A program made the translations under genes and the position numbers. The notes under the pieces are model-generated. The model had not been told where the DNA came from and ran no database searches. It saw nothing but the letters and a program-made list of their open reading frames with translations. Below, in pieces: positions 1 through 64,000 of a stretch of 64,000 nucleotides of DNA; positions within the stretch are counted from its first letter, which is position 1, and the number at the start of each line of letters is the position of its first letter. The stretch is from assembly GCA_963663035.1 (NCBI GenBank), contig OY760074.1, positions 214,358-278,357 on the forward strand. Reading direction: 5' to 3'. The stretch is from Acidobacteriota bacterium. Its GTDB lineage: Bacteria > Acidobacteriota > UBA6911 > RPQK01 > JADFOI01.

Positions 1-250
1 CAAAGAGAGTCTTTCCCGGCTCCCAGCCGTCGCCAACCGCCCGGTCCCAGTCCTTCTGGAACCGCTGCGCCTGCCCGACAATCACATTGAAACCGTTATC
101 CTTCATGTTGAGCGACTGGGCGGGTCCCTGCACGCCGTAGCCAATGACGGCAATGGTCTCGTCCTTCAGAACCTCGCGAGCCTTATCCAGGGTAAATTCT
201 TCCCGTGTGATGACCGTCTCGACAACTCCACCAAAATCTATCTCAGCCAT
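1..250 (-). CDS. ilvC: Ketol-acid reductoisomerase, N-terminal fragment; the gene continues beyond the window start
   Basis: Reverse-strand translation starting at ATG 248-250 reads [59 protein letters not shown], matching the IlvC N-terminal NADPH-binding region (GxGxQG). Not in the ORF track because it has no stop within the window. Confidence 0.55.
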
Positions 251-386
251 GAGTCACTCCTCTGTTTAGTGGTTAACTGACTGCCGCTGCAGTCTTTCCT
301 ACAAGGCCCTGTAAATGACCACAAATCCAGGCTCCTGTCAAGATGTATGACGTACCCAAGATGGAAACTTTAGATCCTGCAACCGG

Positions 387-1454
387 TCAGCCTCTTCGCC
401 AAAGAACCCGCACTCCATCCACACGCCATTCGTGTCCGCCCTGGCTGTCAATGACCAGGGCGGCCCAAGTTTGTGGCTTGTCCTCCGCGATGCCAACGTC
501 CGCGCACACCAGGCGGTGTCGGAAGCGTGTGAGGATGTGGCCTGGCCGCCCCCCGGGAACAATGCGTACCGGGCTGTGCCCGACCACGAGCCGCCGCCCG
601 CCCAGTCCAGCCAGTACCTTCTTCAGGATCGCTTCCGTCTCGGCTCCGCTGCCCCGAGCGAGCTGCCGGTGCCAGAGTGGCCCATCGGCATGATGAAGGA
701 TCGAGTTTTGTGGGACCGCTCCCAGATGATTTGGCGAGTCCGCCCAGGCCTTTGCCGCCGCGCGGTTGAGCCCATCCACGCCCTGGCGCGCCCAATGGGG
801 CGAGACTCCGCCGTGGACAAAAACTGTGTCCCCCAGGCGCAGCGCGACCGGCAGGCGCCTGATCACCCGACCGATGCGTCCGCGGGGTCCCAGGGCCCGC
901 CGCAGGGCCGCTTTCCCGGGGACGTGCTTCATCTCCCACAAGCGGAAGCGCGGTTCAAGTGGCAGGATGGGTTCGCCCGGCTGGTGCTGGCTGCGCAGGC
1001 GCATGAGCGCCCGCCTTTCGCGCTGGGACCAGGCCTCCCTCTCCCGAGAGGTGGCGAAGGATAGATATTCGCCTGCCGTGCAGTAGGACTCGTCCCCCAG
1101 GGCGGTCATGACCTCGTGGTTGCCGAGGAGGATGGTGACGTTTCCACCGACGGTGCGTGCCTCCTGCTGCAGCCGGATCAGCATCTCGAAGGCCTCTCGA
1201 GCTCCGCTACCTCGGTTGAACACGTCGCCGAGCTGGACGAGGTGGCTGGCGCCGCCTTTCCAGCGGTCGTGTGAGTTGATGAGCCCCGTTCCGCGCAGGA
1301 GGGCTCGGAGCCCGTCGGGCGCTCCGTTGAGGTCTCCAACGACAACGATCCTGGGGGGAAGGGGTCTCGGGGAGGGAATAAGAATCTCCTTTTTCGCAGC
1401 GAGTGTATTGTGGGAGGATAAGGAGGTCAAGGTATCGCCAAAATGGAAAAACAC
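387..1454 (-). CDS. Metallophosphoesterase (calcineurin-like Ser/Thr phosphatase family)
   Basis: 355-aa ORF with GDLNG...GNHE...GH motifs typical of the calcineurin-like phosphoesterase fold. The GTG start at 1454 has no SD; an internal AAGGAG lies about 8 codons upstream of IVVVGDLNG, so the true start is uncertain. Confidence 0.65.
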   Translation of the reverse strand: MFFHFGDTLTSLSSHNTLAAKKEILIPSPRPLPPRIVVVGDLNGAPDGLRALLRGTGLINSHDRWKGGASHLVQLGDVFNRGSGAREAFEMLIRLQQEARTVGGNVTILLGNHEVMTALGDESYCTAGEYLSFATSREREAWSQRERRALMRLRSQHQPGEPILPLEPRFRLWEMKHVPGKAALRRALGPRGRIGRVIRRLPVALRLGDTVFVHGGVSPHWARQGVDGLNRAAAKAWADSPNHLGAVPQNSILHHADGPLWHRQLARGSGAETEAILKKVLAGLGGRRLVVGHSPVRIVPGGRPGHILTRFRHRLVCADVGIAEDKPQTWAALVIDSQGGHEWRVDGVRVLWRRG

Positions 1455-2636
1455 CCGCCCGAGAAAGCCATCATTTTTATCCCTGGCAATTATGGAAGTG
1501 CCCTGAAAAAAAAGACAACCGGGGAGCGGGTCTGGCTGACGGTATCAGAAGGCCTGTGGGGATCCTCCACTCTTGCGCTGGATCAAGATGGGCTCGAGAT
1601 CTCGGGCACGATGGAGCTGATCGAGGATGGGATACTCGGCAACGTCCGTGTTGTCCCACTGGTGTATGTCGTGGATGTCTACGCTTCACTTCTTGAGAGC
1701 CTGGAAGACCGGTTTCAAGGGAAGGCACGGATCATCCCCTTTTCCTATGACTGGAGACAGGACAACTTTAAGGCTGTTACCCAACTGGCCCAGCTGGTCG
1801 ACCAACTCATCGATAGCGGAACCCGTTCCATTTCTATCCTTGCCCACAGCATGGGAGGACTCATTGCCACCTATTACTTGAGGTATGGAGAGCAAAAGCC
1901 TGAAACAACGACTGAATTGCCAGGAGAAAACTGGAATGGTGCCCAAAAAATAGATCGAGTTGTGCTGGCGGGAGTCCCCTTCAGAGGAGCGATGAGTCGC
2001 TTTCAGCACACGCAGACGGGTACAAGATTTGGCCTCAATAAAAGCCTTTTGACAGCCCAGGCCATCTCCTCCCTTCCAGCCACCTATCAACTGCTGCCCT
2101 TCTTCGAGACTTCAAAGATTCTCTCCCAGACCTTGAAGCCGATCCCGAATGTGATTTTCGATCCCCACCACTGGATTCGACATGGATGGGGCCTCATGAA
2201 TGCTCAGGAAGTCAGGCCACAAGCTCTTGAAAATCGAAAAAATTTCACCATACGAGAGTTGAAACGAGCAGATCGATTTTTCCAATTGATTAACCTGCCG
2301 TCCCGCCAAACGGAGAGGGTGCCCACCCAGGTGTTGCATATTTGCGGGAAGGGGCGGCCTACCCTGGCCAAGGCCATCTTGCTGAGGGATCCTGAGGAAA
2401 ATACGGGTCGCCTGTTATTTGATGAGAATGGCCTTCGGAATTCTATACCGGAGCTTACGGCTGACCTTCTTCTTGAAGAGGGTGACGGAAGCCTCACCCT
2501 TGAATCGACCTCTTTGCCTCAGGCCCTCCAAGAGAACTTTCAAGGAGTGTCATTTACAGAGACGAAAACCGGCCACGCAGATATGCTGAAGGACAGGGAA
2601 GTTCAACAGCGGGTTTTCGCCTTTCTGGAGGAGTAG
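1443..2636 (+). CDS. Alpha/beta-hydrolase, LCAT/PGAP1-like lipase-esterase
   Basis: 397 aa. AHSMGG nucleophile-elbow motif. The N-terminal IFIPGNYGS matches LCAT-like lipases. Confidence 0.6.
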   Translation: MEKHPPEKAIIFIPGNYGSALKKKTTGERVWLTVSEGLWGSSTLALDQDGLEISGTMELIEDGILGNVRVVPLVYVVDVYASLLESLEDRFQGKARIIPFSYDWRQDNFKAVTQLAQLVDQLIDSGTRSISILAHSMGGLIATYYLRYGEQKPETTTELPGENWNGAQKIDRVVLAGVPFRGAMSRFQHTQTGTRFGLNKSLLTAQAISSLPATYQLLPFFETSKILSQTLKPIPNVIFDPHHWIRHGWGLMNAQEVRPQALENRKNFTIRELKRADRFFQLINLPSRQTERVPTQVLHICGKGRPTLAKAILLRDPEENTGRLLFDENGLRNSIPELTADLLLEEGDGSLTLESTSLPQALQENFQGVSFTETKTGHADMLKDREVQQRVFAFLEE

Positions 2637-2706
2637 ATTTTTCTTTTTGATTGAAGGAAGAACGGCAAATCGCTAACCTACATACTCGAGAACAGAAGGG
2701 GCAGAC

Positions 2707-2982
2707 ATGGATAGTGGTGAGAAGCAGCGTGCATACTGGAGAAAGAACTTAACCTACCTGGCGATTCTCCTGGGCATCTGGGCCCTGGTGTCGTTTGGCT
2801 TCAGTATCCTGTTCGTCGACGAGCTGGACCGGATTTCTCTGGGCGGCTTCGGGCTCGGATTCTGGTTTGCGCAGCAGGGGGCGATTTACGTCTTCGTCGT
2901 GCTGATCTTTATTTACGTCGCCTTGATGAATCGTCTGGACCGTCGTTACGACGTGGACGATCGGGACGGAAGCGGATCATGA
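2707..2982 (+). CDS. DUF4212-type small membrane subunit associated with sodium:solute symporters
   Basis: 91 aa with two hydrophobic segments. Its stop overlaps the start of the downstream SSF transporter (ATGA), the typical arrangement for this pair. Confidence 0.75.
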   Translation: MDSGEKQRAYWRKNLTYLAILLGIWALVSFGFSILFVDELDRISLGGFGLGFWFAQQGAIYVFVVLIFIYVALMNRLDRRYDVDDRDGSGS

Positions 2983-4670
2983 GTGTTCAGGCCTGGACCT
3001 TTGTGATGGTGGGACTGTCGTTCGCACTCTATATCTGCGTAGCGTTCCTGTCCAAGGCCACCTCCACCAAGGAGTTCTATATCGCCGGTGGTCGTGTCTC
3101 ACCCGTTGTCAATGGGATGGCCACTGCGGCCGACTGGATGTCGGCAGCGTCCTTCATCTCGATGGCTGGGCTCATCTCCTTCATGGGCCGCGACGGATCC
3201 GTCTACCTGCTGGGCTGGACAGGCGGATACGTCTTGCTGGCTCTGCTGTTGGCCCCTTACCTGAGGAAATTCGGTAAGTATACGGTGCCGGATTTCGTAG
3301 GAGATCGTTATTACTCCCAGCTGGCTCGGGTGGTGGCCGTGGTCTGTGCCATCTTCGTGTCCTTCACCTACGTCTCCGGTCAAATGCGCGGCGTGGGCAT
3401 CGTCTTTTCACGCTTTCTGGACGTGGGAATCAATACCGGAGTGCTCATCGGCATGGGGATTGTCCTCTTCTACGCCGTGATGGGGGGGATGCGGGGGATC
3501 ACCTATACCCAGGTGGCGCAGTACTGTGTCCTGATTTTCGCCTATCTGGTACCCGCCATCTTCATTTCGCTGCTGATGACGGATCACCTGATACCCCAGA
3601 TCGGTTTCGGCGCCGCTGTGAACGATGGATCGGGCCAGTATCTGCTGGAGAAGCTCAACAGCCTGAGTCAAGAACTGGGGTTCGCCGTCTACACTTCGGG
3701 TCAGAAGGGCACGCTGGACGTCCTGTTCATTACAGCAGCCTTGATGGTCGGAACCGCTGGCCTCCCCCATGTGATCGTGCGGTTCTTTACCGTGCCCAGA
3801 GTGTCGGCAGCCCGCAGCTCGGCTGGCTGGGCGCTGGTCTTCATCGCGCTGCTCTACACCGCTGCACCGGCGGTGGCCGTGTTCGCCCGAACCAACCTGC
3901 TCAGCACCATCTCCAACGCTGAATACGCGGATGCCCCGTCCTGGTTCACCAATTGGGAGGCTACGGGTCTGATCACCTTCGAGGACAAGAACCAGGATGG
4001 AATCATTCAGTATGTGGGATCCAACAGCGCGGTTGAGAACGAGCTGACCATTGATCGGGACATCATGGTGTTGGCCAATCCGGAGATCGCCGAGCTTCCC
4101 AACTGGGTGACCGGGCTGGTTGCAGCTGGAGGGCTTGCAGCGGCGCTATCGACGGCAGCTGGCCTTCTGTTGGTTATTTCCAGTGCGATTGCACACGACC
4201 TCTTGAAGAAGGGTCTCCGGCCCGGCATCACCGAGAAGGGCGAACTCATCGCGGCTCGCATCTCGGCTGGACTGGCTGTCTGCATCGCAGGCTATTTCGG
4301 CGTCAACCCTCCTGGCTTCGTGGCCGAGGTGGTCGCCTTCGCCTTCGGTCTGGCTGCCTCCTCCTTCTTCCCAGTGATCATACTCGGTATTTTCTCCAAA
4401 CGGATGAACAAGTACGGAGCGATAGCCGGCATGATCGTCGGTATCACCTTCACTGCGGGATACATCGTCTACTTCAAGTTTCTCCATCCAGAACTCAACT
4501 CGGTGGACCACTGGTGGTGGGGCGTTTCCCCGGAAGGGATTGGCACACTCGGCATGCTCTTGAACTTTGCTGTTTCCACTGCCGTCTCGCAGATGACGCC
4601 GCCGCCCCCCCTAGAGGTTCAGCAATTGGTCGAGTCCATCCGGATCCCCCGAGGGGCCGTCAGTTCGTAA
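2979..4670 (+). CDS. Sodium:solute symporter family (SSF) transporter
   Basis: 563-aa polytopic membrane protein with SSF-like N-terminal region (GGRVSPVVNGMATAADWMSAASFIS). Confidence 0.8.
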   Translation: MSVQAWTFVMVGLSFALYICVAFLSKATSTKEFYIAGGRVSPVVNGMATAADWMSAASFISMAGLISFMGRDGSVYLLGWTGGYVLLALLLAPYLRKFGKYTVPDFVGDRYYSQLARVVAVVCAIFVSFTYVSGQMRGVGIVFSRFLDVGINTGVLIGMGIVLFYAVMGGMRGITYTQVAQYCVLIFAYLVPAIFISLLMTDHLIPQIGFGAAVNDGSGQYLLEKLNSLSQELGFAVYTSGQKGTLDVLFITAALMVGTAGLPHVIVRFFTVPRVSAARSSAGWALVFIALLYTAAPAVAVFARTNLLSTISNAEYADAPSWFTNWEATGLITFEDKNQDGIIQYVGSNSAVENELTIDRDIMVLANPEIAELPNWVTGLVAAGGLAAALSTAAGLLLVISSAIAHDLLKKGLRPGITEKGELIAARISAGLAVCIAGYFGVNPPGFVAEVVAFAFGLAASSFFPVIILGIFSKRMNKYGAIAGMIVGITFTAGYIVYFKFLHPELNSVDHWWWGVSPEGIGTLGMLLNFAVSTAVSQMTPPPPLEVQQLVESIRIPRGAVSS

Positions 4671-4689
4671 ACAAGTCAATAAATCGAGC

Positions 4690-4907
4690 CCTAGCGCCCG
4701 CATTATGCTAAAATTTCTGCTACAGTGTCGCAATCATCCGCGCTGACGGCGTTGTGCGACCCGCAAAGCGGGTACCCCTTGCGCTCCTCGACGTACTGCA
4801 AGAGTACGTCTGCGGGGCGCGACCCGCGAGCGGGTACCCCTCACACGCCTTGTCATCGCGGCGCTTGCGCCACTTCGCTACGAAAACCTATGCATAATGC
4901 GGGCTAG
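4690..4907. mobile_element. MITE family A, copy 1 (218 bp, contains an extra internal hairpin module)
   Basis: Terminal IRs CTAGCGCCCGCATTATGCTAAAA ... TATGCATAATGCGGGCTAG. Internal palindromes: GACCCGCAAAGCGGGTAC, GACGTACTGCAAGAGTACGTC and GGCGCTTGCGCC. No ORF. Related copies at 6292, 34401 and 44075. Confidence 0.7.
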
Positions 4908-4913
4908 AGCATA

Positions 4914-5237
4914 GTGATGTTCAAGTTGTTATCGACCTGGCAGAGGACCTTTCTGCTTGCTGTGCTCTGCTGCCTTGTGAGCTTGGCGGTTGTCGTCATC
5001 GCTCTGAACCTGGCTGTCTGGGGAGCGCCCTTACCCATCTTCCTTTTCTTACTTGGGTGGTTGCTGACTGTGGGGCTACCGACCAGTCTTTCAGTTGTTC
5101 TGGTGATGAGCTTCTGGCGGGGGGGTTCCGTGGAGATGTTCGCGCTTGTTGTGGTGAGCCTGGCGCTGGCTCTCACTCTCGTTTGTCTGGTGCTCCTGAG
5201 ACAGATCATCATGCCTGGGTGGAGAACAAAGCCGTGA
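4914..5237 (+). CDS. Small hydrophobic membrane protein (hypothetical)
   Basis: 107 aa, almost entirely hydrophobic. Its TGA stop (5235-5237) overlaps the GTG start (5234) of the downstream gene, suggesting translational coupling. Confidence 0.4.
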   Translation: MMFKLLSTWQRTFLLAVLCCLVSLAVVVIALNLAVWGAPLPIFLFLLGWLLTVGLPTSLSVVLVMSFWRGGSVEMFALVVVSLALALTLVCLVLLRQIIMPGWRTKP

Positions 5238-6295
5238 AGTTGAACCGGAGGAGTTTCCTGGCCTCACTGCTTTGTGCTTCCTCCTGTGCCAATTCTGGCG
5301 GGCTCCATGAAGACCAACCCAGCGAGCCTGTCTTGGACTTCCATGTCCATCTCCTGGGCGTTGGTGACGAAGGGAGTGGATGTTTTTTATCGGAAAGACA
5401 ACGGACTCACTCCTTGAGCAGTGTTACGCCCACCAACTATTCCCTTCTTCTCGGTCTCCTGGGGTTGGAGCAAAACGGGCACATGGACCGCGACTATGTA
5501 GCGGTACTGGTGGACCAGCTGCAAAGGTCCTCGCTGGAGAAGGCGCTGCTGGTGGGGCAAGACGGCCGTTATGACCAGGATGGGATGTTTGATCGAGCCG
5601 CCACCAATTTCTACGTGCCCAACGAGTATCTCCTCAGAGTTGCCAGGGAGCACCCGGATCTGTTCGTTCCCTGTGTTTCGATCAATCCCAAACGACGTGA
5701 TGCCTTGGAGGAGCTGGAACGTTGTGCCGAGGGGGGAGCTCGAGTTCTGAAGATCCATCCACCAACCCAGGATGTGGATCCCGGCCAGGACCGGTTTCGA
5801 CCCTTTTACCGGCGCTTGGCGGAGTTGGACATCCTGCTCATGGTGCACACCGGGGCCGAACACGGTTCTCCCATAGTGGGGGATGACTACAGTGATCCGC
5901 AGCGGCTGGTGCCGGCACTGCAGGAGGGCTGTACGGTGATTGCCGCTCATGCGGGGATGGGTACTTTTCTGGACTCGGTCGATTTCTTTCCTGCTCTTGT
6001 TGAGCTGATCCAGGACTATCCGAGGCTTTATTGCGACTCGTCGGTGCTGGCAGCAACATCCTATTGGCGATCGCTTCCCCGCATCCTGGAGCAAGACCTG
6101 GTGATGGAGAGGCTCATCCATGGGAGTGATTTCCCTTTCCCTTCCAATGCCCTGGCCTTCTGGAATCGACTTCCTCCCATGGATCTGTTGAGGCTCAGCA
6201 GTGAACCCAACCTTTTAGAGCGAGACTTCCGCCTCAAGCTGGCTCTGGGATTACCGGCAGAGGTGTTCGAGCGCGGCGCACGTCTGCTGGGCTAG
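5234..6295 (+). CDS. Amidohydrolase-2 family (TIM-barrel metal-dependent hydrolase), probable lipoprotein
   Basis: GGAGA RBS 8 nt upstream of GTG 5234. N-terminus VKLNRRSFLASLLCASSC gives a signal peptide with lipobox. Body has HVHLLGV...HTGAEHG...AAHAGMG. The 412-aa ORF from 5057 is regarded as an N-terminal over-extension. Confidence 0.6.
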   Translation: MKLNRRSFLASLLCASSCANSGGLHEDQPSEPVLDFHVHLLGVGDEGSGCFLSERQRTHSLSSVTPTNYSLLLGLLGLEQNGHMDRDYVAVLVDQLQRSSLEKALLVGQDGRYDQDGMFDRAATNFYVPNEYLLRVAREHPDLFVPCVSINPKRRDALEELERCAEGGARVLKIHPPTQDVDPGQDRFRPFYRRLAELDILLMVHTGAEHGSPIVGDDYSDPQRLVPALQEGCTVIAAHAGMGTFLDSVDFFPALVELIQDYPRLYCDSSVLAATSYWRSLPRILEQDLVMERLIHGSDFPFPSNALAFWNRLPPMDLLRLSSEPNLLERDFRLKLALGLPAEVFERGARLLG

Positions 6296-6445
6296 CCCGC
6301 ATTATGCATAAATTTTCTGCTACAGTGTCGCAATCATCCGCGCTGACGGCGTTATGCGACCCGCAAGCGGGTACCCCTCACACGCCTTGTCATCGCGGCG
6401 CTTGCGCCACTTCGCTACGAAAACCTATGCATATTGCTGGGCTAG
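6292..6445. mobile_element. MITE family A, copy 2 (154 bp including both CTAG flanks)
   Basis: CTAGCCCGCATTATGCATAAATTTTCTGCTACAGTGTCGC ... CTATGCATATTGCTGGGCTAG. The left CTAG supplies the TAG stop of the amidohydrolase (6293-6295). The right CTAG supplies the TAG stop of the minus-strand acyltransferase (6442-6444). Confidence 0.7.
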
Positions 6446-9399
6446 GGTTGTAAGAAGGTGAAGCCGGATCGCTTCAGGGTTTCCACAAACTCGCTCTCTG
6501 AAGCGACGAAAGCACGGCCCGTGTCCGTGTCCAGGTCGAGAAATTGAACCAAATCAAAAGGGGAGTTACCCGCTTCGAGCCCATCCGCATGAACCTGTAC
6601 GAATGTGTTCACGGGCAAGGTCTGCCGGCCCATAATGGTGGTCAGCGGGAGCGTGAGCATGCCGTCATAGGCGCGGTAAACGAGTTCCGAGCAGACCAGG
6701 AGGTCGGTGGAAAAGAAGTCGAACTCGAAATCATAGGGTTTGCCATGATGGGAGAAGGCACGGGCAATGGCCTCGCGACGTTGAGCGTTGGTCAACCGCG
6801 GTCGGAGTACTGCCACCGCATCCGACTCGCCCACCGCGTGTTCCAGACTGGTGAAGATCACTCCCTCACTCATGGCCTCGATGACGGCATGGGAATGGCC
6901 GGCTGCATCCCGTCTGAGAAAGTCATCCCAATGGGGTGTTACCCGGAGATCATCGGCTACACCCATCTCCTCGAGGGTGTCCGCGTCACCCAAATAAAAG
7001 GCGGCGTGGGGCCAGAATCCCGGTAAGAAGGCGTTGGACAAAAACCAGTTTCTCCGCGCTATGATGATGTCGCCCGGTTGAAGCAGCTGCCGCAGTTCCT
7101 CCACCTGCTCGGGACCAATCAGTCCCTGGTGGCGAGGGCGATCTCTGAGACGGAAGTCGCCGATCCACGTTGAAACCAGTGCCTGGGCCCGATAAAGCGG
7201 GTCCCTCACAGAAAGACGCACTTCCTGGAGGGCCAGCTCCAGCCTGCGGGCACCGATTTGATCGACAGCCTGCTCAATGGCGGGCCCTGCTCCAAGGGCT
7301 GCTTCTACGAGTTCGTCCCAGGGTGGACCGCTTCCGTAAGCACCCGTCTTCTGCAGGCGGTCAAAAGTTTGGGCAGCCTCCTGAAGCTGAGAGACCAACT
7401 CCGCACTGGAGAGGCTGGCCAGCAGGCGGTCGTAGGTGCCTTCTTGAATCTCCCAGGCCGAGTCCCCCTCGTTGAGTTTGCGCTGGGTCTGTTCGTCGTC
7501 GCCGAAGGTATCGACGATGGCGGCTGCCTTTTCCAGAAGTGTGGCCGCACTTGCATAGGCAAGCAAAAAGGCACGCCCCTCCATCTGGCCTTCCATTGAA
7601 TCATCGTGCGCTGCCCGGTAGGTCCAGACAGTCCGCAGGAGTGCCGTGCGCAGGTTGAGGTAAGTCAAGAGTAGCTGGTGGATGGCATCGTCATCCTCCT
7701 GGCTATAGAAGCTGCCTTCTCCCCTCGAGAACGATTCACGCAGATTGTGCATGCCCTCTTCCAAGCGATCCAGTTCGGCGATGGCAGCGGCCGTACCGCG
7801 GCCATCGGATTCAAGCCTGGCAGTGACCAGGACAGGATCCTGATTGCGCAGTTCGTACCAGAGCGAGGGAGCCTGGGAAAGATCCTCCACCCCACGATCG
7901 CGCAGCTGGGCCACAAAAAAACCGAGCAGAATCAGTAACACAGCCAGCAGTACAGCGAAGGCCGTGCGCAGGGGTAGAGGCCGACGAGGAGGAAGGCCCG
8001 ACCATCCCAGCACTTCCACCCGGTATCGATCGCGCATATGGTCCATGCGCAGGAGAAGATCACTCTGGGCCTGAGCCACCCGGGTGACGGCACCGAGCTT
8101 CATCCAAGAACTCACACGTCCTTCCAGATGAGAGAATAGCTTCCAGACGCGGAGGATATAAAAGCGGGCAAAGAGTCCGGTGGGGATCAGTAAGAGGGTG
8201 AAGGCAATGGTTGCGGCAACAGAGGAGTAAAGAGACAGCAACCAAATCTCGAGCCCGTAAAACAGGGGGAATGCAATTATACCCACCAGGATATGGAAGA
8301 ATGAAAGCGTCGGGGGGTGTTTCGTTTTGGACAGGATCTTATTGCTGACTCCCCTGGTCAGGTAGTAGGGAATGGCTCCGGTGAGAAAGCCGAACAGTGC
8401 TGGTATGGCGCCCAGGAGAACTTCGGCGGCCACCTGAAGCGGGGCCAACGGCCCGGGCAGCAGGCGGGCAGCTTCCTCCAGGAGCCGGCGGTCCACCCCG
8501 GCCTTCTCACGGAGTCTCTCGTAACGCTCCAGTTTGCGTTCAATCTCTGTGACAGCATCCGGGTCTGCTTGGGCGTAATGGTTGAGGCAGTCTGCCGTCC
8601 TGTAAAGGAGCTCCCCCCGAAGGCCCTTTCGGTCCACCCCAGCCAGTCCAGTTTTTCGTACGCGCTGGAGATAGACATCTACCAGCCGCTCCACCAAGGG
8701 CAGGTTTTCTTGTGATTCCACTTGGAAGGCAAGCTTCTTGAGGGCAGAGTCGATCCCTCCGGTCAATTCCCGGATGGCCTGGCGCGGATTCTCGGCGTGG
8801 AGCGGGGCGAGATCCGCGATCTTGAGCGGTTCTCCAAAGCGGACGAACGCATCGGCCCGGAATTTTCGGCGGGGCTCGAACTGAAGTCCGACCGGGACAA
8901 TCCGAAGACCCAGGGTAAAGTCGGTAGCCGACTCCGCCTTCAGAGCGATGCGTGCCGCCCCCGTCTTGATGGGTACCACCTGGGGATCGTCCTGACTGAT
9001 GCCCTCGGGAAAGATGGCGGTGGCAAGCTTCTGGTCAAGGAGTTCGGCGTAGCGGTCCAGGGCCTCCAGATTGCGTCTCCCACCCCGCGGATCGTCCTGG
9101 GCGCGCACCAGTGGAATGGCCCCGAAGGCCTCCAAAACGGTTCCCAGAGGACCGTAAAAGAGTGTGTGCTTTGCCCCAAAGTGCAGGGGCCGAGCAATCA
9201 GATGAACCAAAATGGCAGGGTCGAGCAGGGAGTTGGGGTGATTGGCCACCAGAAGGACTGCGCCTTTTCTGGGGATTAATTCCGCCCCCTGCACCTGGAT
9301 GGAACGGTAGTACACCCGAAAGACGAGTCGGAGGAGTGCCTTAATGAGGAAACGGACCCACTGCTGGAAGGAGGTCATGATGAACCCAATGTGTACCAA
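6442..9399 (-). CDS. Multidomain membrane protein: N-terminal PlsC-type lysophospholipid acyltransferase, central TM region, C-terminal YiiX-like permuted papain-fold domain
   Basis: 985 aa. N-terminus has ANHPNSLLD (HxxxxD acyltransferase motif) and FPEG. The C-terminus GDIIIARRNWFLSNAFLPGFWPHAAFYLG...CSELVYRAYDG resembles the YiiX/DUF830 permuted NlpC-P60-like fold. Confidence 0.55.
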   Translation of the reverse strand: MVHIGFIMTSFQQWVRFLIKALLRLVFRVYYRSIQVQGAELIPRKGAVLLVANHPNSLLDPAILVHLIARPLHFGAKHTLFYGPLGTVLEAFGAIPLVRAQDDPRGGRRNLEALDRYAELLDQKLATAIFPEGISQDDPQVVPIKTGAARIALKAESATDFTLGLRIVPVGLQFEPRRKFRADAFVRFGEPLKIADLAPLHAENPRQAIRELTGGIDSALKKLAFQVESQENLPLVERLVDVYLQRVRKTGLAGVDRKGLRGELLYRTADCLNHYAQADPDAVTEIERKLERYERLREKAGVDRRLLEEAARLLPGPLAPLQVAAEVLLGAIPALFGFLTGAIPYYLTRGVSNKILSKTKHPPTLSFFHILVGIIAFPLFYGLEIWLLSLYSSVAATIAFTLLLIPTGLFARFYILRVWKLFSHLEGRVSSWMKLGAVTRVAQAQSDLLLRMDHMRDRYRVEVLGWSGLPPRRPLPLRTAFAVLLAVLLILLGFFVAQLRDRGVEDLSQAPSLWYELRNQDPVLVTARLESDGRGTAAAIAELDRLEEGMHNLRESFSRGEGSFYSQEDDDAIHQLLLTYLNLRTALLRTVWTYRAAHDDSMEGQMEGRAFLLAYASAATLLEKAAAIVDTFGDDEQTQRKLNEGDSAWEIQEGTYDRLLASLSSAELVSQLQEAAQTFDRLQKTGAYGSGPPWDELVEAALGAGPAIEQAVDQIGARRLELALQEVRLSVRDPLYRAQALVSTWIGDFRLRDRPRHQGLIGPEQVEELRQLLQPGDIIIARRNWFLSNAFLPGFWPHAAFYLGDADTLEEMGVADDLRVTPHWDDFLRRDAAGHSHAVIEAMSEGVIFTSLEHAVGESDAVAVLRPRLTNAQRREAIARAFSHHGKPYDFEFDFFSTDLLVCSELVYRAYDGMLTLPLTTIMGRQTLPVNTFVQVHADGLEAGNSPFDLVQFLDLDTDTGRAFVASESEFVETLKRSGFTFLQP

Positions 9400-9465
9400 G
9401 GAGTATAGACGAGTGGGGAAGAAGAAGAAAGAGGGGACAGTTGACTCTCTTCCCTCGTTTGCGTG

Positions 9466-9804
9466 TTAACCAGCGATGATTTCGTTTAGACCTTCGACCA
9501 GTTGATCCAACTCCTCGGGTGGCAGGCGTCCGAGCCTTTTTCCCAGGCGCTTAACCGAAAGCGTACGAACCTGGCTGATCTTGACCCAGGAGGGCGTCTT
9601 CAGGCCACTGAGTCTCACCTGTAATGTGAGCGGAAAACCGGCTTGCTGCGGTTTGTTGGTGAGGGCCATCGCAATGACAGTGCCTGACCTCTCGTTAAAA
9701 ATCTCTTGGCTTATGACCACAACCGGGCGATGGCCCGCCTGCTCATTTCCTTGGACCGGATTAAGGTCCGCCCAGAGAATGTCTCCTCTTAGTACTCGGG
9801 CCAT
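9466..9804 (-). CDS. mazF: MazF/PemK-family type II toxin endoribonuclease
   Basis: 112 aa. [24 protein letters not shown] is the canonical PemK/MazF N-terminus. Confidence 0.8.
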
Positions 9805-10031
9805 TCGGCGAGATCCCCGGAAAGACCTTCGTCGGCCAACTGCTGCTCAAAGGCTGGGTCGAGTTTTGCGCATTCTACGGCCAGTCGAGTGTGCTCAATT
9901 CGGCTCAGTTTCTCCTCCACGGCTTCTTGGATTGCACGACTACGATTGGGAAACCGGCGCTCAAGGACCAGGCTGTCGATTCGAGCTACCAGCTCATCGT
10001 CTAGTGTGATGGCAATCTTCGCTTTCCTCAT
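9789..10031 (-). CDS. Ribbon-helix-helix (CopG/MazE-like) antitoxin
   Basis: [20 protein letters not shown] is an RHH N-terminal strand-helix. Overlaps the toxin start by 16 nt. A longer MINCHTIAM extension to 10055 is possible. No clear SD for either start. Confidence 0.65.
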
Positions 10032-10038
10032 GGCTATG

Positions 10039-10057
10039 GTATGACAGTTTATCATAC
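10039..10057. promoter_or_regulatory. Palindrome GTATGA-N7-TCATAC at the antitoxin 5-prime end, candidate TA operator
   Basis: Perfect 6-bp inverted repeat directly upstream of (or overlapping, if the longer start is used) the antitoxin start. RHH antitoxins autoregulate via such operators. Confidence 0.3.
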
Positions 10058-10255
10058 TACAGCTTCAGCGGCGATCCTTGTAGGAACTCATTTATTTAAC
10101 CCCTTACCCATAACGACTGAGATTGCAGATCTGCGAAGGTTTTTTCCTTAAGGAATATCTGACTTAAGGGATTGGAAATCGAAGGCTAGGCTGCTATTAT
10201 TGAAGAAAGATTAGCGTCTATATGCTCAATCAAGCTGATATCTTTTGAGTTCACC

Positions 10256-12682
10256 ATGATCCTTTTCGTCGGCCCGCATTATGAGTCACCTAAAATGCTT
10301 AAAATCCTAAGGGTGACTGCCGTGCTCAGAACGATCTTGGGCTGGATGGGAATCGTCTTGTTGGGAGCCGGTTCCTTTCCGGCGGCCAGAGGGCAGTCCT
10401 TGAGTCCGGTCCCGTCACATGCCTCCGAGCAACGGGCGGTCCTGGATCGCTACTGCGTGGTGTGCCACAACGAACAAGCCCTGACGGCCGGACTGGCGCT
10501 CGACAATTTGGACATCGAGCAGGTCAGCGAAGGGGCGCCGGTGTGGGAGAAGGTGTTGCGCAAACTTCAGGGCCGAGCCATGCCTCCTGCGGGTATGCCT
10601 CGGCCCGATGAGGCCACCTACGAGTCCCTGGCCAACTACCTCGAAGGGGAACTGGATGGCGCCAGGCCCAACCCCGGCAGGCCCGTCCTCCATCGCCTCA
10701 ACCGTGCTGAGTACACCAACGCCATCCGCGATTTGGTGGCCTTGGAAATAGATGGAACGTCACTTCTTCCCGCCGATGATTCGGGCTATGGTTTTGACAA
10801 CATTGGCGACGTCCTCTCGGTGTCGCCCATGCTGCTGGAAAGATATATGTCAGCGGCACGGAAGATCAGTCGTCTCGCCATCGGAGATCACACGGGAAGT
10901 CCCGACTCACAAACCTATGATGTTTCCAGGTTCCTGGGCCAGGAGGACCGCACCAGCGACGAATTGCCCTTCGGCTCGCGAGGTGGAATCGCAGTTCGCC
11001 ATTTCTTCCCTCTCGATGGCGACTATCTCATCAAGGTCCGCCTGAAGACCACCTATGACGGCTCTACTGTTCTCGGCATCGCCGAGGAGCACCAGCTCGA
11101 CGTTCGCCTGGATCGCCTCGAAGTGGGACGATTCACCGTTGGTGGCATCGGGTTGGACGCTCCGCGATTCTCCCCGGTGGGGGAGGAGGCGCCGGATGCC
11201 CACCTGGAAGTCCGCATCCCGGTCACAGCTGGTCCGCACCTGGTCGGGGTCTCGTTCAAGAAGGAGACCTGGGCACGTGAACAGACGATTCTACCGACCT
11301 TCGCCAGTCTGGAGGGCGAGGAGCCTGGCGTGGGCAGTGTGACCATCCGTGGACCCTACAATCCTCAAGGGCCGGGGGAGACGTCCAGCCGGAGCAAGAT
11401 TTTTGTGTGCCGCCCCACCAGCAGCCAGGATGAGGAAGCCTGCGCCGGGAAGATTATCTCCGCCTTGGCACGTCTGGCCTATCGCCGTCCGATCGCGGAT
11501 GATGAGGTCCCCAACCTGCTCATTCCCTACCATGCCGGCCGCAGCGAGGATGGCTTTGAGGCGGGAATCGAATTGGCGCTTCAGAGAATCCTGGTCTCTC
11601 CAGAATTCTTGTTTCGCATCGAACAGGATCCGGAGAATCTACAGCCGGGTACCACCTATCCCATCAGCGATCTCGAGTTGGCCTCCCGCTTGTCGTTTTT
11701 TCTGTGGAGCAGCATACCCGACGGCCCGCTTCTGGATGTAGCGGTCAACGGACAACTCAAAGACTCCACCGTGCTGGAGACGCAGGTGGGTAGGATGCTG
11801 CGCGATCCCCGCTCCAGGGCCCTGGTGAGCAATTTCGCCGGACAGTGGCTGTTTCTGCGCAATATAGCGTCGGTGGCGCCCGATTTGGGGGAGTTCCCCG
11901 AATTCGACGAGAATCTGCGGGAAGCGCTCCAGCGGGAGACAGAGCTTTTCTTTGAAAGTATGCTGCAAGAGGACCACAGCGTGGTGGATCTGTTGGATGC
12001 CGACTACACCTTCCTGAACGAGCGTCTGGCCCGCCACTACGGTATTCCCAACGTCTACGGCAACCACTTTCGGCGGGTGACGCTGGAGCATGAGGAACGG
12101 AAAGGATTGTTGGGCAAGGGAAGTATTTTAACGGCCACCTCCTATGCCAACAGGACCTCCCCGGTTCTGCGAGGCAAGTGGGTCTTGGACAACGTTCTGG
12201 GCACACCGCCGCCGCCGCCGCCGCCCAACGTTCCGGAGTTGGAGGAAGCCAGCAGCGATGGCCAGCCTCGCACCATGCGCCAACGCATGGAAGAGCACCG
12301 TGCCAATCCCGCCTGTGCCGTTTGCCATGCGCGTATGGACCCGCTGGGCTTTGCCCTGGAGAACTTTGATGCCATCGGTGGGTGGCGGGCCACTGAAGCG
12401 GGCAGGCCGATTGATTCCTCGGGAGTTCTGCCTGACGGAACCCAGTTTGAGGGCGCCTCAGGACTGCGCGAGGTGTTACTGAGCCGCCGCGAGGAGTTCG
12501 TCAGGAACGTCACCGAAAAACTCCTGACCTACGCCCTGGGCCGAGGAACTGAGTATTACGATGCTCCGGCCGTGCGCTCCATTATGCGGGAGGCTGCTCC
12601 CAGCGACTACCGCTGGTCGTCGCTGATTGTGGGCATTGTCAAGAGCACGCCATTTCAAATGAGGAGGTCAGAAGAGCCATGA
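10256..12682 (+). CDS. DUF1592/DUF1595/DUF1587/DUF1585/DUF1588-type protein with c-type heme motifs (PSCyt-like)
   Basis: 808 aa. Signal-like N-terminus. CVVCH near the N-terminus (with LRKLQGRAMPP) and CAVCH near the C-terminus. This architecture is recurrent in Planctomycetes, Verrucomicrobia and Acidobacteria and is always paired with DUF1552. Confidence 0.7.
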   Translation: MILFVGPHYESPKMLKILRVTAVLRTILGWMGIVLLGAGSFPAARGQSLSPVPSHASEQRAVLDRYCVVCHNEQALTAGLALDNLDIEQVSEGAPVWEKVLRKLQGRAMPPAGMPRPDEATYESLANYLEGELDGARPNPGRPVLHRLNRAEYTNAIRDLVALEIDGTSLLPADDSGYGFDNIGDVLSVSPMLLERYMSAARKISRLAIGDHTGSPDSQTYDVSRFLGQEDRTSDELPFGSRGGIAVRHFFPLDGDYLIKVRLKTTYDGSTVLGIAEEHQLDVRLDRLEVGRFTVGGIGLDAPRFSPVGEEAPDAHLEVRIPVTAGPHLVGVSFKKETWAREQTILPTFASLEGEEPGVGSVTIRGPYNPQGPGETSSRSKIFVCRPTSSQDEEACAGKIISALARLAYRRPIADDEVPNLLIPYHAGRSEDGFEAGIELALQRILVSPEFLFRIEQDPENLQPGTTYPISDLELASRLSFFLWSSIPDGPLLDVAVNGQLKDSTVLETQVGRMLRDPRSRALVSNFAGQWLFLRNIASVAPDLGEFPEFDENLREALQRETELFFESMLQEDHSVVDLLDADYTFLNERLARHYGIPNVYGNHFRRVTLEHEERKGLLGKGSILTATSYANRTSPVLRGKWVLDNVLGTPPPPPPPNVPELEEASSDGQPRTMRQRMEEHRANPACAVCHARMDPLGFALENFDAIGGWRATEAGRPIDSSGVLPDGTQFEGASGLREVLLSRREEFVRNVTEKLLTYALGRGTEYYDAPAVRSIMREAAPSDYRWSSLIVGIVKSTPFQMRRSEEP

Positions 12683-14025
12683 TTATTACCAAGAAAGCCT
12701 TACCTCGCCGCACCTTTTTACGCGGTGTCGGCGCCACCCTGGCTTTGCCGCTGCTGGACTCCATGGTTCCGGCACTGGCGGCCGCACCCGCGGTCCAATC
12801 GCCGACCCGCCTGTCCGTTGTCTATGTTCCCAACGGAATGATCATGGACAAGTGGACTCCGGCGGCGCTGGGCTCCAATTACGAGTTGACGACGATTATG
12901 GAGCCCCTGGCTCCCTTTCGGGATGACATAACGGTGATGAGCGGACTGGCCCACAATACGGGTTGGGCGTTAGAAGGCGAAGGCCCGGGGGAACATGCCC
13001 GCGCCAGCGCCACTTTCCTGACGGGCGTTCACCCCAAGAAGACAGAGGGCGCCGATCTTCGCGCGGGGACTTCGATTGACCAGATCGTGGCCCGGGAATT
13101 CCGTCAGCACACCCAACTGGCGTCACTCGAGGTGGCCCTGGATTCCACCGATGTGGTGGGCACCTGCGACACCGGCTATAGCTGCGCCTACAGCAATACG
13201 CTCTGTTGGAGCAACCCCACCACGCCGGTACCGATGGAGAACAAGCCGCGCGCGGTATTCGAACGATTGTTTGGCGACAGTGACAGTACCGACCCGGCCC
13301 AGCTGCGTGCCCGGCGTCGGACCGACCGCAGCATTCTGGACCTGGTGAGCCAGGATGTCTCTCGTCTCCTGGGGCGGCTGGGGTCCAGGGACCGCGCCAA
13401 GCTGACCCAGTATCTCGATTCCATCCGTGATATTGAACGCCGCATTCAGATTGCCGAGGAACAGCCGGCCCGCGAGCTGCCCTCCGTGGAGCGGCCCGTA
13501 GGGGTTCCCCCGACCTTTACCGCACATTGCAAGCTCATGATGGATCTGCAGGTCCTGGCCTACCAGACCGATATGACCCGCGTCATCACCTTCATGATGG
13601 GCCGCGAGCAGAACACCCGAGTCTATAACGAGCTCGGCATCAAGGACGCCTACCACCCCCTGTCGCACCATCAGAACGATTCTGCCAAGATCGCCCAGGT
13701 GCTCCAGATCGACATCCTTCACAGTGAGATGTTCGCCTACTATCTGGAGAAGATGCGATCGACGCCTGACGGCGATGGCTCCCTGCTGGACCATTCGATT
13801 ATTCTCTACGGCAGTTCCTTGAGCGACGGCAACCTCCATGTCCACAACGATCTGCCCATCATGCTGGTGGGTGGGGGAGCCGGCCAACTCAAAGGAGGTC
13901 GTCACGTCCGCTATCCGGACGACACGCCGACCACCAATCTGTTCCTGACCCTGCTGGACAAGTTGAATATTCCCCTGGAGAACTTCGGCGACAGCACGGG
14001 AAGGCTCGATCTGCTGCCCGTCTAG
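12679..14025 (+). CDS. DUF1552 protein with Tat signal, partner of the DUF1592 family
   Basis: 448 aa. N-terminus RRTFLRGVGATLALPLL is a twin-arginine signal. Start overlaps the upstream stop (ATGA). Confidence 0.7.
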   Translation: MIITKKALPRRTFLRGVGATLALPLLDSMVPALAAAPAVQSPTRLSVVYVPNGMIMDKWTPAALGSNYELTTIMEPLAPFRDDITVMSGLAHNTGWALEGEGPGEHARASATFLTGVHPKKTEGADLRAGTSIDQIVAREFRQHTQLASLEVALDSTDVVGTCDTGYSCAYSNTLCWSNPTTPVPMENKPRAVFERLFGDSDSTDPAQLRARRRTDRSILDLVSQDVSRLLGRLGSRDRAKLTQYLDSIRDIERRIQIAEEQPARELPSVERPVGVPPTFTAHCKLMMDLQVLAYQTDMTRVITFMMGREQNTRVYNELGIKDAYHPLSHHQNDSAKIAQVLQIDILHSEMFAYYLEKMRSTPDGDGSLLDHSIILYGSSLSDGNLHVHNDLPIMLVGGGAGQLKGGRHVRYPDDTPTTNLFLTLLDKLNIPLENFGDSTGRLDLLPV

Positions 14026-14042
14026 AAGAAAGTGAGAGGAAG

Positions 14043-15536
14043 ATGAGTCACAAGATCAAAGGCCCCAAAGCCTCCTGCATGATTATTCTGCTGACCCTGT
14101 CGCTGGCCAGTCTGGTGGCAGCCAGCAGTGATCTTCAACTGGTGGAGGCGGTCGAGAGGGGAGACCGGGAGGGCGTGCGTTCGCTGCTGGAGCAAGATGC
14201 CGATGTCAATACCCCTCAGGCCGACGGAACGACGGCACTGCACTGGGCGGCCCACCGGGACGATCTGGAAACGGCGGAACTTTTAATGGCTGCCGGCGCA
14301 GACGTAAACGCCGCCAACAACTATGGCATCACTCCACTCTCTCTGGCCTGCACCAACGGCAGTGCGGCTATGGTCGCCAAGCTGTTGGAAGCCGGGGCCA
14401 ATGCCAACGCCGTCCAACAGACAGGAGAGACGGCCATCATGACGGCTGCCCAGACCGGCAACCTTGAGGTGGTGAATCTGCTGCTGGCCCACGGAGCGGA
14501 CGTCAATGGGCGGGAAACCCGGCGGGAACAGACGGCTTTGATGTGGGCAGTGGAGCAAAAGCACACGGGAGTGGTGCGTGCATTGATCGAGCGTGGAGCA
14601 GATGTTCACGCCCTTTCCAGGGGTGGATTTACGCCCTGGCTCTTTGCCGCCCAGCAGGGTGATCTGGACTCTGTTCAGGCGTTGATGGGAGCGGGTGTGG
14701 ACGTGAATACAACCTCGCCGCAATGGGGCAGTGCCCTGGTGGTATCGACCGCCCGCGGACATGAGGAGCTCTCATTATTTTTACTGGAGGAGGGCGCCGA
14801 TCCCAAAGCGGTGGACGGCAACGGGATCACCGCTTTGCACTACTCGGTGTTGAAAGGATTGGCGGTCTTCGCTGCCGCCCCCGCCCACTTAGGCGTCAAC
14901 GCCCACTTGTACCGGCCCAGCATGATGAAATTAGCGAGGGAGCTCCTGGAACGTGGGGCGAATCCGAACGCTCGAACCGTAACACGCCGTTTAAGGGGTG
15001 TCGGAGGTGGCGCCATGGTGGGTGTGGCCGGCTCCACTCCGCTTATGCTGGCCAGCGCAGCTGCCGATCCCGAACTGGTCCGTCTCCTGATCGAATGGGG
15101 GGGCGATGTCCGGCTGGGGACCTTTGGGGATTCAACTCCGCTGCTGTTGGCGGCGGGCATCGCCAACAAAATGGACCGCCCAAACAAACAGGAGTACGAG
15201 AACGCTCTGGAAGTCGCCAAGATGTTGGTCAAAGAGGGTGCCGACGTCAATGCCGTCGGCGAGAACGGCTGGACTCCACTGCACGGAGCTGCATACAGTG
15301 GAGCGGACGAGATCGTGCAGTTCCTGGTGGACAGCGGTGCCACGCTGGATCTGATTGACGTTTATCTACAGACGCCGTGGAGCATCGCGGAGGGCATTAT
15401 CGGGGCAGGCTTCGTGGCCTTCAGCAAGAAGCCATCCGGCCCCCACCCCAGTACGGCGAAGCTGCTTCTCGAACTGGGCTCCGATCCCAGGGTCGTTCCG
15501 AAGTTGCCGAAAAAGTACAAACAGATTTATCAGTGA
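14043..15536 (+). CDS. Secreted ankyrin-repeat protein
   Basis: 497 aa. Signal peptide, then at least 8 ANK repeats (GxTPLHxAA...GADVNA consensus repeated). Confidence 0.8.
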   Translation: MSHKIKGPKASCMIILLTLSLASLVAASSDLQLVEAVERGDREGVRSLLEQDADVNTPQADGTTALHWAAHRDDLETAELLMAAGADVNAANNYGITPLSLACTNGSAAMVAKLLEAGANANAVQQTGETAIMTAAQTGNLEVVNLLLAHGADVNGRETRREQTALMWAVEQKHTGVVRALIERGADVHALSRGGFTPWLFAAQQGDLDSVQALMGAGVDVNTTSPQWGSALVVSTARGHEELSLFLLEEGADPKAVDGNGITALHYSVLKGLAVFAAAPAHLGVNAHLYRPSMMKLARELLERGANPNARTVTRRLRGVGGGAMVGVAGSTPLMLASAAADPELVRLLIEWGGDVRLGTFGDSTPLLLAAGIANKMDRPNKQEYENALEVAKMLVKEGADVNAVGENGWTPLHGAAYSGADEIVQFLVDSGATLDLIDVYLQTPWSIAEGIIGAGFVAFSKKPSGPHPSTAKLLLELGSDPRVVPKLPKKYKQIYQ

Positions 15537-15589
15537 GATTGGAGCAACGGGTAGTCTGTCCCCACTTTTTATGGGAATGTGGGGAACTT

Positions 15590-15633
15590 GACTGAGGCAG
15601 GTAGGGGCTGTGCGCCCCTACCCCGTCTCAGTG
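15590..15633. repeat. REP-B palindromic element between convergent genes (short fused form)
   Basis: ACTGAGGCAGGTAGGGGCTGTGCGCCCCTACCCCGTCTCAGT. Corresponds to the two arms of the longer element at 48704-48786 with the middle deleted. Overlaps the TAG stop of the kinase gene. Likely bidirectional terminator. Confidence 0.4.
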
Positions 15634-17620
15634 GGAAAGCGAAGGCTGAATTCGGTGCCGGGCTTGCGGTTGGTGACATCCACATGGGCTCCCATGGCAT
15701 CCGCCAACATCTTCACCAGGGCCAGGCCGATTCCTGTGCCCCGGGTGGTCCGGGTCATCTCGTTGTCGATGCGGTAGAATTTCTCAAAGATGCTCTTGAG
15801 CTTCCGGCTGGGAATTCCGGGGCCAAAGTCTCTGACCCGAATATAGCAGTCCGTCCCTACCTGGCTCACCGTCAACACAATCTTCTTTGATTCGGCTTCT
15901 TTTGAAAACTTGATGGCATTATCGATGAGATTGATCAGGATCTGGGTCAGGGCATCGGTGTCCACCTGGATCGATTGGACCTCTCCTTCCGTGACGGTGG
16001 AAAACTCAAAGCCGGCTCTCTGAACCTGGTTGTTGAGTCGCTCCGTGATACTCGTGATCAATTCGACAGGATGTCGAGCCTCAAGATTGATTTGCCACTC
16101 GTTTCGCTCCAACTCGGCCAGGGTCAGTACATTTTGAATCAGCCGACTGAGTCGCTCACTCTCGTCATGGATGTGCTGGTAGTAGCGCTCCTTCTTCTCT
16201 TCTTCCACCCATCCTTCCATGAGGATCTCACCATACATTCGGATCGCAGTCAGTGGGGTTTTCAGCTCATGGCTGACCGCAGAAACGAAATCGCTCTTCT
16301 TTTGGGAAAGCTCCATCTGGCTGGTGGTCAGTCGATAGATTCCAAGAAGCCCCCCGAAGAACAGCAGTGAAAGGAAGACAGCCAGAACGTTCACCAGTTG
16401 ATGCGCCGGGCTTTGGGGAAGGTTGCCCACGGTAATGGCCAGTTGAAAGTCGCTGAGGGGATAGGGCAATGCGGAGCTGTGAAGGAGCAAGGGCTTTGGA
16501 TTGCTCGAATCACCTGCCTCCGGCTGCAAGATCTCCCCCTCGTAGAAGACGAGGTAAGAGGCCGTCTCCGGCAGCGCCGAGTTCAGAAGAGCTGGGTCCA
16601 GGTGGGCTTGGAGAAATTCTGTAAGGCTTGTGGCAAAGCCCTGAATGTATCGTCTCTCTTGTGCCCAAACACTCCTGTAGAGCACCAGCCAGTTCCTGTC
16701 AATGAGTTCGCTCTGAAAGGGATCCACTTCCGCCACCACTTCCGCTTCTGGTTGGACATCGGCATCTCGAGGTGCGAGCTGTTCGTCTCTCCTTCGGAGA
16801 GGACGGGGCTCTGGTTCTCCAGCCACCAGGCTGGACAGGTTATCTGCGCTCTGAGCGGATGCATTTCCCTTGGCCTCATCCAACTCGTCAGAGTAGGCGT
16901 CCTTGAGTTTGGAGTCAAAGACCTCGGCCTGCATGGGTGAGGTCTTCTGGACCCGGCGCTGGACACTCTCTTTCTTCTCCTCCACTTCACTGCTCACGCC
17001 CAGTCCAGGCTCTCTTGAGGCCTGCCTGGCGTACTCACTCTCCAGAGTGACGTCGACATTCGACTCCAGATTCTCCCTGAACTCTGAGAGGCTTTCCCCC
17101 ACAGAAGCAGGGGCTTCCTCCAGAATCAGGTCGTCCAGTTGAGCTCGCAATCCGGTGGACGGGGAGAAGGTGCGTCCCTCCAGCAGAGTGACGAGTTGGT
17201 CCCTCATCTGTTCACGCTCTTCCCTCTGGGGGACGACCATCCCACTGTCCGACACCCCATCCGGCAAGAGCGGACTGTGGAAGGTTCCGTCCGGATCAAT
17301 CTGGAAATAGCCCAGGATGCCCGGGATTTCCGATTGCACCGGAAAGCTGGCTAGCGGCGACAGGTTTAAGCCTTCCTGCTGCGGAACCGGCCGATCGGCA
17401 ACATGAATATAGCGGTAGTGGGTGTAAGGCCGCTGCTCTTCAACCAGGAGGTTCTCCTGTAGCCGCTGGTGGACCGTTGCCATCAGGCCCTCAGCAGTCC
17501 TGCGATAGAGGAAGAAGGACTCCTGCTCCAGATTGCTATAGGTGTGCCTTAGCAGGATCACCATGGGGACAGCCAGCAAGATGAAGAAAAGCGCGAAATA
17601 CAGACGCAGTCGTTTCATGC
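15618..17620 (-). CDS. Sensor histidine kinase with large N-terminal extracytoplasmic domain
   Basis: HisKA SHELKTPLTAI, HATPase N-box LINLIDNAIKFS and G-boxes GTGIGLALV. Start taken as MKRLRLYFALFFILLAV (TM helix). The ORF-track extension to 17765 is regarded as spurious. Confidence 0.75.
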
Positions 17621-18325
17621 TTCCCCCTTTACTTGGTAGCCCTCGCCACGAACCGTCACCAGCAACTGGGGTTGAGTGGAATCGATCTCGATTTTGCGCC
17701 GCAGCTTGGCTATGTGGATATCGACCGTTCGGGTTTCGACATAGTCGACATTGCCGTAGCCCCACACTTCCTGCAGCAGTTCCTTCCGCGAGACCGGGCG
17801 GGCTGCCCGGCTGAGGTACACCAGGATCTCTAGCTCGCGCCGGGTGAAGAGGATCTCTTCCCCATCTCTTTTGCCCATCAGATGTTCCGGGTGAATGAGG
17901 AGATCTCCTAGACTGAAAGCATTCATGTCTGTGTGGAGTTTGCCCGATCGCCTCAGAACGGCCTCCACTCGCGCCAGAAGCTGCCCGACCGAGAAAGGTT
18001 TCGGAATGTAATCGTCTGTTCCCAGTTTGAGGCCCCGGATGATGTCTTCTTCGGAGGTCTTGGCTGTCAGCATGATGATGGGCAAGTGCCGGTCCACCTC
18101 ACGGATTCGATTACAAATGCTAAAGCCATCCAGACCGGGAAGCATGATATCCAGGAGTATCAGGTGATAGTCACCACTGAGGGCCATCTCCAGAGCAGCA
18201 TGACCTTCCACTGCGGTCTCCACCTGGTAGCCATTATAGACAAAGACATCGGTCAGTCCCTGAAGGATCGACTCCTCATCTTCTATGATCAGCAGTTTTG
18301 GCTTGGCCGGCTTCATGTCTTTCAT
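17615..18325 (-). CDS. OmpR/PhoB-family response regulator
   Basis: Start MKDMKPAKPKLLIIEDE (ATG at 18325). Receiver domain (D in LILLDIMLPGLDG), winged-helix C-terminus (VDIHIAKLRRKI). Overlaps the kinase gene by 6 nt. Confidence 0.8.
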   Translation of the reverse strand: MKDMKPAKPKLLIIEDEESILQGLTDVFVYNGYQVETAVEGHAALEMALSGDYHLILLDIMLPGLDGFSICNRIREVDRHLPIIMLTAKTSEEDIIRGLKLGTDDYIPKPFSVGQLLARVEAVLRRSGKLHTDMNAFSLGDLLIHPEHLMGKRDGEEILFTRRELEILVYLSRAARPVSRKELLQEVWGYGNVDYVETRTVDIHIAKLRRKIEIDSTQPQLLVTVRGEGYQVKGEA

Positions 18326-18348
18326 TCTAATGCCTTTCTGCTCGTTTG

Positions 18349-18364
18349 TGTGTAAACACTTTGT
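18349..18364. promoter_or_regulatory. GTAAA-N6-GTAAA direct repeat in the RR/VWA divergent promoter region
   Basis: GTAAACACTTTGTAAA. Same pentamer family as the motifs at 26250-26279 and 44241-44255. CpxR-type OmpR-family regulators bind GTAAA-N5-GTAAA. Confidence 0.3.
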
Positions 18365-18490
18365 AAAAGTTGGCGCCTGCCTTTTTACCGAGAGTTGTCT
18401 ACTAATTTGTTCTGTGGATCGGTCAGTATGGGTATGAGCGAAATGGCGTTCACAAACAACCAAAACCAAGACAACTGAAAGGAGAACAAC

Positions 18491-19963
18491 ATGAACGTAC
18501 TAACCAGGTTTCAAACATTTGGAAAATCTCGACGGGGCGGCATCCTGGCCTTACTGCTCGGTATCCTGGCCACAGTCCTCTGGGTGCAGGTTCGAGCGGG
18601 AGCCTTTCCGGGATACCCTCACGTGGGTGGTGTCGACCCTCAGCCGTCTGTCCACCCCAAAACGGGTGTCCAGTTCCAGGCGTCCCTCTCCCAGCCGATG
18701 ATCGTCCAGGGAAGTGATGGCACGGTCTACTTGGACCTGTCTGTCGTTACTCCCAAGATCTCGCGGCCGGACATCTTGAGGATGCCCACCGACACCATCG
18801 TGGTCCTGGATCGCAGCGGTTCCATGGCAGAGGACAACAAGTGGATGTTTGCCACCCAAGCTGTCCACTCGCTCCTGGACCGCCTCATGTCCGGAGACCG
18901 CATCGCTTTGGTGACCTTCGACACCCACGCCCGTGTCCAATCGCAATTGGTCTCGGCCAACGAAACGAACATCCAGCGCTTTAGAGATATCGTGAACAGC
19001 CTGAGTCCCGGAGCTTCGACCAATCTGGGCGACGGACTCCTGGCCGCCGAAAGGATGGCAGCAGCTTTACGCGTATCAGAGCGGGGGCGACGAGTCATCC
19101 TTCTGTCCGATGGTCAGGCCAATGTTGGTATCTCCCACCCGCTGGAACTCAATGCCATTGCCCGACGGATTGCGGATCAGGGCAGCATTCTTTCCACTGT
19201 TGGCATGGGACTGGGATTCAACGAGAACCTCCTGGCTTCCCTGGCTGACAACGGCATGGGCAGCTTCAGTTATCTCGAGCATCTGGAATCGCTGGGTACG
19301 ATCCTGGCCCAGGAGCTGGATGACTCCCGCGACGTCTACGCCGATAGTTCCCAGATGCGAATTCATCTCCCCATGGGTGTGGAGCTTGTGGAGGCCTCCG
19401 GTTATCCCTTTGTTCTGGAGGGAAGAACGGCCGTTATCCGGACCGGTCAGCTTTTCCAGGATAGTAACAAAAGCTTTATGGCCACTCTCCGGGTTGCCAA
19501 TCACGTGCCCGCTGAGTACACGCTGGGCAACATCGACTTGAGCTACCGGGTGGACGGTCATTCCTACAAACAGGAAGTCGAATCGTCAGGATTGACCATC
19601 GCCTGCGTTCCCGCAGAGCGAGAAGAGGAAGCGGTGGCTTCGATCGACAAGGATGTCTATCGGGACGCCTGGATCAGGAACAACCTGGGCTCGGTCATGA
19701 GAGAAGTGGGTGACTTCGTTCGCAAAGGAGACCGGCAACAAGCCGAGGAGCTGCTGGAAGACTATAAAGAACGCCTGGAGGAAGCAGATCAGGCCGTGCC
19801 CGGTATAAAGAAGGAGGCAACTGCTCAACTGGACGAGCTGAAAGCCAGAGTCGACGATGCCTTCCAGGGCCCCGCCCAGAGAGCCAAGCAGAACCGTGCC
19901 GCCAAGGCCTTCCTGGGTGAGAGTCAGGAGCTTCAAAGAGAAGTCAACAAGAACAACAACTAG
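18491..19963 (+). CDS. von Willebrand factor type A (VWA) domain membrane protein
   Basis: 490 aa. N-terminal TM. MIDAS motif DRSGSM ... SDG ... Coiled-coil/charged C-terminus. The stop TAG is the last 3 nt of the CTAG that flanks IS copy 1. Confidence 0.75.
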   Translation: MNVLTRFQTFGKSRRGGILALLLGILATVLWVQVRAGAFPGYPHVGGVDPQPSVHPKTGVQFQASLSQPMIVQGSDGTVYLDLSVVTPKISRPDILRMPTDTIVVLDRSGSMAEDNKWMFATQAVHSLLDRLMSGDRIALVTFDTHARVQSQLVSANETNIQRFRDIVNSLSPGASTNLGDGLLAAERMAAALRVSERGRRVILLSDGQANVGISHPLELNAIARRIADQGSILSTVGMGLGFNENLLASLADNGMGSFSYLEHLESLGTILAQELDDSRDVYADSSQMRIHLPMGVELVEASGYPFVLEGRTAVIRTGQLFQDSNKSFMATLRVANHVPAEYTLGNIDLSYRVDGHSYKQEVESSGLTIACVPAEREEEAVASIDKDVYRDAWIRNNLGSVMREVGDFVRKGDRQQAEELLEDYKERLEEADQAVPGIKKEATAQLDELKARVDDAFQGPAQRAKQNRAAKAFLGESQELQREVNKNNN

Positions 19964-21602
19964 CCCGGATTATTCATAAATTCTGAAGAAGGGGTCTGAT
20001 CGAGGGCACAAAAAGATGCCGTACCTATTTGATATAAAAGGGGTTATGAAACAACTCCAAACCAAAAAGGTACGGCCCAGCGATGCATCAGTCTGCCAGA
20101 TCAACTTGCCATCTCACCCTGACAGAAAAGTGGTGGCTCGATTCGATGGAGGCCGGCTCTCCTCCGATGCCGGGCTGCTGTGTCTGTACGCCCTGGATCA
20201 ACAGCACGGACTGACGGCTGGCTTTGCCTCCTGCCTGAAGGACGCTCGAGATAGCCGCTACGTCCGCCACCAGATTCGCGAACTGCTCACCCAGCGCAGC
20301 TTTCAGATCGTGGCCGGCTATGAGGACTGCAACGATGCCGACAGCTTGCGCTCGGATCCCATCTTCAAGACCGTGTGTGATCGGCTGCCGGAAAGCGATC
20401 CGGATCTGGCTTCTCAACCCACGCTGTCGCGACTGGAGAACTCGGTGGACTCGAAGGATCTCACTCGCCTGGGACAGTGGCTGCTGGAGACCTACTTGAA
20501 GCACCGCAAGAAGAGCCGGCCCGAGAAGATCATCCTGGACATCGACAGCACGGATGACGTCACGCATGGGCAGCAGGAGTTCAGCTTTTACCACGGCTAT
20601 TATCGCGAGCACATGTATCATCCGCTGCTGCTATTCGATGGCGAGACGGGCGATCTGGTATGTGCGCTACTGCGGCCCGGCAACCAGGGGGCGGCCGCCC
20701 ACGCGGTGGCGGTTCTCAAACGGGTGGTGGCCCGGATGCGCCAGGTTCTGGGATCCGATGTTCCGATCGAAGTGCGAGCCGACAGTGGCTTTGCGACGCC
20801 GGCACTGTACGAGTTCTGTGAGGAGGAAAAACTGCAGTATGTGGTGGGCTTTGCCCGCAACTCCCGGCTGGCGGCCACCGTCGAGCCCTTGGTTGAGCAG
20901 GTGCAAGCAGACTATGACGACTCAGGAGAAAAGCAACGCCAGTTCACCGAGCTCGTCTATCAGGCCGACAGTTGGGACCGGGAGCGGCGCATGGTGGCCA
21001 AGGTGGAAGTGAGCGAGCGCGGGTTCAACCGTCGCTTTGTGGTCACCAACCGCCAGGATCTCACGGCCGGGCAGCTGTATGACCACTACATCGGACGGGG
21101 CCAGTGCGAGAACTTCGTGAAAGCTTTCAAAAAAGATCTGGCCATGGATCGCTTGAGCTGCCACCGTTTCCTGGCCAACCAGTTCCGACTCTTCATCCAC
21201 GCCCTGGCCTATGTCTTAATCCTGCGCCTGCGGGATTACCTGTGCGGGACTCCCTGGCACAACCTGGAGATTGAGACGCTCCGCCGCCGCCTGTTCAAAA
21301 TCGGTGCCCGGGTTCGGGAAACTTCTCGTCGCATCTGGGTGCACCTGGCATCGTCTTATCCCGAACAAAAGCTCTTCGCATTACTGATGCACCGTCTGTG
21401 TCCCACCTGACGGTCCCCTGACTCCCTGCGCCAACACAGATATACAGCCCCCTGCGGGCCGAGCTGTTTCCGGAAGGGGCTCTCGCTTCATCTCTATTCG
21501 GCTCAACAAGCTTGGACGCCTTGTAATCGCACCTGAACACACTCTCAGCCCTGAACTTCCGCAGAAAATCGACACTCACCCCAAACTTATGAATAATTGC
21601 GG
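19964..21602 (+). mobile_element. Insertion sequence, IS4-superfamily (best fit IS1380 family), copy 1, 1639 bp, flanked by CTAG/CTAG
   Basis: Imperfect terminal IRs CCCGGATTATTCATAAATT ... AACTTATGAATAATTGCGG (start with CC). Single 464-aa DDE transposase ORF. CTAG at 19960-19963 and 21603-21606. Identical to copy 2 apart from one synonymous SNP seen at 20027. Confidence 0.8.
20016..21410 (+). CDS. DDE transposase (IS4/IS1380-like)
   Basis: 464 aa. DSTD...RADSGF...Y(2)R(3)E(3)K (YIGRGQCENFVKAFK) DDE_Tnp_1-type signature. N-terminal PTLSRLEN motif. Confidence 0.85.
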   Translation: MPYLFDIKGVMKQLQTKKVRPSDASVCQINLPSHPDRKVVARFDGGRLSSDAGLLCLYALDQQHGLTAGFASCLKDARDSRYVRHQIRELLTQRSFQIVAGYEDCNDADSLRSDPIFKTVCDRLPESDPDLASQPTLSRLENSVDSKDLTRLGQWLLETYLKHRKKSRPEKIILDIDSTDDVTHGQQEFSFYHGYYREHMYHPLLLFDGETGDLVCALLRPGNQGAAAHAVAVLKRVVARMRQVLGSDVPIEVRADSGFATPALYEFCEEEKLQYVVGFARNSRLAATVEPLVEQVQADYDDSGEKQRQFTELVYQADSWDRERRMVAKVEVSERGFNRRFVVTNRQDLTAGQLYDHYIGRGQCENFVKAFKKDLAMDRLSCHRFLANQFRLFIHALAYVLILRLRDYLCGTPWHNLEIETLRRRLFKIGARVRETSRRIWVHLASSYPEQKLFALLMHRLCPT

Positions 21603-21616
21603 CTAGGAGGAACATA

Positions 21617-22204
21617 ATGGCTATTACAAATCGTATAAGACGACTTTTTCATGCCGATGTACACGCTGTTTTGGACATCATCGAGGAGCCCGAAGCAATT
21701 CTGAAGCAGGCGATTCGAGAGATGCAGGAGGCTCTTGACTTGAAGAGAGCCCGGCTGGCCAGGGACCAAAGGAACCTGGCCTCGCTGAAAGGGGCCGAGA
21801 CCTATTCCAACGAGCAGCTGGCAAAGGTTCAGAAAGATGTGAAGCTTTGCTTGAGGCAAGGCTCTGAGGACCTGGCCCGCAAGACGGTGGGGCGTAAGCT
21901 TGCCCTGGAGAAACATGTGGCAGTTGTAAAGCAGCGCATCTCGGCCGGGGAGAAACTCCACCAGAAGAACAAGCAGGAGATTGATCTTCAGCAGGGCCAA
22001 CTCGAGTCGATAGTCGAAAAGGCCAAACTGTTTGTGCCGACGGCAGCGGAGGACTCAGTCTTCTCTGTTGCCGAGTCCATTCTCACCAGCGCTGAGCGGG
22101 GTGCCGGTCGAGGCTATCCCGGCGGCATGCAGGTGAGTGAGGAGGAAATCGAACTGGAATGGATACGCATTCGCGACGGTCTCGACAAGGGAGGTGCCTC
22201 ATGA
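21617..22204 (+). CDS. pspA: PspA/IM30-family protein
   Basis: 195 aa. N-terminus RIRRLFHADVHAVLDIIEEPEAILKQAIREMQEAL matches the PspA/Vipp1 N-terminal helix, with a coiled-coil body. The RBS GGAGG begins with the last G of the IS right-flank CTAG. Confidence 0.8.
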   Translation: MAITNRIRRLFHADVHAVLDIIEEPEAILKQAIREMQEALDLKRARLARDQRNLASLKGAETYSNEQLAKVQKDVKLCLRQGSEDLARKTVGRKLALEKHVAVVKQRISAGEKLHQKNKQEIDLQQGQLESIVEKAKLFVPTAAEDSVFSVAESILTSAERGAGRGYPGGMQVSEEEIELEWIRIRDGLDKGGAS

Positions 22205-22782
22205 AGCGACCCACCATCTTTGCGGGAATCGCTTTCGCTTTTGTGGTTGCTGTCTTCACGGTGCCGGTATGGTGGGGGGGCAAAACAGCCCTGCCTTTTT
22301 CACTGGCCTTCCGTTTGATCACACTGAGTGGCTATCTCGCCTATTGCTTCTATTTGTTGAGGACGGCCAAAACCCGCGTGGGGGCGCTCACCCTGGCCAC
22401 TGCCAATCTGGTGACCGCGCTGGCGCTCTCATTCCTGCCTCTTACCAACTCGATGATGGTCGGGGCACTGGTGGTCATGATCAGTCTGAACCGTTCACTG
22501 CTCTTTCAACGCAGTCTGATGGCCATTGCTCTTGATGGTCTGGTGTCGGGAGCAGGATTGATGTTTGCCGGGTATCTCTTCACCAAAACGGGAAGCGTGC
22601 CCGCGGCAATGTGGAGTTTCTTTCTGCTGCAGTCGGTATTCGTGCTGATTCCGCCGCGATCATGGGGAGAGGCCGGCCTCTTCTCAGCCGATGAAAGCGG
22701 GGACACAGTGGATGTTTTCGTTCACCCCCAACGGCAGGCAGAGGCGGCGCTGGAGCGGATTGTCCAGGAGGGCGTGGGGTGA
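22201..22782 (+). CDS. Integral membrane protein co-transcribed with pspA (hypothetical)
   Basis: ATGA overlap with the pspA stop. 4-5 predicted TM helices (MKRPTIFAGIAFAFVVAVFTVPVWW...). Confidence 0.5.
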   Translation: MKRPTIFAGIAFAFVVAVFTVPVWWGGKTALPFSLAFRLITLSGYLAYCFYLLRTAKTRVGALTLATANLVTALALSFLPLTNSMMVGALVVMISLNRSLLFQRSLMAIALDGLVSGAGLMFAGYLFTKTGSVPAAMWSFFLLQSVFVLIPPRSWGEAGLFSADESGDTVDVFVHPQRQAEAALERIVQEGVG

Positions 22783-22800
22783 AAAGGGTTTGAAGATTGG

Positions 22801-22820
22801 GAGCGGCCAGGGGGCCGCTC
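22801..22820. terminator. GC-rich hairpin between convergent genes
   Basis: GAGCGGCC-AGGG-GGCCGCTC, an 8-bp stem with no clear U-tract. Candidate bidirectional terminator. Confidence 0.3.
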
Positions 22821-22884
22821 CCTTCGGCACCTGAGGTGTCTCCCACGTTCCCGAAGGACCCTTTATACCTCCCACGTTCCCCCT

Positions 22885-23988
22885 CTACAGGCCCAGCATG
22901 GTTTCGTCTGCCAACATGTCGACGACCGCTTCAAAGCTCTCCGTTTCCTCGTATTTCCTCAGTTGTCGATCGGCGCTTGTCCCTTCCTTGAGGATGGTTC
23001 GGATGTAGGCTACTTCTTCGTGTATGTCCAACTGGTCCAGGACGTCGCCCAGTATTTCCAACAGTTCTTCCAGCAGAGAACGAAGGGGCACTTCTTTTTC
23101 CTTCCCCCAATCCAACAAGTCCCCATCGATTCCCGCCTTGGCTGCCCGCCATTTGTTTTCCGCGACCAGGGCCCGGCGGTAACGGCGCCAGCTCTGATTG
23201 TTTTCCCGCAACTGAATCAGCTTTGCGACCATGGCTTGTAGGAGAGCGGCAATGGCAATGACTTCGTCTATCTTGGTCGTGCAGTCGCAGATTCTGAACT
23301 CCAGGGTCGGAAACTTGGGATGAGGGCGAATGTCCCACCAAATTTTAGTCGGCTCGTCTATGCAGTGGGTCTTGATCAGGGTTTGGACAAACTCATCATA
23401 TTCTGTGGCAGAATCAAAGTACTCGGGGAGACCAGTTCGCGGAAGATCTTCAAAAATAACACTTCTATAGGATTTCAAGCCGGTGTTGCGTCCCAGCCAA
23501 AAAGGAGAGGAGGTGGACAGACTCAGAATGTGAGGCATGAAGTAGGTAATTTGATTCATGACGTCAATGCGTAAGTCCTCATCGGGGATGCCGATATGTA
23601 CATGCATTCCGAAGACTAACAGGCGGCGGGCAACATCCTGCAGGTCTCCTTCTAAAACCCTATAGCGAGCCTTATTGGTAATGACCTGATCTTCCCAGCG
23701 AGAAAAAGGGTGAGTGCCAGCTGCCACAAACCTGCGGTTGTGACCGTCGGCGATCTCCCCAACCAGGCTGCGAAGTTGCTTGACCTCTTTGCGAAGTTCC
23801 TTGACGTTTTGGCACACCAGGCTTCCGGTCTCAATCTGAGATTGGAGAAACTCCGGTTTGACTTGATCCCTGAAAAGCGTGGCCTTCCCTTTCAAGAATT
23901 CAGAGATGTAAGAAGTCAACTCCCGGGTCTGGGGGTCAATAATTTGATATTCTTCTTCGATTCCAATGGTTAGGTCGGCAAGATCCAT
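22885..23988 (-). CDS. ybdK: YbdK-type carboxylate-amine ligase (glutamate-cysteine ligase family 2)
   Basis: Start MDLADLTIGIEEEYQIIDP (ATG at 23988), characteristic GCS2 N-terminus. The ORF-track extension to 24336 is regarded as spurious. Confidence 0.7.
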   Translation of the reverse strand: MDLADLTIGIEEEYQIIDPQTRELTSYISEFLKGKATLFRDQVKPEFLQSQIETGSLVCQNVKELRKEVKQLRSLVGEIADGHNRRFVAAGTHPFSRWEDQVITNKARYRVLEGDLQDVARRLLVFGMHVHIGIPDEDLRIDVMNQITYFMPHILSLSTSSPFWLGRNTGLKSYRSVIFEDLPRTGLPEYFDSATEYDEFVQTLIKTHCIDEPTKIWWDIRPHPKFPTLEFRICDCTTKIDEVIAIAALLQAMVAKLIQLRENNQSWRRYRRALVAENKWRAAKAGIDGDLLDWGKEKEVPLRSLLEELLEILGDVLDQLDIHEEVAYIRTILKEGTSADRQLRKYEETESFEAVVDMLADETMLGL

Positions 23989-24019
23989 GAACACCCCTTG
24001 GACTAACGGACGCGAAGTA

Positions 24020-25300
24020 GTGAAGAACAGTATAGCGTACTCTAATAAAGTTCTCCTGATCGTCTTCGGTTCCCTGTTGTTGCTCGGTTGCGGTGCGCCA
24101 ACTGAATCGGCAGATCTTATCCTCACCAATGCCCGTGTGATCGATGGGACGGGAGTCGTCCATGATTCTGCCATTATCGCCATCACGGGGACACGCATCC
24201 AAAGCATTACCAGCGGCCAAAAGCGGTTCAACGCCCGTGAGAGGATCGACGTCCAGGGTAAAACGGTGCTGCCTGGGCTGATCAATACCCATGTCCATTT
24301 AAGACCTGCCGGGCTGGTCGATGAGGAGACGCTCACCGAGTATCTCAGGAATGGATTTTTGGTGGACCTGCAGGACTACCTGGCGCATGGCGTCACCACT
24401 CTCAAATCCGCCGGGGATCCCGCTGAGCTCTTGATCCAGGTCAGAGAGCGTCTTGCACGAGGTGAGATTCGGGGCCCTCGACTCTTTCTGGCCGGCCCTC
24501 CACTGACGGCAGTGGGAGGACATCCTGCCGCTACGCTCTTCGCGGAGAATCCCTGGCTGCGTGACCGACATGTTAAAGAACTGACCTCTGAAGAGGAGGC
24601 CCGAGCTGCCGTGCGTCAGTTGGCCGGGGCAGGTGTAGACGCCATCAAGTTTGTCTATCAGGGGAGTACCGATAAGAGCCAACCCTATCTGTTTCGGCCC
24701 GGTCTTCCACTCCGCAAAATGACTCCGCAGATGATGGAAGCGATCATCGATGAAGGTCATCTCCATCAGCTTCCTGTTACAGCTCACACCAATGATCTGG
24801 AGGATGCCCTGGCGGTACTGGAAGCGGGAAGTGATGGTTTAGAGCATGGTGTCACCCGCATGCGACTCGAGGACGAGAAGCTGGGCTCCCTTTTGCGAGA
24901 GCGTCAGGCATCCTATGTGCCCACCCTCCGTTTGCCTGACAGGCGCCGACCCGAGGACCTGGAGACGGCCCAGGCCAATCTGAGACAGGTTGCTCAGGCC
25001 GGTGGCCGCGTTGTTCTTGGAACCGATGGAATCCCTTCGGATGGTGGTTCGGGCCTGGATACTCTCAAGGAACTGGAACTGATGGTCCAGGCGGGCATGA
25101 CTCCACAGCAGGTGATTCAGGCGGCCACCAGCAATGCCGCCCGGCACCTGGGAAAGCTGGGTGAGCTGGGAACTCTGGAGCCAGGCGCCCTGGCCGATCT
25201 CATCATCGTGGAGGGTGATCCTCTGACGGATATTACGACGCTGCACAACATTGAGGTCGTCATAAAAGGTGGAGAAATTGTGGTGGATAATCGGAGATGA
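24020..25300 (+). CDS. Amidohydrolase-family metal-dependent hydrolase, probable lipoprotein
   Basis: Start chosen at GTG 24020 (VKNSIAYSNKVLLIVFGSLLLLGC gives signal plus lipobox). LPGLINTHVHL and later HTNDLEDAL metal-ligand motifs of the amidohydrolase superfamily. Confidence 0.6.
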   Translation: MKNSIAYSNKVLLIVFGSLLLLGCGAPTESADLILTNARVIDGTGVVHDSAIIAITGTRIQSITSGQKRFNARERIDVQGKTVLPGLINTHVHLRPAGLVDEETLTEYLRNGFLVDLQDYLAHGVTTLKSAGDPAELLIQVRERLARGEIRGPRLFLAGPPLTAVGGHPAATLFAENPWLRDRHVKELTSEEEARAAVRQLAGAGVDAIKFVYQGSTDKSQPYLFRPGLPLRKMTPQMMEAIIDEGHLHQLPVTAHTNDLEDALAVLEAGSDGLEHGVTRMRLEDEKLGSLLRERQASYVPTLRLPDRRRPEDLETAQANLRQVAQAGGRVVLGTDGIPSDGGSGLDTLKELELMVQAGMTPQQVIQAATSNAARHLGKLGELGTLEPGALADLIIVEGDPLTDITTLHNIEVVIKGGEIVVDNRR

Positions 25301-25303
25301 AAA

Positions 25304-25627
25304 ATGGTGACCCTCGAAGACTTTCAGAAATTAGAGATCCGGATCGGCAAGGTCCTCTCCGTAGAGAAAGTTGCTGGCGCGGATAAGCTGCTGAAATTCA
25401 TCTTTGACTTCGGCAGCGAACAAAGGCAAATCATCGCTGGAATGGCGACTTTCTTCCCGGAACCCTCGAGCTTGGAGGGAAAAGAAATGCCGGTCTTGCT
25501 CAATATTGAACCCAGGACCTTCAGGGGTGAGGTGAGCCACGGAATGATTATTGCAGCAGACGTTGATGGACATCCGGTTCTGCTGCATCCGGAAAGAGAA
25601 GTGGAACCGGGTAGTAGGGTTCTGTAG
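25304..25627 (+). CDS. tRNA-binding domain protein (CsaA/EMAP-II-like)
   Basis: 107 aa. LEIRIGKVLSVEKVAGADKLLKFIFDFG is the OB-fold tRNA-binding domain signature. Confidence 0.75.
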   Translation: MVTLEDFQKLEIRIGKVLSVEKVAGADKLLKFIFDFGSEQRQIIAGMATFFPEPSSLEGKEMPVLLNIEPRTFRGEVSHGMIIAADVDGHPVLLHPEREVEPGSRVL

Positions 25628-25653
25628 CCGGGACTATGCATAATCCCGGCTAG
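25624..25653. repeat. Solo IR-IR palindrome of MITE family A (minimal element or excision footprint)
   Basis: GTAGCCGGGACTATGCATAATCCCGGCTAG consists of two abutted MITE-A terminal repeats. The left flank GTAG contains the TAG stop of the tRNA-binding gene. The right flank is CTAG. Confidence 0.5.
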
Positions 25654-25670
25654 GAGGGAGCGAGCTCCCC

Positions 25671-26174
25671 TCACCGCCTGCCGCCGCCCTGGCCCTGACC
25701 TGGGCGCTGACCTCGACCCTGGCCTTGACCGCGGCCTGGGCGCTGGCCTTGACCATCACCCTGCCGTTGGCCCTGGCGCATGTTCGGTCGCCCTCCCTGC
25801 AGTTCTCGGTACTGTGTCATCTGCTCGTCACTGAGAATGGTGGCGAGTTTCTGGTTGGTCTCCTCTTGCAATTCTGCTCGCTCGTTTCGAAGAGCCTCCA
25901 TGGTTTCCTGGGAGCGTGACTGATCCTGGTACTGCTCCCGAAGCGCCTGCAGCTTTTCACGGCTCTCTTCAAAGATAGGCCGGATATCTTTCGCCTGTGG
26001 GTCCGTTAGGGCCAGTCGCTCCTTGAACCGCTCGAACTGTTCTTCAGGGTTTCGGTCACCCTGGGGAGATCCCATGGGTCGCTGTGCATAGGCAGACCAA
26101 CCCATGATCATAGCGAAGGCGATTGAGATGATCATCAGGGTTTTCACGATTCGTCTTTCCAAGGTTACTGTCAT
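25671..26174 (-). CDS. Spy/CpxP-family periplasmic protein (LTXXQ motifs)
   Basis: Start MTVTLERRIVKTLMIISIAFAMIMGWSAYAQ (signal peptide). Two LTxxQ-like motifs (LTDPQ, LSDEQ). Gly/Gln/Arg-rich tail. Confidence 0.6.
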   Translation of the reverse strand: MTVTLERRIVKTLMIISIAFAMIMGWSAYAQRPMGSPQGDRNPEEQFERFKERLALTDPQAKDIRPIFEESREKLQALREQYQDQSRSQETMEALRNERAELQEETNQKLATILSDEQMTQYRELQGGRPNMRQGQRQGDGQGQRPGRGQGQGRGQRPGQGQGGGRR

Positions 26175-26249
26175 GGTGTTACTCCATCTTGTTTGCTGCA
26201 CATTAAGTGTTGAAGTTCACTGGTTAAGACGAAGGACGGACGAAAATGT

Positions 26250-26279
26250 GTGTAAAGAATTTGTAAGGATTTGTAAAGC
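26250..26279. promoter_or_regulatory. Triple direct repeat GTAAA-N6-GTAAG-N5-GTAAA upstream of the Spy/CpxP-like gene
   Basis: TGTAAAGAATTTGTAAGGATTTGTAAAG lies 76-105 nt upstream of the start. Read in gene orientation it is TTTAC-N5-CTTAC-N5-CTTTAC. Confidence 0.35.
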
Positions 26280-26293
26280 CGAGAAAGGGGGTT

Positions 26294-26494
26294 AACCCGC
26301 ACTTCTCACACCCGCTCTACTGCAGCGGCGCAATGATCCGCCCTGACTTTGTTGCGCGACCCGCAAGCGGGTACCCCTCGCGCGCCAGTCGGAGCCGCAG
26401 GCTTTAGCCTGCGGGCCCGTGGGCTAAAGCCCACGGCTCTGTTTTCCGGTCCTTCCGCCGCTTCGCGACGACCTGGTGTGAGAAATGCGGGTCA
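26294..26494. mobile_element. MITE family B (chimeric)
   Basis: Terminal IRs AACCCGCACTTCTCACACC ... GGTGTGAGAAATGCGGGTCAA (19 bp, 1 mismatch). Internally carries the GCGACCCGCAAGCGGGTACCCC module of MITE-A and both REP-A hairpins (GCAGGCTTTAGCCTGC, GTGGGCTAAAGCCCAC). Confidence 0.55.
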
Positions 26495-28090
26495 ATAGGG
26501 GGACAGAGCAGACCGTACCCATTTCTTTTGTCCCTTTTTTCCCCGCCAGCGCCAGCCTAGAATGCCGGCATACAGAATCAGGGAAACAACTGAGATCCAC
26601 TTCCCGATGCGAAAGCCTGCCGGCGCATACTCGATGCGAAGATGATGATTTCCCGCACCCAGGGGAACGGCTCGCAAGATGTAGTTGGCGGGCAGAAGGT
26701 CGTAATTCTGTTGAACGCTGCCGGGAAGGGCCACTGCTCGCCAGCCCTTGCTGTAGCTGTCCGTAATCAGCAAGATGGCGGGAGCCGGAAGGCGGGCTTC
26801 CACAACCAGATAATCCGTGCCCTCCTCGGTAATGGTGGCGGTACCAGGCCGGTCAGTTTTGACGGGAGCCGGGACAGGAGCAGTTTCCAGAATGACCTGT
26901 TGCCGAGGGTCGAAAGAGGAGTTGCTCATGGTGGCAAAGATGCGGCCGCGCTCCTGAATGAGCACCCAGTCCTGGATCAATTCCAGCCGCGACAGGGGCG
27001 AGGGGATCTCCTCGAAGCCCTGTCTGCCGCCCTCTGAGAAAAATACATAACGACCTCGCAGCATCCCGAAGAGGGGATGGATGCGCGACAGTTCCAGATA
27101 CTGACTAGCGGTCTGAGGGTTCTGGCCCTGGGTAAATGTCATGAACTCGGCATAGCGCTTGAGCACGCCGGGATCATGTCCCCATAGGTCCTGGGCACCT
27201 GTGCTGAGGGCACTGTTCGGGTTGGGGGGCAGTGAAACACGATAATCACCCGGATTGGCTTCGTAGAATTGCTGTATAAGAGGAAGCCGTGTCGTTTCCA
27301 GATCAAAGGTCGGTCTGTTGGCTGTGGCAAAGATAAACATCTCCAAGGCGGCAAGCAACGGTACGAGATACACGGCTCTGGGAGCCACCCGTGTGCGCCG
27401 CAGCAGCAGACTAAAGAGCAGGCATGAAGCGCTGCAAAGGAGCACACCCTTTGCAGTAAACACGCCTGCACCGTTGACAAAGGCTTGGTCTTGATAGCTA
27501 CCCAGTGGCAGATAGGACTCCCCAGTGGCGGCCACCGCTGACATGAGGGATCCCCACGTCCCGCTGAACCCGGAAGCTGCCGAAAGGTATATCCACAGGC
27601 CCACAGCACCCACCGCCAGTCCTGCGAATGACAGTAGCTTTGCCAGACGTTGACGCCAGGGAGGATCGTGCAGGAGATTGTCCAGGCCAATGGCGGAGAG
27701 CATGACGCTGAACATGGCTACCAGAAAAATGAACTTTGAATTGCCCCGAAACATGTCGAATCCCGGTACGGACCTGTAAAGCAGATTGAAGAGGGGTGTG
27801 TAAGTCCCCAGAGCAAGAACCGATAAAATCAGCGTCATGGAGACCGAAGACAGCCGCAGTTTCCGGCTGCCCCGCACAGCTCCCGACACTGCCAGGACAA
27901 AACCAGTCACACCTATGAACAGCGACATCTCCCACAGATACCACCGTCCCCAGTAACTGCTCATGCCGCCGAAGAATCCTGGGACCAGGAGGGTGAGAAA
28001 GTTCTCTGGCGGGAAGGAGAACATGGCCGCAAACGCATAGGATGTTCCGCTGCTGCGTACACTCTCGCCGGCTGCCTCCAGGCCAGCTAG
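26492..28090 (-). pseudogene. YfhO-family membrane protein gene, C-terminal part, split by IS copy 2
   Basis: Polytopic C-terminal region. It continues in frame with the N-terminal part at 29730-30432 if the IS and one CTAG are removed. Confidence 0.6.
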
Positions 28091-29729
28091 CCCGGATTAT
28101 TCATAAATTCTGAAGAAGGGGTCTGATCGAGGGCACAAAAAGATGCCGTACCTCTTTGATATAAAAGGGGTTATGAAACAACTCCAAACCAAAAAGGTAC
28201 GGCCCAGCGATGCATCAGTCTGCCAGATCAACTTGCCATCTCACCCTGACAGAAAAGTGGTGGCTCGATTCGATGGAGGCCGGCTCTCCTCCGATGCCGG
28301 GCTGCTGTGTCTGTACGCCCTGGATCAACAGCACGGACTGACGGCTGGCTTTGCCTCCTGCCTGAAGGACGCTCGAGATAGCCGCTACGTCCGCCACCAG
28401 ATTCGCGAACTGCTCACCCAGCGCAGCTTTCAGATCGTGGCCGGCTATGAGGACTGCAACGATGCCGACAGCTTGCGCTCGGATCCCATCTTCAAGACCG
28501 TGTGTGATCGGCTGCCGGAAAGCGATCCGGATCTGGCTTCTCAACCCACGCTGTCGCGACTGGAGAACTCGGTGGACTCGAAGGATCTCACTCGCCTGGG
28601 ACAGTGGCTGCTGGAGACCTACTTGAAGCACCGCAAGAAGAGCCGGCCCGAGAAGATCATCCTGGACATCGACAGCACGGATGACGTCACGCATGGGCAG
28701 CAGGAGTTCAGCTTTTACCACGGCTATTATCGCGAGCACATGTATCATCCGCTGCTGCTATTCGATGGCGAGACGGGCGATCTGGTATGTGCGCTACTGC
28801 GGCCCGGCAACCAGGGGGCGGCCGCCCACGCGGTGGCGGTTCTCAAACGGGTGGTGGCCCGGATGCGCCAGGTTCTGGGATCCGATGTTCCGATCGAAGT
28901 GCGAGCCGACAGTGGCTTTGCGACGCCGGCACTGTACGAGTTCTGTGAGGAGGAAAAACTGCAGTATGTGGTGGGCTTTGCCCGCAACTCCCGGCTGGCG
29001 GCCACCGTCGAGCCCTTGGTTGAGCAGGTGCAAGCAGACTATGACGACTCAGGAGAAAAGCAACGCCAGTTCACCGAGCTCGTCTATCAGGCCGACAGTT
29101 GGGACCGGGAGCGGCGCATGGTGGCCAAGGTGGAAGTGAGCGAGCGCGGGTTCAACCGTCGCTTTGTGGTCACCAACCGCCAGGATCTCACGGCCGGGCA
29201 GCTGTATGACCACTACATCGGACGGGGCCAGTGCGAGAACTTCGTGAAAGCTTTCAAAAAAGATCTGGCCATGGATCGCTTGAGCTGCCACCGTTTCCTG
29301 GCCAACCAGTTCCGACTCTTCATCCACGCCCTGGCCTATGTCTTAATCCTGCGCCTGCGGGATTACCTGTGCGGGACTCCCTGGCACAACCTGGAGATTG
29401 AGACGCTCCGCCGCCGCCTGTTCAAAATCGGTGCCCGGGTTCGGGAAACTTCTCGTCGCATCTGGGTGCACCTGGCATCGTCTTATCCCGAACAAAAGCT
29501 CTTCGCATTACTGATGCACCGTCTGTGTCCCACCTGACGGTCCCCTGACTCCCTGCGCCAACACAGATATACAGCCCCCTGCGGGCCGAGCTGTTTCCGG
29601 AAGGGGCTCTCGCTTCATCTCTATTCGGCTCAACAAGCTTGGACGCCTTGTAATCGCACCTGAACACACTCTCAGCCCTGAACTTCCGCAGAAAATCGAC
29701 ACTCACCCCAAACTTATGAATAATTGCGG
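28091..29729 (+). mobile_element. Insertion sequence, IS4-superfamily (best fit IS1380 family), copy 2, 1639 bp, flanked by CTAG/CTAG
   Basis: Same IRs and ORFs as copy 1. CTAG at 28087-28090 and 29730-29733. Inserted in the yfhO-like gene. Confidence 0.8.
28143..29537 (+). CDS. DDE transposase (identical to 20016-21410)
   Basis: Protein identical over 464 aa. Confidence 0.85.
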   Translation: MPYLFDIKGVMKQLQTKKVRPSDASVCQINLPSHPDRKVVARFDGGRLSSDAGLLCLYALDQQHGLTAGFASCLKDARDSRYVRHQIRELLTQRSFQIVAGYEDCNDADSLRSDPIFKTVCDRLPESDPDLASQPTLSRLENSVDSKDLTRLGQWLLETYLKHRKKSRPEKIILDIDSTDDVTHGQQEFSFYHGYYREHMYHPLLLFDGETGDLVCALLRPGNQGAAAHAVAVLKRVVARMRQVLGSDVPIEVRADSGFATPALYEFCEEEKLQYVVGFARNSRLAATVEPLVEQVQADYDDSGEKQRQFTELVYQADSWDRERRMVAKVEVSERGFNRRFVVTNRQDLTAGQLYDHYIGRGQCENFVKAFKKDLAMDRLSCHRFLANQFRLFIHALAYVLILRLRDYLCGTPWHNLEIETLRRRLFKIGARVRETSRRIWVHLASSYPEQKLFALLMHRLCPT

Positions 29730-30432
29730 CTAGGGCTGCGGCTCCCACATACATGCTGCCCAATCCCAGCACCAGCCGTGGTCGTTCCCGTGCCCGGATA
29801 AGACGAAGCCCGCTATAGAGCCCGGCGGCGATAGCCGTGTAAAACACATACTGGGGATGGCCGGCAAGAATCTGCATGGTGATGGCAAACATACCCATCA
29901 GACACCAGGTGAAGGAACGTTCTTGGAGCAGGCCATCAATGGCCAGAAAGAGCAGTGGTGCCCATACCATGGCGCAGAGATTGGGGAGGTGCCCGGCAGA
30001 GACATGCAGGAAATAGGGACCGGAGAACATAAAGAGGATGGATGAAAGGAGGCAAGCTGCTGGATGAAGCCCCCGGTGAAAGGTCCAGAGATAGATAAAC
30101 AGCCCGGCCAGGAACACATGCAGCGCAATGCTCACATTAATTGCCTTGGCAAGCGGCAGCACCAGATACACCCAGTTGGGTGGATAGAGCAAGGCGGACT
30201 GAAAGCCTCCAAAGTATGGCATCCCCGAAAAGATGTGCGGATTCCACAGGGCCAGGTTGCCTTGGCCCAGCTGGCTGAAACCAAACTCGCGCCAATAGAC
30301 GAACTGCGAGGACAGGTCGGTGCCCAATTGGGAGAGAATCACCTCTTTCGACGTGAACAGCACATCGACGAACATGAGAAGCGTCAATCCAAAGAGAACC
30401 AGAAGAGCCAGTAGGAAAGTTTTCTCTCGCAT
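29730..30432 (-). pseudogene. YfhO-family membrane protein gene, N-terminal part
   Basis: MREKTFLLALLVLFGL...DLSSQFVYWREFGFSQ...NPHIFSGMPYFGG is the characteristic YfhO N-terminus. The ORF-track extension to 29422 reads into the IS. Confidence 0.6.
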
Positions 30433-30474
30433 GTGTCTCTCAAAGCCGGAGTTGCCTCCGACGCGCTTGAAACT

Positions 30475-32181
30475 TTAAAAATGAATATATTTTTCTATTT
30501 CCAGAGCACTGACTGTGGGCAGATGGATGGGTTGGCTGGTACGGTGGAAAATAAGCACTCCCTGAGTAAAAGGATCGTCGACTTCAATCGGAGCAAAGAT
30601 CCTCCAGGGAATCTCGGGTCGGGTTAAATTAGCCCATAGGACAGGAAGGACGGCTTCCAGCTCATATCCGCCCTCGCCATAGATGGCCGCCAACAACTGA
30701 GAAGATCGCTCGGGTGAGCGGCCCCCCACAATCACGTAATCGGGAACCGTGTTTTCCCAAAAGAGATCTGCCCTCAACTCCGCTGCATGCTTCTTGGCAA
30801 AGGGTGCCTGGTTGGTTAAAAGCCCGCAGAATTTGTGTTCGGGATTGTGATGTATCTGGATCGTATTCAAAGCTGTGGGTATGATGAAGATACAGTCCTC
30901 GGGTGAAATCTCTTCTTGAATGAAATGGCTGATCGCTTCACTGCCCGTAGTGTAATCATTCATCACCTCTCCAACATACTGCAGCAGACGTGAGTGCAAA
31001 CCGATCCGGCCGAAGAAGTTAAAGGTCAGCACATTACTCGACAGGAGAATAACCAGGAAAAGTTCGGGCAGACCGCGAAAGCGCGTTTTGCTCAGCAGCT
31101 CGTAAATCCTGGCTGCCACAGCAGCACTGATGGGGATGAGGAGAACATAATAGCGCATGTCTGTATCGGTGGCCGTCGAATCAGGGGTTTGAAGGGAAAC
31201 GAGTGACACTGCAGTGATGATCCCCATGCCATAAGCCAATGTCAGGAGGATGCTCCTGAGGTGGTTTATTTCCGCTCTGCCCAGCGCGGCGGCTCCCACG
31301 GCTCCGAAAAGCAGCATGCCCACCGGAAAAAACTCAAAGCGAACAGCGTCGCGCGGCACCATGAACATGAGACGAAAAAACTTGCTCACATGGTCAGTCA
31401 TTCCTGACTCCAATACTTGCCCCATCACATGGTCGTTGCGGAGACCCACCCAGGTCGCTGATACCACTCCCACCAGAATAATCACAGCTAGAAAAATCAG
31501 ATTCCTCCTATTGCGGTATCTCTCGCGCAGCAGACTGATGATAATGACGGCCACGGCCCCGCCAGCATAAAGATATTGGCTCAAGACCAGTAAGCAGAGG
31601 AACAGGGTTCCCAGCAGGATCCACCAACGGTATTTTCGGACACGAGGAAGGGCAGCCCACACCCACAGAAGGCCGGCGAAAAACGTGAGGCCCAGGGCGT
31701 AGTAGCGAAGCTGGCGGATATATAAGAGGTAAGGGACCGACAGAGCAAGAATCAGGGCCACCATCCAATATTCATCACTGTCAAACTCGTGCTTGAACCA
31801 GGCTGCCAGGAGGGGAATCGAAAAGAGCCCAATGAGTACAAACAGAGCGCGCCCTCCCGCGGCACTGTCTCCAAAAATCTTCTGGCTCAGACCAGCCACA
31901 AGGTATTGTAAAGGAGGCGAGTGGGTGTTGATCATGTCTTCATTGACCCACCCCATCATCCCGTAGGCCATCAGGTTTCGTCCGTCCCACCCCACCATCT
32001 GGCCGGTCTCCATGAGATTGCGACCGTACACCGAGGTGAAAGCTTCATCGTCCCAGAAATCGTTATTTCCCAGGCCCCAAAAAGCCAGCAGTCCGGCCAG
32101 CACAGTCAAAAAGACGACAGCTCGCTTTCGGTTCAACGGCCCGTTCCACCCCAGCCTTTGTTCAGGAATTTCCTGCTCCAA
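30475..32181 (-). CDS. GT39/GT83-like (PMT_2, ArnT-like) lipid-linked-sugar glycosyltransferase
   Basis: 568 aa, about 12 TM helices. N-terminal DDEAF...periplasmic loop architecture of ArnT/PMT family. Confidence 0.6.
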   Translation of the reverse strand: MEQEIPEQRLGWNGPLNRKRAVVFLTVLAGLLAFWGLGNNDFWDDEAFTSVYGRNLMETGQMVGWDGRNLMAYGMMGWVNEDMINTHSPPLQYLVAGLSQKIFGDSAAGGRALFVLIGLFSIPLLAAWFKHEFDSDEYWMVALILALSVPYLLYIRQLRYYALGLTFFAGLLWVWAALPRVRKYRWWILLGTLFLCLLVLSQYLYAGGAVAVIIISLLRERYRNRRNLIFLAVIILVGVVSATWVGLRNDHVMGQVLESGMTDHVSKFFRLMFMVPRDAVRFEFFPVGMLLFGAVGAAALGRAEINHLRSILLTLAYGMGIITAVSLVSLQTPDSTATDTDMRYYVLLIPISAAVAARIYELLSKTRFRGLPELFLVILLSSNVLTFNFFGRIGLHSRLLQYVGEVMNDYTTGSEAISHFIQEEISPEDCIFIIPTALNTIQIHHNPEHKFCGLLTNQAPFAKKHAAELRADLFWENTVPDYVIVGGRSPERSSQLLAAIYGEGGYELEAVLPVLWANLTRPEIPWRIFAPIEVDDPFTQGVLIFHRTSQPIHLPTVSALEIEKYIHF

Positions 32182-32188
32182 ACTTGAG

Positions 32189-33355
32189 CTAGCTCCTTAT
32201 AGCCTCTCTCAGGGCAGTGGCCGTGTACTCCCCGTCCTCTTCGCTGAAGTCGTGAAAGAGAGGCAGGAGGATGCATTGCTCCTGGGCCCGTTCGGACTCG
32301 GGCAACGGCAGGGGCAGGGGATTATTTGCATAGGCCTCTTCGCGGTGAGCGCACATGATTCCCCGGCGCGTGGAGATGCCACAGTCGAGCAACACTTGCA
32401 TCACCTCCTGCTGGACACAGCCTTCTGGTAAACGCACACAGTAACTTTGCCAGTTGCTGCGCGCCCAGGAAGGCTCCTCTGGCAGCAGCAGTCCGGGGAT
32501 GTCGCCCAAAAGTTCTCGATACCGATCGGCCAGAGAGCGACGCTGCTTGACGAGATCGCTCACCTTCTTGAGCTGTTCGCGACCCACCGCAGCCTGAATG
32601 TCAGTCAAGCTGTACTTGTAGCCGAGAGCCGGGTAGGTTTCAAAAATGACCTTGTTGGAATCGTGTCGCACTGCGTCGGACACGCTCATTCCATGCTGGC
32701 GCCAGTGGCGAAACTTTTCGTCCCACTGACCGCGAGAGGTGGTCAGCATGCCACCATCACCCGTTGTGATGAGTTTACGGGGATGAAAGGAAAAGCAGGC
32801 AATGTCTCCATGGGGCTTCCCGATCTTTTCCCAATTACCCTCCTCCAGGATTTCGCTGCCGACGGCACAGGCGGCATCCTCGATCACCGGAAGGGAATGG
32901 CGCTGGGCAATCTGGAGAATCGCTTTCAAGTCGCACGGCATCCCCATTTGATGGACACACAGGATGGCTCGGGTACGGTCCGTTATCGCTTCCCCTAGGA
33001 CCTCTGGGTCCATGTTAAAGGTACCGGGCTGAATGTCCACAAAGACTGGTGTGGCTCCGCAGTAGCGGATGCTGTTGGCGGTGGCGATGAAGGAATGGCT
33101 GACGGTGATGACCTCATCGCCCGGCTGGACGCCGACCGCCAATAGGGCCAGATGCAGGGCGCCGGTGCAGCTGGAGACGGCGCAGGCGTATGGGCTTCCT
33201 ACCAGTACGGCAAATTCCTGCTCGAATGCGGCCACCTCAGGACCCTGGGTCACCCAAGCTGAGAGGATGGGACGGCTTGACGCCTGCACCTCCGCCTCAT
33301 CCAGCCACGGCTTGGAGAGGGGAATGCTGCGGGTCTTATGACTGCTTTTCGACAT
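32189..33355 (-). CDS. DegT/DnrJ/EryC1/StrS-family PLP-dependent sugar aminotransferase (ArnB-like)
   Basis: 388 aa. LDEAEVQA...TSCTGALHLAL...SFHPRKLITTGDGGM (PLP-lysine region) is typical of DegT/ArnB. Confidence 0.8.
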   Translation of the reverse strand: MSKSSHKTRSIPLSKPWLDEAEVQASSRPILSAWVTQGPEVAAFEQEFAVLVGSPYACAVSSCTGALHLALLAVGVQPGDEVITVSHSFIATANSIRYCGATPVFVDIQPGTFNMDPEVLGEAITDRTRAILCVHQMGMPCDLKAILQIAQRHSLPVIEDAACAVGSEILEEGNWEKIGKPHGDIACFSFHPRKLITTGDGGMLTTSRGQWDEKFRHWRQHGMSVSDAVRHDSNKVIFETYPALGYKYSLTDIQAAVGREQLKKVSDLVKQRRSLADRYRELLGDIPGLLLPEEPSWARSNWQSYCVRLPEGCVQQEVMQVLLDCGISTRRGIMCAHREEAYANNPLPLPLPESERAQEQCILLPLFHDFSEEDGEYTATALREAIRS

Positions 33356-34357
33356 CTAAAGCTTCCATTTCCAGTTGTAAAGAATTTCTTGCTCTAACAA
33401 CTCCTCTGCCGTCTTGACGCTTTCCAGATACCACTGCTCCAGGTTCATCAATCCCTGGCGCAGCGGAACACGAGGTGTATAACCCAGCATCTCACGAGCT
33501 TTGGAGGCATCCGCCCACAGGCGGGGGACATCACCGGGGCGAGGGTCGTCGAGGATGATCTGCGCATCGGATAGACCGACGACCTCAGCCACCTCCCGCG
33601 CCAAATCGACAATACGCACCTCCTTGCCTTGACCGAGATTAATGGTTTCTCCGAGTGCCTCTTTCGAGGAACCGGCCCGCAGAATCCCCCAGGCCGTATC
33701 GCTGACATAGGTGAAGTCGCGGGTCTGGGTTCCGTCGCCGAAGATTACCATCGGCTGACCCGCCATAGTGCGCAGCATGAATTTGGGGATCACCTCTCCG
33801 CAATCTCCTTCATGATGGCAGTGAGGGCCATAGGTGTTAAACGGCCGCACCACCACCGTGGGATAGTTGTAGGTTTGATGGAAGGCGCGGGTATAGCATT
33901 CTCCGGCCAGTTTCGACGCACCATAAACGGTCCTAGGGAAGGTGGGAGCCTCCTCACATTGCGGAAACCTGCGAGTTGTACCGTAGACTTCGGAACTGGA
34001 GACATACACAAATCGCTCCACTCCGACCTCTCGGGCCACCTCCAGCAGCTGCAGCGTGGCCGTTGCATTCACTTCATGGTTTTCCTGGGGAGAGTGGATG
34101 GAATGACGCACCCCCATACAGGCCAGATGGAACACTCTCTTGACTCCCTGCATGGCCTGGCGCATGCGGGATTCATCGCGGATGTCGGCGATCACCCATT
34201 CCACCTTATCGCCAGGGCAGTCGTCCAGGTTCTCGCGTTTGCCGTTGACCAGGTTGTCGACGACCGTGACGTGGGCGCCGGCCTTGACGAGCTGTCTGGT
34301 CAGCTCTGAGCCGATAAAGCCTGCGCCGCCGGTGACCAACATTCGTATATCCGCCAT
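33356..34357 (-). CDS. Extended-SDR NAD-dependent sugar-nucleotide dehydratase/decarboxylase (UDP-glucuronate decarboxylase-like)
   Basis: Start MADIRMLVTGGAGFIGS. VDNLVNGKRENL resembles UXS/ArnA-C-terminus. YGASKLAGE contains the YxxxK catalytic motif. Confidence 0.75.
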   Translation of the reverse strand: MADIRMLVTGGAGFIGSELTRQLVKAGAHVTVVDNLVNGKRENLDDCPGDKVEWVIADIRDESRMRQAMQGVKRVFHLACMGVRHSIHSPQENHEVNATATLQLLEVAREVGVERFVYVSSSEVYGTTRRFPQCEEAPTFPRTVYGASKLAGECYTRAFHQTYNYPTVVVRPFNTYGPHCHHEGDCGEVIPKFMLRTMAGQPMVIFGDGTQTRDFTYVSDTAWGILRAGSSKEALGETINLGQGKEVRIVDLAREVAEVVGLSDAQIILDDPRPGDVPRLWADASKAREMLGYTPRVPLRQGLMNLEQWYLESVKTAEELLEQEILYNWKWKL

Positions 34358-34400
34358 GCTGAGAATTCCCTTATCTCCACTATTGTCGCACAGTTGCCGT

Positions 34401-34601
34401 ATAGGCGGGATTATGCATAAATTGTCTACTGCAGTGCCGCAATCATCCACGCTGACTGCGTTGTGCTTCCTTGGGCTCCTCGGCGTACTGCATGAGTACG
34501 CCGAGGAGCCCGACCCGCAAGCGGGTACCCCTCGCAGGCCTTGTCATCGCGGCGCCTGCTGCACTTCGTCACGAAAATCTATGCATAACCCCGCCTCCTA
34601 G
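34401..34601. mobile_element. MITE family A, copy 3, inside the glycan locus
   Basis: ATAGGCGGGATTATGCATAAATTGTCTACTGCAGTGCCGC ... ATGCATAACCCCGCCTCCTAG. Carries a 14-bp-stem hairpin CTCCTCGGCGTACTGCATGAGTACGCCGAGGAG. Left flank is a degenerate ATAG. Confidence 0.65.
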
Positions 34602-34613
34602 GCAGGGACCCAA

Positions 34614-34640
34614 GCCGGGATTATGCATAACCCCGGCTAC
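34614..34640. repeat. Second solo IR-IR palindrome of MITE-A, immediately right of copy 3
   Basis: GCCGGGATTATGCATAACCCCGGCTAC. Indicates nested or repeated insertion at this site. Confidence 0.4.
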
Positions 34641-34644
34641 CCTT

Positions 34645-35373
34645 TTATCCGTCCGCTTTCTTCTGCAGGATCAGCATTCGATGCTTGGGTTGGGCAAGGC
34701 TTTCATGGGGAACGTCATGTTCTCCCACCAGATCCAGACCCCAGGATGCTTTCAGAAGCCGGCGGAGTGCCGGGCAGTCATAGAGGTGTGGCAGCAGGTA
34801 CATGTAGTGAATCCGTTCCCTCAGCGATGGCTCGTCGTATCGTCTGCCGTGCAGGACTTTGGCAGCGGCCAAGAGAATCGAGTCAGTCAAGGGGTTGCGC
34901 AACAGGCGAAAGGCGCGACGGAGGGACCAGAGTATGTGGTTGTAGGCGCAGGTATAGGGAATCGTTGCTACCAGCTTGCCTCCCGCAACCAGATCGGAGT
35001 TGATTTTCCCGAAGAGTGTTGCCTGAGGTGCATCGATATTCTGGAGAGTGGAGTCCGAGACGATCAGATCAAAAGGTGTGGCCTCGAAGTGCAGATAGTC
35101 GGCCACTTCGAATGTCAACCGTTCCTGGCCTGGCTGAGCACGGGCATACTCCGTTGCCCGCTGGATATTCATCTCACCAATATCGATCCCGGTGAGATGA
35201 GCATTGGGTAGAGCCTTGGCCAGGTCCAACAGCTGCCGGCCGGTTCCACATCCCAGATCCAGGACGCGGAGAGATCGCTGGGCGTCCACATAGGGGAGAA
35301 GGAGTTCCGTTGTTTGACGGCACCGGTCCTGAGGAGCCGTAAATGTCTTGTCCAGGAAATCCTCTCTCGCCAT
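34645..35373 (-). CDS. Class I SAM-dependent methyltransferase
   Basis: Start MAREDFLDK (ATG overlaps the upstream TGA by 1 nt). VLDLGCGTG motif I. Confidence 0.65.
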   Translation of the reverse strand: MAREDFLDKTFTAPQDRCRQTTELLLPYVDAQRSLRVLDLGCGTGRQLLDLAKALPNAHLTGIDIGEMNIQRATEYARAQPGQERLTFEVADYLHFEATPFDLIVSDSTLQNIDAPQATLFGKINSDLVAGGKLVATIPYTCAYNHILWSLRRAFRLLRNPLTDSILLAAAKVLHGRRYDEPSLRERIHYMYLLPHLYDCPALRRLLKASWGLDLVGEHDVPHESLAQPKHRMLILQKKADG

Positions 35374-36533
35374 CAACTCGCTCGATTGACTTTCGTCTTT
35401 TCGAAGGCTCGCTCCAGCACTTCCCCGGGTGTGCTCCAGAGATAGCGATCCGAATCGGACACATAGTCGAGAAAACGCCGGTAGGCGTCCAGGGCAGGTG
35501 CGTTGCCGGAGAATCGGGCTTCGCAATGGGTCAGCAGCACAACCACGCCTCCTGCACGGGAGATGGCCTCCCCACAGCGGATCCAGAAGTCGAGGGACTG
35601 GTTTGGAGAATAACCCAGAGCCTTGAGACTTCCGTCCCGAGGAAGGCTTATGGGAATCTCGACAATGCCTTCGATCTGAAAAGGTCGGGCGCTGGAACAA
35701 CCGTTGTTGGGAACCGGAAAGAGCCCTCCAGATGTGGGTATGCTGGAGTCATAGCGGTAGAATTCCCGGAGGGATTTGAGCAGGCTGGGGGTGCGCAGCA
35801 GAGATGGGGAACGATAACCGATGATGTCATACCGCCCGATGAGCTCGCTTGCTCCTTGCAGTCTTTCTCTTTGCTGGTCGGGATCGCAGAAGGCCGTACG
35901 GTTGGCATGGTCGTGCCCGTGGATTCCGACCTCGTGTCCCCGATGCTTCAGCTCGTCCAGCAAAGCATAATCGATCGGCCAGCCGCAGGGCACAATATAG
36001 CTGCTGGAGCGGGCGCCCACCTTCTCCTCTAAATCGAGAAACTTTCTCACAACGTTCTCCAGGCCTTCGAGTGAATCCAGGTCGTGAGAGAGCAGAACCG
36101 GTGTGGGACCCGAGCGGAAGGGTGATGGCTCACTCCCACACAGATCGGACAGGAAGTCGACGCTCAAATCCAGGGGCCACCTGGGAAAAGTTGCCCAGCG
36201 CTCTGAGTGCCGACGCTTCCAGCGTCCAATCACCAAGGCTACCAGGCTGCGAAGCCTGGCCGGTACCATCTGGTAGGAAACCGGCAGTCGGGAGGAGACT
36301 GGCTGGTGGGGAGTATAGGCCGCCCGTGATCTCAAATCCTGGATATCTCGAGGGTTAATGGGAGGGATCTCCGCTGGGATGGTCAAGTTGTCATCCGCGT
36401 CGAGGTTATCAATGAGCCCGCTTTTCTCCAGTGTGGACCGAGGGAGAGACACCTGCATGCCCTCTGCCCAGGCGACAGGCGAATCGGCTGGGACCTCTCT
36501 GATTCGCACGGGAATCAGCCTCTCAATGTCCAC
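35373..36533 (-). CDS. Polysaccharide deacetylase (CE4/NodB) family, ArnD-like
   Basis: YIVPCG...GHEVGIHGHDH motifs. Start uncertain (GTG 36533 or ATG 36458). The ORF-track start at 36659 overlaps the upstream gene. Confidence 0.6.
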   Translation of the reverse strand: MDIERLIPVRIREVPADSPVAWAEGMQVSLPRSTLEKSGLIDNLDADDNLTIPAEIPPINPRDIQDLRSRAAYTPHQPVSSRLPVSYQMVPARLRSLVALVIGRWKRRHSERWATFPRWPLDLSVDFLSDLCGSEPSPFRSGPTPVLLSHDLDSLEGLENVVRKFLDLEEKVGARSSSYIVPCGWPIDYALLDELKHRGHEVGIHGHDHANRTAFCDPDQQRERLQGASELIGRYDIIGYRSPSLLRTPSLLKSLREFYRYDSSIPTSGGLFPVPNNGCSSARPFQIEGIVEIPISLPRDGSLKALGYSPNQSLDFWIRCGEAISRAGGVVVLLTHCEARFSGNAPALDAYRRFLDYVSDSDRYLWSTPGEVLERAFEKTKVNRAS

Positions 36534-37557
36534 GGCTGCCTTCGGCCTCCGGGTGTGCACTTCCCTCTGTGAGAATTGAAGGGTCAGTCTTTTCGGGTTT
36601 ATGGGAGGACCTGGCCTGGTCGCTGATGAAATAGAGAGGCCGGCGAACAACCTCCGCATAGATACGGTAAAGATATTCCCCCACGATACCCATCAGGAAG
36701 CACTGGATTCCGAAGAACAGAGCCATGGTCATCATTTGGCTCGTCCACCCCAGCACCGGGTTGCCGGTCGACCAACTATAAAGCAAGTAAAGGGCTAGGA
36801 CGATGGTCAGCAGAAAGGCCACGACTCCCACCAATGTAATCAGCCTCACTGGCAGGAAAGAAAACCCGATGAAGGCATCGTACATGGTGATGACCATCTT
36901 GCTGAGAGTCCAACCGGAGACGCCGGAAACACGCCGTTTGCGGTCGTAGTCGACCACCGCCTGTTCAAAGCCTGTCCAGGCTGCCAAGGCGAAGGTAATG
37001 CGGCTGCGCTCTTGAAACTGGCGCATGCACTCAGCTACTCGCCTGTCCACAAGGAAAAAGCTGCCGGTGGTAAATTGGGATCCGTGGGGCATGGCAAACC
37101 GGCGCAGCAGTCTGTAGAACAAATTGCTGGTGAGGATTCGCCAGAATCGATCCTTTCTGCTCTGACGACGTCCCCACACGATTTGGGCTCCACCTTCCCA
37201 CTTCTTGAGGAACTCGAGAATCACTTCGGGGGGGTCCTGTAGATCGCAGGCCAGGATGGTAATGACATCTCCTTCGGCCTGGGCAAAGCCCGCACTCAGT
37301 GCGGTATGGGAACCGAAGTTTCGTGACAGTCGAATGCCCTGGAATCGGGGATCTCTCTTACAGATTTCACGAATGATCTCCCAGCTGTGGTCGTGGCTGC
37401 CATCTTCGATGAAGAGCACCTGGAAATCGTAGTCCGAGCGAGAAAGTAAGACTTCCTTGACCGACCGCTCGTAATCGGGCAGACTATCCTCCTCGTTGTA
37501 CACGGCTGTGAGGATGACGACACGAGGAGATGTGCCTCCTGGGGGGGATTTACTCAT
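36523..37557 (-). CDS. GT2-family polyprenyl-phosphate sugar transferase (ArnC/DPM1/CsbB-like)
   Basis: Start MSKSPPGGTSPRVVILTAVYNEE (ATGA overlap with the sulfotransferase stop). EDGSHD DxD-like motif. C-terminal 2 TM helices, as in ArnC/GtrB. Confidence 0.75.
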   Translation of the reverse strand: MSKSPPGGTSPRVVILTAVYNEEDSLPDYERSVKEVLLSRSDYDFQVLFIEDGSHDHSWEIIREICKRDPRFQGIRLSRNFGSHTALSAGFAQAEGDVITILACDLQDPPEVILEFLKKWEGGAQIVWGRRQSRKDRFWRILTSNLFYRLLRRFAMPHGSQFTTGSFFLVDRRVAECMRQFQERSRITFALAAWTGFEQAVVDYDRKRRVSGVSGWTLSKMVITMYDAFIGFSFLPVRLITLVGVVAFLLTIVLALYLLYSWSTGNPVLGWTSQMMTMALFFGIQCFLMGIVGEYLYRIYAEVVRRPLYFISDQARSSHKPEKTDPSILTEGSAHPEAEGSRGH

Positions 37558-38318
37558 GAAGTCTCCCACATCTGAAATTCGAGGCCCAGCAGTTCCTCCA
37601 GCTCGGAATTGGGTTGGGCATACCGATCCTGTAGCATTCTGAGGCTTTCCGCGGACAGGAGTTTTCCATTTTTCCTGGAGGGGTTACTCACTCCCACACT
37701 GGCCGCGTTCTCGGCTTGCACTGAAATCCCCAGAAACTCATACAGGCTCCGGGCCAGCTCCTGAGGCTTGGTCATGATGTCTTCATATCTGAGACAAAGG
37801 ATTTGTTCTCTGGGGAAGCGCTTGAAATAGGGGTAAAGCAGTTGCGCGTAAAGCCCGCGTGAGAAGTAGGCGTGAGGGCGAGCATAGCGCAGGTGCTCGG
37901 GAACGTCACGTTCTCGCTGCTCTTCCAGGTCCAGGGCCGTCTCAAAGTCTTCACTTTCCAATCCGTTCATGCTCGACCAAAGAAAGTTGGAGTAGGCTCG
38001 ACCAGCAGGCTCGCGCAGGATGAAAAGCAGTTTCACCCGCGGCAGATGTTGATGGATTCGCTCGGCTGCTCGGGGACTCTCCAGGTAATTGGTGCTCTTT
38101 TCGCCGGCAAGCTGTTGATCGGGTGCGTTGGAGAACCACGTTCGCTCATAGTAATGGATGCCTTTCTGGTAGATCTCATCGACAAGAAAGAACTTGGGCT
38201 CGGGCTTCACGGGTACCGCCATGTAGACCTGCGGGTGGTGAGCCAGCAGATCGTAGAGCCAGGTGGTGCCACTGCGAGGAGCACCGCCAATCAGGAAATC
38301 GGGTAAGCGTTCAGGCAC
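37554..38318 (-). CDS. Sulfotransferase family protein (PAPS-dependent)
   Basis: 254 aa. GAPRSGTTWLYDLL is the 5-prime-PSB loop. The later RxxxS region matches the Sulfotransfer_3 fold. Confidence 0.7.
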   Translation of the reverse strand: MPERLPDFLIGGAPRSGTTWLYDLLAHHPQVYMAVPVKPEPKFFLVDEIYQKGIHYYERTWFSNAPDQQLAGEKSTNYLESPRAAERIHQHLPRVKLLFILREPAGRAYSNFLWSSMNGLESEDFETALDLEEQRERDVPEHLRYARPHAYFSRGLYAQLLYPYFKRFPREQILCLRYEDIMTKPQELARSLYEFLGISVQAENAASVGVSNPSRKNGKLLSAESLRMLQDRYAQPNSELEELLGLEFQMWETS

Positions 38319-39177
38319 CGGACTTTCTCACCACAATAAAGAGGGTTGGGGCCAGGGGAAGGAAGCTCTTTCGATTCACAAAAGGAAAGTCGAGAAATTT
38401 CAGCGGGAACAGCAGTACGCAAAAAATCAGAGAGAGAGAAGCCTTGATCTTCTCCTGGCCAAAACTGAAAAGGATGGAAAGGAACTCGATCAGACAGACC
38501 AGTCCCAGGGTCACAGGACCTGTGGCGTTGATTTGCTCGATCATTTCCCACTCCTTGAACAAAGCCTCCTGTCCTTTATGAGTATACCGCTGAAAGTCAT
38601 GTGGGGAGGCATGAAAGGGGAACAGAAACGGGATCAAGTGCAGACCCAGACCTCCCGGTCTGGTGCAGCGGTCGAATTGTTGGATGACCAGGGAGTTGTC
38701 GGAAATATGCTCCAGAACGCTTCGAGAGACAAAGGCATCCACGCTGTCGCTCTTAAACGGGAGCATCTTCAGATCGCACACCACATCCACGGCGTCATAG
38801 TCAAAGAAGTCAAGGGTGATGATATTTTCATCCATCCGGTAATTCCCACAACCCACATCAACCACGATCTGCCGGGCCGGATCGAGACGCTGACAGATCT
38901 TGCCCCGAAAGTTGAACGGATAGGTGGGCGCAATCACATTGCGGCCGATCGTGTAATAGTATCGACCCAGCCACTTCTTCAGGAAGCCTTTGAGCTTGTC
39001 CAACTCGTCGACTCTCTCCGGCACTGAGACGAAGTAAATCTTTCCGCGCTGGATGGAATAGGCGGCCTGGCAGGGCTGGCAAGTCGCCTGGTCCAGCGTA
39101 TAGTGCAAGTTCCCCTGACAGGCGGGACAGGCTAGGATGGGTTTTAGACGCTCCAGGCGATGGTTGGAATCGCTCAT
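38311..39177 (-). CDS. SAM-dependent methyltransferase with N-terminal Trm112-like zinc ribbon and C-terminal TM segments
   Basis: CPACQG...CQPCQ ribbon. VVDVGCGN motif I. Hydrophobic C-terminus. Confidence 0.6.
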   Translation of the reverse strand: MSDSNHRLERLKPILACPACQGNLHYTLDQATCQPCQAAYSIQRGKIYFVSVPERVDELDKLKGFLKKWLGRYYYTIGRNVIAPTYPFNFRGKICQRLDPARQIVVDVGCGNYRMDENIITLDFFDYDAVDVVCDLKMLPFKSDSVDAFVSRSVLEHISDNSLVIQQFDRCTRPGGLGLHLIPFLFPFHASPHDFQRYTHKGQEALFKEWEMIEQINATGPVTLGLVCLIEFLSILFSFGQEKIKASLSLIFCVLLFPLKFLDFPFVNRKSFLPLAPTLFIVVRKSGA

Positions 39178-39185
39178 GGATTCCC

Positions 39186-40211
39186 TTAACTGGCCAAAAT
39201 CTCCAACTTGCCCTGATTCTTCATCGATCGGGTAGCGGACTCAAGGATTTTGACGACGCGTAATCCGCTTTCTCCATCCGTTAAGGGTGTTTCACCCCTA
39301 TCGATGCACTGGATGAAGTGAGACACCTCCGCTCGCAAGGCTTCGGTCCTGTCCAACTGAGGGGCCAACATGTCGCCCGATCGATATCCGACAAGCATCT
39401 CGTAGATGCTCTTCTGGTCTGCAGCAACATCGATTCCCTTATCGTACACCTTGACCTTCTCGCTGGGCTCAAGATCGTCGTAAACCACCATATTCTTGCT
39501 TCCGCTGATCAGAGTACGACGAATTTTGACCGGTGCAAGCCAATTGACGTGAAGATGGGCAATCAAGGAGTTATCGAAGAACAGCGTCAGAAAGGCTATA
39601 TTCTCGGGCTGGTCCTGGACATGGCTCATCCCGGTTGCAGACACCGAGCGCGGCTGGGTGGAAAGGATGTAGTCCATGATCGACAGATCGTGGACGGCCA
39701 GATCCCAGATCACGTTGACATCATGCTGAAACAGTCCGAGATTAATGCGGACCGAATCGTAATAGAAAATATCTCCTAGCTTTCCGTTTTGGACCAACTC
39801 TTTGATCTTCTTTACGGCGCCCGTGTAGATAAAAGTGTGGTCAACCATCAACACCCGATTCTTCCCGGCGCTTTGTTCGATCAGTTGTTGAGCTTGTTCT
39901 GAACTGGAGGCCAGGGGCTTTGTGACCAGGACGTGTTTCCCTTCCTGAAGCGCCCGATTGGCCAGATCAAAGTGGGTCGAAACGGGTGTGGCGATCACCA
40001 CTGCATCTACAGTCGTGTCGGTGATGAGCTCGTGAGGGTCCGTTGTGACTTTGACTCCATGATAAAGCTGTTGTGCTTCAGCCAGCCTCTCCTGATCCAG
40101 ATCAGAAATAGCCACCACCTGGCTTGCCGGAGTCAGAGCGAAATTCCGAACCAGATTCGGTCCCCAATAACCGTAACCGATCACCCCAACCCGAATCATT
40201 TGTCTTGCCAA
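39186..40211 (-). CDS. Gfo/Idh/MocA-family NAD(P)-dependent sugar(-nucleotide) dehydrogenase
   Basis: IRVGVIGYGYWGPN Rossmann start, EKP-like LVTKPLA, C-terminal alpha/beta domain. WbpB/UDP-sugar 3-dehydrogenase-like. Confidence 0.8.
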   Translation of the reverse strand: MARQMIRVGVIGYGYWGPNLVRNFALTPASQVVAISDLDQERLAEAQQLYHGVKVTTDPHELITDTTVDAVVIATPVSTHFDLANRALQEGKHVLVTKPLASSSEQAQQLIEQSAGKNRVLMVDHTFIYTGAVKKIKELVQNGKLGDIFYYDSVRINLGLFQHDVNVIWDLAVHDLSIMDYILSTQPRSVSATGMSHVQDQPENIAFLTLFFDNSLIAHLHVNWLAPVKIRRTLISGSKNMVVYDDLEPSEKVKVYDKGIDVAADQKSIYEMLVGYRSGDMLAPQLDRTEALRAEVSHFIQCIDRGETPLTDGESGLRVVKILESATRSMKNQGKLEILAS

Positions 40212-40320
40212 GCCTCCTGGATAGAATGAGAAATTGGACTCTTGAGTCTTCAGAAGGGACTGATGAGGGACAGTTTGATAGTCACCAATTCATGGTAACA
40301 CGGAACTCGCTTCGTTCGAC

Positions 40321-40346
40321 GAGTGAGTCCGGTCACCGACTCACTC
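40321..40346. terminator. 9-bp-stem hairpin overlapping the thiolase stop codon
   Basis: GAGTGAGTC-CGGTCACC-GACTCACTC. No U-tract. Confidence 0.3.
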
Positions 40347-41549
40347 GGTCTCGACGGCCACTGCCACGGCTTCTCCTCCTCCCAAACAGAGGGAGGCGAT
40401 GCCCGAGTGCAGTCCCCGATCTTTGAGGGCATGGACGAGGGTTGTGAGCAAGCGAGCGCCGGTGGCTCCCAGAGGATGGCCCAGCGCAATGGCACCGCCA
40501 TTGACGTTGACCTTGTTCCAATCCCACCCCATATCGGAAAGCTCGGAGCCGTTGGCCAGAACCTGGGCAGCAAAGGCTTCGTTCAGCTCGATGAGATCCA
40601 CATCTGACAGCTTCCAGCCGGTTTTCTCGAGCAGGAGAGGGATCGCTTTGGCGGGGGCAGCAAAAATGTATTTTGGGTCCACCGCCGCCTGGGCATAGCC
40701 GACGATGCGAGCCAGGACCGTGGCGCCAAGCGCCTCGGCCTGGGTCTGGCTGGCCAGGACCAGGGCTGCTGCTGCATCGTTGAGGCCAGGGGAGTTGCCC
40801 GCGGTGACTTTACCGTCAGGCTTGAAGATGGGTTTGAGCTTCTTGAGCGCTTTCAGCGAGGTATCCCGACGAGGTGCTTCATCCGTATCAATCACACTCA
40901 TCTGAGCCTTACGTCCTTTGACGGTGAGCGGGACAATCTCCTGCTTGAACCTGCCGCCATCGATTGCAGCGACCGCCTTCTCATGACTCGAGAGTGCAAA
41001 GCGATCCATGGCCTCGCGAGTGATCCCAAATTCATCGGCTATAAACTCAGCGGCCTCTCCCATGACCCAGTCCTCAAAGGCGCACCAGAGACCATCGACC
41101 ACCAGGGCATCTCTCAGCCCGGCGTTTCCGTAGCGCAGCTGATCCATGCGGCCATCCAGGATGTGGGGAGCCCGACTCATGCTCTCCACACCCCCCACTA
41201 CGAACAAGTTCCCGTCCTCTGCTCGGATGGCCTGCGCCGCCAGCATCACGGCTTTGAGACTCGAGCCGCAAACCTTATTGATGGTGGTGGCACCGACCGT
41301 GCTGGGGAGTCCACCGAAAATAGCGGACTGGCGAGCGATGTTCTGGCCCAGGCCAGCTGAAACGACGTTCCCCATGAGCACTTCATCAATCTTTGCAAGA
41401 TCTGGCAATGCTGCTCTTTCCACTGCCGCACGAACAACCGAAGCGCCCAATTCCGCAGCCGGGACCGGAGCCAGGGCCGATCGAAAGCGACCAATCGGTG
41501 TGCGCACAGCGCTCAAAATCACCGCACTGTCCAATCTGTTTAAGCTCAC
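40341..41549 (-). CDS. Acetyl-CoA C-acetyltransferase (thiolase II)
   Basis: 402 aa. AVRTPIGRF, NKVCGSSLKAV (active-site Cys) and C-terminal GGGEAVAV are canonical thiolase motifs. Confidence 0.85.
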   Translation of the reverse strand: MSLNRLDSAVILSAVRTPIGRFRSALAPVPAAELGASVVRAAVERAALPDLAKIDEVLMGNVVSAGLGQNIARQSAIFGGLPSTVGATTINKVCGSSLKAVMLAAQAIRAEDGNLFVVGGVESMSRAPHILDGRMDQLRYGNAGLRDALVVDGLWCAFEDWVMGEAAEFIADEFGITREAMDRFALSSHEKAVAAIDGGRFKQEIVPLTVKGRKAQMSVIDTDEAPRRDTSLKALKKLKPIFKPDGKVTAGNSPGLNDAAAALVLASQTQAEALGATVLARIVGYAQAAVDPKYIFAAPAKAIPLLLEKTGWKLSDVDLIELNEAFAAQVLANGSELSDMGWDWNKVNVNGGAIALGHPLGATGARLLTTLVHALKDRGLHSGIASLCLGGGEAVAVAVETE

Positions 41550-41903
41550 TGTTAATGACCTCCTAGATGCCTTCTTTGAGCAATTTCCTTACAAATGAGA
41601 CAAGCTTTACTTGAAGGCTTCATTCCGGGATTCTGGCAGCGGGTGTTCAGGGAGGTCAAGATCGAGGCCGCACAAGCCCTTCGACCGCAGGCGTTGCCTA
41701 AGGCTACGTCGAGGATCGAAGGGCGCGGAGAACGAAGAGCTTGGCCTTCCTGGACACCCGCGCTAACCCTGAAACACAAGTCGTACCAATATCTTATCAT
41801 TCACGAAAGAGCTACTCCCAGAGCTGCCAGGCGAGTGACCGAAGTTTGGGCAGAAAACGAAGTCATTGTAAGCTGTGGCGAACGAGAGGGAGATTCTTTG
41901 AGC

Positions 41904-44078
41904 ATGATTAGGCGGTATCTTGGTTTAGGCGTCATTCTGTTCAGCTGGTCTGCGTCCTCTGGACTTGCTGCCCAGGACGGTGCGGTGGAAGGCTCCGCAG
42001 AAAAAGTCACCACGGCTCAACGGATCGACACCAAGCTTGTCATCGATGGCGAACTTGACGAACCCGAATGGGATCTTGTGGAACCTATCAGCGATTTTGT
42101 TCAACAGGACCCGAGCCCAGGCGAGGCCATAACCGAGCGAACCGAGGTTCGAATTCTCTACGATGATGAATTTCTCTACTTCGGTATTTACTGCTTCGAT
42201 TCAGAAGGTGAGGAAGGGATTCTTGTCACCAATTTGCAAAGAGATTTTCGTCCCTTGGACGGCGATGTGTTTAGCCTGCTTCTGGATACTTTCGATGACG
42301 ATCGCAACGGATTTCTCTTGAGTACCAACCCCTTCGGAGCCAAACGCGACACCCAGGTCGGAGAGGACGGAAGGATGAGTAATGGGGATTGGGATGGGAT
42401 CTGGCATGTCCAAAGCAAGATCACTGAAAGTGGCTGGCAAGCGGAAATGGCGATCCCCTTTACGACCCTCCGCTTTCGGAATACAGAAGAGCAGGTCTGG
42501 GGTCTGAACCTCCAACGACGCATCCGTCGTAAGAATGAGAGTGCCCACTGGGCTCCTATTCCACGCCAGTACAGAATCAGTCGCATCTCACGAGCCGGAA
42601 GACTGGAGGGTCTCAGCGGGATCCGGCCCGGCCGCAATCTGTATGTCAAGCCCTATATCAGCATGCCGGTCACGCGTCGGCAGGATGACGACGTCGATTT
42701 TCTTCCCGATGCTGGATTGGACCTGAAGTATGGGCTGAGTTCCGAGTTGACCCTGGATTTGACGGCCAACACAGACTTCTCACAGGTGGAAGCCGATGAT
42801 CAGCAGATCAACCTGACTCGATTCAGCCTCTTCTTTCCAGAGAAGCGGGACTTTTTTCTGGAAAATGCCTCAGCCTTCCAGTTTGGCCCGCCAGGTGGTG
42901 GGGGTCTCCTGGGTGGTTTTCGGGACTTGATTCCCTTTTTCAGCCGACGAATTGGACTTTCCCAGGGCAGTCTCGTTCCGATACTGGGAGGAGCCCGCAT
43001 GACGGGGAAGGTCGGGGACTACACTGTGGGTCTCCTTTCCCTGCAGGACGATGATTTCGAGGGGACTCCCTCTACCAACTTCTCGGTGATGCGGGTGCGT
43101 CGAGATGTTCTCAGCAACTCATCGATGGGAGGAATTTTTGTCAACAAACATGAACTGGACGGTGATTCCAATCGCACCTACGGAGCCGATGTCAATTTCA
43201 GCTTCTATAGGTTTCTGGATGTCTCCACTTTCCTACTCAAGACCGACACTCCCGAATTCCAGGACAAGGATCTGGCCGGCTTTTTCAGGGCCGCCTGGAG
43301 AGGCCCGCTGCTGACGGTCCAGGCAGACCATCTCTCCATTCAAGAAAACTTCAACGCGGAAGTAGGCTTTATTCCCCGTAAAGACATCCGGAAAACAACG
43401 GGAACGTTTGGGATACGGCCGAGGCCCCGCGAGCGGATCCCCTGGATTCGTGAATTCGAACCCTCCATCTCCATGACCTATCTTACCGACCAGGAAAACG
43501 TCCTGCAGACGCGAACCATCAACGGTCGCTTCTCAGTCAGGTTTCAAAATGAGGAACTGATCTGGTTTGCTGCCCAGTCGCGGTTTGAGCTCTTGACTGA
43601 AGACTTCGACATCCGGAGCGATCAGATGATTCCCGCAGGAGGCTATCAGTTCAATGAGTACACACTTTCGCTCCAAAGTAATGCTAGCCGTATGTTCAGT
43701 GGGAGCTTCAGAGCGGTCACGGGAGATTTCTGGGACGGTGAGAAGGACTCCTATCGTTTCAGCTTTCGCTTTCAACCCATGCCCCAATTTCGATCAGAGA
43801 TCACCTGGAGCCACGACGATGTCAGGCTGCCCTCAGGGGATTTTGACACCGAGCTGGTCACCACTCGTCTGAACTATAGCTTCAACCCCAGCATGTTTCT
43901 CAATGCCCTGATCCAGTACAACAGCGATCGGAAGGAGCTCCGCAGCAATATTCGTTTCAATTTGATTCACAAGCCACTGAGCGACTTTTTCCTGGTCTAC
44001 AACGAGCGGAGATCTTCAACGGGAGACGTAGCGGAACGAGCACTCATTGCCAAGGTGACCTACGTCATTGGCCTCTAG
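41904..44078 (+). CDS. Secreted CBM9-like/DUF5916-type protein
   Basis: Start MIRRYLGLGVILFSWSASSGLAAQ (signal). LDEPEW...FLYFGIYC resembles carbohydrate-binding family 9-like modules followed by a large beta-rich domain. The upstream in-frame extension to 41595 has no start support. The TAG stop is part of the MITE flank CTAG. Confidence 0.5.
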   Translation: MIRRYLGLGVILFSWSASSGLAAQDGAVEGSAEKVTTAQRIDTKLVIDGELDEPEWDLVEPISDFVQQDPSPGEAITERTEVRILYDDEFLYFGIYCFDSEGEEGILVTNLQRDFRPLDGDVFSLLLDTFDDDRNGFLLSTNPFGAKRDTQVGEDGRMSNGDWDGIWHVQSKITESGWQAEMAIPFTTLRFRNTEEQVWGLNLQRRIRRKNESAHWAPIPRQYRISRISRAGRLEGLSGIRPGRNLYVKPYISMPVTRRQDDDVDFLPDAGLDLKYGLSSELTLDLTANTDFSQVEADDQQINLTRFSLFFPEKRDFFLENASAFQFGPPGGGGLLGGFRDLIPFFSRRIGLSQGSLVPILGGARMTGKVGDYTVGLLSLQDDDFEGTPSTNFSVMRVRRDVLSNSSMGGIFVNKHELDGDSNRTYGADVNFSFYRFLDVSTFLLKTDTPEFQDKDLAGFFRAAWRGPLLTVQADHLSIQENFNAEVGFIPRKDIRKTTGTFGIRPRPRERIPWIREFEPSISMTYLTDQENVLQTRTINGRFSVRFQNEELIWFAAQSRFELLTEDFDIRSDQMIPAGGYQFNEYTLSLQSNASRMFSGSFRAVTGDFWDGEKDSYRFSFRFQPMPQFRSEITWSHDDVRLPSGDFDTELVTTRLNYSFNPSMFLNALIQYNSDRKELRSNIRFNLIHKPLSDFFLVYNERRSSTGDVAERALIAKVTYVIGL

Positions 44079-44228
44079 CCGGGATTATGCATAAATTTTC
44101 TACTGCAGTGCCGCAATCATCCACGCTGACTGCGTTGTGCGACCCGCAAGCGGGTACCCCTTCGCACGCCTTGTCATCGCGGCGCCTGCGGCACTTCGTC
44201 ACGAAAACCTATGCATAATCCCGGCTAG
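44075..44228. mobile_element. MITE family A, copy 4 (154 bp including CTAG flanks)
   Basis: CTAGCCGGGATTATGCATAAATTTTCTACTGCAGTGCCGC ... CTATGCATAATCCCGGCTAG. The left CTAG overlaps the TAG stop of the upstream gene. Confidence 0.7.
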
Positions 44229-44240
44229 TCCATCCTGAGC

Positions 44241-44255
44241 TTTACAAAAACTTAC
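44241..44255. promoter_or_regulatory. TTTAC-N5-CTTAC direct repeat 45 nt upstream of the EF-hand/redoxin gene
   Basis: TTTACAAAAACTTAC. Same sequence and same orientation relative to the gene as the motif upstream of the Spy/CpxP-like gene. Confidence 0.3.
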
Positions 44256-44299
44256 AAACTCCTGCTACACATCTAAGCCTGGGGTTCGTACTATACAAT

Positions 44300-46003
44300 A
44301 TGAAAATGAAGTTATCGGTTGGACTTTTGGCTACCTTGATGGGGCTGTTGTTGTCTCAGTCCGGGCTTGCCCAGCGGCAACCCGATCCTAATGCAATGTT
44401 CGAGCGACTGGACCAGAACAGGGATGGGGTCTTGACACAGGACGAGCTTCCCGAGCAGCGCCAGGAATTTTTCGATCTGATGCTGCAAAGAGGAGACATC
44501 GACCAGGACGGTCGGCTCACCCAGGAAGAATTCACCGCCAGCCTGAGCGATGCAAGCGGACGTCCCCAGTTCGGCGGCAGGTCTCAACGGGGACGGGGCG
44601 GCGGTCAACCTCGCCCCATGAGGAGGCAGGGCAGGGCTCCCGAAGAGATATTCGAGCAGCTCGACAGCAACGGGGATGGCACAATCACGGCAGACGAAGT
44701 GCCCGAGCAGGCGCAGAGGATTCTGCAGATGGACCGCGATGGTGACGGCGTGATTACCAGGGAGGAGATCTCTCAAGGCCCTCCCGGTGGCCGCTTTGGA
44801 CAGCCCCCAGGTATGGCTCCCGGTGGCCCGGGAGAACGAGCTGAAAGGATGTTCGAGGAGTTGGACAGCAATGGCGACGGACGGGTGACCAAGGAAGAAG
44901 TACCCGACAGGATGGAGCAGTTCCTGGAGCGCTTTGACCGCGATGGGGACGGCATGGTCACCGAGGATGAAGTCTCCGGCCAACCTTTCCAGGGATCAGG
45001 ACCCGCGGTCGGTCAATCTTTGCCCGACCTCCGAGTCTATGACGCCCAGGGCAGGGAATTCCAGTTGAGCAGCCTGAAGGGGAACTATTCGGTTTTGGTT
45101 TTCGGCTGCCTCACCTGACCGCCCTTCTTACGAAACGTCTCCAGTTTGGAGACTATCTACCGCGATTACGCACCTCAAGGTGTCAACTTTTACTATATCT
45201 ATAAAACTCTTGCTCATCCTGAGCTGGACGGCTACATCGAGCCGTTTACGCTCGAGGAGCGGCTGATGCACGTTAAGGAAGCCCAGCGGACACTGGGGAG
45301 CGAGATCACCTGGATCAGTGATTCCATGTCCAATGATTTGAGGCACGCCTTGGGTGATTCGCCCAACTCAGAGTTTGTGGTCGATCCGGCGGGCAAGATA
45401 GTGCGTTTGCGCGCCTGGAGTCGACCCGACGAGCTGCGTAAAGATCTGGAGCAGCTTGTGGGGCCGGTGGAAAATCCCACCAGGGTGTCCGATCTCAACC
45501 TGAAAGTCGAGGCTCCCCCAAAGGTGGCGGCCTCGGGCGTGGTGCCACGAGTGAGGGTTCCCGGCAGGATGTTGACGGTCAGGATCGAGCCGAAGCCGAG
45601 TTCACAGCCCTATTACATGAAGCTGCGAGCTGAAGTGGATCAGCAGTTTCTGCGGGACGGTGAAGGGACTCTGTATGTTGGCTTTCATCCGGATCCCCTC
45701 TACCATGTGCACTGGAATAATTTGGTGGATCCGGTGAAGTATCAAATCACCACACCTGATGGAGTCACCGTGTCGCCGGCAGCGGGTGAAGGTCCCAAGG
45801 TGGAGGAAGCATCGGATATCGATCCGCGTGAGTTCTTAATAGATATCAAGAAGACCGGGGATTCCCAGGATCCGTTGCAATTGGCCGTGCGTTATTTTGC
45901 CTGCAATGACGAGGAAGGCTGGTGTATAGCAGTCTCGCAAGAGTACGCGATTTATCTGGAGCCGGATCGCGACGCCGGCAGGACCTTCCGTCGAGGACGG
46001 TAA
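44300..46003 (+). CDS. Candidate selenoprotein: signal peptide + six EF-hand loops + TlpA/redoxin-like thioredoxin domain with C-L-T-U (TGA at 45116-45118) + about 200-aa C-terminal domain. Alternatively two ORFs (44300-45118 and 45146-46003)
   Basis: The ORFs 44300-45118 and 45146-46003 are in the same frame and separated only by one TGA. The thioredoxin-fold signature GNYSVLVFGCLT-TGA-PPF continues downstream with ...QGVNFYYIY... and ...DSPNSEFVVDPAGKIVRL (cis-Pro and beta-strand region of the TlpA/ResA fold). The downstream ORF has no ATG/SD and starts only with TTG. Confidence 0.5.
45137..45153 (+). other. Hairpin 18 nt downstream of the in-frame TGA, candidate bacterial SECIS apical stem-loop
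   Basis: GTCTCCA-GTT-TGGAGAC, a perfect 7-bp stem with G and U in the loop. Confidence 0.3.
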
Positions 46004-46038
46004 GCCTTAGAACTCACTGCGTTCGCAGACGAAGCGAG

Positions 46039-47031
46039 TTATGGAAGAACTTTGGCTCGGCCAAGCGTGTTTTTATCGGTCCCGAACCAGATTTCTCCAG
46101 AGGAGCTGTCAAACATCATATGGCGCACGGCGCCACCACCACTTGCAATCTTGGTGACGCTGAAAAACTCTCGTGTCGTCGGATCAAAGCCCACGAACTG
46201 GTTGGGATCAGGACCGGTTTCAACGAACCAGAGTCGGTCGCTCGAGTCCACCGCCATTCCGTAGGGTCTGGAATCAGATCCTCCCGGCGAGACCCATTCT
46301 TCCGCCTCCCCAGTGGTGGGGTCCAGATGGCCCAGGGAGCCTCGAGCATAATCGACATACCAGACCTGGTCATCGGAGGTTACCTGTAAACGGCGAGGGC
46401 GGGCATCTTCATTGGGCAAGGTGTACTCTCTCAGCTTCATGGTTTGCGGATCGACGGTGCCGATCTTGTTGGTTCCCACTTCGGCAATCCAGGGCTGGTT
46501 TTTGGAATCGATGACGATCCCATAGGGACGGGCACTGGGAGTTGTGACCCGAATGAGCTGAATCTCACCTGTGGCAGTGGTCCGCTTGCCGATGAAATTC
46601 CCTCCCTGGACGGTAAACCAAATGTCGCCGTTGCCATCAAACACCATGGTGTGAGGATCCTTGGCCTCAGGATCGGGCATTGGGTATTTGGCAATTTCCC
46701 CGGTCTCAGGATCCAGCCTGCCAATGTGGGCGGCTCGGTTTCCCGAGTACCAAACATCGCCTTCCTTATCCACAATCACATTGTGCGGGCCGGTGCCGGG
46801 TGTCAGGTCAAATTTGGTGAATTCCCCGGTGCTGACATCAAAATTCGCTACATAGTGTGATCGTTGTCCCACAAACCAGACCCGACCCTGGCTGTCGACG
46901 AATGGATCACGGGGCCGGCTGTCTTCCCATGGAACCTCCCACTCGAGGATCTCTATCTCCTTCGCGCTGAGATCCGCAACTCCTGCAACCCAAACCAAGC
47001 TCACCAGAAAAACTGTAGCCAGCTTCTTCAT
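46039..47031 (-). CDS. Secreted six-bladed beta-propeller protein, Vgb (streptogramin lyase)/NHL-like
   Basis: 330 aa. Signal peptide. Repeated G.(V/I)W(F/Y)...G.(I/L)G(R/T)(L/V)DP blades. Confidence 0.6.
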   Translation of the reverse strand: MKKLATVFLVSLVWVAGVADLSAKEIEILEWEVPWEDSRPRDPFVDSQGRVWFVGQRSHYVANFDVSTGEFTKFDLTPGTGPHNVIVDKEGDVWYSGNRAAHIGRLDPETGEIAKYPMPDPEAKDPHTMVFDGNGDIWFTVQGGNFIGKRTTATGEIQLIRVTTPSARPYGIVIDSKNQPWIAEVGTNKIGTVDPQTMKLREYTLPNEDARPRRLQVTSDDQVWYVDYARGSLGHLDPTTGEAEEWVSPGGSDSRPYGMAVDSSDRLWFVETGPDPNQFVGFDPTTREFFSVTKIASGGGAVRHMMFDSSSGEIWFGTDKNTLGRAKVLP

Positions 47032-47202
47032 TTGTCAAACCTCCCAGGGAAATGATCGACTTCGTACGCTCCTCTTATTGTAGAGAGTTGCGATTGAGAA
47101 GGGAAATCTCATTCTCTCTACGAGCGAAGTGAGTCTCAGGGTATACTCTGAGGAATTATTGCTGGAAGTTCTCTTACCTTTGACGAGGATTTTGACGTCA
47201 TC

Positions 47203-48693
47203 GTGGTCGGCTACGGCTATGCCGGGGCCATCACGGCCATCGAAGCGGCCAAGGCCGGAGCCCAGGTCCTGCTCACCGAGAAGATGCCAACCCCCGGCGG
47301 CATCTCGATTTGTTCAGGCGGAGCCGTGCGCAGCGCGCACGATGCCAATGAGGCCTTTGCTTACCTCAAGGCCACCTGCGGAGGGCGTACCCCTGACGAT
47401 GTGCTGCGCGTTCTGGCCGACGGTTTCGCGGCTGCCGAGGACTATGTTCGCCTGCTTGCCGAGGGCACGGGTGCAGTCATCAGCACCCGCGAGAAGGGAG
47501 GTAACTATCCCTTTCCGGGGGTCAACACTTTTTACCACACCAACATCGACGATCTGCCGGGCCTGGACGAGAGCTACTACCCGCATGTCTGCGCTCGGCC
47601 ATCAGCAAACGGCTGGCGCCTCTTCAAGGTTCTGGAGGACAACGTCGCCCGCCACAAGAATATCCAGGTTCGGCTGGAAATGCCGGCCAAGAGGCTGATC
47701 TCCAACGGAAAGAAGGAAGCGCTGGGCGTGACCTTCGAGACCAGGGACGGCCCACGACATGTCAAGGCGCGGCGGGGAGTTATCCTGGCCTGCGGTGGCT
47801 TCGAGGCCAATGAGGAGATGAAGCGACAGTATTGGGAGAAGGGGCCGGTGCTCACCGCCACCTCGAGAGCCAACACGGGAGACGGCATCCGCATGGCCCA
47901 GGATCTCGGTGCCGAGCTCTGGCACATGTGGCATTACCACGGAGCTTACGGGTTCAAGCATCCTGACCCCGACTACCCGGTGGCGATCAGGGTCAAGCGG
48001 CTGCCCGACTGGATGCCGGGCCGCGAGGCTACGGCCGGCGTCAAGATGGTCTGGATCCTGGTGGACCAGTACGGGAAAAGGTATATGAACGAATGCACAC
48101 CGTATACCCATGACACCGCCCACCGCCGGATGGAGTTCTTTGACACGGTGACACAGAGCTTCCCGCGCATTCCTTCCCACATGATCTTCGATGAAGAAGG
48201 TCGTGACCTCTACCAGATAGGTGCTCCCACCTACAACGAGCTGGGCATCGAATTCTCCTGGAGCGAGGACAATCTCAGGGAAGTGGAAATAGGGATCCTG
48301 AAACGTGCGGATTCGGTGCAGGAACTGGCCCAGATCATCAAGGCGGAGCCTGCCCTGCTGGAAGCGACCCTCGTCCGCTGGAACGAACTGTGCCAGCGCG
48401 GCCAGGACCAGGACTATGGCCGCCCGCCTGGCACCATGATGTCTGTGAGCACGCCGCCCTTCTACACGGGCCAGCTGTGGCCCGTGGTCTCGAACACCCA
48501 GGGAGGGCCCGTGCACAATACAAAGCAACAGATCATGTCTGTCTACGCTGAGCCGATCCCCCGGCTTTACTCAGCCGGAGAGCTGGGCAGCGCTTTCGGT
48601 TACCTGTATCTCTCGGGCGGCAACATCACCGAATGCTTCGTCACCGGGCGCATTGCGGGCCGCGAGGCCGCCGCCCTGAGCCCGTGGGGTTAA
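47203..48693 (+). CDS. FAD-dependent oxidoreductase (fumarate reductase/KstD-like flavoprotein, FAD_binding_2)
   Basis: GTG start in the track. The frame is open upstream to FDEDFDVIVVGYGYAGA (dinucleotide-binding fold), so the true start is probably earlier (no ATG; ATT or TTG possible). C-terminal GELGSAFGYLYLSGGN is typical. Confidence 0.7.
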   Translation: MVGYGYAGAITAIEAAKAGAQVLLTEKMPTPGGISICSGGAVRSAHDANEAFAYLKATCGGRTPDDVLRVLADGFAAAEDYVRLLAEGTGAVISTREKGGNYPFPGVNTFYHTNIDDLPGLDESYYPHVCARPSANGWRLFKVLEDNVARHKNIQVRLEMPAKRLISNGKKEALGVTFETRDGPRHVKARRGVILACGGFEANEEMKRQYWEKGPVLTATSRANTGDGIRMAQDLGAELWHMWHYHGAYGFKHPDPDYPVAIRVKRLPDWMPGREATAGVKMVWILVDQYGKRYMNECTPYTHDTAHRRMEFFDTVTQSFPRIPSHMIFDEEGRDLYQIGAPTYNELGIEFSWSEDNLREVEIGILKRADSVQELAQIIKAEPALLEATLVRWNELCQRGQDQDYGRPPGTMMSVSTPPFYTGQLWPVVSNTQGGPVHNTKQQIMSVYAEPIPRLYSAGELGSAFGYLYLSGGNITECFVTGRIAGREAAALSPWG

Positions 48694-48703
48694 GCTTGAC
48701 TAA

Positions 48704-48786
48704 GGCAGGTAGGGGCGCACAGCCGTGCTCCCAGAAACCTCTGTTTGTCAACGGGTTATAGGGCGCACGGCTGTGCGCCCCTACAC
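48704..48786. repeat. REP-B element (long form) between convergent genes
   Basis: GGCAGGTAGGGGCGCACAGCCGTGC ... 35 nt ... GCACGGCTGTGCGCCCCTAC. Inverted copies able to form a long hairpin. Confidence 0.45.
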
Positions 48787-48823
48787 AAGAAAGCTGGGTC
48801 AGCCGACTTTTGCGACACCCTAC

Positions 48824-49609
48824 TCAGCGCGCGGTGGAGCCGTCCAGGAAGCCAGCCACGGCGGCGTTGAAGGCTTCCGGATTGTCGAGGTTGGACAGGT
48901 GCCCAGCCTCGGGAATGACCTCCAGTTTTGCACCGGCGATGCTATCGGCCAGGTGTTGAGCGTGGGAGAGGGGTGTCCGGTCGTCCTGCTCACCCACCAC
49001 CACCAGCGTGGGGACACTCACCAGTCCCAGCAGTGGATTGACGTCGGTTGTCAGGACCGCCTTGAGCACTTCGAGGTAGCTCTTTTTGTCGAGCAGCGCT
49101 ATCATCCCGGCCAATTCCTGGCGTGTCTCCCGCGCCGTCGAGGGGCGAAGAATTTCTCCCGCGGCCTGCTTTCCAAAGTCTTTCATGGTCAGGTAGTGCA
49201 GCGCTTCCTGGATTGCGTAGAGGCGGTCTGATGCCAGAGCGGGATCAACCTGGGCAGTGCTGTCGGCCAGTACCAGGGAGCGGACACGCTGGGGCCAGCG
49301 AGCGTGGAAGGTCAGGCAAATGGATCCGCCCATGGAGAGCCCAATCATGTGAGCGGACTCGATGCCCAGGACATCCAGACCGGCCTTGAGATCATCTGCA
49401 GCGTTCTCAATAGAGAAGGGACCGTTGCCCGAGGACTGACCGTGACAGCGGCAATCGAAAGCCACAGCATCAAACCGGTCACCCAGCTCATCGATCAGGC
49501 TACGCCAGACTTGGCCACTCGCAGCCAGGTTGTGGACCAACACGGTTGCCGGGCCTTTCCCTTCCCGTATGTAGAACAAGACTTCGCCGTTGGCCTCAAT
49601 CGTGGGCAT
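48824..49609 (-). CDS. Alpha/beta-hydrolase (3-oxoadipate enol-lactonase-like)
   Basis: 261 aa. HNLAASG...GLSMGG nucleophile elbow. C-terminal GHLSNLDNPEAF (His of triad). Confidence 0.8.
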   Translation of the reverse strand: MPTIEANGEVLFYIREGKGPATVLVHNLAASGQVWRSLIDELGDRFDAVAFDCRCHGQSSGNGPFSIENAADDLKAGLDVLGIESAHMIGLSMGGSICLTFHARWPQRVRSLVLADSTAQVDPALASDRLYAIQEALHYLTMKDFGKQAAGEILRPSTARETRQELAGMIALLDKKSYLEVLKAVLTTDVNPLLGLVSVPTLVVVGEQDDRTPLSHAQHLADSIAGAKLEVIPEAGHLSNLDNPEAFNAAVAGFLDGSTAR

Positions 49610-49613
49610 ATCG

Positions 49614-50639
49614 CTAAAAATATTTATCGATCATCTGCGTGAGATCTTGCTGCTCCCGGGCGTCCATTTCAAGGACGCCCTCGACCATGCCCTGGATCTC
49701 CTCTCCCGGTAAATAATGAACGTAGAGGTTCCGCCGGGCCGTAGAAGCAATGAAATCCTCACTCTCCAGGCTCTTTTGAAGGGAGGTGTGCAAGAACTCA
49801 ACTCGTTGGCTGGGGACTCCCGGAGGGCTGATCACGGCGCGCCCAATTTTCTCCAAGGCCAGTTCCCACTCCAGCCATTTTCGTGCCTCTTCAGTAATAT
49901 CGGGGAACTCGAATATTGTGGGCACATCTGGGATTTCCTCCACACGAACGTTGTTGACCACCACCAGTGGAGTGAAGAGCCCGGCCTGGAAAGAATCCAA
50001 TGCCGGGAGGACTGAAACGCAAAAGGCATGGACCTCGTTGCGCATGATGGCCAGCTCTACGTCGGATTTCCCACGATACCCCGCTACCAGGCGGACATTT
50101 TCAATTTGTAGAGCTTCCGTGAGCAAGACGGTGCGAATGGAGTACATGTCGTATTTGCTCATGGTGCCCAGTTTGAAAGCCGGAAGTGTCTTGAAGGTCT
50201 CAAGCGATGGGTCTTCAAAGGTGCCTCCCACCGCTAGAGCCCAGGAGTCGTAACTGAAGCGGCCCAGCCAGTTAAATTGACGAAGGTCATAGCGGGCGGA
50301 TTCACTTTCCAGGATTTGATTCACGTAGGGTCCTACGGCAGTGGCGATTCCGATGGTTAACCCATCCTTTCGGGCCGAATTGTAAAGATAATTGAGAGAA
50401 AGGAGTCCTCCTGCTCCCGGCATGTTTCTCACGATGACGGTGGCTCCAGTGTGTTTTGAGAGCTCGGGAGCCATCATGCGGGCCCAGGCATCGTAGCCGC
50501 CCCCCGGGGAAGTCGGAACGATGATCTCCAGTACCCTCCCCCTGTAAAAATCCTCTGGCGCCAGGGCAGTCGAGTCCTGTTGGCAACCCACTTGCAGCAG
50601 CACAATAACCAACGCGGCCCATGGAGAAAATCGCATCAA
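49614..50639 (-). CDS. tctC: Tripartite tricarboxylate transporter substrate-binding protein TctC (Bug family)
   Basis: 341 aa. Lipoprotein signal (LLQVGC). Bug-family body (IVPTSPGGGYDAWARMMAPEL..., VRNMPGAGG). Confidence 0.75.
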   Translation of the reverse strand: MMRFSPWAALVIVLLQVGCQQDSTALAPEDFYRGRVLEIIVPTSPGGGYDAWARMMAPELSKHTGATVIVRNMPGAGGLLSLNYLYNSARKDGLTIGIATAVGPYVNQILESESARYDLRQFNWLGRFSYDSWALAVGGTFEDPSLETFKTLPAFKLGTMSKYDMYSIRTVLLTEALQIENVRLVAGYRGKSDVELAIMRNEVHAFCVSVLPALDSFQAGLFTPLVVVNNVRVEEIPDVPTIFEFPDITEEARKWLEWELALEKIGRAVISPPGVPSQRVEFLHTSLQKSLESEDFIASTARRNLYVHYLPGEEIQGMVEGVLEMDAREQQDLTQMIDKYF

Positions 50640-50652
50640 TGCTCCAGTTCAA

Positions 50653-52590
50653 TCAGGTTGGGGACCCACCTAGAAGGATTCCCGGATAGAGGGGTACCGA
50701 GAGGAGTTGAACAAACAAGAGATGTATTGTGAGAGAAAGGACGAGCGCAAGGCTCAGAGACAACAACCAACTCTCCTTGTGTATCCGCAAGTAAACAACG
50801 GTAAAGACCGGAAGCACAAAAGTAAATCCTACCAGGTAAATTCCCAACACGAAGCAAAGGATCGATAGGGAAGCCCGGATGGAAGAGCCATATTGACCAG
50901 GACGGAGGTCCGATAGGAATTGTGCCCACCTCAAATGCCTGGTTTGGGAATAAAGTTCTGTGGAGAGAAGGCCGATCATGGGAATTCCAATGACCCACGG
51001 TCCCAACATCGCCCGCGGAGAGTATTGAAGAGAAAGGGCCAGCCCGGACAGAGAAATGGCGAAGAGCAGGAAGGTGAAGGCGAAGCCAAACACCGAAGTG
51101 GAGTCTGAAGAAGCGGGCGCCACACGTTGCCTAGTCCTGTGAGTATAAACGAGTCCGGCCAGGGTCAAAGCGATCAGAACCATCGACACCGGTCTCAGGA
51201 AGAAGGTGCTTCCATAGGCGCCTAAGGAGATGTACAGATTGGTCTCCACGATCTGGCCCAGGATAAAGCCCAGAAGCAGTGCCGGGAGATTGTAGCCAAG
51301 GGCTTTCATGGCCCAGCCGAAGGCTCCCAGAAGCAGCATCATGAAGAGATCTGAAATGTTTGTCTCGGTACTGAAGGCTCCCACCGTGATCAGGATAAGG
51401 ATCACGGGAAACAGGATAGGAGCCCGCACGAAGGCAACTTTTGCCAAGCTGTTTGTGAGGAGCAGAATCAGGATACAGGCCAGTACATTGGCTAAAACCA
51501 GGGTCGCAATCAGCGAGAAGACGATATCGGCATGATCGGTCAACAGAGCGGGCCCAGGTGTCAGACCCACAATTAAGAAGGCTCCCAACAAGATCGCCAT
51601 CGAGGCACTTCCAGGAATTCCAAAGGCCAAGGTAGGCAAGAGGGCACCACCTTCCTTGGCATTGTTGGCGCTTTCGGGTGCGATGACTCCTTCGATATGG
51701 CCGGAGCCGAATTCCTGGGAATGCTTTGAAGTTTGTTTCGCATAACCATAGGCAACAAAAGGCGCCGTCTCGCCGCCCACGCCTGGAATGATTCCCACCA
51801 CACATCCAATCGCAGAACAGCGCAGGACCAGCCACCAGTGGCTCAAAGCGCTTCGGATTCCCTCCACTAGATCCGCCTTGATAGCCGTGCCAGGCCTCTC
51901 AACCTGGGCCAGCGCTTTGCCTTTTGTGGCCAAATCCAAGAGGGTCGGAATTGCGAAGAGCCCCAGAACCAGCGGAATCAGTTTGATGCCGTCGTAAAGG
52001 TAGAGGCTGCCAAAAGTAAATCGCGGCACCCCGGTCAGTCCCTGATAGCCCACGAAAGAAAACAAGATACCCACTCCTCCGGAGACCAGCCCTTTCACAG
52101 TAGATTCCCTGGAGATGATGGCGATGAAAGAGAGGGCAAGGATCCCGAAAAAAAATGTTTCGGGTGAGCCAAAGACCATCACCACGCTGGAGACCACTGG
52201 AATCAGGGCAGCCAGCACGAAAGCCCCGAAGCATCCTCCCAGCATGGAGGCGACGAAGGCTGCACCCAGGGCCTGGCCGGACTTTCCTTTTTTCGTTAAG
52301 GGAAAGCCATCAATGAGGGTGGCTGCATTGGGTGAAGCCCCTGGAATATTGAGGAGGATGGCGGTCACGGCTCCCCCCGAGTAGACGACCGAGTGAACCG
52401 CCAGCAGGAAGGTCAGAGCATGGACGCGCTCCATGTCATAAATCAGAGGGGTGAGAATGGCCAGGGCCACAATCCCGCTGAGACCCGGGAGAATTCCAAA
52501 CAGGAGGCCGATGACCACCCCGATGACAATGAGCACCAGGATATCCGGCTGAAAAATGGTGAGTGTTCCTGTGACGATGGCTTCAAGCAT
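50653..52590 (-). CDS. tctA: TctA-family permease with C-terminal TctB-like 4-TM extension (apparent TctA-TctB fusion)
   Basis: 645 aa. The first roughly 500 aa are TctA-like (GILPGLSG...two repeated halves). The last roughly 145 aa are an extra small multi-TM domain, the size of TctB. Confidence 0.65.
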   Translation of the reverse strand: MLEAIVTGTLTIFQPDILVLIVIGVVIGLLFGILPGLSGIVALAILTPLIYDMERVHALTFLLAVHSVVYSGGAVTAILLNIPGASPNAATLIDGFPLTKKGKSGQALGAAFVASMLGGCFGAFVLAALIPVVSSVVMVFGSPETFFFGILALSFIAIISRESTVKGLVSGGVGILFSFVGYQGLTGVPRFTFGSLYLYDGIKLIPLVLGLFAIPTLLDLATKGKALAQVERPGTAIKADLVEGIRSALSHWWLVLRCSAIGCVVGIIPGVGGETAPFVAYGYAKQTSKHSQEFGSGHIEGVIAPESANNAKEGGALLPTLAFGIPGSASMAILLGAFLIVGLTPGPALLTDHADIVFSLIATLVLANVLACILILLLTNSLAKVAFVRAPILFPVILILITVGAFSTETNISDLFMMLLLGAFGWAMKALGYNLPALLLGFILGQIVETNLYISLGAYGSTFFLRPVSMVLIALTLAGLVYTHRTRQRVAPASSDSTSVFGFAFTFLLFAISLSGLALSLQYSPRAMLGPWVIGIPMIGLLSTELYSQTRHLRWAQFLSDLRPGQYGSSIRASLSILCFVLGIYLVGFTFVLPVFTVVYLRIHKESWLLSLSLALVLSLTIHLLFVQLLSVPLYPGILLGGSPT

Positions 52591-52673
52591 TTTTCACAGC
52601 TGTAGTGCCGTCGATGAGGATTTTGATTCTACAATGAATCAGTCGGAAGGGAAACGTGGGGACAGGAGAGTGG

Positions 52674-52787
52674 CTAGGCGGGATTATGCCTTATTCCGGC
52701 TACACCGGATCAAAGGCCGGTAGTACCGTGCCGGTATCCTCTGATCAACAGCACGGACTGACGGCTGGCTTTGCCTCCTGCCTGATA
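52674..52787. mobile_element. IS/MITE remnant: degenerate IR-IR palindrome plus a 47-bp internal fragment of the IS transposase gene
   Basis: CTAGGCGGGATTATGCCTTATTCCGGCTAC (compare 25624). Then 52741-52787 matches transposase-gene positions 20194-20240 (CTGGATCAACAGCACGGACTGACGGCTGGCTTTGCCTCCTGCCTGA). Confidence 0.5.
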
Positions 52788-53334
52788 GCCTGTGAAGCTT
52801 CTCATTCAGCTGGTAAAAGTCTTCGGCATCTCTAATGCAGAAGAAGTCCAGTCGCAAGCGTAGACGCGTGTCCACTGGAATCTCGGGTGCAAGGATCTCG
52901 ATGGAGTTCATAGAGTAGGTCATGACTTCGTTACTAAAGTGGACCTGCATGTTGACAAACAAACTGCAAAGGAGAACGAGCATGGCCATGACGTTAAACA
53001 GGACATGATGCTTGGCGAATTGGAAAAGTGTTTCTATTGACTCTCTGGGACTTGTCCTGCTCAGGATGAAGTTGGCGGCCCACAGGCTGACATAGCCGAT
53101 TGCCACTACCATGAGTGCCAGGATGCTGAGGTAGGCGAACGCATTCATCAGTTCAAAGCCTTTGGTTGCTTCTCGGTAGATGGCGTCTCGGAATGAGGGC
53201 GAGATTGCCGCCAGAAGTCTTACCGCCCAGTCCATTGGCGAGAATAAACCTTGCCAGACACCATAGGCAAGACTACCTAACAAAAGTACGGCCTTGATGC
53301 GCCCCAGAATCAAAAGCTTGTGACCCATTTTCAC
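52684..53334 (-). CDS. Hypothetical membrane protein; its 3-prime end reads into the IS remnant
   Basis: 216 aa, 4 TM helices. The last roughly 35 codons are encoded by the IS-derived remnant, so the native C-terminus was probably replaced. Confidence 0.4.
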   Translation of the reverse strand: MKMGHKLLILGRIKAVLLLGSLAYGVWQGLFSPMDWAVRLLAAISPSFRDAIYREATKGFELMNAFAYLSILALMVVAIGYVSLWAANFILSRTSPRESIETLFQFAKHHVLFNVMAMLVLLCSLFVNMQVHFSNEVMTYSMNSIEILAPEIPVDTRLRLRLDFFCIRDAEDFYQLNEKLHRLSGRRQSQPSVRAVDQRIPARYYRPLIRCSRNKA

Positions 53335-53349
53335 TTCACCTCTCCCTGT

Positions 53350-54860
53350 ATAATCGGTTTGTTACCTTATCCTTAAACTATCGGTTTGTTCTAAAGACTA
53401 CCTCGTCGACTGAAAGAGGTTCCGTCAATAAGTGTGTAAATAGACATCAGGCGGCTTTCTCCTGGGTGACTGGGTTGACTGGAACTCCATTGACATATTG
53501 GGCTCCTTGGTAGACATCCTTCATCAAGTGGGGAGCCTTCAAACGGCGAAATCTCTTCTCAGCGACCAGCAGCATCTTCCAGATGACAGCCCGTGCGTTG
53601 GCCACTTTCTTGAACCTTCGAGCAGCATCGGTTCGCAGTCGCAGAGCAGAGAAGGGAGACTCCACTGGGTTGGTAGTCCGCAGATGTTGCCACTGCTGTT
53701 TGGGATAGTTGTAAAACGTCACCATCCGCTCCCAGTCCTGGTCGATCAGATCAGCCGCTGCCTCCAGGCCTCTCTTGCTACACCAATGTTGGAATCGTCC
53801 TTTGACTCGCTCGGCTTCCTGCCGTGTTTCTGCATAAGGGATCTGCCGCAACATCAACAAGGCCGCTTTGTGCCGACTCTTGGGGATCTTGGCCAGCAAG
53901 TTGACGATGCGATGATTCCAGCATCTCTGCTCGTCGGCTTCTGGGAACACGTTGCGCAACGCTCCCCAGATCCCCAGATGCCCGTCAGCGATCACCAGAC
54001 GGGGTGGGTTCATCCCCCGCTCTTTGAGATCCCGCAGCACTGCGGACCAGCTCTGGGTCGATTCTCGATAACCACTACTGACGGACACCACCACTTTAGT
54101 GCCATCACTTAAAGCGGCGATCACTACCAGAATCACGGCCTTCTCCTTCTCCAGCCCTGCTTTGATGTACACGCCGTCCGCCCACAAATACACGACTTCC
54201 AGATCATCCAGCCGACGGCTCTGCCAGGCCTCCATTTCTCCCTGCCACTTCTGTTTCAACCGGGCTACGGTGCTGGGGGACAGCGGCGCTTCTTCCCCTA
54301 AAAGCCCTCTCAAGGCCAGATCGAAATCCCCCTCGGCCAGACCATGTAAATAGAGTTCTGGAATCAAGTCTCGTACCTCTCGCGTTCGCTTGGCAAACAG
54401 CGGCAAGACCCGGCTCTCAAAACGCTCTTCCAGATCCCGCACTCGGGGACGCCGCAGCTTGATCGTTCCGCAACTCATCGTCAGTCGCCGCTCCTTGCCG
54501 TAGCCGTTGCGATAGCCACCGGAGGCGTCCACTTCTCGGCGACGCTCATTCTTTCTTCGTCCCAGCAGCTGTGTCACTTCATCCTCCAGCAGTTCCTGTA
54601 CGTAAAACTGGATCTGCTCTCGCACCCACTCTTCCAGCTGTTCAAAGCAGACTCTTGACTCCACACTGTGATCAATGTTCTTCTTGCTCATGGCGGTGTG
54701 ACTCCTTCCTTTCGGGCTCTTCCGCCCGGGTTTTTATTTTCACCCGGAAGGATAATCACCGCCTGTGCTATTTACACACCTTTTGAGGGTAGCTCCGACT
54801 GAAATGATCGGTTTGCTAGTCGACGAATCTGAACGGCAGAAGAGTAGACTGCTGAGTAGC
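53350..54860 (-). mobile_element. IS256-family insertion sequence (boundaries approximate)
   Basis: Single Mutator-type transposase ORF with about 100-170 bp non-coding ends. The ends share ATCGGTTTG and CGACTGAAA motifs, but clean terminal IRs and TSD could not be resolved by eye. Confidence 0.5.
53447..54691 (-). CDS. IS256-family (Mutator-like) transposase
   Basis: 414 aa. YLWADGVYIK, ALSDG, CWNHRIVNLL and TTNPVESPFSALR motifs are diagnostic of Transposase_mut/IS256. Confidence 0.85.
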   Translation of the reverse strand: MSKKNIDHSVESRVCFEQLEEWVREQIQFYVQELLEDEVTQLLGRRKNERRREVDASGGYRNGYGKERRLTMSCGTIKLRRPRVRDLEERFESRVLPLFAKRTREVRDLIPELYLHGLAEGDFDLALRGLLGEEAPLSPSTVARLKQKWQGEMEAWQSRRLDDLEVVYLWADGVYIKAGLEKEKAVILVVIAALSDGTKVVVSVSSGYRESTQSWSAVLRDLKERGMNPPRLVIADGHLGIWGALRNVFPEADEQRCWNHRIVNLLAKIPKSRHKAALLMLRQIPYAETRQEAERVKGRFQHWCSKRGLEAAADLIDQDWERMVTFYNYPKQQWQHLRTTNPVESPFSALRLRTDAARRFKKVANARAVIWKMLLVAEKRFRRLKAPHLMKDVYQGAQYVNGVPVNPVTQEKAA

Positions 54861-54873
54861 TACCCTTCTGGAC

Positions 54874-55107
54874 TTAAACGGCTTGTCTACTGACGAGTTG
54901 CTCAACTGGACGAGACGCGGCCTGATACGTGCTGTCATCCAAGGGCCACGGTTCAAGCCAAAGCTCTCCAACATTCTGGCCGGAGAACAGTTTCTCCGTC
55001 ATCTGCTGTGAGAGTTTTGCTACTTCTTCTGTGGATCCATTCGATCTTAGCGACAGGAACTTAATCTCCCCTTCGACATCAGCTAGAACTAGATATTTAT
55101 TTGACAT
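54874..55107 (-). CDS. Small hypothetical protein
   Basis: 77-aa ORF with no recognisable motif. Adjacent to the IS256 end. Confidence 0.25.
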   Translation of the reverse strand: MSNKYLVLADVEGEIKFLSLRSNGSTEEVAKLSQQMTEKLFSGQNVGELWLEPWPLDDSTYQAASRPVEQLVSRQAV

Positions 55108-55315
55108 GCCAAACTAATAAGCAAGTTCTGTTCCAAAGTGTAGAAGTATCGGTAATGCTTGCCCAGCAGCCAGCATTTCTGGGCTTTTCAAAGGAGTTCA
55201 AGCACTTCCCCAGTGGCTGGTAAAATGACCGAAAGTGTCAACGCAGGTTTACACCGGTTAATCTGCGGAAACAGCGCGCAGGCCTAGCCGAGCACGCTCC
55301 GCGCGCCTTCCAGGT

Positions 55316-55420
55316 TTGGGATTTGGGATTTGTTTGGGATTTGGAATCTCCGACTGTCAGCTGTCAGTTGTCAGCGTTTCGCCGGTCAGCCGGTCAGCCG
55401 GTCAGCCGGTCCAGGGGCAG
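55316..55420. repeat. Three abutting short tandem-repeat blocks downstream of the last opp gene
   Basis: (TTTGGGA)x4 degenerate, (TGTCAGC)x3, (CCGGTCAGC)x4. Not CRISPR-like (no spacers, units 7-9 bp). Confidence 0.6.
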
Positions 55421-56396
55421 GCCACGGCGCGCCCGTTCTTTATTTCCAGAACCGGGTCTTCTTCCGAACAGGAAGGGCGGGCTATGGGGCATCGGGTGTG
55501 AAAGCTGCATCCAGAGGGTTTTCGGATTGGATTCGGTACATCCCCCTCCAGACGGATCCGCTCCTCATGGGTTGCCAGCGGGTCTGGACGGGGAACCGCC
55601 GAGAGCAGGGCCTGGGAATAGGGATGCAAAGGGTTTTTGTAAACACTCTCGCCCTGGCCCAGTTCCACGATGTTTCCCAGATACATGACCGCTATTCGAT
55701 CTGAGATGTGACGCACCACCGATAGGTCGTGAGCAATGAAGATATAGGAGAGATTGAACTCTTCCTGCAGGTCCTGCATCAGATTGACCACCTGAGCTTG
55801 AATGGACACATCCAGTGCGCTGACCGGCTCGTCCGCTATGACAATTTCGGGATTCGTCGACAGCGCCCGGGCGATGCCGATGCGCTGGCGTTGTCCACCG
55901 GAAAACTCATGGGGATAGCGAGCGGCGTGCTCGCCCGCCAAACCCACCTTTTCCAGCAGCCAGACCACCTTATCGCGGCGTTCACTGGCAGAAAAGTCGG
56001 AATGGATTTTGAGAGGCTCCCCCACAATCTGACCGACCGTCATGCGCGGGTTGAGCGAGGAATAGGGATCCTGAAAAATCATCTGAATAGCGGAGCGGTA
56101 AGGACGCATCTGCGACCGGCTTAAGCTGGTGAGGTCCACACTCTCTCCGCCATGGTGATAGAGGATCTCACCCGAGATCTCAACACCATAACTCATGGCA
56201 TGCAGGATGTTGACGATGGCGCGGCCCACCGTGCTCTTGCCGCAGCCCGACTCTCCGACCAGGCCCAGGGTCTCACCTTTGAGAAGATCAAAGCTCATGC
56301 CGTCGACGGCCTTTACCTCGGCAATCTTGCGCAGCAGGACCCCCCCGAAAACGGAAAATCGAACGCGGAGATCCTTGACCTCGAGAATCTTCTCCA

Positions 56397-56397
<1 letters not shown>
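55402..56397 (-). CDS. ABC transporter ATP-binding protein, OppF/DppF-type
   Basis: Walker [18 protein letters not shown] signature, Walker [14 protein letters not shown]-terminal oligopeptide-ABC extension with Cys residues. Confidence 0.85.
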
Positions 56398-57398
<1,001 letters not shown>

Positions 57399-57420
57399 AA
57401 ACGCGCAAGAGGCAAACCTG

Positions 57421-57493
57421 CCCGCAGGCTAAAGCCTGCGGCTCTGATCGGAAGAAACGAGGAACAGTCAGAGCCGTGGGCTTTAGCCCACGG
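57421..57493. repeat. REP-A element (two perfect 9-bp-stem hairpins) inside the opp operon
   Basis: CCGCAGGCT-AA-AGCCTGCGG ... CCGTGGGCT-TT-AGCCCACGG in the 142-bp gap between the D-type ATPase gene and the permease gene. Confidence 0.5.
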
Positions 57494-57540
57494 GCCATCT
57501 TGACCAGGCGACTTCTGAATGATCCGGGCGCTGAGAATTA

Positions 57541-58626
57541 TCATCGCAATCTGGAAAACTCCTTGGGGTCGAAGGCTTCACGAAAGGCTTCCCCAATCAG
57601 GACGACCAGGAGCAGGGTCAGAAAGAGGGCCGCCAGAGGGAAAAAGACCAACCACCACTTGGTCAGCAAACTCATGCCCTGGCCAATCAGTTCTCCCCAA
57701 CTGGGAGTGGGGGCGGGTAGTCCGAATCCCAGGAAGTCCAGGGCCACCAGCGCGCCGATGTTGCCCACGATGGCAAAGGGAGCGAAGGAGACAATCGGAT
57801 TGATGGCGTTGGGTAAAATATGCTTGAACATGATGGTCCAGTCCGATGCCCCCATGGCCAGTGCAGCCCCCACATAGTCTTTGGCCTTTTCACGGTAGAA
57901 CTCCCCCCGGATGTAATAGGTGATTCCCATCCAGCCGAAGGCGGACAAAAGGAAGATCAGAAGCCAGAAGGAGGGCTGCAGCAGCTGACTCCTTCCCGGC
58001 AGGTAGATCGGCACGACGATCGAACTCACGATCATGATGGTGTAAAGAAAGGGAAGGGAGGACCAGATTTCGATGACCCGCTGTCCCAGAATATCCAGCT
58101 TTCCCCCGAAGTATCCAATCAATCCACCCACGGCAATTCCCAGCCCATAGCTGAAGGTGAGAACCAGCACGGCGAAGGTCATCGATATATTGAAGCCATA
58201 GGCGAGCCGCGCGAACACGTCGCGGCCTCGATCGTCGGTTCCGAAGAAATGCTGGAGGGAAGGCTCGTGAGGGGGAACGCCCTCTAGTTCCAGCAGTGAT
58301 TCGTTGGGGTGATAGGGGTAGGGAGGCAGGATGACCCAGTTGCCCTGCCCTGCAGCAGAGAACTGATCCTTCAGTTGCCGGTAGTCCGGTTCGCCGATCG
58401 CCTCCAGGCCGAACTCCTCGGGACCGTAAAAGCGCAGCATGGGAAAGAAGTATTCGCCCTCATATCGCACCAAAAGCGGCTTGCTGTTCACGAGGAGGGG
58501 CAGTACGAACGAGATCAGGTAGGCGGCCACAATGATCAGGAAGGAGTAATAGCCCCGCTTGAGACTGCGGAACTTCCGCCAACGCTTGCGGAAGATGGAT
58601 AGGGAGGGGGGCGGCACCTGGTTCAT
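57541..58626 (-). CDS. ABC peptide transporter permease, OppC/DppC-type with long N-terminal periplasmic extension
   Basis: 361 aa. FGTDDRGRDVFARLAYG and the EAA-like region in the second half. Start overlaps the upstream gene. Confidence 0.8.
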   Translation of the reverse strand: MNQVPPPSLSIFRKRWRKFRSLKRGYYSFLIIVAAYLISFVLPLLVNSKPLLVRYEGEYFFPMLRFYGPEEFGLEAIGEPDYRQLKDQFSAAGQGNWVILPPYPYHPNESLLELEGVPPHEPSLQHFFGTDDRGRDVFARLAYGFNISMTFAVLVLTFSYGLGIAVGGLIGYFGGKLDILGQRVIEIWSSLPFLYTIMIVSSIVVPIYLPGRSQLLQPSFWLLIFLLSAFGWMGITYYIRGEFYREKAKDYVGAALAMGASDWTIMFKHILPNAINPIVSFAPFAIVGNIGALVALDFLGFGLPAPTPSWGELIGQGMSLLTKWWLVFFPLAALFLTLLLVVLIGEAFREAFDPKEFSRLR

Positions 58627-59657
58627 TATCGAAACCGTATCCGCGGGTCGACGAACACGTAGATGACGTCCGAGATAATATTGCCCAACAGCATGAGAAG
58701 ACTGGAAATGACCACGATGCCCAGGGCCACCGGATAGTCTCTTTGCAGGATCGAGGTATATCCCAGATAGCCCATTCCGTCGATATTAAACACCTTCTCG
58801 ATCAGAAAGGAGCCGGCCAGAATCAGGCTGAAGAAGTGTCCCAGACCGGTGGCGATGGGGATCAGGGAATTTCGCAGGGCATGCAAAAAGATCACCCGCC
58901 GCTCACTCAAGCCCTTGGCAAAAGCGGTTCGGACATAGTCTTGTCCCAGGTTCTCCAGCAGCGAGTTCTTGGTCAGGATAGTGAGGGTGGCAAAGGAGCC
59001 GATCATATAGCAGACCACGGGAAGAAACATGTGGTGAAGCTGGGCCACGATTTTCTGGCCGAAATTCAAGAATTCCCAATTAGTGGGTCGGAAGCCGCCC
59101 AGGGGAAAGAAATCCCAGAAGCTTCCCCCTCCCAGAAACACCAGTAGGGCGGTCCCCAGTGCCCATCCAGGAATCGAGTAGCCCAGAAACACAATGAAGC
59201 TGGTGCTGAAATCGAAGCGCGATCCGTGTCGAATCGCCTTGAAGACCCCCAGGGGCACGCAAACCAGATAGCTCAGCAAAAAGCCCGTCAGTCCTAAGAA
59301 TATGGAGACGGGGAAGCGCGATTTGATCACATCCCATACCGGCTCCTGGTAGATGTAGGATCGACCCAGATCGAGCCGCACCACGTTCCAGAGCCACTGG
59401 GCATAGCGAATAGCGACGGGCTTGTCGAAACCGTAGTATCGCCTCATCTCCTCCAGCGCTGCTTCAGGAATACCGGTATCCAGCCTCAGCCCTCCGCCGC
59501 TGGCCCCGCCCTCCTCAGCCAGCGCCATCTGGTAGCTCATGATCCTGCGTTCGATGGGGCCGCCCGGGACGAAGTGCATGATCAGGAAGACGGCCAGTGT
59601 GATGCCCAAGAAGGTGGGAATGACCAGCAGGAACCGGCGGATGAAGTAGGCTGTCAT
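58626..59657 (-). CDS. ABC peptide transporter permease, OppB/DppB-type
   Basis: 343 aa. MTAYFIRRFLLVIPTFLGITLAVF N-terminus. Typical 6-TM OppB layout. Confidence 0.8.
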   Translation of the reverse strand: MTAYFIRRFLLVIPTFLGITLAVFLIMHFVPGGPIERRIMSYQMALAEEGGASGGGLRLDTGIPEAALEEMRRYYGFDKPVAIRYAQWLWNVVRLDLGRSYIYQEPVWDVIKSRFPVSIFLGLTGFLLSYLVCVPLGVFKAIRHGSRFDFSTSFIVFLGYSIPGWALGTALLVFLGGGSFWDFFPLGGFRPTNWEFLNFGQKIVAQLHHMFLPVVCYMIGSFATLTILTKNSLLENLGQDYVRTAFAKGLSERRVIFLHALRNSLIPIATGLGHFFSLILAGSFLIEKVFNIDGMGYLGYTSILQRDYPVALGIVVISSLLMLLGNIISDVIYVFVDPRIRFR

Positions 59658-61618
59658 GGGGTTTCTGTGGTATTGGTCTGCTGCTCGACTTGAGCAAAGT
59701 CCAGCCAGTACCGATCTTCTGATGGGCCGACTTCCAGTTGAATGTCTGGATCACGCTGGGCCTGATCGAACTGCTCTAGTCTTTCCGGGTCGATCCACCA
59801 CACTGAGGGAATGTCTGAGTAGTCCCCGATCCTGGTGAAAGTTCCTTCGGGGTATCCAAATTTATTCAAGTACACGACTCGCTTAAAGGGGGCCGTCCAT
59901 TCCAGAATGTAGGGGTAGAGATTGGCCAGGATGCCATCAATCTCCCGAACGGCGGCAATGCGCTCATCCAGGTCGAACATCTCGTTATAGGCCTCGGTGA
60001 TTTCATCGATTCTACGATTTTTGATCCCGGTGATATTGTTGGTACCGTTCGGATCGGCCAGTGAAGAATGGTATTCGACCTCCGGATTCGGGAAAAGCGA
60101 TCCGCCCCATAACATGGAGACCATCTCAAACTGTCTGTCCAGGACGAGCTTCCACTGGGCCTCCGGTGTCACCAGCCGCAAATTCAGGGTAATTCCTACT
60201 TTCCTCAAGTCTTCCTGGTACACGGTGAAAATTCTTTCCGAGGTCTGGGAACGGTAAAGGAGCTCTATTTCCAAGGGCTGGCCATTTTTCACCAAGCGCC
60301 CTCTTTCGTCCCGATTCCTCCAGCCCGCCTCGGCCAGCAAATTCAGGGCGAGTTCCGGATCGTATAAGACTACGGGATTATTGGGGTTCTCATAGACGCC
60401 GCCGGCATAGTGGGAGTTCTGCAGCTGGTACTCGTTGTACATCAGCTTTTCGATCAGCTGCTCCCGATTGAAGAGGTGAAAGAGGGCCTTTCGCACCCGG
60501 ATGTCGTCATAGGGTACTCTGCGCATATTGAATGCCAGACCCTGTACTCCGATAGCATCGTGATTGAAGATCTTCCGTTTTTGAATTAAACCTCTTTGTA
60601 TCCGATCGAAATCCAGCTCCTCCACCCACATTTGGGCGCGGTTGACTATGTAGTAGTCGAGATCGCCTTTCTTGAACATTTCAAACTCCAGATTGCGGTC
60701 TCGAACCACGATTTCTTTGACCTGCTCAAAGTTATACAGGCCCACATTTCGACGATGTTTTTCCGCCCAGTAATCCTGGCGCTTGCGGAGCGTCAAAGAG
60801 TTTCCCTTGTCGATATCTTCTTCCCGAACGAGGTAAGGGCCGGTGCCGGGAAGCATCTTGAAGTTGTAGTCACGGAGGTAGGTGGCTGCGTCCACATCTT
60901 TCAGGACATGGGCCGGGAAGAGCTGCAGCGAAGTTGAAAAAAGGAGGAAGTTCTGCCAGTTCACTTTGGCGCTATTGACCCGAACGATATATTTGCTCTC
61001 GGCAACGGGTCTTTCGAACTTACTCCAAACCATCTGATCCATCGGTGACTGCAATCCCTCATCCATGCTCAGATCCCAAGAAGCTACAGCGTCCTCGGCC
61101 GTGACCGGCTGGCCATCGGACCAGCGGGCATTGGGGTTGATTCGGAAGCGAAAGGTCATTTTATCGGGGGAGATTTGCCAGTGGGTGGCCAGGGCGGGGA
61201 TGTATCCCATGGTGGTGGGATGCAGGCCCAGCAGCGTCTCGTAGACCAACGCCCCCAGCACATAGTAGTTTAGGGAGGTATTCGATTCCGGCCCCACCAT
61301 CCGCATTGTGCCGGGAAAAGACCCTATTGGCTCCCTGAGCAATCCCCCCTTCACGGCGCGAGGATCCCCAATGAAGTCAAACTCCGTATTGGTCTCCCAG
61401 CCCTCACCGGTGAAGCCCCTGCCTCCCTGCTCGGCAGAAACGGCCGGGTCTGCCCCGGCATCCGCATCCGGAAAGACCGGATAGTCGTTCTTGTCCATGG
61501 AGACCGGACCTCGGGGCTCCAGGCCGGGTGCTGATCCACCCCCGCCTATATCCAAGTAACTGCAGCCCAAGGCCGCCAAAAATCCACTCATCAAACAAAT
61601 GTATAGGACTTTGCGCAT
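59654..61618 (-). CDS. Large family-5 (peptide/nickel/opine) substrate-binding lipoprotein, YejA/OppA-like
   Basis: 654 aa. Lipobox LAALGCS. SBP_bac_5 fold features. Stop/start overlap with the B-type permease gene. Confidence 0.8.
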   Translation of the reverse strand: MRKVLYICLMSGFLAALGCSYLDIGGGGSAPGLEPRGPVSMDKNDYPVFPDADAGADPAVSAEQGGRGFTGEGWETNTEFDFIGDPRAVKGGLLREPIGSFPGTMRMVGPESNTSLNYYVLGALVYETLLGLHPTTMGYIPALATHWQISPDKMTFRFRINPNARWSDGQPVTAEDAVASWDLSMDEGLQSPMDQMVWSKFERPVAESKYIVRVNSAKVNWQNFLLFSTSLQLFPAHVLKDVDAATYLRDYNFKMLPGTGPYLVREEDIDKGNSLTLRKRQDYWAEKHRRNVGLYNFEQVKEIVVRDRNLEFEMFKKGDLDYYIVNRAQMWVEELDFDRIQRGLIQKRKIFNHDAIGVQGLAFNMRRVPYDDIRVRKALFHLFNREQLIEKLMYNEYQLQNSHYAGGVYENPNNPVVLYDPELALNLLAEAGWRNRDERGRLVKNGQPLEIELLYRSQTSERIFTVYQEDLRKVGITLNLRLVTPEAQWKLVLDRQFEMVSMLWGGSLFPNPEVEYHSSLADPNGTNNITGIKNRRIDEITEAYNEMFDLDERIAAVREIDGILANLYPYILEWTAPFKRVVYLNKFGYPEGTFTRIGDYSDIPSVWWIDPERLEQFDQAQRDPDIQLEVGPSEDRYWLDFAQVEQQTNTTETP

Positions 61619-61698
61619 TGTTTTGGTTCCTCCAGGTGAGAACCATTGTAGAATGTCGATGACAGGGATGTAAAACGCCTGGCTGGCTCCGATCAGAG

Positions 61699-61718
61699 CC
61701 GCAGGCTTTAGCCTGCGG
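61699..61718. repeat. REP-A hairpin (single)
   Basis: CCGCAGGCT-TT-AGCCTGCGG preceded by GATCAGAG. Between the SBP gene and the asparaginase gene. Confidence 0.4.
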
Positions 61719-61774
61719 GCCAGCGGGGACTTAAACGCAGATCCGGAACTCTCTCCTGACTCCTGCCTTCTCTT

Positions 61775-62817
61775 CTAGTACTCATCAAAGATGCGCTGGA
61801 TTTCCTTCAGGTCTTTTGTCCGGGTCAAGGCCAGCATGAGAAGAATACGGGCCTTCTGGGGGGGGAGGTTATCTCCTTCAATGAAGATGTCATTCGGGTT
61901 GGCTTCGGCTCGCCCTTCGCCGCCCCGATTGGTGATGACAATCGGCAGGCCCGCCTGGGCCAGGGCACTCAGAGGCTCCCTGTGCTCTGGGGCCAGTCTT
62001 TGGGAGACCGGAAAGCCTTGAAAAATCAATCCATCCAGTTCCAGGCCTTTGAGTGCATTGAGAATGACGCCGGATGCTCCGGCAGCGGTACTCATGATTT
62101 CCACCGTGGCAAGATCTTGGAGTTGGCTCACGTCAAATTCGCTTTGATAGGTATGTCGCCGCACTGGGGCGTGGTAAAAGGTCACCTGATCGGGGTCAAC
62201 GTAGCCCAGGACGCCGACGCCCCGCGTGTTAAAAGCCCCGGGACGACGACCAGTCTTGAGAACATCGCGACTGCTCTTGATCTCTTCATCCAAAATGACA
62301 AAGACACCTTTTCCCTTGGCTTGAGGGGAGGAAACAACCCGGATGGCATCGAGCAGGTTTCGGTCCCCATCGTTTCCCAGGGTGCCGTGCCTGCGCTGGG
62401 ACGCCGCCAGGGCCACGGGTTTGTCACTTTTAACCGTGAGATTGAGAAAATACGAGGTTTCTTCGGTGGTTTGAGTTCCGTGAGTGACAACGATTCCCGT
62501 AACCTCGGGCTCTGTTTCGAAGATCTTATTAATGGCGTTGGCCAGACCGATCCACACCTTGGGGTTCATGGACGAACTTCCAATGCGCACATGGTCTACC
62601 ACTTCCACCCGCGCGTACTGGCTGATAGCCGGAATATCTCGAACCACAGCTGTGGCGCTGACTCGACCATCAGTCGTGTTGGCGATGGTTCCTCCGGTGG
62701 CAACGATTTTCACCAGAGGAAGTGGGGAATCCCCCGTCATCGATTGCGAATGCAGCAGCAGGGGATTGGCTAGACCTGCAGCCAGGACGGATAGGATCGG
62801 CAGGAAGTATTTCACTT
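61775..62817 (-). CDS. L-asparaginase type II-like (periplasmic asparaginase/glutaminase family)
   Basis: GTG start at 62817 with GGAGG 10 nt upstream. Signal peptide. VKIVATGGTIANT is the asparaginase active-site threonine motif. Confidence 0.75.
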
Positions 62818-62911
62818 TTTTGAGTCCTCCTCGAAAAGTTCGTTGGGATCTTGCGGCGATGCTACTGCCCGTCTGAACTTCTGTCAACAGAGAAGGTGGA
62901 ATCAGTCAGAG

Positions 62912-62931
62912 CCTTGGGCTTTAGCCCACGG
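62912..62931. repeat. REP-A hairpin variant
   Basis: CCTTGGGCT-TT-AGCCCACGG (one mismatch) preceded by CAGTCAGAG. Confidence 0.35.
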
Positions 62932-63062
62932 GCCATCAAGTCACCTGTCTTAACCCAAGAAAACGGCGACAATGGCAATTTCCCATTGCCTTTCCCAACG
63001 TCAAGAGCTAGCATTCAAGCTGTAATCGGTGTTCACTGATTAGGTACCGAAGCGGAGAAGAA

Positions 63063-63416
63063 ATGAAAGGAAGACGCCAGTATAGACGCTGGCGGGTGTC
63101 AATGCCCTGCTCGGTGACGTGGGAAGAGGGGAATACCCGGGGGCAAATCGCCAATATTTCCTTCGGTGGGGCGTTGATATCTGAGGTCACTTCTGTTCCT
63201 CCTGAGGGCGCCCTGGTCGCTCTGACCTTTGACGCCAAGGAGGGGCCGGTCCGTCTGGAAGGCAAACTGACTTCCCGGGTTATCCATACCATCACGGAGC
63301 TTATTGAAGACGGCGGGGTTGGCTCGTTTGGCGTACAGTTCGAGGGGTCCATAGAAGATATCCGGGCCAAGCTGGTTCCCATTTTCCAGGTTCTGACTTC
63401 AGGAAAAGACGACTAG
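63063..63416 (+). CDS. PilZ-domain c-di-GMP-binding protein
   Basis: 117 aa. RRQYRRWR (RxxxR) and NISFGGALI (D/NxSxGG) motifs. Confidence 0.8.
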   Translation: MKGRRQYRRWRVSMPCSVTWEEGNTRGQIANISFGGALISEVTSVPPEGALVALTFDAKEGPVRLEGKLTSRVIHTITELIEDGGVGSFGVQFEGSIEDIRAKLVPIFQVLTSGKDD

Positions 63417-63433
63417 CTGCAGAAGGCAAATCA

Positions 63434-64000
63434 ATGAAAAAGTGGACTGTGGTGGGTCTCCTGGGAGGGATGGCCTTCGCAACGGATCTGATTCGTACTT
63501 CGCTGGGAATCGTGGCCCCGACCTTGATGAGCCTCTATGACATCTCTTTCGAAGAGATGGGGTTTATCTTGGCGGGTTGGAACTGGGCCTACACCGCTTC
63601 GCTGCTCATGATTGGTCCCCTCGTGGACCGATTTGGCCCCTGGCTGATTGTGGGCATCGGGTCTGGAGTTTGGGGCATGGCTACCATGGCCCTGCCCCTT
63701 GCTTCTACTGTCACATCGCTCTTTGTCATGCGTGCTCTCTTTGGACTGGGGCACAGCATGCGAATGCCCTCACAGGCCGCCTGTATCTCGCGTTGGATGG
63801 GTCCTGATCTGCGTGCCACAGCGATTGGCCTCTGTTTCTTTGGAGGTCAGATTGCCCTGGCTATCGGACCCGCACTGGGTGCTTTCCTGATCAGCAGTTT
63901 GGGGTGGCAATGGGTCTTTTATGTCTCTGGCACTGTCAGCTTGCTGTTCTGCCTGACCTGGTTTTCTCTTTACCCCAGGGACAAGGTCGAGGCCCAGGTT
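63434..64000 (+). CDS. MFS transporter, N-terminal part (runs off the window)
   Basis: ATG at 63434. Successive TM helices and the MFS loop motif GPLVDRFGP between TM2 and TM3. Confidence 0.75.
   Translation, partial: MKKWTVVGLLGGMAFATDLIRTSLGIVAPTLMSLYDISFEEMGFILAGWNWAYTASLLMIGPLVDRFGPWLIVGIGSGVWGMATMALPLASTVTSLFVMRALFGLGHSMRMPSQAACISRWMGPDLRATAIGLCFFGGQIALAIGPALGAFLISSLGWQWVFYVSGTVSLLFCLTWFSLYPRDKVEAQV

Follow-up and report, generated by a model that had tools for sequence, protein, structure and literature searches.

Insertion sequences (IS) of the IS1380 family, as described in ISfinder, are 1.5-2 kb long, have ends that start with CC and generate a 4-5 bp duplication. To our knowledge, the biology of the family has been little studied apart from ISEcp1, and our literature search found no paper linking IS1380 to CTAG or to derived MITEs. 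Bacterial MITEs paired with IS include Correia/CREE, RUP, ERIC, Nezha and Chunjie. IS5 (IS5 group) targets YTAR/CTAG and duplicates 4 bp; HUH/RAYT elements make no direct 4-bp duplication. For piggyBac, IS1380 transposases have been taken as the prokaryotic outgroup (PMC10813416).

In the 64-kb stretch of Acidobacteriota DNA analysed here (the window), four short elements can with good confidence be regarded as a MITE family in Acidobacteriota that has the ends of an IS1380-family group and would be moved by that group's transposase. The MITE family is new, and the kind of mobile DNA is already familiar. The elements resemble bacterial MITEs in being non-coding and below 300 bp, with terminal inverted repeats, a probable short duplication and high copy number, as well as in their fold-back structure, gene-end location and an interior unrelated to the IS. 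They differ in having IS1380 as partner family and a palindrome-like 4-bp YTAR as target, in inserting exactly at stop codons with regeneration, and in an internal module that changes in place between near-identical strains. Target consensus and duplication length are the same as for IS5, whereas transposase family and terminal repeats differ. With the eukaryotic piggyBac superfamily, the group shares a duplicated 4-bp palindromic target (TTAA there, CTAG/TTAA/YTAR here) and terminal repeats that begin with CC.

The resident insertion sequence

The window contains the following IS-related features:

19960..21606, + strand: IS1380-family copy 1 with CTAG flanks (IS 19964-21602, 1639 bp)
20016..21410, + strand: transposase gene, 464 aa (NCBIfam NF033539, IS1380 family; Pfam PF13701)
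28087..29733, + strand: IS1380-family copy 2 with CTAG flanks (IS 28091-29729; transposase gene 28143-29537)
26492..30432, - strand: membrane-protein gene split by IS copy 2, its frame restored by excising the IS plus 4 bp only

The 464-aa transposase matches NF033539 with 399.7 bits (cutoff 180, E 1.2e-119) and PF13701 with 505.9 bits. The NCBIfam scan returned only IS1380, IS4, IS1634 and IS701 models, those other than IS1380 at no more than 27.8 bits. The element has the profile match, the length (1639 bp), the CC-initiated repeats (ends CCCGG... and ...GCGG) and the 4-bp duplication in common with the IS1380 family (IS1380, ISEcp1), to which it belongs; its subgroup is set apart by a conserved 19-nt terminus and a YTAR target, here almost only CTAG. 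A sequence search of the transposase against solved structures gave no match. Its fold model (pLDDT 79.8) has Tn5 transposase as the best structural match (E 4e-9, TM 0.45), followed by piggyBac 6x67 (E 8.7e-5, TM 0.31) and also piggyBat 9c0f; the likeness to piggyBac thus extends to the transposase model, although the model is closer to Tn5 (IS4-family; TM 0.45 vs 0.31).

The first-pass annotation had described one resident IS with CTAG flanks. The flanks are as described, but there are two near-identical copies, 1 mismatch apart, each between CTAG and CTAG. Copy 1 follows the stop codon of 18491-19963 and precedes the ribosome-binding site belonging to the gene that starts at 21617. Copy 2 interrupts a gene that had been named yfhO, and whose restored frame had been taken as support for the CTAG duplication; removal of the IS plus 4 bp does leave 779 open codons, but the YfhO match lies under the Pfam cutoff (27.2 vs 28.5 bits) and covers the C-terminal 60 residues only. 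Overall, the IS is present in at least 12 copies at 99.9% identity or more. Near one IS copy (L004) lies a gene with a faint Y1_Tnp match, the only such match.

MITE copies and related repeats in the window

The four MITE copies are non-coding and 154-217 bp long; they have in common inverted ends of 19-22 nt and a core rich in hairpins. Their annotated places held on re-checking, the first one running from 4691 to 4907:

4691..4907, + strand: MITE copy 1, long form, CTAG...CTAG, left end degenerate
6292..6445, + strand: MITE copy 2, short form, CTAG each side
34401..34601, + strand: MITE copy 3, with a hairpin module of 18-bp stem
44075..44228, + strand: MITE copy 4, short form, perfect CTAG at both ends

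In copy 1 the left end reads CTAG-CG-CCCGC..., with GCATAA one base short, and an extra hairpin module lies between two 22-nt direct repeats, GCGACCCGCrAGCGGGTACCCCT. The stem in copy 3 had been given as 14 bp and measures 18 bp; the flanks of this copy are decayed rather than clean (left ATAG, right CTC+CTAG). The + strand gene ending at 6295 has its TAG stop within the left CTAG of copy 2, and the - strand gene ending at 6442 has its stop codon within the right CTAG. Similarly, the left CTAG of copy 4 contains the stop codon of the DUF5916 gene upstream. The core ATTATGCATAA, with at most one mismatch, occurs 16 times in the window versus 0.4 expected from shuffles. CTAG itself is scarce (45 in 64 kb vs 241 expected from base composition or 77 from a Markov estimate), and element flanks make up 12 of these 45 sites. 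The transposase gene is absent from every MITE, in the window as in 71 copies elsewhere; at 87-466 bp, such elements are too short to encode it.

The window also holds solo palindromes, one member of a second MITE family and an IS fragment, none of them in the first-pass annotation:

25624..25653, no strand: solo 22-nt palindrome GTAG-CCGGGACTATGCATAATCCCGG-CTAG (palindrome 25628-25649), both terminal repeats fused at an ATGCAT centre
34611..34640, no strand: second solo 22-nt palindrome, CCGGGATTATGCATAACCCCGG (palindrome 34615-34636), 13 nt downstream of MITE copy 3
52674..52785, no strand: degenerate end-to-end palindrome (52674-52705) plus IS fragment
26292..26494, + strand: second-family MITE (element 26296-26490), flanks TTAA and TCAA

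The left TAG of the palindrome at 25624 is apparently the stop of an upstream ORF that was read by eye only. The feature at 52674..52785 is probably the remnant of an IS: 37 nt after the degenerate palindrome, IS bases 20196-20238 recur without a mismatch as the 43 nt of 52743-52785. The terminal repeat of the second MITE family, CCCGCAyTTCTCACACC, begins with the same 8 nt as that of the first; the two also have the internal core in common and differ in their subterminal repeats.

Terminal repeats

The MITE terminal inverted repeats are 19-22 nt long and read CC(C/G)G(G/C)AyTATGCATAAATT. Their resemblance to the IS ends, already pointed out from the window, is borne out by alignment: the left ends of MITE and resident IS are equal at 17/19 positions, in register from base 1, and are of the same terminal-repeat type, and near the right ends there is a subterminal 14/15 match, ACGCCTTGTmATCGC. 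However, the ends are not the same (MITE ATTATGCATAA, resident IS ATTATTCATAA), and the right end of the IS, CCGCAATTATTCATAAGTT, has diverged, with about 13/22 positions, counted by eye, as in the MITE right end. At terminal-repeat position 11, both resident IS ends have T and MITEs 6292, 34401 and 44075 have G; the degenerate end of MITE 4691 has lost a base around this position. Copies elsewhere are uninformative on position 11 because the family scan pattern required that G. Within the window, no T-type MITE was found.

Exactly MITE-type ends occur on a sister IS (P0005; transposase 73% identical), which reads CTAG-CCCGGATTATGCATAAAT...ATGCATAATCCGGG-CTAG. In a second sister IS (transposase 67% identical) the first 14-15 nt are as in the MITE ends, and elements of 1655-1677 bp with transposases only 40-46% identical have the same 19-nt left end. 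The IS subgroup thus keeps a 19-nt terminus, CCCGGATTAT(T/G)CATAAATT, across transposases 40-100% identical, and, judged by sequence, the MITE ends are those of a widespread IS1380-family group. The MITE arms covary by subfamily at terminal-repeat positions 3, 5 and 20 (the observed value was reached in 0/500 shuffles). The interior, a nested fold-back with small hairpins, is not recognisably IS-derived. At least 10 unrelated interiors accompany these ends among metagenome matches; a metagenome pattern for the IS interior beside the left end had no matches.

Distribution, age and strain comparison

The family was found at more than 89 loci; the MAGs that carry it number at least 12 and are nearly all from Acidobacteriota. 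Among the matches listed in other genomes, 71 copies are complete and non-redundant, mostly 170-215 bp long. No IS1380 homologues were found in the 89 GTDB loci, as expected for short-read MAGs, and no G-type IS was seen in the window's own genome. Exact-protein look-ups with three window genes returned nothing (uncertain start codons or single differences).

The MITE copies are older than the IS copies: their median identity is 86% and their highest 97-98%, against 99.9% for the IS. Identity reaches 97-98% between copies that occupy non-orthologous sites in different species. One IS insertion, which lies in the right CTAG of MITE 6292, is present in one and absent from the other of two strains that are 99.98% identical. 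No MITE insertion polymorphism was found at the three sites compared (4691, 6292 and 44075, in strains at least 99.9% identical), so that we infer mobility from copy number, flanks and ends. No MITE copy yielded a base-exact empty site: between the orthologues L072 (filled) and L077 (empty) the left junction is exact and the right side diverged, and the comparisons L066/L059/L065 and L056/L055 gave no base-exact junctions because divergence or rearrangement of the intergenic DNA had gone too far. The segment 41559-41762, considered as an empty site for L083, was rejected as a copy of a third repeat family that is not orthologous. The frame of a sigma-70 gene around the sister IS was restored at no offset tried; L102/L103 are low-coverage long-read sequences with discordant gene calls.

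The MITE interior does vary between close relatives. Flanked by 22-nt direct repeats, a hairpin module of 62-64 nt appears or disappears without the element changing site: site 6292 has the short form in the window and L100 and the long form in L101, and at site 44075 the window has the short form where two sister assemblies, L225 and L226, have a long form of 216 bp (all four at least 99.9% identical to the window). A sister strain with the long form at 6292 also has an IS in the right CTAG of that copy.

These data bear on the earlier proposal that the MITEs are mobilised in trans by the 464-aa transposase. That this enzyme moves the window MITEs at present would accord with the location of IS and MITEs within the same 64 kb, with the 17/19 left-end match and like CTAG flanks, and with the clear activity of the IS (no fewer than 12 copies that are 99.9% identical or better, and a strain-variable insertion beside MITE 6292). 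The proposal nevertheless seems rather unlikely, given T versus G at position 11 in three intact window MITE ends, the lack of any T-type MITE in the window, an IS right end (CCGCAATTATTCATAAGTT) far from the MITE right end, the identity of the sister IS ends to the MITE ends, the much greater age of the MITEs and the three sites without strain-variable MITE insertions. The resident IS is probably a cousin of the MITE driver, not the driver. The driver would be a sister IS with G-type ends, and the resident T-type IS may cross-mobilise the MITEs.

Target site and flanks

Eleven of 12 IS copies are flanked by CTAG/CTAG and one, within a gene, by CTAA/CTAA; all three sister IS copies have CTAG/CTAG (14/15 overall). 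Two interrupted ORFs, of 779 and 504 codons, are restored only on removing the IS plus 4 bp. Among 37 non-redundant MITE-size elements with T-type ends, 14 have identical direct 4-mers and only one an inverted pair; in eight elements the direct 4-mers are non-palindromic (TTAG x3, CTAA x3, ATAG, GTAG). Within the MITE family itself there are CTAA/CTAA (L032) and CTGG/CTGG (L099). The claim of a 4-bp duplication thus gains support from the IS flanks, the ORF restoration and the non-palindromic direct repeats elsewhere. In the wider same-ended group (n=120), left flanks are CTAG in 24, TTAA in 23, TTAG in 20 and CTAA in 13 cases. Read from these flanks, the target of the same-ended group is YTAR, while the IS targets almost only CTAG here.

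Since YTAR contains TAG or TAA, many of the tolerated insertions fall exactly on a stop codon; the duplication regenerates this codon, which leaves the gene intact. Among the 71 copies, the stop codon of a long ORF coincides with the left flank in 12 and with the right flank in 8, and in the window such sites are 6292 (both sides), 44075, 19960 and apparently 25624. In the comparison of L072 with L077, the native stop codon of the gene supplies the left TAG.

Insertion at CTAG had been stated for all copies. This holds for the clean copies in the window, but only 13 of the 71 copies elsewhere have CTAG/CTAG. Conservation on the left is 0.89 for G at -1, 0.90 for A at -2, 0.82 for T at -3 and 0.46 for C at -4, and on the right 0.93 for C at +1, 0.90 for T at +2, 0.69 for A at +3 and 0.59 for G at +4. 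TTAG...CTAG occurs 8 times and TTAG...TTAG never; T stands at -4 in 25 copies and at +1 in only 3 (p = 3.5e-6). A simple 4-bp duplication with neutral decay would not predict this discord between -4 and +1. The idea that selection on stop codons brings about the outward decay was rejected, as decay is also seen in flanks that are not stop codons. Flank variants, which would follow the element subfamily if flanks travelled with the element, showed no clear association with it apart from a mild TTAG excess in one cluster.

CTAG could instead belong partly or wholly to the element, by a TA duplication with G...C tips or by insertion at CT^AG with no duplication. The outward drop in conservation and the strongly discordant -4 and +1 positions point this way, as do the covariation of -1 and +1 as an inverted pair (64/71 vs 58.9 in shuffles) and the comparison of L072 with L077, in which the ancestral base at -4 is T and the base at +1 is C. 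ORF restoration cannot separate the three models, since the expected empty site and the gain of 4 bp are identical under all of them. However, elements with the same ends are flanked by non-palindromic TTAG/TTAG, ATAG/ATAG, GTAG/GTAG and CTAA/CTAA, with one inverted pair only; CTAA/CTAA surrounds an IS copy inside a gene; CTAA/CTAA and CTGG/CTGG occur inside the family; and the ISfinder description gives IS1380 elements CC-initiated ends and a 4-5 bp duplication. Ownership of CTAG by the element is therefore very unlikely.

In single-stranded form, the MITEs give much better folds than shuffled sequences, with z scores of -7.9 and -8.5. A promoter and terminator scan found no terminator-like site in the copies except one weak stem at the copy 1 left junction, with counts not above shuffles, and one promoter-like match (9/12) inside copy 1; Rfam held nothing at the gathering threshold nor at E up to 1. 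Like REP/BIME/REPIN sequences (RAYT-moved), the elements include short palindromes headed by xTAG, lie between genes and are present in many copies. That they are host hairpins of this kind, stabilising mRNA 3' ends or moved by RAYT and only incidentally like IS1380, would suit the strong hairpins with covarying arms, the identity of up to 97-98% at non-orthologous sites in different species, the many copies directly after stop codons, the REP-like 22-nt solo palindromes with xTAG in front and the faint Y1_Tnp gene near one IS copy, but is extremely improbable, as the true terminal repeats are identical over 15-19 nt to the ends of three sampled IS1380-family elements, related elements show a direct 4-bp duplication, Rfam gives no match, and neither a terminator-like run of T nor a surplus of promoter-like sites is present; on these grounds, the elements would not class as REP/REPIN.

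Proposed mechanism and implications

For the favoured reading, a MITE family moved by the transposase of an IS1380-family group, the transposase would bind the shared ends, which would be joined with a 4-bp stagger to a YTAR target (CTAG in this GC-rich genome), and repair would leave the tetranucleotide on each side. The chemistry would be DDE cut-and-paste and would probably pass through a hairpin intermediate, as it does in Tn5 and piggyBac. In the flanks, the inner bases are CTAG-like, the outer bases look target-derived, and deviations are nested from the outside. It is conceivable, if quite improbable, that piggyBac-like chemistry, at work in a bacterial IS family, has left this pattern as its footprint: the excised element would carry 4-nt overhangs of its old flanks that anneal to an imperfect YTAR, and mismatched outer bases would be trimmed and then refilled from the target. 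If so, excision would be seamless and restore a single YTAR.

The IS1380 family gains a defined subgroup that conserves a 19-nt terminus, targets YTAR/CTAG and has many MITE offspring. In the annotation of Acidobacteriota MAGs, such elements produce spurious long ORFs and can lead to wrongly placed gene starts, and the 62-64 nt module is a useful strain marker as well as a possible source of assembly errors. A target that contains a stop codon, together with its regeneration, would let the elements spread through gene-dense genomes without killing genes, and stop-codon targeting may help explain why the CTAG sites of the window are so frequently occupied.

The MITE copies and the resident insertion sequence

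The four MITEs described in the first-pass annotation were confirmed in place and can be aligned end to end. The same annotation had recorded a single IS1380-like element; the window contains two copies, with one mismatch between them.

Elements of the window with terminal repeats or remnants of this kind
4691-4907, MITE copy 1; CTAG on both sides, left end damaged
6292-6445, MITE copy 2; one extra G
34401-34601, MITE copy 3; flanks ATAG and CTC+CTAG
44075-44228, MITE copy 4; perfect CTAG-flanked ends
19964-21602, resident IS copy 1; 1639 bp, CTAG-bounded
28091-29729, resident IS copy 2; 1639 bp, CTAG-bounded
25628-25649 and 34615-34636, 22-nt palindromes; both ends fused at an ATGCAT centre
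52674-52705, degenerate palindrome; a 43-nt exact IS fragment lies 37 nt away
26296-26490 (26292-26494 with flanks), fifth element, of a second MITE family; family 1 core with a different subterminal repeat

All four window MITEs begin with CC(C/G)G(C/G)ATTATGCATAAATT and end with (A/G)AAA(C/T)CTATGCATAA(T/C)(G/C)C(G/C)GG. They have a second, inner stem (GTGyCGC / GCGrCAC), a box (GCAATCATCCrCGCTGAC) and a hairpin (GACCCGCAAGCGGGTACCCC) in common as well. With at most one mismatch allowed, the core ATTATGCATAA is found 16 times in the window against 0.4 expected. Clean ends immediately bordered by CTAG on either side are seen in just two of the MITE copies, those at 6292 and 44075. CTAG is scarce in the window (45 occurrences, against 241 expected from base composition and 77 from a Markov estimate), and 12 of the 45 are flanks of MITEs or of the IS.

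The 464-aa product of the resident IS is a firm IS1380-family transposase (NF033539, 399.7 bits with a cutoff of 180; PF13701, 505.9 bits). A look-up of the exact transposase returned ten further IS copies on long metagenome contigs. In 11 of these 12 copies, window included, the IS lies between two CTAGs; the remaining one, in metagenome locus L001, lies between two CTAAs within a Na/sulfate-symporter gene. Excising the IS together with 4 bp restores 779 open codons at window copy 2 and 504 at L001; with 0, 2, 3 or 5 bp in place of 4, both genes stay disrupted. The match of the window gene to YfhO is sub-threshold. IS copy 1 fits exactly into the space separating a stop codon from the ribosome-binding site of the next gene; the pre-insertion junction reads AACTAGGAGGAACATAATG, and both signals are intact after duplication.

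In sister strain L101, whose sequence is 99.98% identical across 6.4 kb, the right-hand CTAG of the MITE at 6292 holds an extra IS copy, seen at its left junction alone. The resident IS is therefore active at present, and it re-uses CTAGs made by MITEs.

The family beyond the window

GTDB species genomes were scanned with a left-end pattern that required G at position 11 of the terminal repeat, giving at least 89 stretches in at least 12 MAGs. Of 12 source MAGs, ten have an Acidobacteriota or Acidobacteria label or none; the other two carry the labels 'Proteobacteria' and 'Deltaproteobacteria', one each. Among the matches listed, 71 complete non-redundant copies could be delimited (87-466 bp, mostly 170-215). 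These 71 form subfamilies, with joint changes of both arms in the inner stem as well as at positions 3, 5 and 20 of the terminal repeat. Median pairwise identity is 86%, and the best non-orthologous pairs among the matches listed reach 97-98%, so the family is old, with some fairly recent activity. By contrast, the IS copies are 99.9% identical.

Target site and duplication

Since CTAG is palindromic, the clean copies are compatible with three models: the duplicated target is 4 bp long; only TA is duplicated and G...C is part of the element; or the element enters at CT^AG and duplicates nothing. The same empty site and a gain of 4 bp follow from each; non-palindromic flanks discriminate between them. 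Such flanks came from a metagenome scan with the 19-nt left end of the resident IS (at least 120 stretches). Among the matches listed, T-type elements of MITE size (T at terminal-repeat position 11) have identical 4-mers on both sides in 14 of 37 cases, eight of them non-palindromic (TTAG three times, CTAA three times, ATAG and GTAG); only one inverted pair was found in this set. Other direct flanks that differ from CTAG are CTAA/CTAA at the MITE of locus L032 and CTGG/CTGG at L099. Together with the L001 insertion, these non-palindromic direct flanks support a true 4-bp direct duplication. The MITE nature of the elements holds, and the 4-bp duplication of CTAG is supported. The claim that all copies are inserted at CTAG was a local impression, as the left flanks of the 120 matches listed include CTAG (24), TTAA (23), TTAG (20) and CTAA (13), and the target is best described as YTAR.

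YTAR contains TAG or TAA. The stop codon of a long ORF forms the left flank in 12 and the right flank in 8 of the 71 MITE copies listed. Within the window this applies to 44075, to 19960 and, for both convergent genes, to 6292; 25624 appears to belong here too, its upstream ORF having been read by eye only. At the orthologous loci L072 and L077, the upstream gene has the left TAG as its native stop.

Outward decay of the flanks

In the 71 acidobacterial copies listed, flank conservation falls outward: C 0.46 (T 0.35) at -4, T 0.82 at -3, A 0.90 at -2 and G 0.89 at -1; C 0.93 at +1, T 0.90 at +2, A 0.69 at +3 and G 0.59 at +4. TTAG...CTAG occurs eight times in this set and TTAG...TTAG never; T stands at -4 in 25 copies and at +1 in three (p = 3.5e-6). 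On either side, departures from CTAG are nested inward from the outermost base (p about 0.015 each). Possible causes are an extruded hairpin deaminating faster at its frayed base, CTAG being selected against wherever changes in the stem are tolerated, correction by template switching inside the palindrome, and carry-over of a donor-flank overhang, as in piggyBac. Stop-codon use does not account for the decay.

The best structural match of the transposase model (pLDDT 79.8) is Tn5 transposase (E 4e-9, TM 0.45), and the second is piggyBac (E 8.7e-5, TM 0.31). Hairpin intermediates are used by both Tn5 and piggyBac. Published work takes IS1380 as the outgroup of piggyBac (PMC10813416). Taken together, these points make a piggyBac-like chemistry for the IS1380 element a lead, not a result.

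Internal module and folding

Long forms of the MITE consist of the short form plus a unit of 62-64 nt, in which a hairpin precedes a further copy of the 22-nt repeat GCGACCCGCAAGCGGGTACCCCT. At 6292, the window and L100 have the short form and L101 the long one; at 44075, the window is short and L225 and L226 are long. All four loci are at least 99.9% identical to the window, yet three of them have the other form, so the module appears to come and go in place, with slippage between direct repeats as the simplest route. Alternatively, it is possible that the module repeat collapsed during assembly: since the window is short at two sites where near-identical assemblies are long, it either represents a third strain or assembly or has been shortened by such a collapse. 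With gain or loss in place, long and short forms would not be separate transposing lineages.

The elements fold as single strands far better than shuffled sequences (z -7.9 and -8.5). No MITE matched Rfam, and the MITEs have no more terminator-like sites than shuffled sequences do; MITE copy 1 contains one promoter-like match. In the orthologous MITEs L059:4837-5036 and L065, the central hairpin ACCCGC-AA-GCGGGT is inverted between species (loop AA to TT), which would be the expected product of template switching within a palindrome.

Remnants and other repeats

The 43-nt fragment beside the degenerate palindrome is an exact copy of IS bases 20196-20238 and lies in the 3' end of ORF 52684-53334 (-). 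The region 52674-52785 resembles the remains of an IS, apparently now encoding the C-terminus of this ORF. The second MITE family has the terminal repeat CCCGCAyTTCTCACACC, its first 8 nt as in family 1; the window copy is flanked by TTAA/TCAA, and about 10 more complete copies in the GTDB loci listed have mostly yTAG-type flanks. A separate hairpin repeat, CAGTCrGAGCCGCAGGCTTTAGCCTGCGGGCC, has four copies (26382-26423, inside the second-family element; 57461-57502; 61686-61727; 62899-62940). A third repeat family (window 41636-41764, terminal repeat GCGGGTGTTCAGGGAGGTCAAG; also in loci L083, L060 and L044) falls within ORF 41595-44078 of the mechanical listing. The true start of that gene is probably downstream of the repeat, since sister assemblies call only 697-724 aa. 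A fourth repeat, some 250 bp long and 88-93% identical between copies, was seen at L057:1397-1690 and at over 10 further GTDB loci; in L057 it is inserted beside the MITE, and the orthologous locus L043 lacks it. The gene at L004:4606-5535 (309 aa), beside an IS copy, faintly matches Y1_Tnp (HUH tyrosine transposase) and could be a RAYT-like gene for another repeat family.

Candidate driver and origin of the family

The resident IS matches the MITE left end at 17 of 19 positions, in register, and its right end has diverged from that of the MITEs. Position 11 is T at both IS ends and G in the three window MITEs with an intact left end; for the 71 outside copies, G was fixed by the scan pattern itself. 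In the MITE interior, no IS derivation was recognisable apart from the ends and a single subterminal match (14/15). Among the fetched homologues, the nearest multi-copy relative of the resident transposase is P0005 (73% identical, 1644-bp element), whose element, CTAG-CCCGGATTATGCATAAATC...TTTATGCATAATCCGGG-CTAG, has exactly the MITE ends. P0023, a 67%-identical relative, shares the first 14-15 nt of these ends and also has CTAG flanks. The resident transposase, first proposed as the driver, is a less likely candidate than a sister IS with MITE-identical ends.

IS-paired MITEs are a well-known kind of element. The search of the literature library returned no paper linking IS1380 with derived MITEs or with a CTAG/YTAR target, and the window family is a new MITE family of this familiar type. 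The original observation as a whole was confirmed; its interpretation was supported in part, for the MITE nature and the duplication, not for the exclusive CTAG target, and the driver it proposed is the less likely one.

Among the 120 metagenome matches listed, some are elements of 1655-1677 bp with transposases 40-46% identical. In the JGI metagenome loci L106-L224, MITE-size elements of at least 10 families with unrelated interiors carry the exact 19-nt end CCCGGATTATTCATAAATT; for a group of 1240-1879 bp elements in these loci (interior TTAGCCACGAAGACAC...), a transposase match was sought and none was found. Because the 19-nt terminus is shared by elements with such distant transposases and by many MITE interiors, it marks a deep, widespread IS1380 subgroup that spawned MITEs repeatedly, of which the window family is the G-type, acidobacterial branch.

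Follow-up and report, generated by a model that had tools for sequence, protein, structure and literature searches.

How does a mobile element come to lie exactly between two tail-to-tail genes, abutting the stop codon of each, with both proteins still ending where their orthologues do? The question is raised by a 146-bp sequence within a 64,000-nt stretch of an Acidobacteriota contig (henceforth "the window", i.e., the whole of the DNA analyzed; Table 1), which the initial annotation had taken for a MITE whose duplicated CTAG flanks supply the TAG stops of both neighboring genes.

A MITE Flush against Two Stop Codons

The stop codons were indeed found as proposed: the amidohydrolase frame closes with the TAG of the left CTAG, and the acyltransferase stop is the reverse complement of 6442–6444, within the right CTAG, which leaves precisely the 146 bp of the element in between. 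The C-termini (...RLLG followed by the stop for the amidohydrolase, ...GFTFLQP followed by the stop for the acyltransferase) end at the positions seen in the respective orthologues, and the amidohydrolase start is placed at 5234 by the gene callers on sister assemblies (5057 in the ORF list; the gene call in strain L102 is 6001–7062). The identification as a MITE is likewise supported, the sequence being short, non-coding, bounded by terminal inverted repeats (I9 and I11, 26 nt, 92%), flanked by a CTAG duplication and represented by dispersed copies; its 146 bp (209 bp for the long form) are crossed by no ORFs other than the terminal parts of the two neighboring genes.

A detail absent from the initial annotation is that the direct repeat around this particular copy is 11 bp rather than 4 bp long (TGCTGGGCTAG at 6285–6295 and 6435–6445), because its right inverted repeat deviates from the family consensus (ATTGCTGGG in place of AATGCGGG); that inverted repeat is identical in strains L102 and L127. 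Reading all 11 bp as the true target duplication was rejected, as the right inverted repeat would then be left truncated, and no other copy has a left flank resembling its right end. The 11-bp direct repeat with its aberrant right inverted repeat is a peculiarity for which the insertion model set out below does not account.

Table 1. Coordinates of the genes, mobile elements and element parts discussed in the text (window positions).
Feature	Position	Strand	Remarks
MITE copy A, long form, two hairpin modules	4695..4903	.	CTAG at 4691-4694 and 4904-4907
Amidohydro_2 gene	5234..6295	+	ORF 5057..6295; Pfam PF04909; TAG stop 6293-6295 in left CTAG
Left CTAG, 4-bp target-site duplication	6292..6295	.	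Role from empty sites of related IS
MITE body, short form, 146 bp, non-coding	6296..6441	.	Repeat families D2/D3, inverted repeats I9/I11
Left terminal inverted repeat CCCGCATTATGCATAAATTTTC	6296..6317	+	14/16 terminal bases identical to IS left end CCCGGATTATTCATAA
20-nt hairpin module GACCCGCAAGCGGGTACCCC, MITE apex	6358..6377	+	
Right terminal inverted repeat GAAAACCTATGCATATTGCTGGG	6419..6441	+	Last 9 nt aberrant
Right CTAG duplication copy	6442..6445	.	Acyltransferase stop; empty target of third IS copy found in L127
Acyltransferase/Peptidase_C92 gene, 978/985 aa	6442..9378	-	ORF 6442..9399; Pfam Acyltransferase + Peptidase_C92
IS1380-family copy 1, 1,639 bp	19964..21602	+	CTAG 19960-19963 (VWA gene stop) and 21603-21606
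Collapsed copy 1, inverted repeats fused at TATGCATA	25628..25649	.	Flanks GTAG (tRNA_bind stop) / CTAG
IS1380-family copy 2, 1,639 bp	28091..29729	+	CTAG 28087-28090 and 29730-29733
MITE copy C, long form, one hairpin module	34405..34594	.	Degenerate flanks ATAG / CTCC
Collapsed copy 2	34615..34636	.	Flanks CAAG / CTAC
MITE copy D, short form	44079..44224	.	CTAG 44075-44078 (DUF5916/CBM9 gene stop) and 44225-44228
Collapsed copy 3	52678..52699	.	Flanks CTAG / CTAC

A Probable Autonomous Partner of the IS1380 Family

A candidate source of the transposase is found within the same window, where two complete insertion sequences (IS), both coding for an IS1380-family transposase, reside, the first with a single ORF for the 464-aa protein at 20016–21410 and the second breaking a long minus-strand ORF. 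The transposase passes the family models for IS1380 (PF13701, 505.9 bits; NF033539, 399.7 bits at a cutoff of 180), the inverted repeats of the IS start with CC (CCCGG..., CCGCA...), and its ends, CCCGGATTATTCATAA and CCGCAATTATTCATAA, agree with the MITE ends at 14–15 of 16 positions. We consider the element at 6296–6441 to be a non-autonomous miniature derivative (MITE) of this IS, which is active in the lineage, with a probability of about 0.85. The DDE transposase of the IS would bind the inverted repeats starting with CC and would mobilize the MITE in trans; the latter step is inferred because empty sites were found only for the IS, and for no MITE copy among the orthologous loci.

In passing the family models, in having a single ORF in ~1.64 kb, and in its CC-initial repeats and short duplication (4 bp here), the IS resembles IS1380, IS1247 and ISEcp1, and the duplications of IS1380-family members range from 4 to 5 bp in ISfinder. 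It differs from these in that it strictly targets CTAG, a palindrome, or sequences one base away from it, and in that the lineage has spawned abundant MITEs, in long, short and collapsed forms. We know of no description of a strict CTAG target for the IS1380 family, and the literature searched contained nothing linking IS1380 with either CTAG or MITEs. The duplication of IS1247, itself an IS1380-family member, is 5 bp (PMC3281130). Bacterial MITEs such as Correia/NEMIS, RUP, ERIC and Nezha are covered by a review that makes no mention of IS1380, CTAG or stop codons (PMC10969869); the element shares with them its small size, lack of coding capacity, inverted repeats, target duplication, strong hairpin, mostly intergenic location and modularity, and differs from them in its IS1380 parent and its CTAG target.

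Target Site and Natural Empty Sites

Targeting of CTAG with a 4-bp duplication, as put forward in the initial annotation, is supported by natural empty sites of the IS, which hold a single CTAG in IS-free strains and have CTAG on both sides when filled. At the site of IS copy 1, strain L108 (99.7–99.9% identical to the window) reads ...AACAACAACTAGGAGGAACATAATG, with one CTAG where the window has CTAG-IS-CTAG, and that single CTAG also forms the stop of the VWA gene. In the sister strain L127, a third IS copy lies inside the CTAG equivalent to 6442–6445, with CTAG on both sides and with the acyltransferase stop regenerated. The L108 empty allele at IS copy 2 is CTAGgagttgcactgccgCTAG, with two CTAGs 18 bp apart, the filled allele again being CTAG-IS-CTAG. 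Two MITE copies in other MAGs, moreover, have non-palindromic flanks that form perfect duplications (CTAA/CTAA in L073, TTAG/TTAG in L087), and the duplication must therefore lie outside the inverted repeat and be 4 bp in length.

The IS thus integrates at the CTAG palindrome and leaves a 4-bp CTAG duplication on each side. The accompanying suggestion that insertion is tolerated because the duplication regenerates the stop has held up as well: the empty/filled IS pairs (L108 versus the window, and the window versus L127) retain their TAG stops, and, as the duplication regenerates TAG, proteins are left unchanged by insertions on their stop codons. The core of this stop-preserving mechanism has been shown, for the autonomous IS, by the sister strains. 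The MITE lies exactly between the two tail-to-tail genes because the family inserts into CTAG and copies it, with both stops being kept.

Two other ways of reading the flanks have to be weighed against these sites. CTAG might be the outermost part of the inverted repeat rather than a duplication, with the element bringing its own TAG stops and truncating or replacing the gene ends; in filled sites alone the palindrome does look like an extension of the inverted repeat, and NTAG is seen at both ends of many copies. Empty sites, however, retain exactly one CTAG, the CTAA...CTAA and TTAG...TTAG flanks are direct and not inverted repeats, the VWA gene ends in the same TAG in the IS-free strain, and both convergent genes have C-termini equal in length to those of their orthologues, which renders such a reading extremely unlikely. 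IS630 elements target CTAG with a TA duplication, and an IS630/Tc1-like model, whereby only the central TA of the CTAG target is duplicated and the element starts with G and ends with C, predicts sequences at a CTAG target that are identical to those predicted by the 4-bp model. It is, nevertheless, highly unlikely, given that the transposase here is of the IS1380 family and that L073 and L087 would each need one extra terminal-base mutation, with the 4-bp model needing none. IS5 elements target YTAR/CTAG, and their insertions can coincide with TAG stops; affiliation with either IS5 or IS630 was rejected, since the transposase family differs (as does, for IS630, the duplication length).

Long and Short Forms and the Hairpin Fold

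Strain L127 carries a long-form MITE at the same junction site, compared to which the window copy has a deletion of precisely 62 bp between two direct copies of the 20-nt hairpin module; the MITE at 6296–6441 was, then, originally of the long form and became short through this deletion. The MITE folds as a single long imperfect hairpin (RNA fold energies of -70.9 and -82.6 kcal/mol, with z-scores of -4.2 and -7.0). Rfam gave no match at the gathering score over the whole window and nothing relevant at E-values up to 1 within 4600–6600, which speaks against the element belonging to a known RNA family, and a promoter/terminator scan of 6000–6800 returned no terminator-like site within the MITE. 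Judging by the predicted fold, the element, with which both transcripts would end in a long hairpin, may serve as a transcript-end structure.

Palindromic elements filling the gap between convergent genes bring REP/BIME/REPIN sequences to mind, although REPINs are not known to make target duplications. The element could be imagined either as a palindrome of the REP/REPIN type that is mobilized by a RAYT (Y1) transposase or as an immobile conserved structured terminator: its location between convergent genes is typical of REP, its hairpin is strong, some copies have GTAG flanks, and in relatives this junction holds a genuine REP-like pair (GTAGGGGCGCAC...). The inverted repeats, however, correspond to those of an IS whose transposase is of the DDE type, and target duplications are present, whereas REPINs depend on RAYT and show no inverted-repeat match to a DDE IS (in part after PMC3116915). 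Nor can the sequence be a conserved terminator, because it is missing from the orthologous junction of the relatives. The probability of either variant is practically negligible.

The Ancestral Junction of the Two Genes

Removal of the MITE and one CTAG had been predicted to yield an ancestral arrangement in which the two genes shared a single CTAG as overlapping stops, and this part of the initial annotation was not established, as relatives at 76–78% identity have no CTAG at the junction. Six MITE-free junctions were compared (amidohydrolase 76–78% identical where measured), with spacers of 13, 32, 133, ~159 and ~1,358 bp, or with the genes overlapping. The stops in these relatives are TAA or TGA, the sole TAG being that of L106, whose acyltransferase stop is shifted; five of the six junctions have both stops in unchanged positions, and in the L113 type the amidohydrolase stop is lost. 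The search for a close relative without the MITE at 6296–6441 returned none (L103, L104, L106 and L107 are distant, at 76–78%): the sequence of the 93% relative L105 ends before the amidohydrolase/acyltransferase junction and offers no empty site, scanning metagenomes for the C-terminal pattern of the acyltransferase yielded distant relatives only, and every member of the amidohydrolase cluster carries the MITE.

On the simplest reading, the ancestral junction would have been one CTAG common to both stops (GGGCTAGGG); otherwise, a short spacer, since lost, might have separated two CTAG stops. In the latter scenario, the genes never overlapped: the MITE entered one of two separate C-TAG stops, and the spacer and one CTAG were then lost, through either slippage at the CTAG repeats or an adjacent deletion caused by the transposase. 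Such a route is realistic because the L108 empty allele of IS copy 2 (CTAGgagttgcactgccgCTAG) has two CTAGs 18 bp apart, meaning that the same outcome was reached there, unless an 18-bp polymorphism pre-existed, and a spacer is present in five of the six junctions of the relatives (13 bp at the shortest). It demands, on the other hand, a C-TAG at both ancestral stops plus an extra deletion, neither ancestral CTAG is attested among the TAA/TGA stops of the relatives (TAG only in L106), and the L113 type, with its collapse to overlapping genes, makes an overlap not implausible. We regard the two-CTAG route as unlikely, though worth keeping in mind.

Family Copies and the CTAG Census

The window holds eight copies or remnants in 64 kb (four full/long, three collapsed and one related), and the family is represented at no fewer than 17 loci in other Acidobacteriota MAGs. 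Matching CTAG flanks are seen on both sides of copies A and D and of the copy at 6296–6441. The other stop-codon coincidences that had been pointed out are all real: the VWA gene stop at 19960 is part of the CTAG to the left of a full IS, the tRNA_bind gene (window 25304–25627) ends in the GTAG that begins at 25624 and flanks a collapsed copy of 22 bp, and the DUF5916/CBM9 gene stop at 44075 falls in the left CTAG of another MITE. The TAA stop of the gene at 52684..53334 (minus strand), in turn, lies inside the third collapsed copy. For the VWA and CBM9-like genes, the gene callers choose start codons other than those of the listed ORFs. An orthologue of copy A is present in L105 (93% identical in protein), and no MITE presence/absence difference between strains was found over ~35 kb, the differences being IS insertions and the long/short form; the MITE copies would seem to predate those of the IS.

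Counting CTAGs, which the initial annotation had proposed as a check and which was done here over the 64-kb window, gave 45 versus the 241 expected from base composition (an about five-fold depletion), and these 45 comprise 13 element flanks, 20 coding-interior sites, 4 other stops and 8 intergenic sites. The flank/stop pattern is not a matter of chance, because CTAG occurs only 45 times where 241 are expected and 13 of the 45 are family flanks. The occupied fractions of stop-codon CTAGs (~4/8) and of other non-coding CTAGs (~4–5/13) are not distinguishable. The supposed enrichment of CTAG at gene ends owing to C preceding TAG turned out to be weak, given the overall depletion: C precedes 8 of the 14 TAG stops, with 4 of these 8 being element-associated. 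At 9 of the 48 element ends scanned, the flanking TAG terminates an open frame of 200 codons or more, versus 1 of 96 for the two control frames; the scan missed the aberrant right end at 6442, with which the count becomes 10 of 49. Only 1 of ~9 insertions is inside a gene. CTAG is rare, insertions in coding sequences would be selected against, and a sizeable part of the tolerated CTAGs would be stop codons; surviving copies would, then, cluster at gene ends.

The 20-nt Module at the Apex

The 20-mer at the MITE apex (GACCCGCRAGCGGGTACCCC at 6358–6377) deserves separate treatment. Its presence varies among orthologous MITE copies (window versus L105), one of its two copies has been lost between near-identical strains (window versus L127), and at one and the same place in the MITE it can lie in either orientation. 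The exact 20-mer occurs at more than 100 loci in unrelated contexts and in at least seven phyla, among others in the loops of unrelated REP-like/MITE-like palindromes of Planctomycetota, Chloroflexota and Desulfobacterota-type "delta" MAGs; viral contigs gave one match only. All six of its frames are stop-free, and it is found in frame within conserved genes (DnaX, IscS, ribosomal protein S5 and LeuRS), the hosts being AT-rich CPR genomes (36% GC) and one cyanobacterium. At the DnaX site, a 7-residue insert is present in 7–9 of 121 relatives scattered over the tree, and the DnaX of L051 has the insert, whereas a 96%-identical orthologue (P0241/L124) does not, the net difference being 15 nt.

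No consistent target duplication was seen for the 20-mer at four filled/empty pairs, no transposase was found adjoining it at the locus inspected (L029), and its sequence was not found in the literature searched. The inverted 20-mer pair of L029 was considered as transposase brackets and dismissed, as the enclosed gene looks, by eye, to be of the YaaA/DUF328 type. That the 20-mer always sits at the apex of a palindrome was also rejected, ungapped flank complementarity (at least 11 of 14 positions) being only modestly enriched (5.8% versus 0.5%).

Very small palindromic units that nest in repeats and vary at orthologous sites are not without precedent: small dispersed repeats (SDRs), Rickettsia palindromic elements (which occur in frame inside genes) and the GC clusters of yeast mitochondria are all of this kind, the SDRs of heterocystous cyanobacteria reportedly having been treated by Elhai et al. 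in 2008 (as cited in PMC3116915). The 20-mer behaves as small repeats do, being variable at orthologous sites, nested in repeats and present in many unrelated contexts, but differs from these examples in being only 20–21 nt long and in having the same exact sequence in at least seven phyla, AT-rich CPR included. To our knowledge, neither a mechanism nor a partner protein has been described for it. It is conceivable, with the odds somewhat short of even, that the 20-nt hairpin is a self-standing insertion module of very small size, mobile or templated, that crosses phyla. Were it mobile, few known mobile DNA units would be as small: how would a 20-bp hairpin then spread between phyla and into essential genes?

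Implications

The element is of an ordinary MITE kind, and with it the IS1380 family gains a CTAG-specific, MITE-spawning lineage; no description of stop codons rebuilt by MITE duplications was found in the literature searched. It shows, as a clean example from nature, how elements come to lie directly beside genes by choice of target and not by chance. Landing on a palindrome that includes a stop codon is safe, since the duplication restores that stop for the strand in need of it. Such sites are, in addition, re-usable, because every insertion adds a CTAG to a CTAG-depleted genome, and the order of re-use can be read in L127, where the MITE came first and the IS then entered the duplicated CTAG of the MITE. 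The clustering of elements at gene ends is thereby explained, and genome annotators are warned that a TAG stop beside such an element may be "half target, half duplication". The lineage in which all of this is seen, moreover, comes from a phylum known almost only from MAGs.

The junction and its two stop codons

At the junction, which reads ...CGTCTGCTGGG CTAG CCCGCATTATGCATAAATTTTC ... GAAAACCTATGCATATTGCTGGG CTAG GGTTGTAAGAAGG..., the CTAG flanks of the MITE are, as the initial annotation had it, the TAG stops of both convergent genes (see the table of features). Gene callers return the same gene pair in sister assemblies (353 aa and 978 aa), and comparison with orthologues places both C-termini at the orthologues' positions (...RLLG-stop for the amidohydrolase and ...GFTFLQP-stop for the acyltransferase); neither flanking protein is altered by the MITE. 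The further examples of flanks doubling as stops are also correct, the CTAG at 19960 containing the stop of the VWA gene, the CTAG at 44075 that of the DUF5916/CBM9 gene, and the GTAG at 25624 that of the tRNA_bind gene (25304-25627). Overlooked at first reading was that the direct repeat of this particular copy is 11 bp long (TGCTGGGCTAG, at 6285-6295 and 6435-6445), the final 7 nt of its right inverted repeat being the amidohydrolase's final 7 coding nt and not the family consensus. This aberrant right end is also present in strains L102 and L127 (L-numbers denote matching loci in other assemblies and MAGs), and no other MITE copy shows such flank/end similarity; it could be due to chance and an indel, or to a short conversion tract.

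Features of the window discussed in the text
Feature	Position	Strand	Remarks
ORF with Amidohydro_2	5057..6295	+	TAG stop at 6293-6295; Pfam
ORF with Acyltransferase and Peptidase_C92	6442..9399	-	Stop is the reverse complement of 6442-6444; Pfam
Full MITE copies	4695-4903, 6296-6441, 34405-34594, 44079-44224		Repeat family, several forms in the window
Collapsed copies, 22 bp (n = 3)	25628-25649, 34615-34636, 52678-52699		Inverted repeats fused at internal palindrome TATGCATA
MITE relative	~26295-26492		Ends differ
IS copies 1 and 2, 1,639 bp	19964-21602, 28091-29729		Left end CCCGGATTATTCATAA, right end CCGCAATTATTCATAA
20-mer GACCCGCRAGCGGGTACCCC	6358-6377, 4739-4759, 4821-4840, 26358-26377, 34512-34531, 44141-44160
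REP-like family, GTAGGGGCGCACAGCCGTGC...GGGCGCACGGCTGTGCGCCCCTAC	48709-48784		Headed by GTAG
Third hairpin repeat family, GAGCCGCAGGCTTTAGCCTGCGGGC	26382-26441, 57420-57502, 61686-61727, 62899-62940

The MITE family and its IS1380 partner

The 146-bp element belongs to a multicopy family whose ends (CCCGCATTATGCATAA or CCGGGATTATGCATAA) match those of the two IS copies, each of which encodes a 464-aa transposase passing the IS1380-family models (PF13701, 505.9 bits; NF033539, 399.7 bits, cutoff 180). Both IS copies have CTAG on either side, and these CTAG-flanked copies, together with the shared ends, therefore make the short element a MITE of an IS1380-family IS. The autonomous element shows every family feature tested, while the short one has the structure that defines a MITE, and its own movement, in trans by the IS1380-family transposase, is suggested by the shared ends; a search for empty sites of the MITE copies found none. 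When 185,579 species genomes were scanned with the MITE's central 20-mer, the MITE family appeared, among the matches listed, in Acidobacteriota MAGs only, which makes that phylum the probable source of the window.

The whole MITE forms one long imperfect hairpin (plus strand -70.9 kcal/mol, z -4.2; minus strand -82.6, z -7.0), which would form the 3'-terminal part of the two transcripts and might play a transcript-end role; no T-tract terminator was detected in it. The long form, seen at the same site in L127, consists of the left arm, a 20-mer, a 42-bp second hairpin, another 20-mer and the right arm, and in the window and L102 exactly 62 bp are missing, with the two direct 20-mers as their limits, the short form thus being a recombination product of the long one. 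The 22-bp copies probably have a similar origin, the two inverted repeats having recombined through their TATGCATA cores. The TAA stop of the gene at 52684..53334(-) lies inside one of them (52678-52699), and its last 4-5 codons are therefore element-derived.

Natural empty sites

Several assemblies of the window's lineage are 99.7-99.98% identical and differ in IS content, insertions distinguishing strains even at 99.98% identity. L108 is without both IS copies and at site 1 reads ...AACAACAACTAGGAGGAACATAATG, with one CTAG vs CTAG-IS-CTAG in the window; this single CTAG is already the stop of the VWA gene and overlaps the next gene's ribosome-binding site. In L127, a sister strain sharing a 2.59-Mb contig with L109, a third IS copy sits exactly in the CTAG that the window has singly at 6442-6445 (...TATGCATATTGCTGGG CTAG (CCCGGATTATTCATAA...TTATGAATAATTGCGG) CTAG GGTTGTAAGAAGG), so that the window is the empty site for that insertion, by which the acyltransferase stop was rebuilt a second time. 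The core of the reading, that CTAG is the insertion target and is duplicated, regenerating the stop, is shown for the IS by these natural empty sites (L108; the window vs L127), and in the second case the CTAG concerned is the right flank of the MITE. Were the palindromic CTAG part of the inverted repeat instead, the empty sites would not keep exactly one CTAG, and that option is excluded both by them and by MITE copies in other MAGs with the perfect non-palindromic direct repeats CTAA...CTAA (L073) and TTAG...TTAG (L087), which also speak against a duplication limited to TA, as in IS630.

Some strain differences are worth recording separately. IS copy 2 (28087-29733 with its flanks) interrupts a long ORF on the minus strand, whose reading frame then continues for 103 codons within the IS. 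An IS3-family element (HTH_Tnp_1 and rve ORFs, ~1.27 kb) is present in L102 (10780-12046) and at the start of L108, and absent at window ~10009-10012. The VWA gene is called at 498 aa in L109 (6874-8370) and at 490 aa in both the window and L108, owing to a 1-nt indel that lets the frame run into the IS, and that indel is probably a long-read homopolymer error.

The ancestral junction

In every relative found, the two genes lie next to each other in convergent orientation, with a highly variable junction between them.

Junctions between the two genes in relatives
Locus	Spacer	Stops (amidohydrolase/acyltransferase)
L107	13 bp	TAA / TAA
L104	32 bp	TAA / TAA
L106	133 bp, microsatellite and REP-like hairpin	TGA / TAG after one extra Tyr codon
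L111	~159 bp, REP-like pair	TGA / TAA
L103	~1,358 bp, with IS110	TGA / TAA
L113-type	Stop and spacer deleted; amidohydrolase runs 17 codons into neighbour's antisense	TGA (downstream) / TAA

CTAG is absent from the junction in all six relatives tabulated (protein identity 76-78%, measured for L103, L104, L106 and L107), and at this distance the proposal that both ancestral stops shared one CTAG is not established. The filled site is most simply read in this way, and we would put the probability of a single-CTAG ancestor at about one half. A two-CTAG origin, in which nearby CTAGs became the two flanks and the intervening sequence was lost, strikes us as the less probable, rather doubtful one, even if IS copy 2 makes it realistic: the empty allele (L108 16473-16494, CTAGgagttgcactgccgCTAG) has two CTAGs vs CTAG-IS-CTAG in the filled allele, from which 18 bp (gagttgcactgccg plus one CTAG) lying between the two CTAGs in L108 are missing, so two neighbouring CTAGs can become the two flanks while what lay between them disappears.

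Gaps between convergent genes are usually occupied by REP/REPIN elements, which are indeed present at this junction in relatives, whereas the MITE at 6296-6441 has target duplications and ends matching a DDE insertion sequence. The GTAG-headed REP-like family is present at the junction in L103 (8340-8415), L106 (7160-7190) and L111/L114/L122, and in one lineage (L113, L116, L117 and L118) the genes overlap by ~50-60 nt following the stop/spacer deletion. The arms of the third hairpin family reach 33 nt, with 100% complementarity between distant copies, and one copy is nested within the MITE relative (26295-26492).

CTAG counts and occupancy

An enrichment of CTAG at gene ends, which the initial annotation had invoked, is not established: the window holds 45 CTAGs vs 241 predicted from base composition and 77 from a second-order Markov model (TTAG and CTAA alone show stronger depletion), and C precedes 8 of the 14 TAG stops (TGA 25, TAA 10; 49 curated genes), 4 of these 8 being element-associated. 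Classified against the same curated list, the 45 comprise 13 element flanks, 20 in coding interiors, 4 other stop codons and 8 intergenic ones. With each element counted once, occupancy is ~4/8 at stop codons, ~4-5/13 at other non-coding sites and 1/21 in coding sequence (IS copy 2, within the split ORF), which is consistent with insertion targeted to CTAG and with selection against the disruption of genes; no extra preference for stops is evident in the window's occupancy data. Across the window and other MAGs, the flanking TAG closes a frame of 200 codons or more at 9 of the 48 element ends scanned, or 10/49 once the aberrant right end at 6442, skipped by the scan, is included, vs 1/96 control frames.

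The 20-nt apex module

The 20-mer (5-bp stem, 4-nt loop) forms the apex of the MITE hairpin. MITE copy C (34405-34594) has one module; copy A (4695-4903) has two, in place of which its orthologue in L105, a 93% relative, has TTCC and TTCG, and in other MAGs the module is reversed at the equal position or missing. Exact matches occur in at least 101 stretches of the species-genome collection, against a chance expectation estimated at roughly 2 to 20. Among the matches listed (loci examined: L001-L101 and L124-L126), it is frequently found in loops of further palindromic repeats and spans unrelated contexts in Planctomycetota, Chloroflexota, Acidobacteriota, 'delta', Syntrophorhabdales, Verrucomicrobiota, Thermaceae, WOR-3, CPR and a cyanobacterium, all of them MAGs, which may only mirror the order of the scan. 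MAGs of Gemmataceae, Thermoguttaceae and Thermomicrobiales share a further cross-phylum repeat, the hairpin CCCCTCTCCCG...CGGGAGAGGGG and then GGGGGTGAGGG, whose loop contains the 20-mer in some cases and lacks it in others (L023, L071, L007, L064, L078, L090).

In 36%-GC CPR genomes, the 20-mer is in frame within the conserved genes for DnaX, IscS and ribosomal protein S5, as it is within the LeuRS gene of a cyanobacterium. The DnaX segment FSG-RPASGYP-GLIKT has no counterpart in E. coli DnaX structures, solved homologues of IscS are 4 residues shorter at LINAQ-RPASGYP-EIIFTS, and a cyanobacterial LeuRS has 5 additional residues at the 20-mer vs 38 orthologues. A 96% identical DnaX orthologue without the insert reads TCAGGAGCTGGCGGTTTG vs TCAGGCAGACCCGCAAGCGGGTACCCCGGCTTG, a net 15 nt; the 7-residue insert occurs at one site in 7-9 of 121 relatives, which are dispersed across a neighbour-joining tree, with some of the inserts degenerate (GPASGNP, GPAGGHP, GPANGCP, RNENGHL), and the remaining relatives have exactly two residues there. 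No target duplication, adjoining enzyme gene or Rfam family was found for the 20-mer, nor, in a literature search, a paper with its sequence. A very small element mobilised in trans is one possible explanation; others are patch repair templated by further copies, or gene conversion from them, or else a lateral exchange of alleles.

Relation to known systems

CTAG is a known target of IS5 and IS630; we know of no such target for IS1380, and literature searches returned nothing linking the two. Added interest lies in the strain-level snapshots of the insertion mechanism and in the unexplained 20-nt module.

What the first reader, a model, noticed from the sequence alone, without database searches (positions are those of the whole stretch)
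18349..44255. Shared GTAAA/GTAAG direct-repeat motif upstream of the response-regulator gene, the Spy/CpxP-like gene and the EF-hand/redoxin gene: candidate envelope-stress regulon
Seen in sequence:
- 26250-26279, upstream of the Spy/CpxP-like gene: GTAAA-N6-GTAAG-N5-GTAAA on the plus strand, i.e. TTTAC-N5-CTTAC-N5-CTTTAC in gene orientation, 76-105 nt from the start;
- 44241-44255, upstream of the EF-hand/redoxin gene: TTTAC-AAAAA-CTTAC in the same orientation relative to that gene, 45 nt from the ATG;
- 18349-18364, in the divergent response-regulator/VWA promoter region: GTAAA-N6-GTAAA.

Established knowledge:
- E. coli CpxR (OmpR family) binds GTAAA-N5-GTAAA;
- its strongest targets are cpxP and spy (LTXXQ periplasmic proteins) and periplasmic folding/redox factors.

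Inference: the OmpR-family regulator at 17615-18325, or another CpxR-like factor, controls the LTXXQ protein and the secreted redoxin.
Basis: partly seen in the sequence, partly recalled or inferred. Interest (0 to 1): 0.5.

Follow-up and report, generated by a model that had tools for sequence, protein, structure and literature searches.

The report
Operator of a PspA-linked two-component system
The repeated TGTAAA/TTTACA boxes are real, conserved regulator-binding-type sites that most likely let the neighbouring sensor kinase/response regulator pair control itself, a membrane-stress (VWA-PspA) operon, a Spy-like periplasmic protein and a secreted calcium-binding selenoprotein; it works like the E. 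coli Cpx system but is not related to it by descent.

Summary
The motif is real, with one coordinate correction: S1 lies at 18351-18367. The true half-site is (T)TTGTAAR, repeated every 10-11 bp. Paired half-sites occur at only three places in 64 kb, all intergenic and all oriented the same way relative to a gene.

Comparative data tie the box to the adjacent OmpR-family regulator (17615-18316/18325):
- Of 10 orthologues at 58% identity or more (Acidobacteriota relatives, a Nitrospirales MAG, Thiocystis violacea), seven keep a perfect TTTACA-N5-TTTACA pair. Three keep variants.
- Eight of the ten also have a TAnnnT -10-like hexamer 21-22 nt downstream of the box.
- None of 155 more distant paralogues has the box.

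The regulator is not a CpxR orthologue. Its DNA-binding domain is closest to WalR/VicR, whose consensus is TGTWAH-N5-TGTWAH. The box also fits the cyanobacterial RpaB HLR1 motif.

The divergent partner operon is VWA-PspA-membrane protein.

S2 (Spy-like gene) and S3 (EF-hand/redoxin gene, with an in-frame UGA) are kept in relatives while their flanks diverge or carry insertions.

Verdict: a plausible, uncharacterised envelope-stress regulon. It is a new member of a known kind, and binding has not been tested.

The parts
18351..18367 (-). S1 box. In regulator orientation it reads TTTACA-N5-TTTACA. It is the candidate autoregulatory operator of the RR-HK operon in the divergent RR/VWA region.
   Evidence: The box is kept in orthologues L090, L091, L092, L097, L010, L011, L098, L177 and L178 while the spacer and flanks diverge. 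It is absent from 0 of 155 paralogue upstream regions.
18324..18329 (-). TAGAAT, a -10-like hexamer 21 nt downstream of S1. It overlaps the first annotated ATG. The second ATG (18316-18314, giving MKPAKPKLL...) follows 7 nt later, which suggests a leaderless RR mRNA.
   Evidence: The geometry box, 21-22 nt, TA[C/G/T/A]AAT, 6-7 nt, ATG is the same in the window, L090, L091, L092, L097 and L010. L178 has the box, 22 nt and TAGAAT followed by a long leader. That transcription starts here is inferred, not measured.
18383..18400 (+). Second conserved element on the VWA side: TTTTACC-N6-TGTCT. It consists of an inverted half-site 14-15 nt from S1 plus TGTCT. Its function is unresolved.
   Evidence: It is conserved in the window, L097, L090, L091, L092, L010, L011 (as TGCCT), L098, L012 (as AGCCT) and L177.
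17615..18325 (-). OmpR/PhoB-family response regulator. Its probable true start is at 18316.
   Evidence: Pfam Response_reg and Trans_reg_C. NCBIfam best hits are MtrA, YycF, RpaB and PhoB, all below cut-off. The DNA-binding domain is closest to VicR/WalR.
15618..17618 (-). Sensor histidine kinase, translationally coupled to the regulator (ATGA overlap). It has an N-terminal transmembrane segment, a roughly 400-aa extracytoplasmic domain, a second transmembrane segment, then HisKA and HATPase_c.
   Evidence: The same kinase architecture is found in L010 and the other orthologous loci.
18491..19963 (+). Membrane-anchored VWA protein with a DxSxS MIDAS motif. It is the first gene of the divergent operon.
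   Evidence: Synteny.
19957..21607 (+). IS element (DDE_Tnp_1_4 transposase) inserted in the short VWA-PspA spacer. It separates PspA from the regulated promoter in this genome.
   Evidence: 99.9% identical to a second copy at 28084-29734. Relatives have only 11-17 nt between VWA and PspA.
21617..22782 (+). PspA/IM30 gene (21617-22204) followed by a roughly 190-aa multi-pass membrane protein. These are the ancestral downstream genes of the VWA operon.
   Evidence: Pfam PspA_IM30, E = 1.8e-15. The VWA-PspA-TM order is conserved in L090, L091, L092 and L010. The same genes occur in a different order in L177 and L178.
26251..26277 (-). S2 box. In gene orientation it has three repeats, TTTACAaatcCTTACAaattcTTTACA, upstream of the Spy-like gene.
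   Evidence: It is kept in L005-L009. It is also kept, as TTTACAaaacATTACAcactcTTGACA, in front of a homologue that is only 44% identical in L094.
25671..26174 (-). Secreted Spy/LTXXQ-like protein (DUF4890-type) with two L-[TS]-[DE]-x-Q motifs.
44241..44256 (+). S3 box, TTTACAaaaaCTTACA, upstream of the EF-hand/redoxin gene. A -10-like TACTAT hexamer at 44289-44294 lies 32 nt downstream.
   Evidence: L093 and L094 keep TTTACAaaaaaTTACA, then 32 nt, then TAATAT, with different flanks. The box is absent in more distant L095 and L096.
44300..46003 (+). Secreted protein with multiple EF-hands, an AhpC/TSA-like thioredoxin fold and a DsbD_N-like domain. An in-frame UGA at 45116-45118 (GCLT-U-PPF) makes it a candidate selenoprotein of 567 aa.
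   Evidence: The UGA and its context are conserved in L093-L096. A hairpin lies 18 nt downstream of the UGA.

Best explanation
The boxes are tandem half-sites (consensus nTTTACAa, 10-11 bp apart) for a dimer of the adjacent OmpR/PhoB-family response regulator.

Proposed mechanism:
1. The kinase (15618-17618), which has a roughly 400-aa extracytoplasmic domain, senses an envelope-related signal.
2. It phosphorylates the regulator, which then binds the boxes and recruits RNA polymerase to promoters that lack a usable -35 element.
3. At S1 the box sits at about -50 to -34, 21 nt upstream of a conserved TAnAAT hexamer. This gives positive autoregulation of RR-HK. Together with the conserved inverted element TTTTACC-N6-TGTCT, it probably also controls the divergent VWA-PspA-membrane-protein operon.
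4. In this acidobacterial lineage the same regulator has additionally acquired two targets: the Spy/LTXXQ-like periplasmic protein (S2) and the secreted EF-hand/redoxin selenoprotein (S3, box one helical turn further upstream).

What is shown: the motif exists, is non-random, is conserved, and is specific to this regulator orthogroup and to these three promoters. The promoter geometry and the gene content are also shown.

What is inferred: physical binding, activation rather than repression, leaderless transcription, and the nature of the signal.
For: (1) The motif is non-random and exclusive in the window.

(2) It co-varies with the regulator.
- A perfect TTACA-N6-TTACA pair in regulator orientation lies within 60 nt of the start in 6 of 8 relatives at 58% identity or more.
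- L178 also has a perfect pair, about 190 nt upstream of the start.
- One-base variants are found in L092 and L177, and a displaced variant in L012.
- None of 155 relatives below 58% identity has it, across 41 kb of upstream DNA.
- The carriers include a 40%-GC Nitrospirales MAG and Thiocystis violacea, where the rest of the intergenic region is unrelated.

(3) The box lies a fixed 21-22 nt from a TAnnnT hexamer in 8 genomes. No canonical -35/-10 pair with 16-18 nt spacing is found in any of the three regions.

(4) The regulator's DNA-binding domain is closest to VicR/WalR/YycF. Their consensus TGTWAH-N5-TGTWAH (PMC4168254) is matched exactly by S1.

(5) S2 and S3 are footprints.
- S2 is kept before a homologue only 44% identical.
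- S3 is kept with diverged flanks.
- In the window, a MITE plus other repeats (at S2) and a whole gene plus a MITE (at S3) were inserted immediately upstream of the boxes without touching them.

(6) In 220 kb of related loci, all 17 perfect pairs lie at these three orthologous promoter types.

(7) All target products are envelope or secreted proteins, and PspA is a hallmark of membrane stress.
Against: - There are no binding, expression or transcription-start data.
- Only 64 kb of the source genome plus about 220 kb from relatives could be scanned, so genome-wide specificity is unknown.
- S2 and S3 use mostly 10-bp phasing and a CTTACA repeat, whereas all regulator-promoter boxes use 11-bp phasing. 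They could therefore belong to a paralogous regulator.
- For S2 in L005-L009 the whole promoter is about 95% identical, so that comparison alone is weak.
- More distant EF-hand/redoxin homologues (L095, L096) lack the box.
- The recognition-helix motif RTVD(I/V)HI is shared by many OmpR-family proteins, so similarity to WalR does not prove specificity.
- The -10 proposed for S2 (TCTTAA) is poor.
- It is not known how one box could serve the oppositely oriented VWA promoter.
Confidence: 0.68

Rival explanations
1. The boxes, at least S2 and S3, are bound by a different OmpR-family regulator encoded elsewhere in the genome. A WalR/RpaB/PhoP-like global factor would be a candidate. On this view the adjacent regulator is only one of its targets, or binds only S1.
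For: S2 and S3 share 18 of 20 bases with each other and use 10-bp phasing (TTTACAAA-N2-CTTACAAA). This fits RpaB HLR1 (PMC6525291) better than the 11-bp S1 type. TGTAAA-type repeats are recognised by several OmpR-family clades: CpxR (PMC3158067), WalR (PMC4168254) and RpaB. S2 and S3 lie 8 and 26 kb from the regulator.
Against: The S1-type box tracks this regulator orthogroup across phyla and is absent from 155 paralogue promoters. S2 itself contains one 11-bp pair (TGTAAA-N5-TGTAAG). No other OmpR-family regulator is encoded in the window. Half-site sequences are the same at all three sites.
Confidence: 0.17
2. The repeats are bound by the adjacent regulator, but mainly to repress. At S1 this would be negative autoregulation by occlusion of the promoter or transcription start, since the box is only 34 nt from the start codon.
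For: S1 lies 25-34 nt from the annotated start codons. For RpaB, sites close to the transcription start repress (PMC6525291). An AAAGG that could be a Shine-Dalgarno sequence lies between the box and the first ATG in four genomes.
Against: A TAnAAT hexamer is conserved exactly 21-22 nt downstream of the box. In six genomes it is followed 6-7 nt later by the ATG of the conserved MKP... N-terminus. In L178 the same box-to-hexamer distance is kept although a roughly 190-nt leader follows. That places the box at about -50 to -34, an activating position as at pho boxes (the pho-box comparison is general knowledge). No alternative upstream promoter was detected.
Confidence: 0.1
3. There is no dedicated factor. 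The repeats are AT-rich promoter features (TTTACA as -35-like or UP-like elements), or sequence carried in by the neighbouring MITE-like repeats.
For: TTTACA matches the -35 consensus TTGACA at 5 of 6 positions. The third S2 repeat is TTGACA in L094. MITE-like repeats abut both S2 and S3.
Against: Both half-sites and their 10-11 bp phasing are conserved. The distance to the -10-like hexamer is 21-22 or 32 nt, not 16-18, and the promoter scan finds no sigma-70 pair. Relatives without the MITEs keep the boxes. Three other MITE copies (4692, 6292, 34401) have no box next to them. Chance expectation is 0.03-0.07 sites per window.
Confidence: 0.05

Closest known systems
E. coli CpxAR envelope-stress system and the CpxR box GTAAA-N(4-8)-GTAAA (PMC3158067)
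   Same: OmpR-family regulator paired with a periplasm-sensing kinase. GTAAA direct repeats. A box in a divergent promoter next to the regulator's own operon. Targets include an LTXXQ/Spy-type periplasmic protein and a periplasmic thiol-redox protein.
   Different: The regulator is not a CpxR orthologue. The kinase has a roughly 400-aa periplasmic domain and no detected HAMP domain. The half-site is longer (TTTGTAAR). The divergent partner is VWA-PspA rather than cpxP. The organism is an uncultured Acidobacteriota-like bacterium.
WalRK/VicRK of Firmicutes, consensus TGTWAH-N5-TGTWAH (PMC4168254)
   Same: These are the closest solved DNA-binding domains (E = 9e-20 to 1.3e-16). S1 (TGTAAA-N5-TGTAAA) matches the consensus exactly. 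Both control the cell envelope.
   Different: The NCBIfam YycF score is 193 against a cut-off of 340, so it is not an orthologue. No WalK-type PAS or HAMP architecture was detected. The gene context is different (PspA/VWA). The third position of some repeats is G (TGTAAG), which lies outside H.
Cyanobacterial RpaB and its HLR1 motif (G/T)TTACA(T/A)(T/A)-N2-repeat (PMC6525291)
   Same: S2 and S3 read TTTACAAA-N2-CTTACAAA in gene orientation, almost exactly HLR1. The logic is position-dependent, with sites around -50 activating. RpaB is among the three best NCBIfam hits.
   Different: The score is 191 against a cut-off of 330, so it is not an orthologue. This is not a cyanobacterium and has no photosynthesis genes. 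Here the regulator has a cognate kinase adjacent to it.
LiaRS-LiaIH and other PspA-linked two-component systems (PMC11237479)
   Same: A two-component system is encoded next to, and presumably controls, a PspA-family gene together with a small membrane protein.
   Different: LiaR is a different regulator type. The paper describes it as REC-wHTH; NarL/FixJ family is my own classification. Here the regulator is OmpR/PhoB-type, a VWA protein is part of the module, and no LiaF/Toastrack or PspC is present. Neither PSP survey mentions a vWA partner.
PhoB/pho-box type promoters (general knowledge)
   Same: Tandem direct repeats at 11-bp phasing replace the -35 element. Autoregulation is positive.
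   Different: The half-site sequence differs. NCBIfam PhoB models score below their cut-offs. No phosphate-related genes are nearby.

Membership tests
CpxR regulon (CpxAR) | The regulator is an orthologue of CpxR | tested here: not met
   CpxR is not among the 25 best NCBIfam models; the best are MtrA, YycF, RpaB and PhoB. The CpxR DNA-binding domain 4uht scores E = 9e-6, against 9e-20 for VicR.
CpxR regulon (CpxAR) | CpxA-type kinase (short periplasmic domain plus HAMP) | tested here: not met
   Pfam finds only HisKA and HATPase_c. About 400 aa lie between the two transmembrane segments. CpxA is not among the 25 best NCBIfam kinase models.
CpxR regulon (CpxAR) | GTAAA-N(4-8)-GTAAA boxes upstream of targets | tested here: met
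   However, the same sequence also fits the WalR and RpaB consensus, so this feature is not diagnostic.
CpxR regulon (CpxAR) | cpxP is transcribed divergently from cpxRA | tested here: not met
   The divergent operon is VWA-PspA-TM. The Spy-like gene lies about 8 kb away.
OmpR/PhoB-family response regulator with a tandem direct-repeat operator | Receiver domain plus winged-helix Trans_reg_C domain | tested here: met
   Pfam E = 2.8e-29 and 1.3e-20.
OmpR/PhoB-family response regulator with a tandem direct-repeat operator | Direct repeats of a 5-8 nt half-site at about one helical turn, in promoter regions and conserved with the regulator | tested here: met
OmpR/PhoB-family response regulator with a tandem direct-repeat operator | The regulator physically binds the repeats in a phosphorylation-dependent way | not testable with these tools
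   Needs EMSA, footprinting or DAP-seq.
WalR/VicR (YycF) | Orthology to YycF, with WalK as partner | tested here: not met
   NCBIfam YycF scores 193 bits against a cut-off of 340. WalK scores 181 against 725.
WalR/VicR (YycF) | TGTWAH-N5-TGTWAH operator | tested here: met
   S1 and the boxes of L010, L011, L090, L091, L097 and L178 match exactly. The consensus is taken from PMC4168254.
Psp (phage-shock) envelope-stress systems | A PspA/IM30 protein in the regulated module | tested here: met
   Pfam PspA_IM30, E = 1.8e-15. PspA is present next to the regulator in L090, L091, L092, L010, L098, L177 and L178. In the window an IS element separates it from the promoter.
Psp (phage-shock) envelope-stress systems | Known Psp partners (PspBC, PspF, LiaF/Toastrack) | tested here: not met
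   No such Pfam domains were found in the proteins scanned or in the precomputed annotations of neighbouring genes.
Spy/CpxP/LTXXQ periplasmic proteins | Sequence membership (Pfam LTXXQ / NCBIfam Spy) and LTXXQ motifs | tested here: inconclusive
   The window protein alone is below threshold (LTXXQ E = 0.025; Spy E = 0.014). The family profile's top four PDB hits are all Spy (E = 1.5e-5), and 5 of 13 members hit LTXXQ. The AF2 model was poor (pLDDT 63) and the Foldseek search gave nothing significant.

The most novel reading that the evidence does not exclude
The box is the operator of a previously undescribed two-component envelope-stress module that is conserved across phyla.

The module consists of an OmpR-type regulator, a kinase with a large periplasmic domain, and a divergent VWA-PspA-membrane-protein operon. 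It is found in Acidobacteriota, a Nitrospirales MAG and the gammaproteobacterium Thiocystis violacea. Its composite operator is AGACA-N6/7-GGTAAAA-N13/14-TTTACA-N5-TTTACA-N21/22-TAnAAT.

In this lineage it has convergently assembled a Cpx-like regulon of a Spy-like chaperone and a Ca-binding selenoprotein oxidoreductase. The metal-binding VWA and EF-hand targets hint at a divalent-cation or envelope-integrity signal.
Probability: 0.45. Interest if true: 0.6.

Novelty: new member of a known kind. Interest (0 to 1): 0.45.

Why it matters
- It gives a concrete, testable operator and a minimal regulon for an uncharacterised two-component system that sits next to PspA in several phyla. One carrier is a cultured organism (Thiocystis violacea, GCA_016583565.1), in which experiments are feasible.
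- It adds a VWA-PspA-membrane-protein operon under OmpR-type control to the list of PspA contexts. Neither PSP survey I checked mentions a vWA partner.
- It is a cautionary example. A 'CpxR box' found by eye is really the generic TGTAAA repeat shared by several OmpR-family clades, so motif resemblance alone should not be used to name a regulator.
- It links a secreted EF-hand selenoprotein to an envelope-stress circuit.

Tried and rejected
1. The motif as part of the MITE-like repeats that abut S2 and S3. Rejected: three other copies lack it, and relatives without the MITEs keep the boxes.
2. TTTACA as an ordinary -35 element. Rejected on spacing (21-22 or 32 nt) and the negative sigma-70 scans.
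3. CpxR orthology. Rejected.
4. A genome-wide scan. Not possible: the source genome is not among the GTDB representatives (best regulator hit 61%).
5. Fold evidence for the Spy-like protein. The AF2 model was of low confidence (pLDDT 63) and Foldseek against the PDB gave nothing significant. The profile-sequence search was more informative.
6. Fibrobacter regulators (53-56% identity). They sit inside another operon with no PspA or VWA. The one box found there (L013:8636) lies before a phosphofructokinase-like gene, so these were treated as not orthologous or uninformative.
7. One-mismatch hits at L012:2022-2255. They lie in or at the end of coding sequence in 41%-GC DNA, so they were judged to be chance.
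8. Rfam. No RNA family was found anywhere in the window.
9. A promoter for the VWA side. No convincing -10 could be placed, and the conserved TTTTACC-N6-TGTCT element remains unexplained.

Full report
**Observation**

The three sites are present.
- S1 is TGTAAAcacttTGTAAA at 18351-18367.
- S2 is TGTAAAgaattTGTAAGgattTGTAAA at 26251-26277.
- S3 is TTTACAaaaaCTTACA at 44241-44256.

The real half-site is longer than GTAAA: it is (T)TTGTAAR, often followed by G. The last two repeats of S2 share 18 of 20 bases with S3.

The motif is not due to chance.
- GTAAR-N5-GTAAR occurs 3 times against 0.03 expected.
- GTAAR-N6-GTAAR occurs twice against 0.07 expected.
- With TGTAAR at 10/11-bp phasing and at most one mismatch, only these three loci are found in 64 kb.
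- A matrix scan finds nothing else convincing.
- A fourth GTAAA-N5-GTAAA at 50791 lies inside a TctA ORF and lacks the TGT extension.

All three sites are intergenic and read TTTACA...TTTACA towards a gene.

**Genes**

- 17615-18325(-) encodes an OmpR/PhoB-family response regulator.
- 15618-17618(-) encodes its translationally coupled kinase. It has two transmembrane segments enclosing about 400 aa, followed by HisKA and HATPase_c. No HAMP domain was detected.
- 18491-19963(+) encodes a membrane-anchored VWA protein.
- 25671-26174(-) encodes a secreted protein with two L-[TS]-[DE]-x-Q motifs. On its own it scores below threshold for LTXXQ (E = 0.025) and for Spy (E = 0.014). A profile of its family, however, has Spy as its top four PDB hits (E = 1.5e-5 to 1.3e-4), and 5 of 13 members hit Pfam LTXXQ. 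An AlphaFold model was of low confidence, and the fold search was uninformative.
- 44300-46003(+) encodes a signal peptide, several EF-hands, the start of an AhpC/TSA-like fold and a DsbD_N-like domain. An in-frame TGA at 45116-45118 sits in the sequence GCLT-U-PPF.

**The regulator is not CpxR**

The best NCBIfam models are MtrA, YycF, RpaB and PhoB, all below their cut-offs. CpxR is not among the top 25.

The DNA-binding domain alone is closest to VicR/WalR/YycF (E = 9e-20 to 1.3e-16). The CpxR domain scores only 9e-6.

The motif itself fits several published consensus sequences.
- S2 and S3 in gene orientation (TTTACAAA-N2-CTTACAAA) fit the RpaB HLR1 motif (PMC6525291).
- They also fit GTAAA-N(4-8)-GTAAA of CpxR (PMC3158067).

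The motif is therefore generic for a subset of OmpR-family regulators and cannot be used to name one.

**Link between box and regulator**

The source genome is not among the GTDB species representatives, but orthologues of the regulator could be fetched.

A box in the same orientation, directly upstream of the regulator gene, was found as follows.
- A perfect TTTACA-N5-TTTACA pair is present in L090 (84% identity), L091 and L097 (79%), L178 (68%), L010 (61%, a Nitrospirales MAG with 40% GC) and L011 (59%).
- L098 (58%) has a perfect TTACA pair, reading TTTACA then GTTACA.
- One-base variants occur in L092 (70%) and in Thiocystis violacea L177 (60%, TTTACG twice).
- A displaced variant occurs in L012 (58%).

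In a systematic count, 6 of 8 relatives at 58% identity or more had a perfect pair within 60 nt of the start. None of 155 relatives below 58% did, across 41 kb of upstream DNA.

In an alignment of five intergenic regions, few blocks are conserved: the VWA start and its ribosome-binding site, the box, a -10-like hexamer, and one further element.

In 220 kb of related loci, all 17 perfect pairs lie at orthologues of S1, S2 or S3.

**Promoter geometry**

The proximal repeat is followed after 21-22 nt by a TAnnnT hexamer:

| Locus | Hexamer |
|---|---|
| window | TAGAAT |
| L090, L091, L092 | TACAAT |
| L097 | TAAAAT |
| L010 | TATAAT |
| L178 | TAGAAT |
| L177 | TAGGGT |

In six genomes the ATG of the conserved MKP... 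N-terminus follows 6-7 nt later. In the window this is the second ATG, at 18316. This suggests a leaderless mRNA, with the box at about -50 to -34.

L178 and L177 keep the same box-to-hexamer distance even though long leaders follow.

No canonical sigma-70 pair with 16-18 nt spacing exists in any of the three regions. This arrangement is typical of activator-dependent promoters in which the regulator site replaces the -35 element, as at pho boxes (general knowledge). The position of the transcription start is inferred, not measured.

In relatives the divergent operon is VWA-PspA-membrane protein of about 190 aa (L090-L092, L010). L177 and L178 carry the same genes in a different order, and L098 has PspA directly divergent from the regulator.

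In the window, a 1651-bp IS element (19957-21607) sits in the short VWA-PspA spacer. It is 99.9% identical to the copy at 28084-29734. PspA (21617-22204; Pfam E = 1.8e-15) and the membrane protein are therefore cut off from the regulated promoter.

Two surveys of PSP systems describe PspA-linked two-component systems such as LiaRS, but neither mentions a vWA partner.

**S2 and S3 in relatives**

S2:
- It is kept in L005-L009, but there the whole promoter is about 95% identical, so this is weak evidence.
- In L094 it is kept as TTTACAaaacATTACAcactcTTGACA before a homologue that is only 44% identical. The block acattttcg..ccttcgtcttaac is conserved alongside it.

S3:
- It is kept in L093 and L094 (TTTACAaaaaaTTACA), with a conserved 32-nt distance to a TAATAT hexamer (TACTAT in the window) and diverged flanks.
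- It is absent in more distant L095 (74% identity) and L096 (68%). Membership of this gene in the regulon is therefore lineage-specific.

In the window, insertions end just upstream of both boxes. At S2 these are a MITE fragment and other repeats. At S3 they are a DUF5916 gene plus a MITE. This is consistent with the boxes marking the upstream edge of the functional promoters.

**Interpretation**

The most likely reading (about 0.68) is this:
1. The kinase senses an envelope-related signal.
2. The phosphorylated regulator binds the tandem TTTACA repeats.
3. It activates its own operon and the divergent VWA-PspA operon.
4. In this lineage it also activates the Spy-like protein and the EF-hand/redoxin selenoprotein.

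This is functionally Cpx-like, but it arose in a different regulator clade.

The rivals are:
- a different OmpR-family factor acting at S2 and S3 (0.17), because those sites use 10-bp phasing whereas all regulator promoters use 11 bp;
- repression instead of activation (0.10);
- no dedicated factor at all (0.05).

**Unexplained**

A second conserved element lies on the VWA side: TTTTAC[C/A]-N6-TGTCT (18383-18400). Its first part is an inverted half-site 14-15 nt from the box. It is conserved from the window to L010, L098 and Thiocystis. It may be a third half-site serving the VWA/PspA promoter, or the site of another factor.

**Limits**

- There are no binding, expression or transcription-start data.
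- Only 64 kb of the source genome could be scanned.
- It cannot be shown that the relatives carrying S2 and S3 also carry the regulator on the same chromosome.

Noticed in passing
window 45116-45118 (gene 44300-46003); also L093-L096: There is an in-frame TGA inside a GCLT-U-PPFLRNVS motif (CxxU) at the start of an AhpC/TSA-like fold. The reading frame continues for 294 more codons. The TGA and its context are conserved in four relatives, and a hairpin (GUCUCCA-GUU-UGGAGAC, 45137-45153) follows 18 nt later. This is a candidate secreted EF-hand selenoprotein of 567 aa that gene callers split in two.
   Followed up: partly
window 19957-21607 and 28084-29734: Two 99.9% identical copies of a 1651-bp IS element (DDE_Tnp_1_4 transposase). 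One splits the VWA-PspA operon at a CTAG. The other interrupts a YfhO-like membrane glycosyltransferase gene (26492-28024 and 29422-30432). Another assembly with the identical Spy-like protein (L001) shows no transposase in the flank that carries one in L002/L003, so the second insertion may be polymorphic. A 43-nt fragment of the IS also occurs at 52743-52785.
   Followed up: partly
window 4692-4903, 6292-6440, 26292-26378, 34401-34594, 44075-44224 (short ends also at 25624-25654 and 34610-34640): A MITE-like repeat family of 150-210 nt. Its terminal inverted repeats (CTAGCCCGCATTATGCATAAATT) closely resemble the ends of the IS element (CTAGCCCGGATTATTCATAAATT). These are probably non-autonomous derivatives of that IS. 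Two copies abut the S2 and S3 boxes.
   Followed up: partly
window 26382-26440, 57420-57502, 61686-61727, 62899-62940: A second short repeat family built around the hairpin GCCCGCAGGCTAAAGCCTGCGGGC or GCCCGTGGGCTAAAGCCCACGGGC. It looks REP-like or terminator-like. One copy scores as an intrinsic terminator at 26417-26436.
   Followed up: no
window 18383-18400; same element in L010, L011, L012, L090-L092, L097, L098 and L177: The conserved element TTTTAC[C/A]-N6-TGTCT lies on the VWA/PspA side of the divergent promoter, 14-15 nt from the regulator box. No function has been assigned.
   Followed up: partly
window 41595-44078: A DUF5916/CBM9-like gene lies between the thiolase gene and the EF-hand gene. 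In relative L094 those two genes are directly divergent, only 157 nt apart. The gene, with its flanking MITE, therefore looks like an insertion in this genome.
   Followed up: no
L177 (Thiocystis violacea NRRF01000040.1) 4680-4990: The roughly 350-nt region between the regulator box and the regulator start codon contains two tandem arrays, (ggtggcag) x7 and (caactga) x11. Their meaning is unknown; they might allow phase variation or changes in leader length.
   Followed up: no
window, whole: TGTAAA shows a strand asymmetry: 20 occurrences on the + strand and 4 on the - strand. This was not examined further.
   Followed up: no
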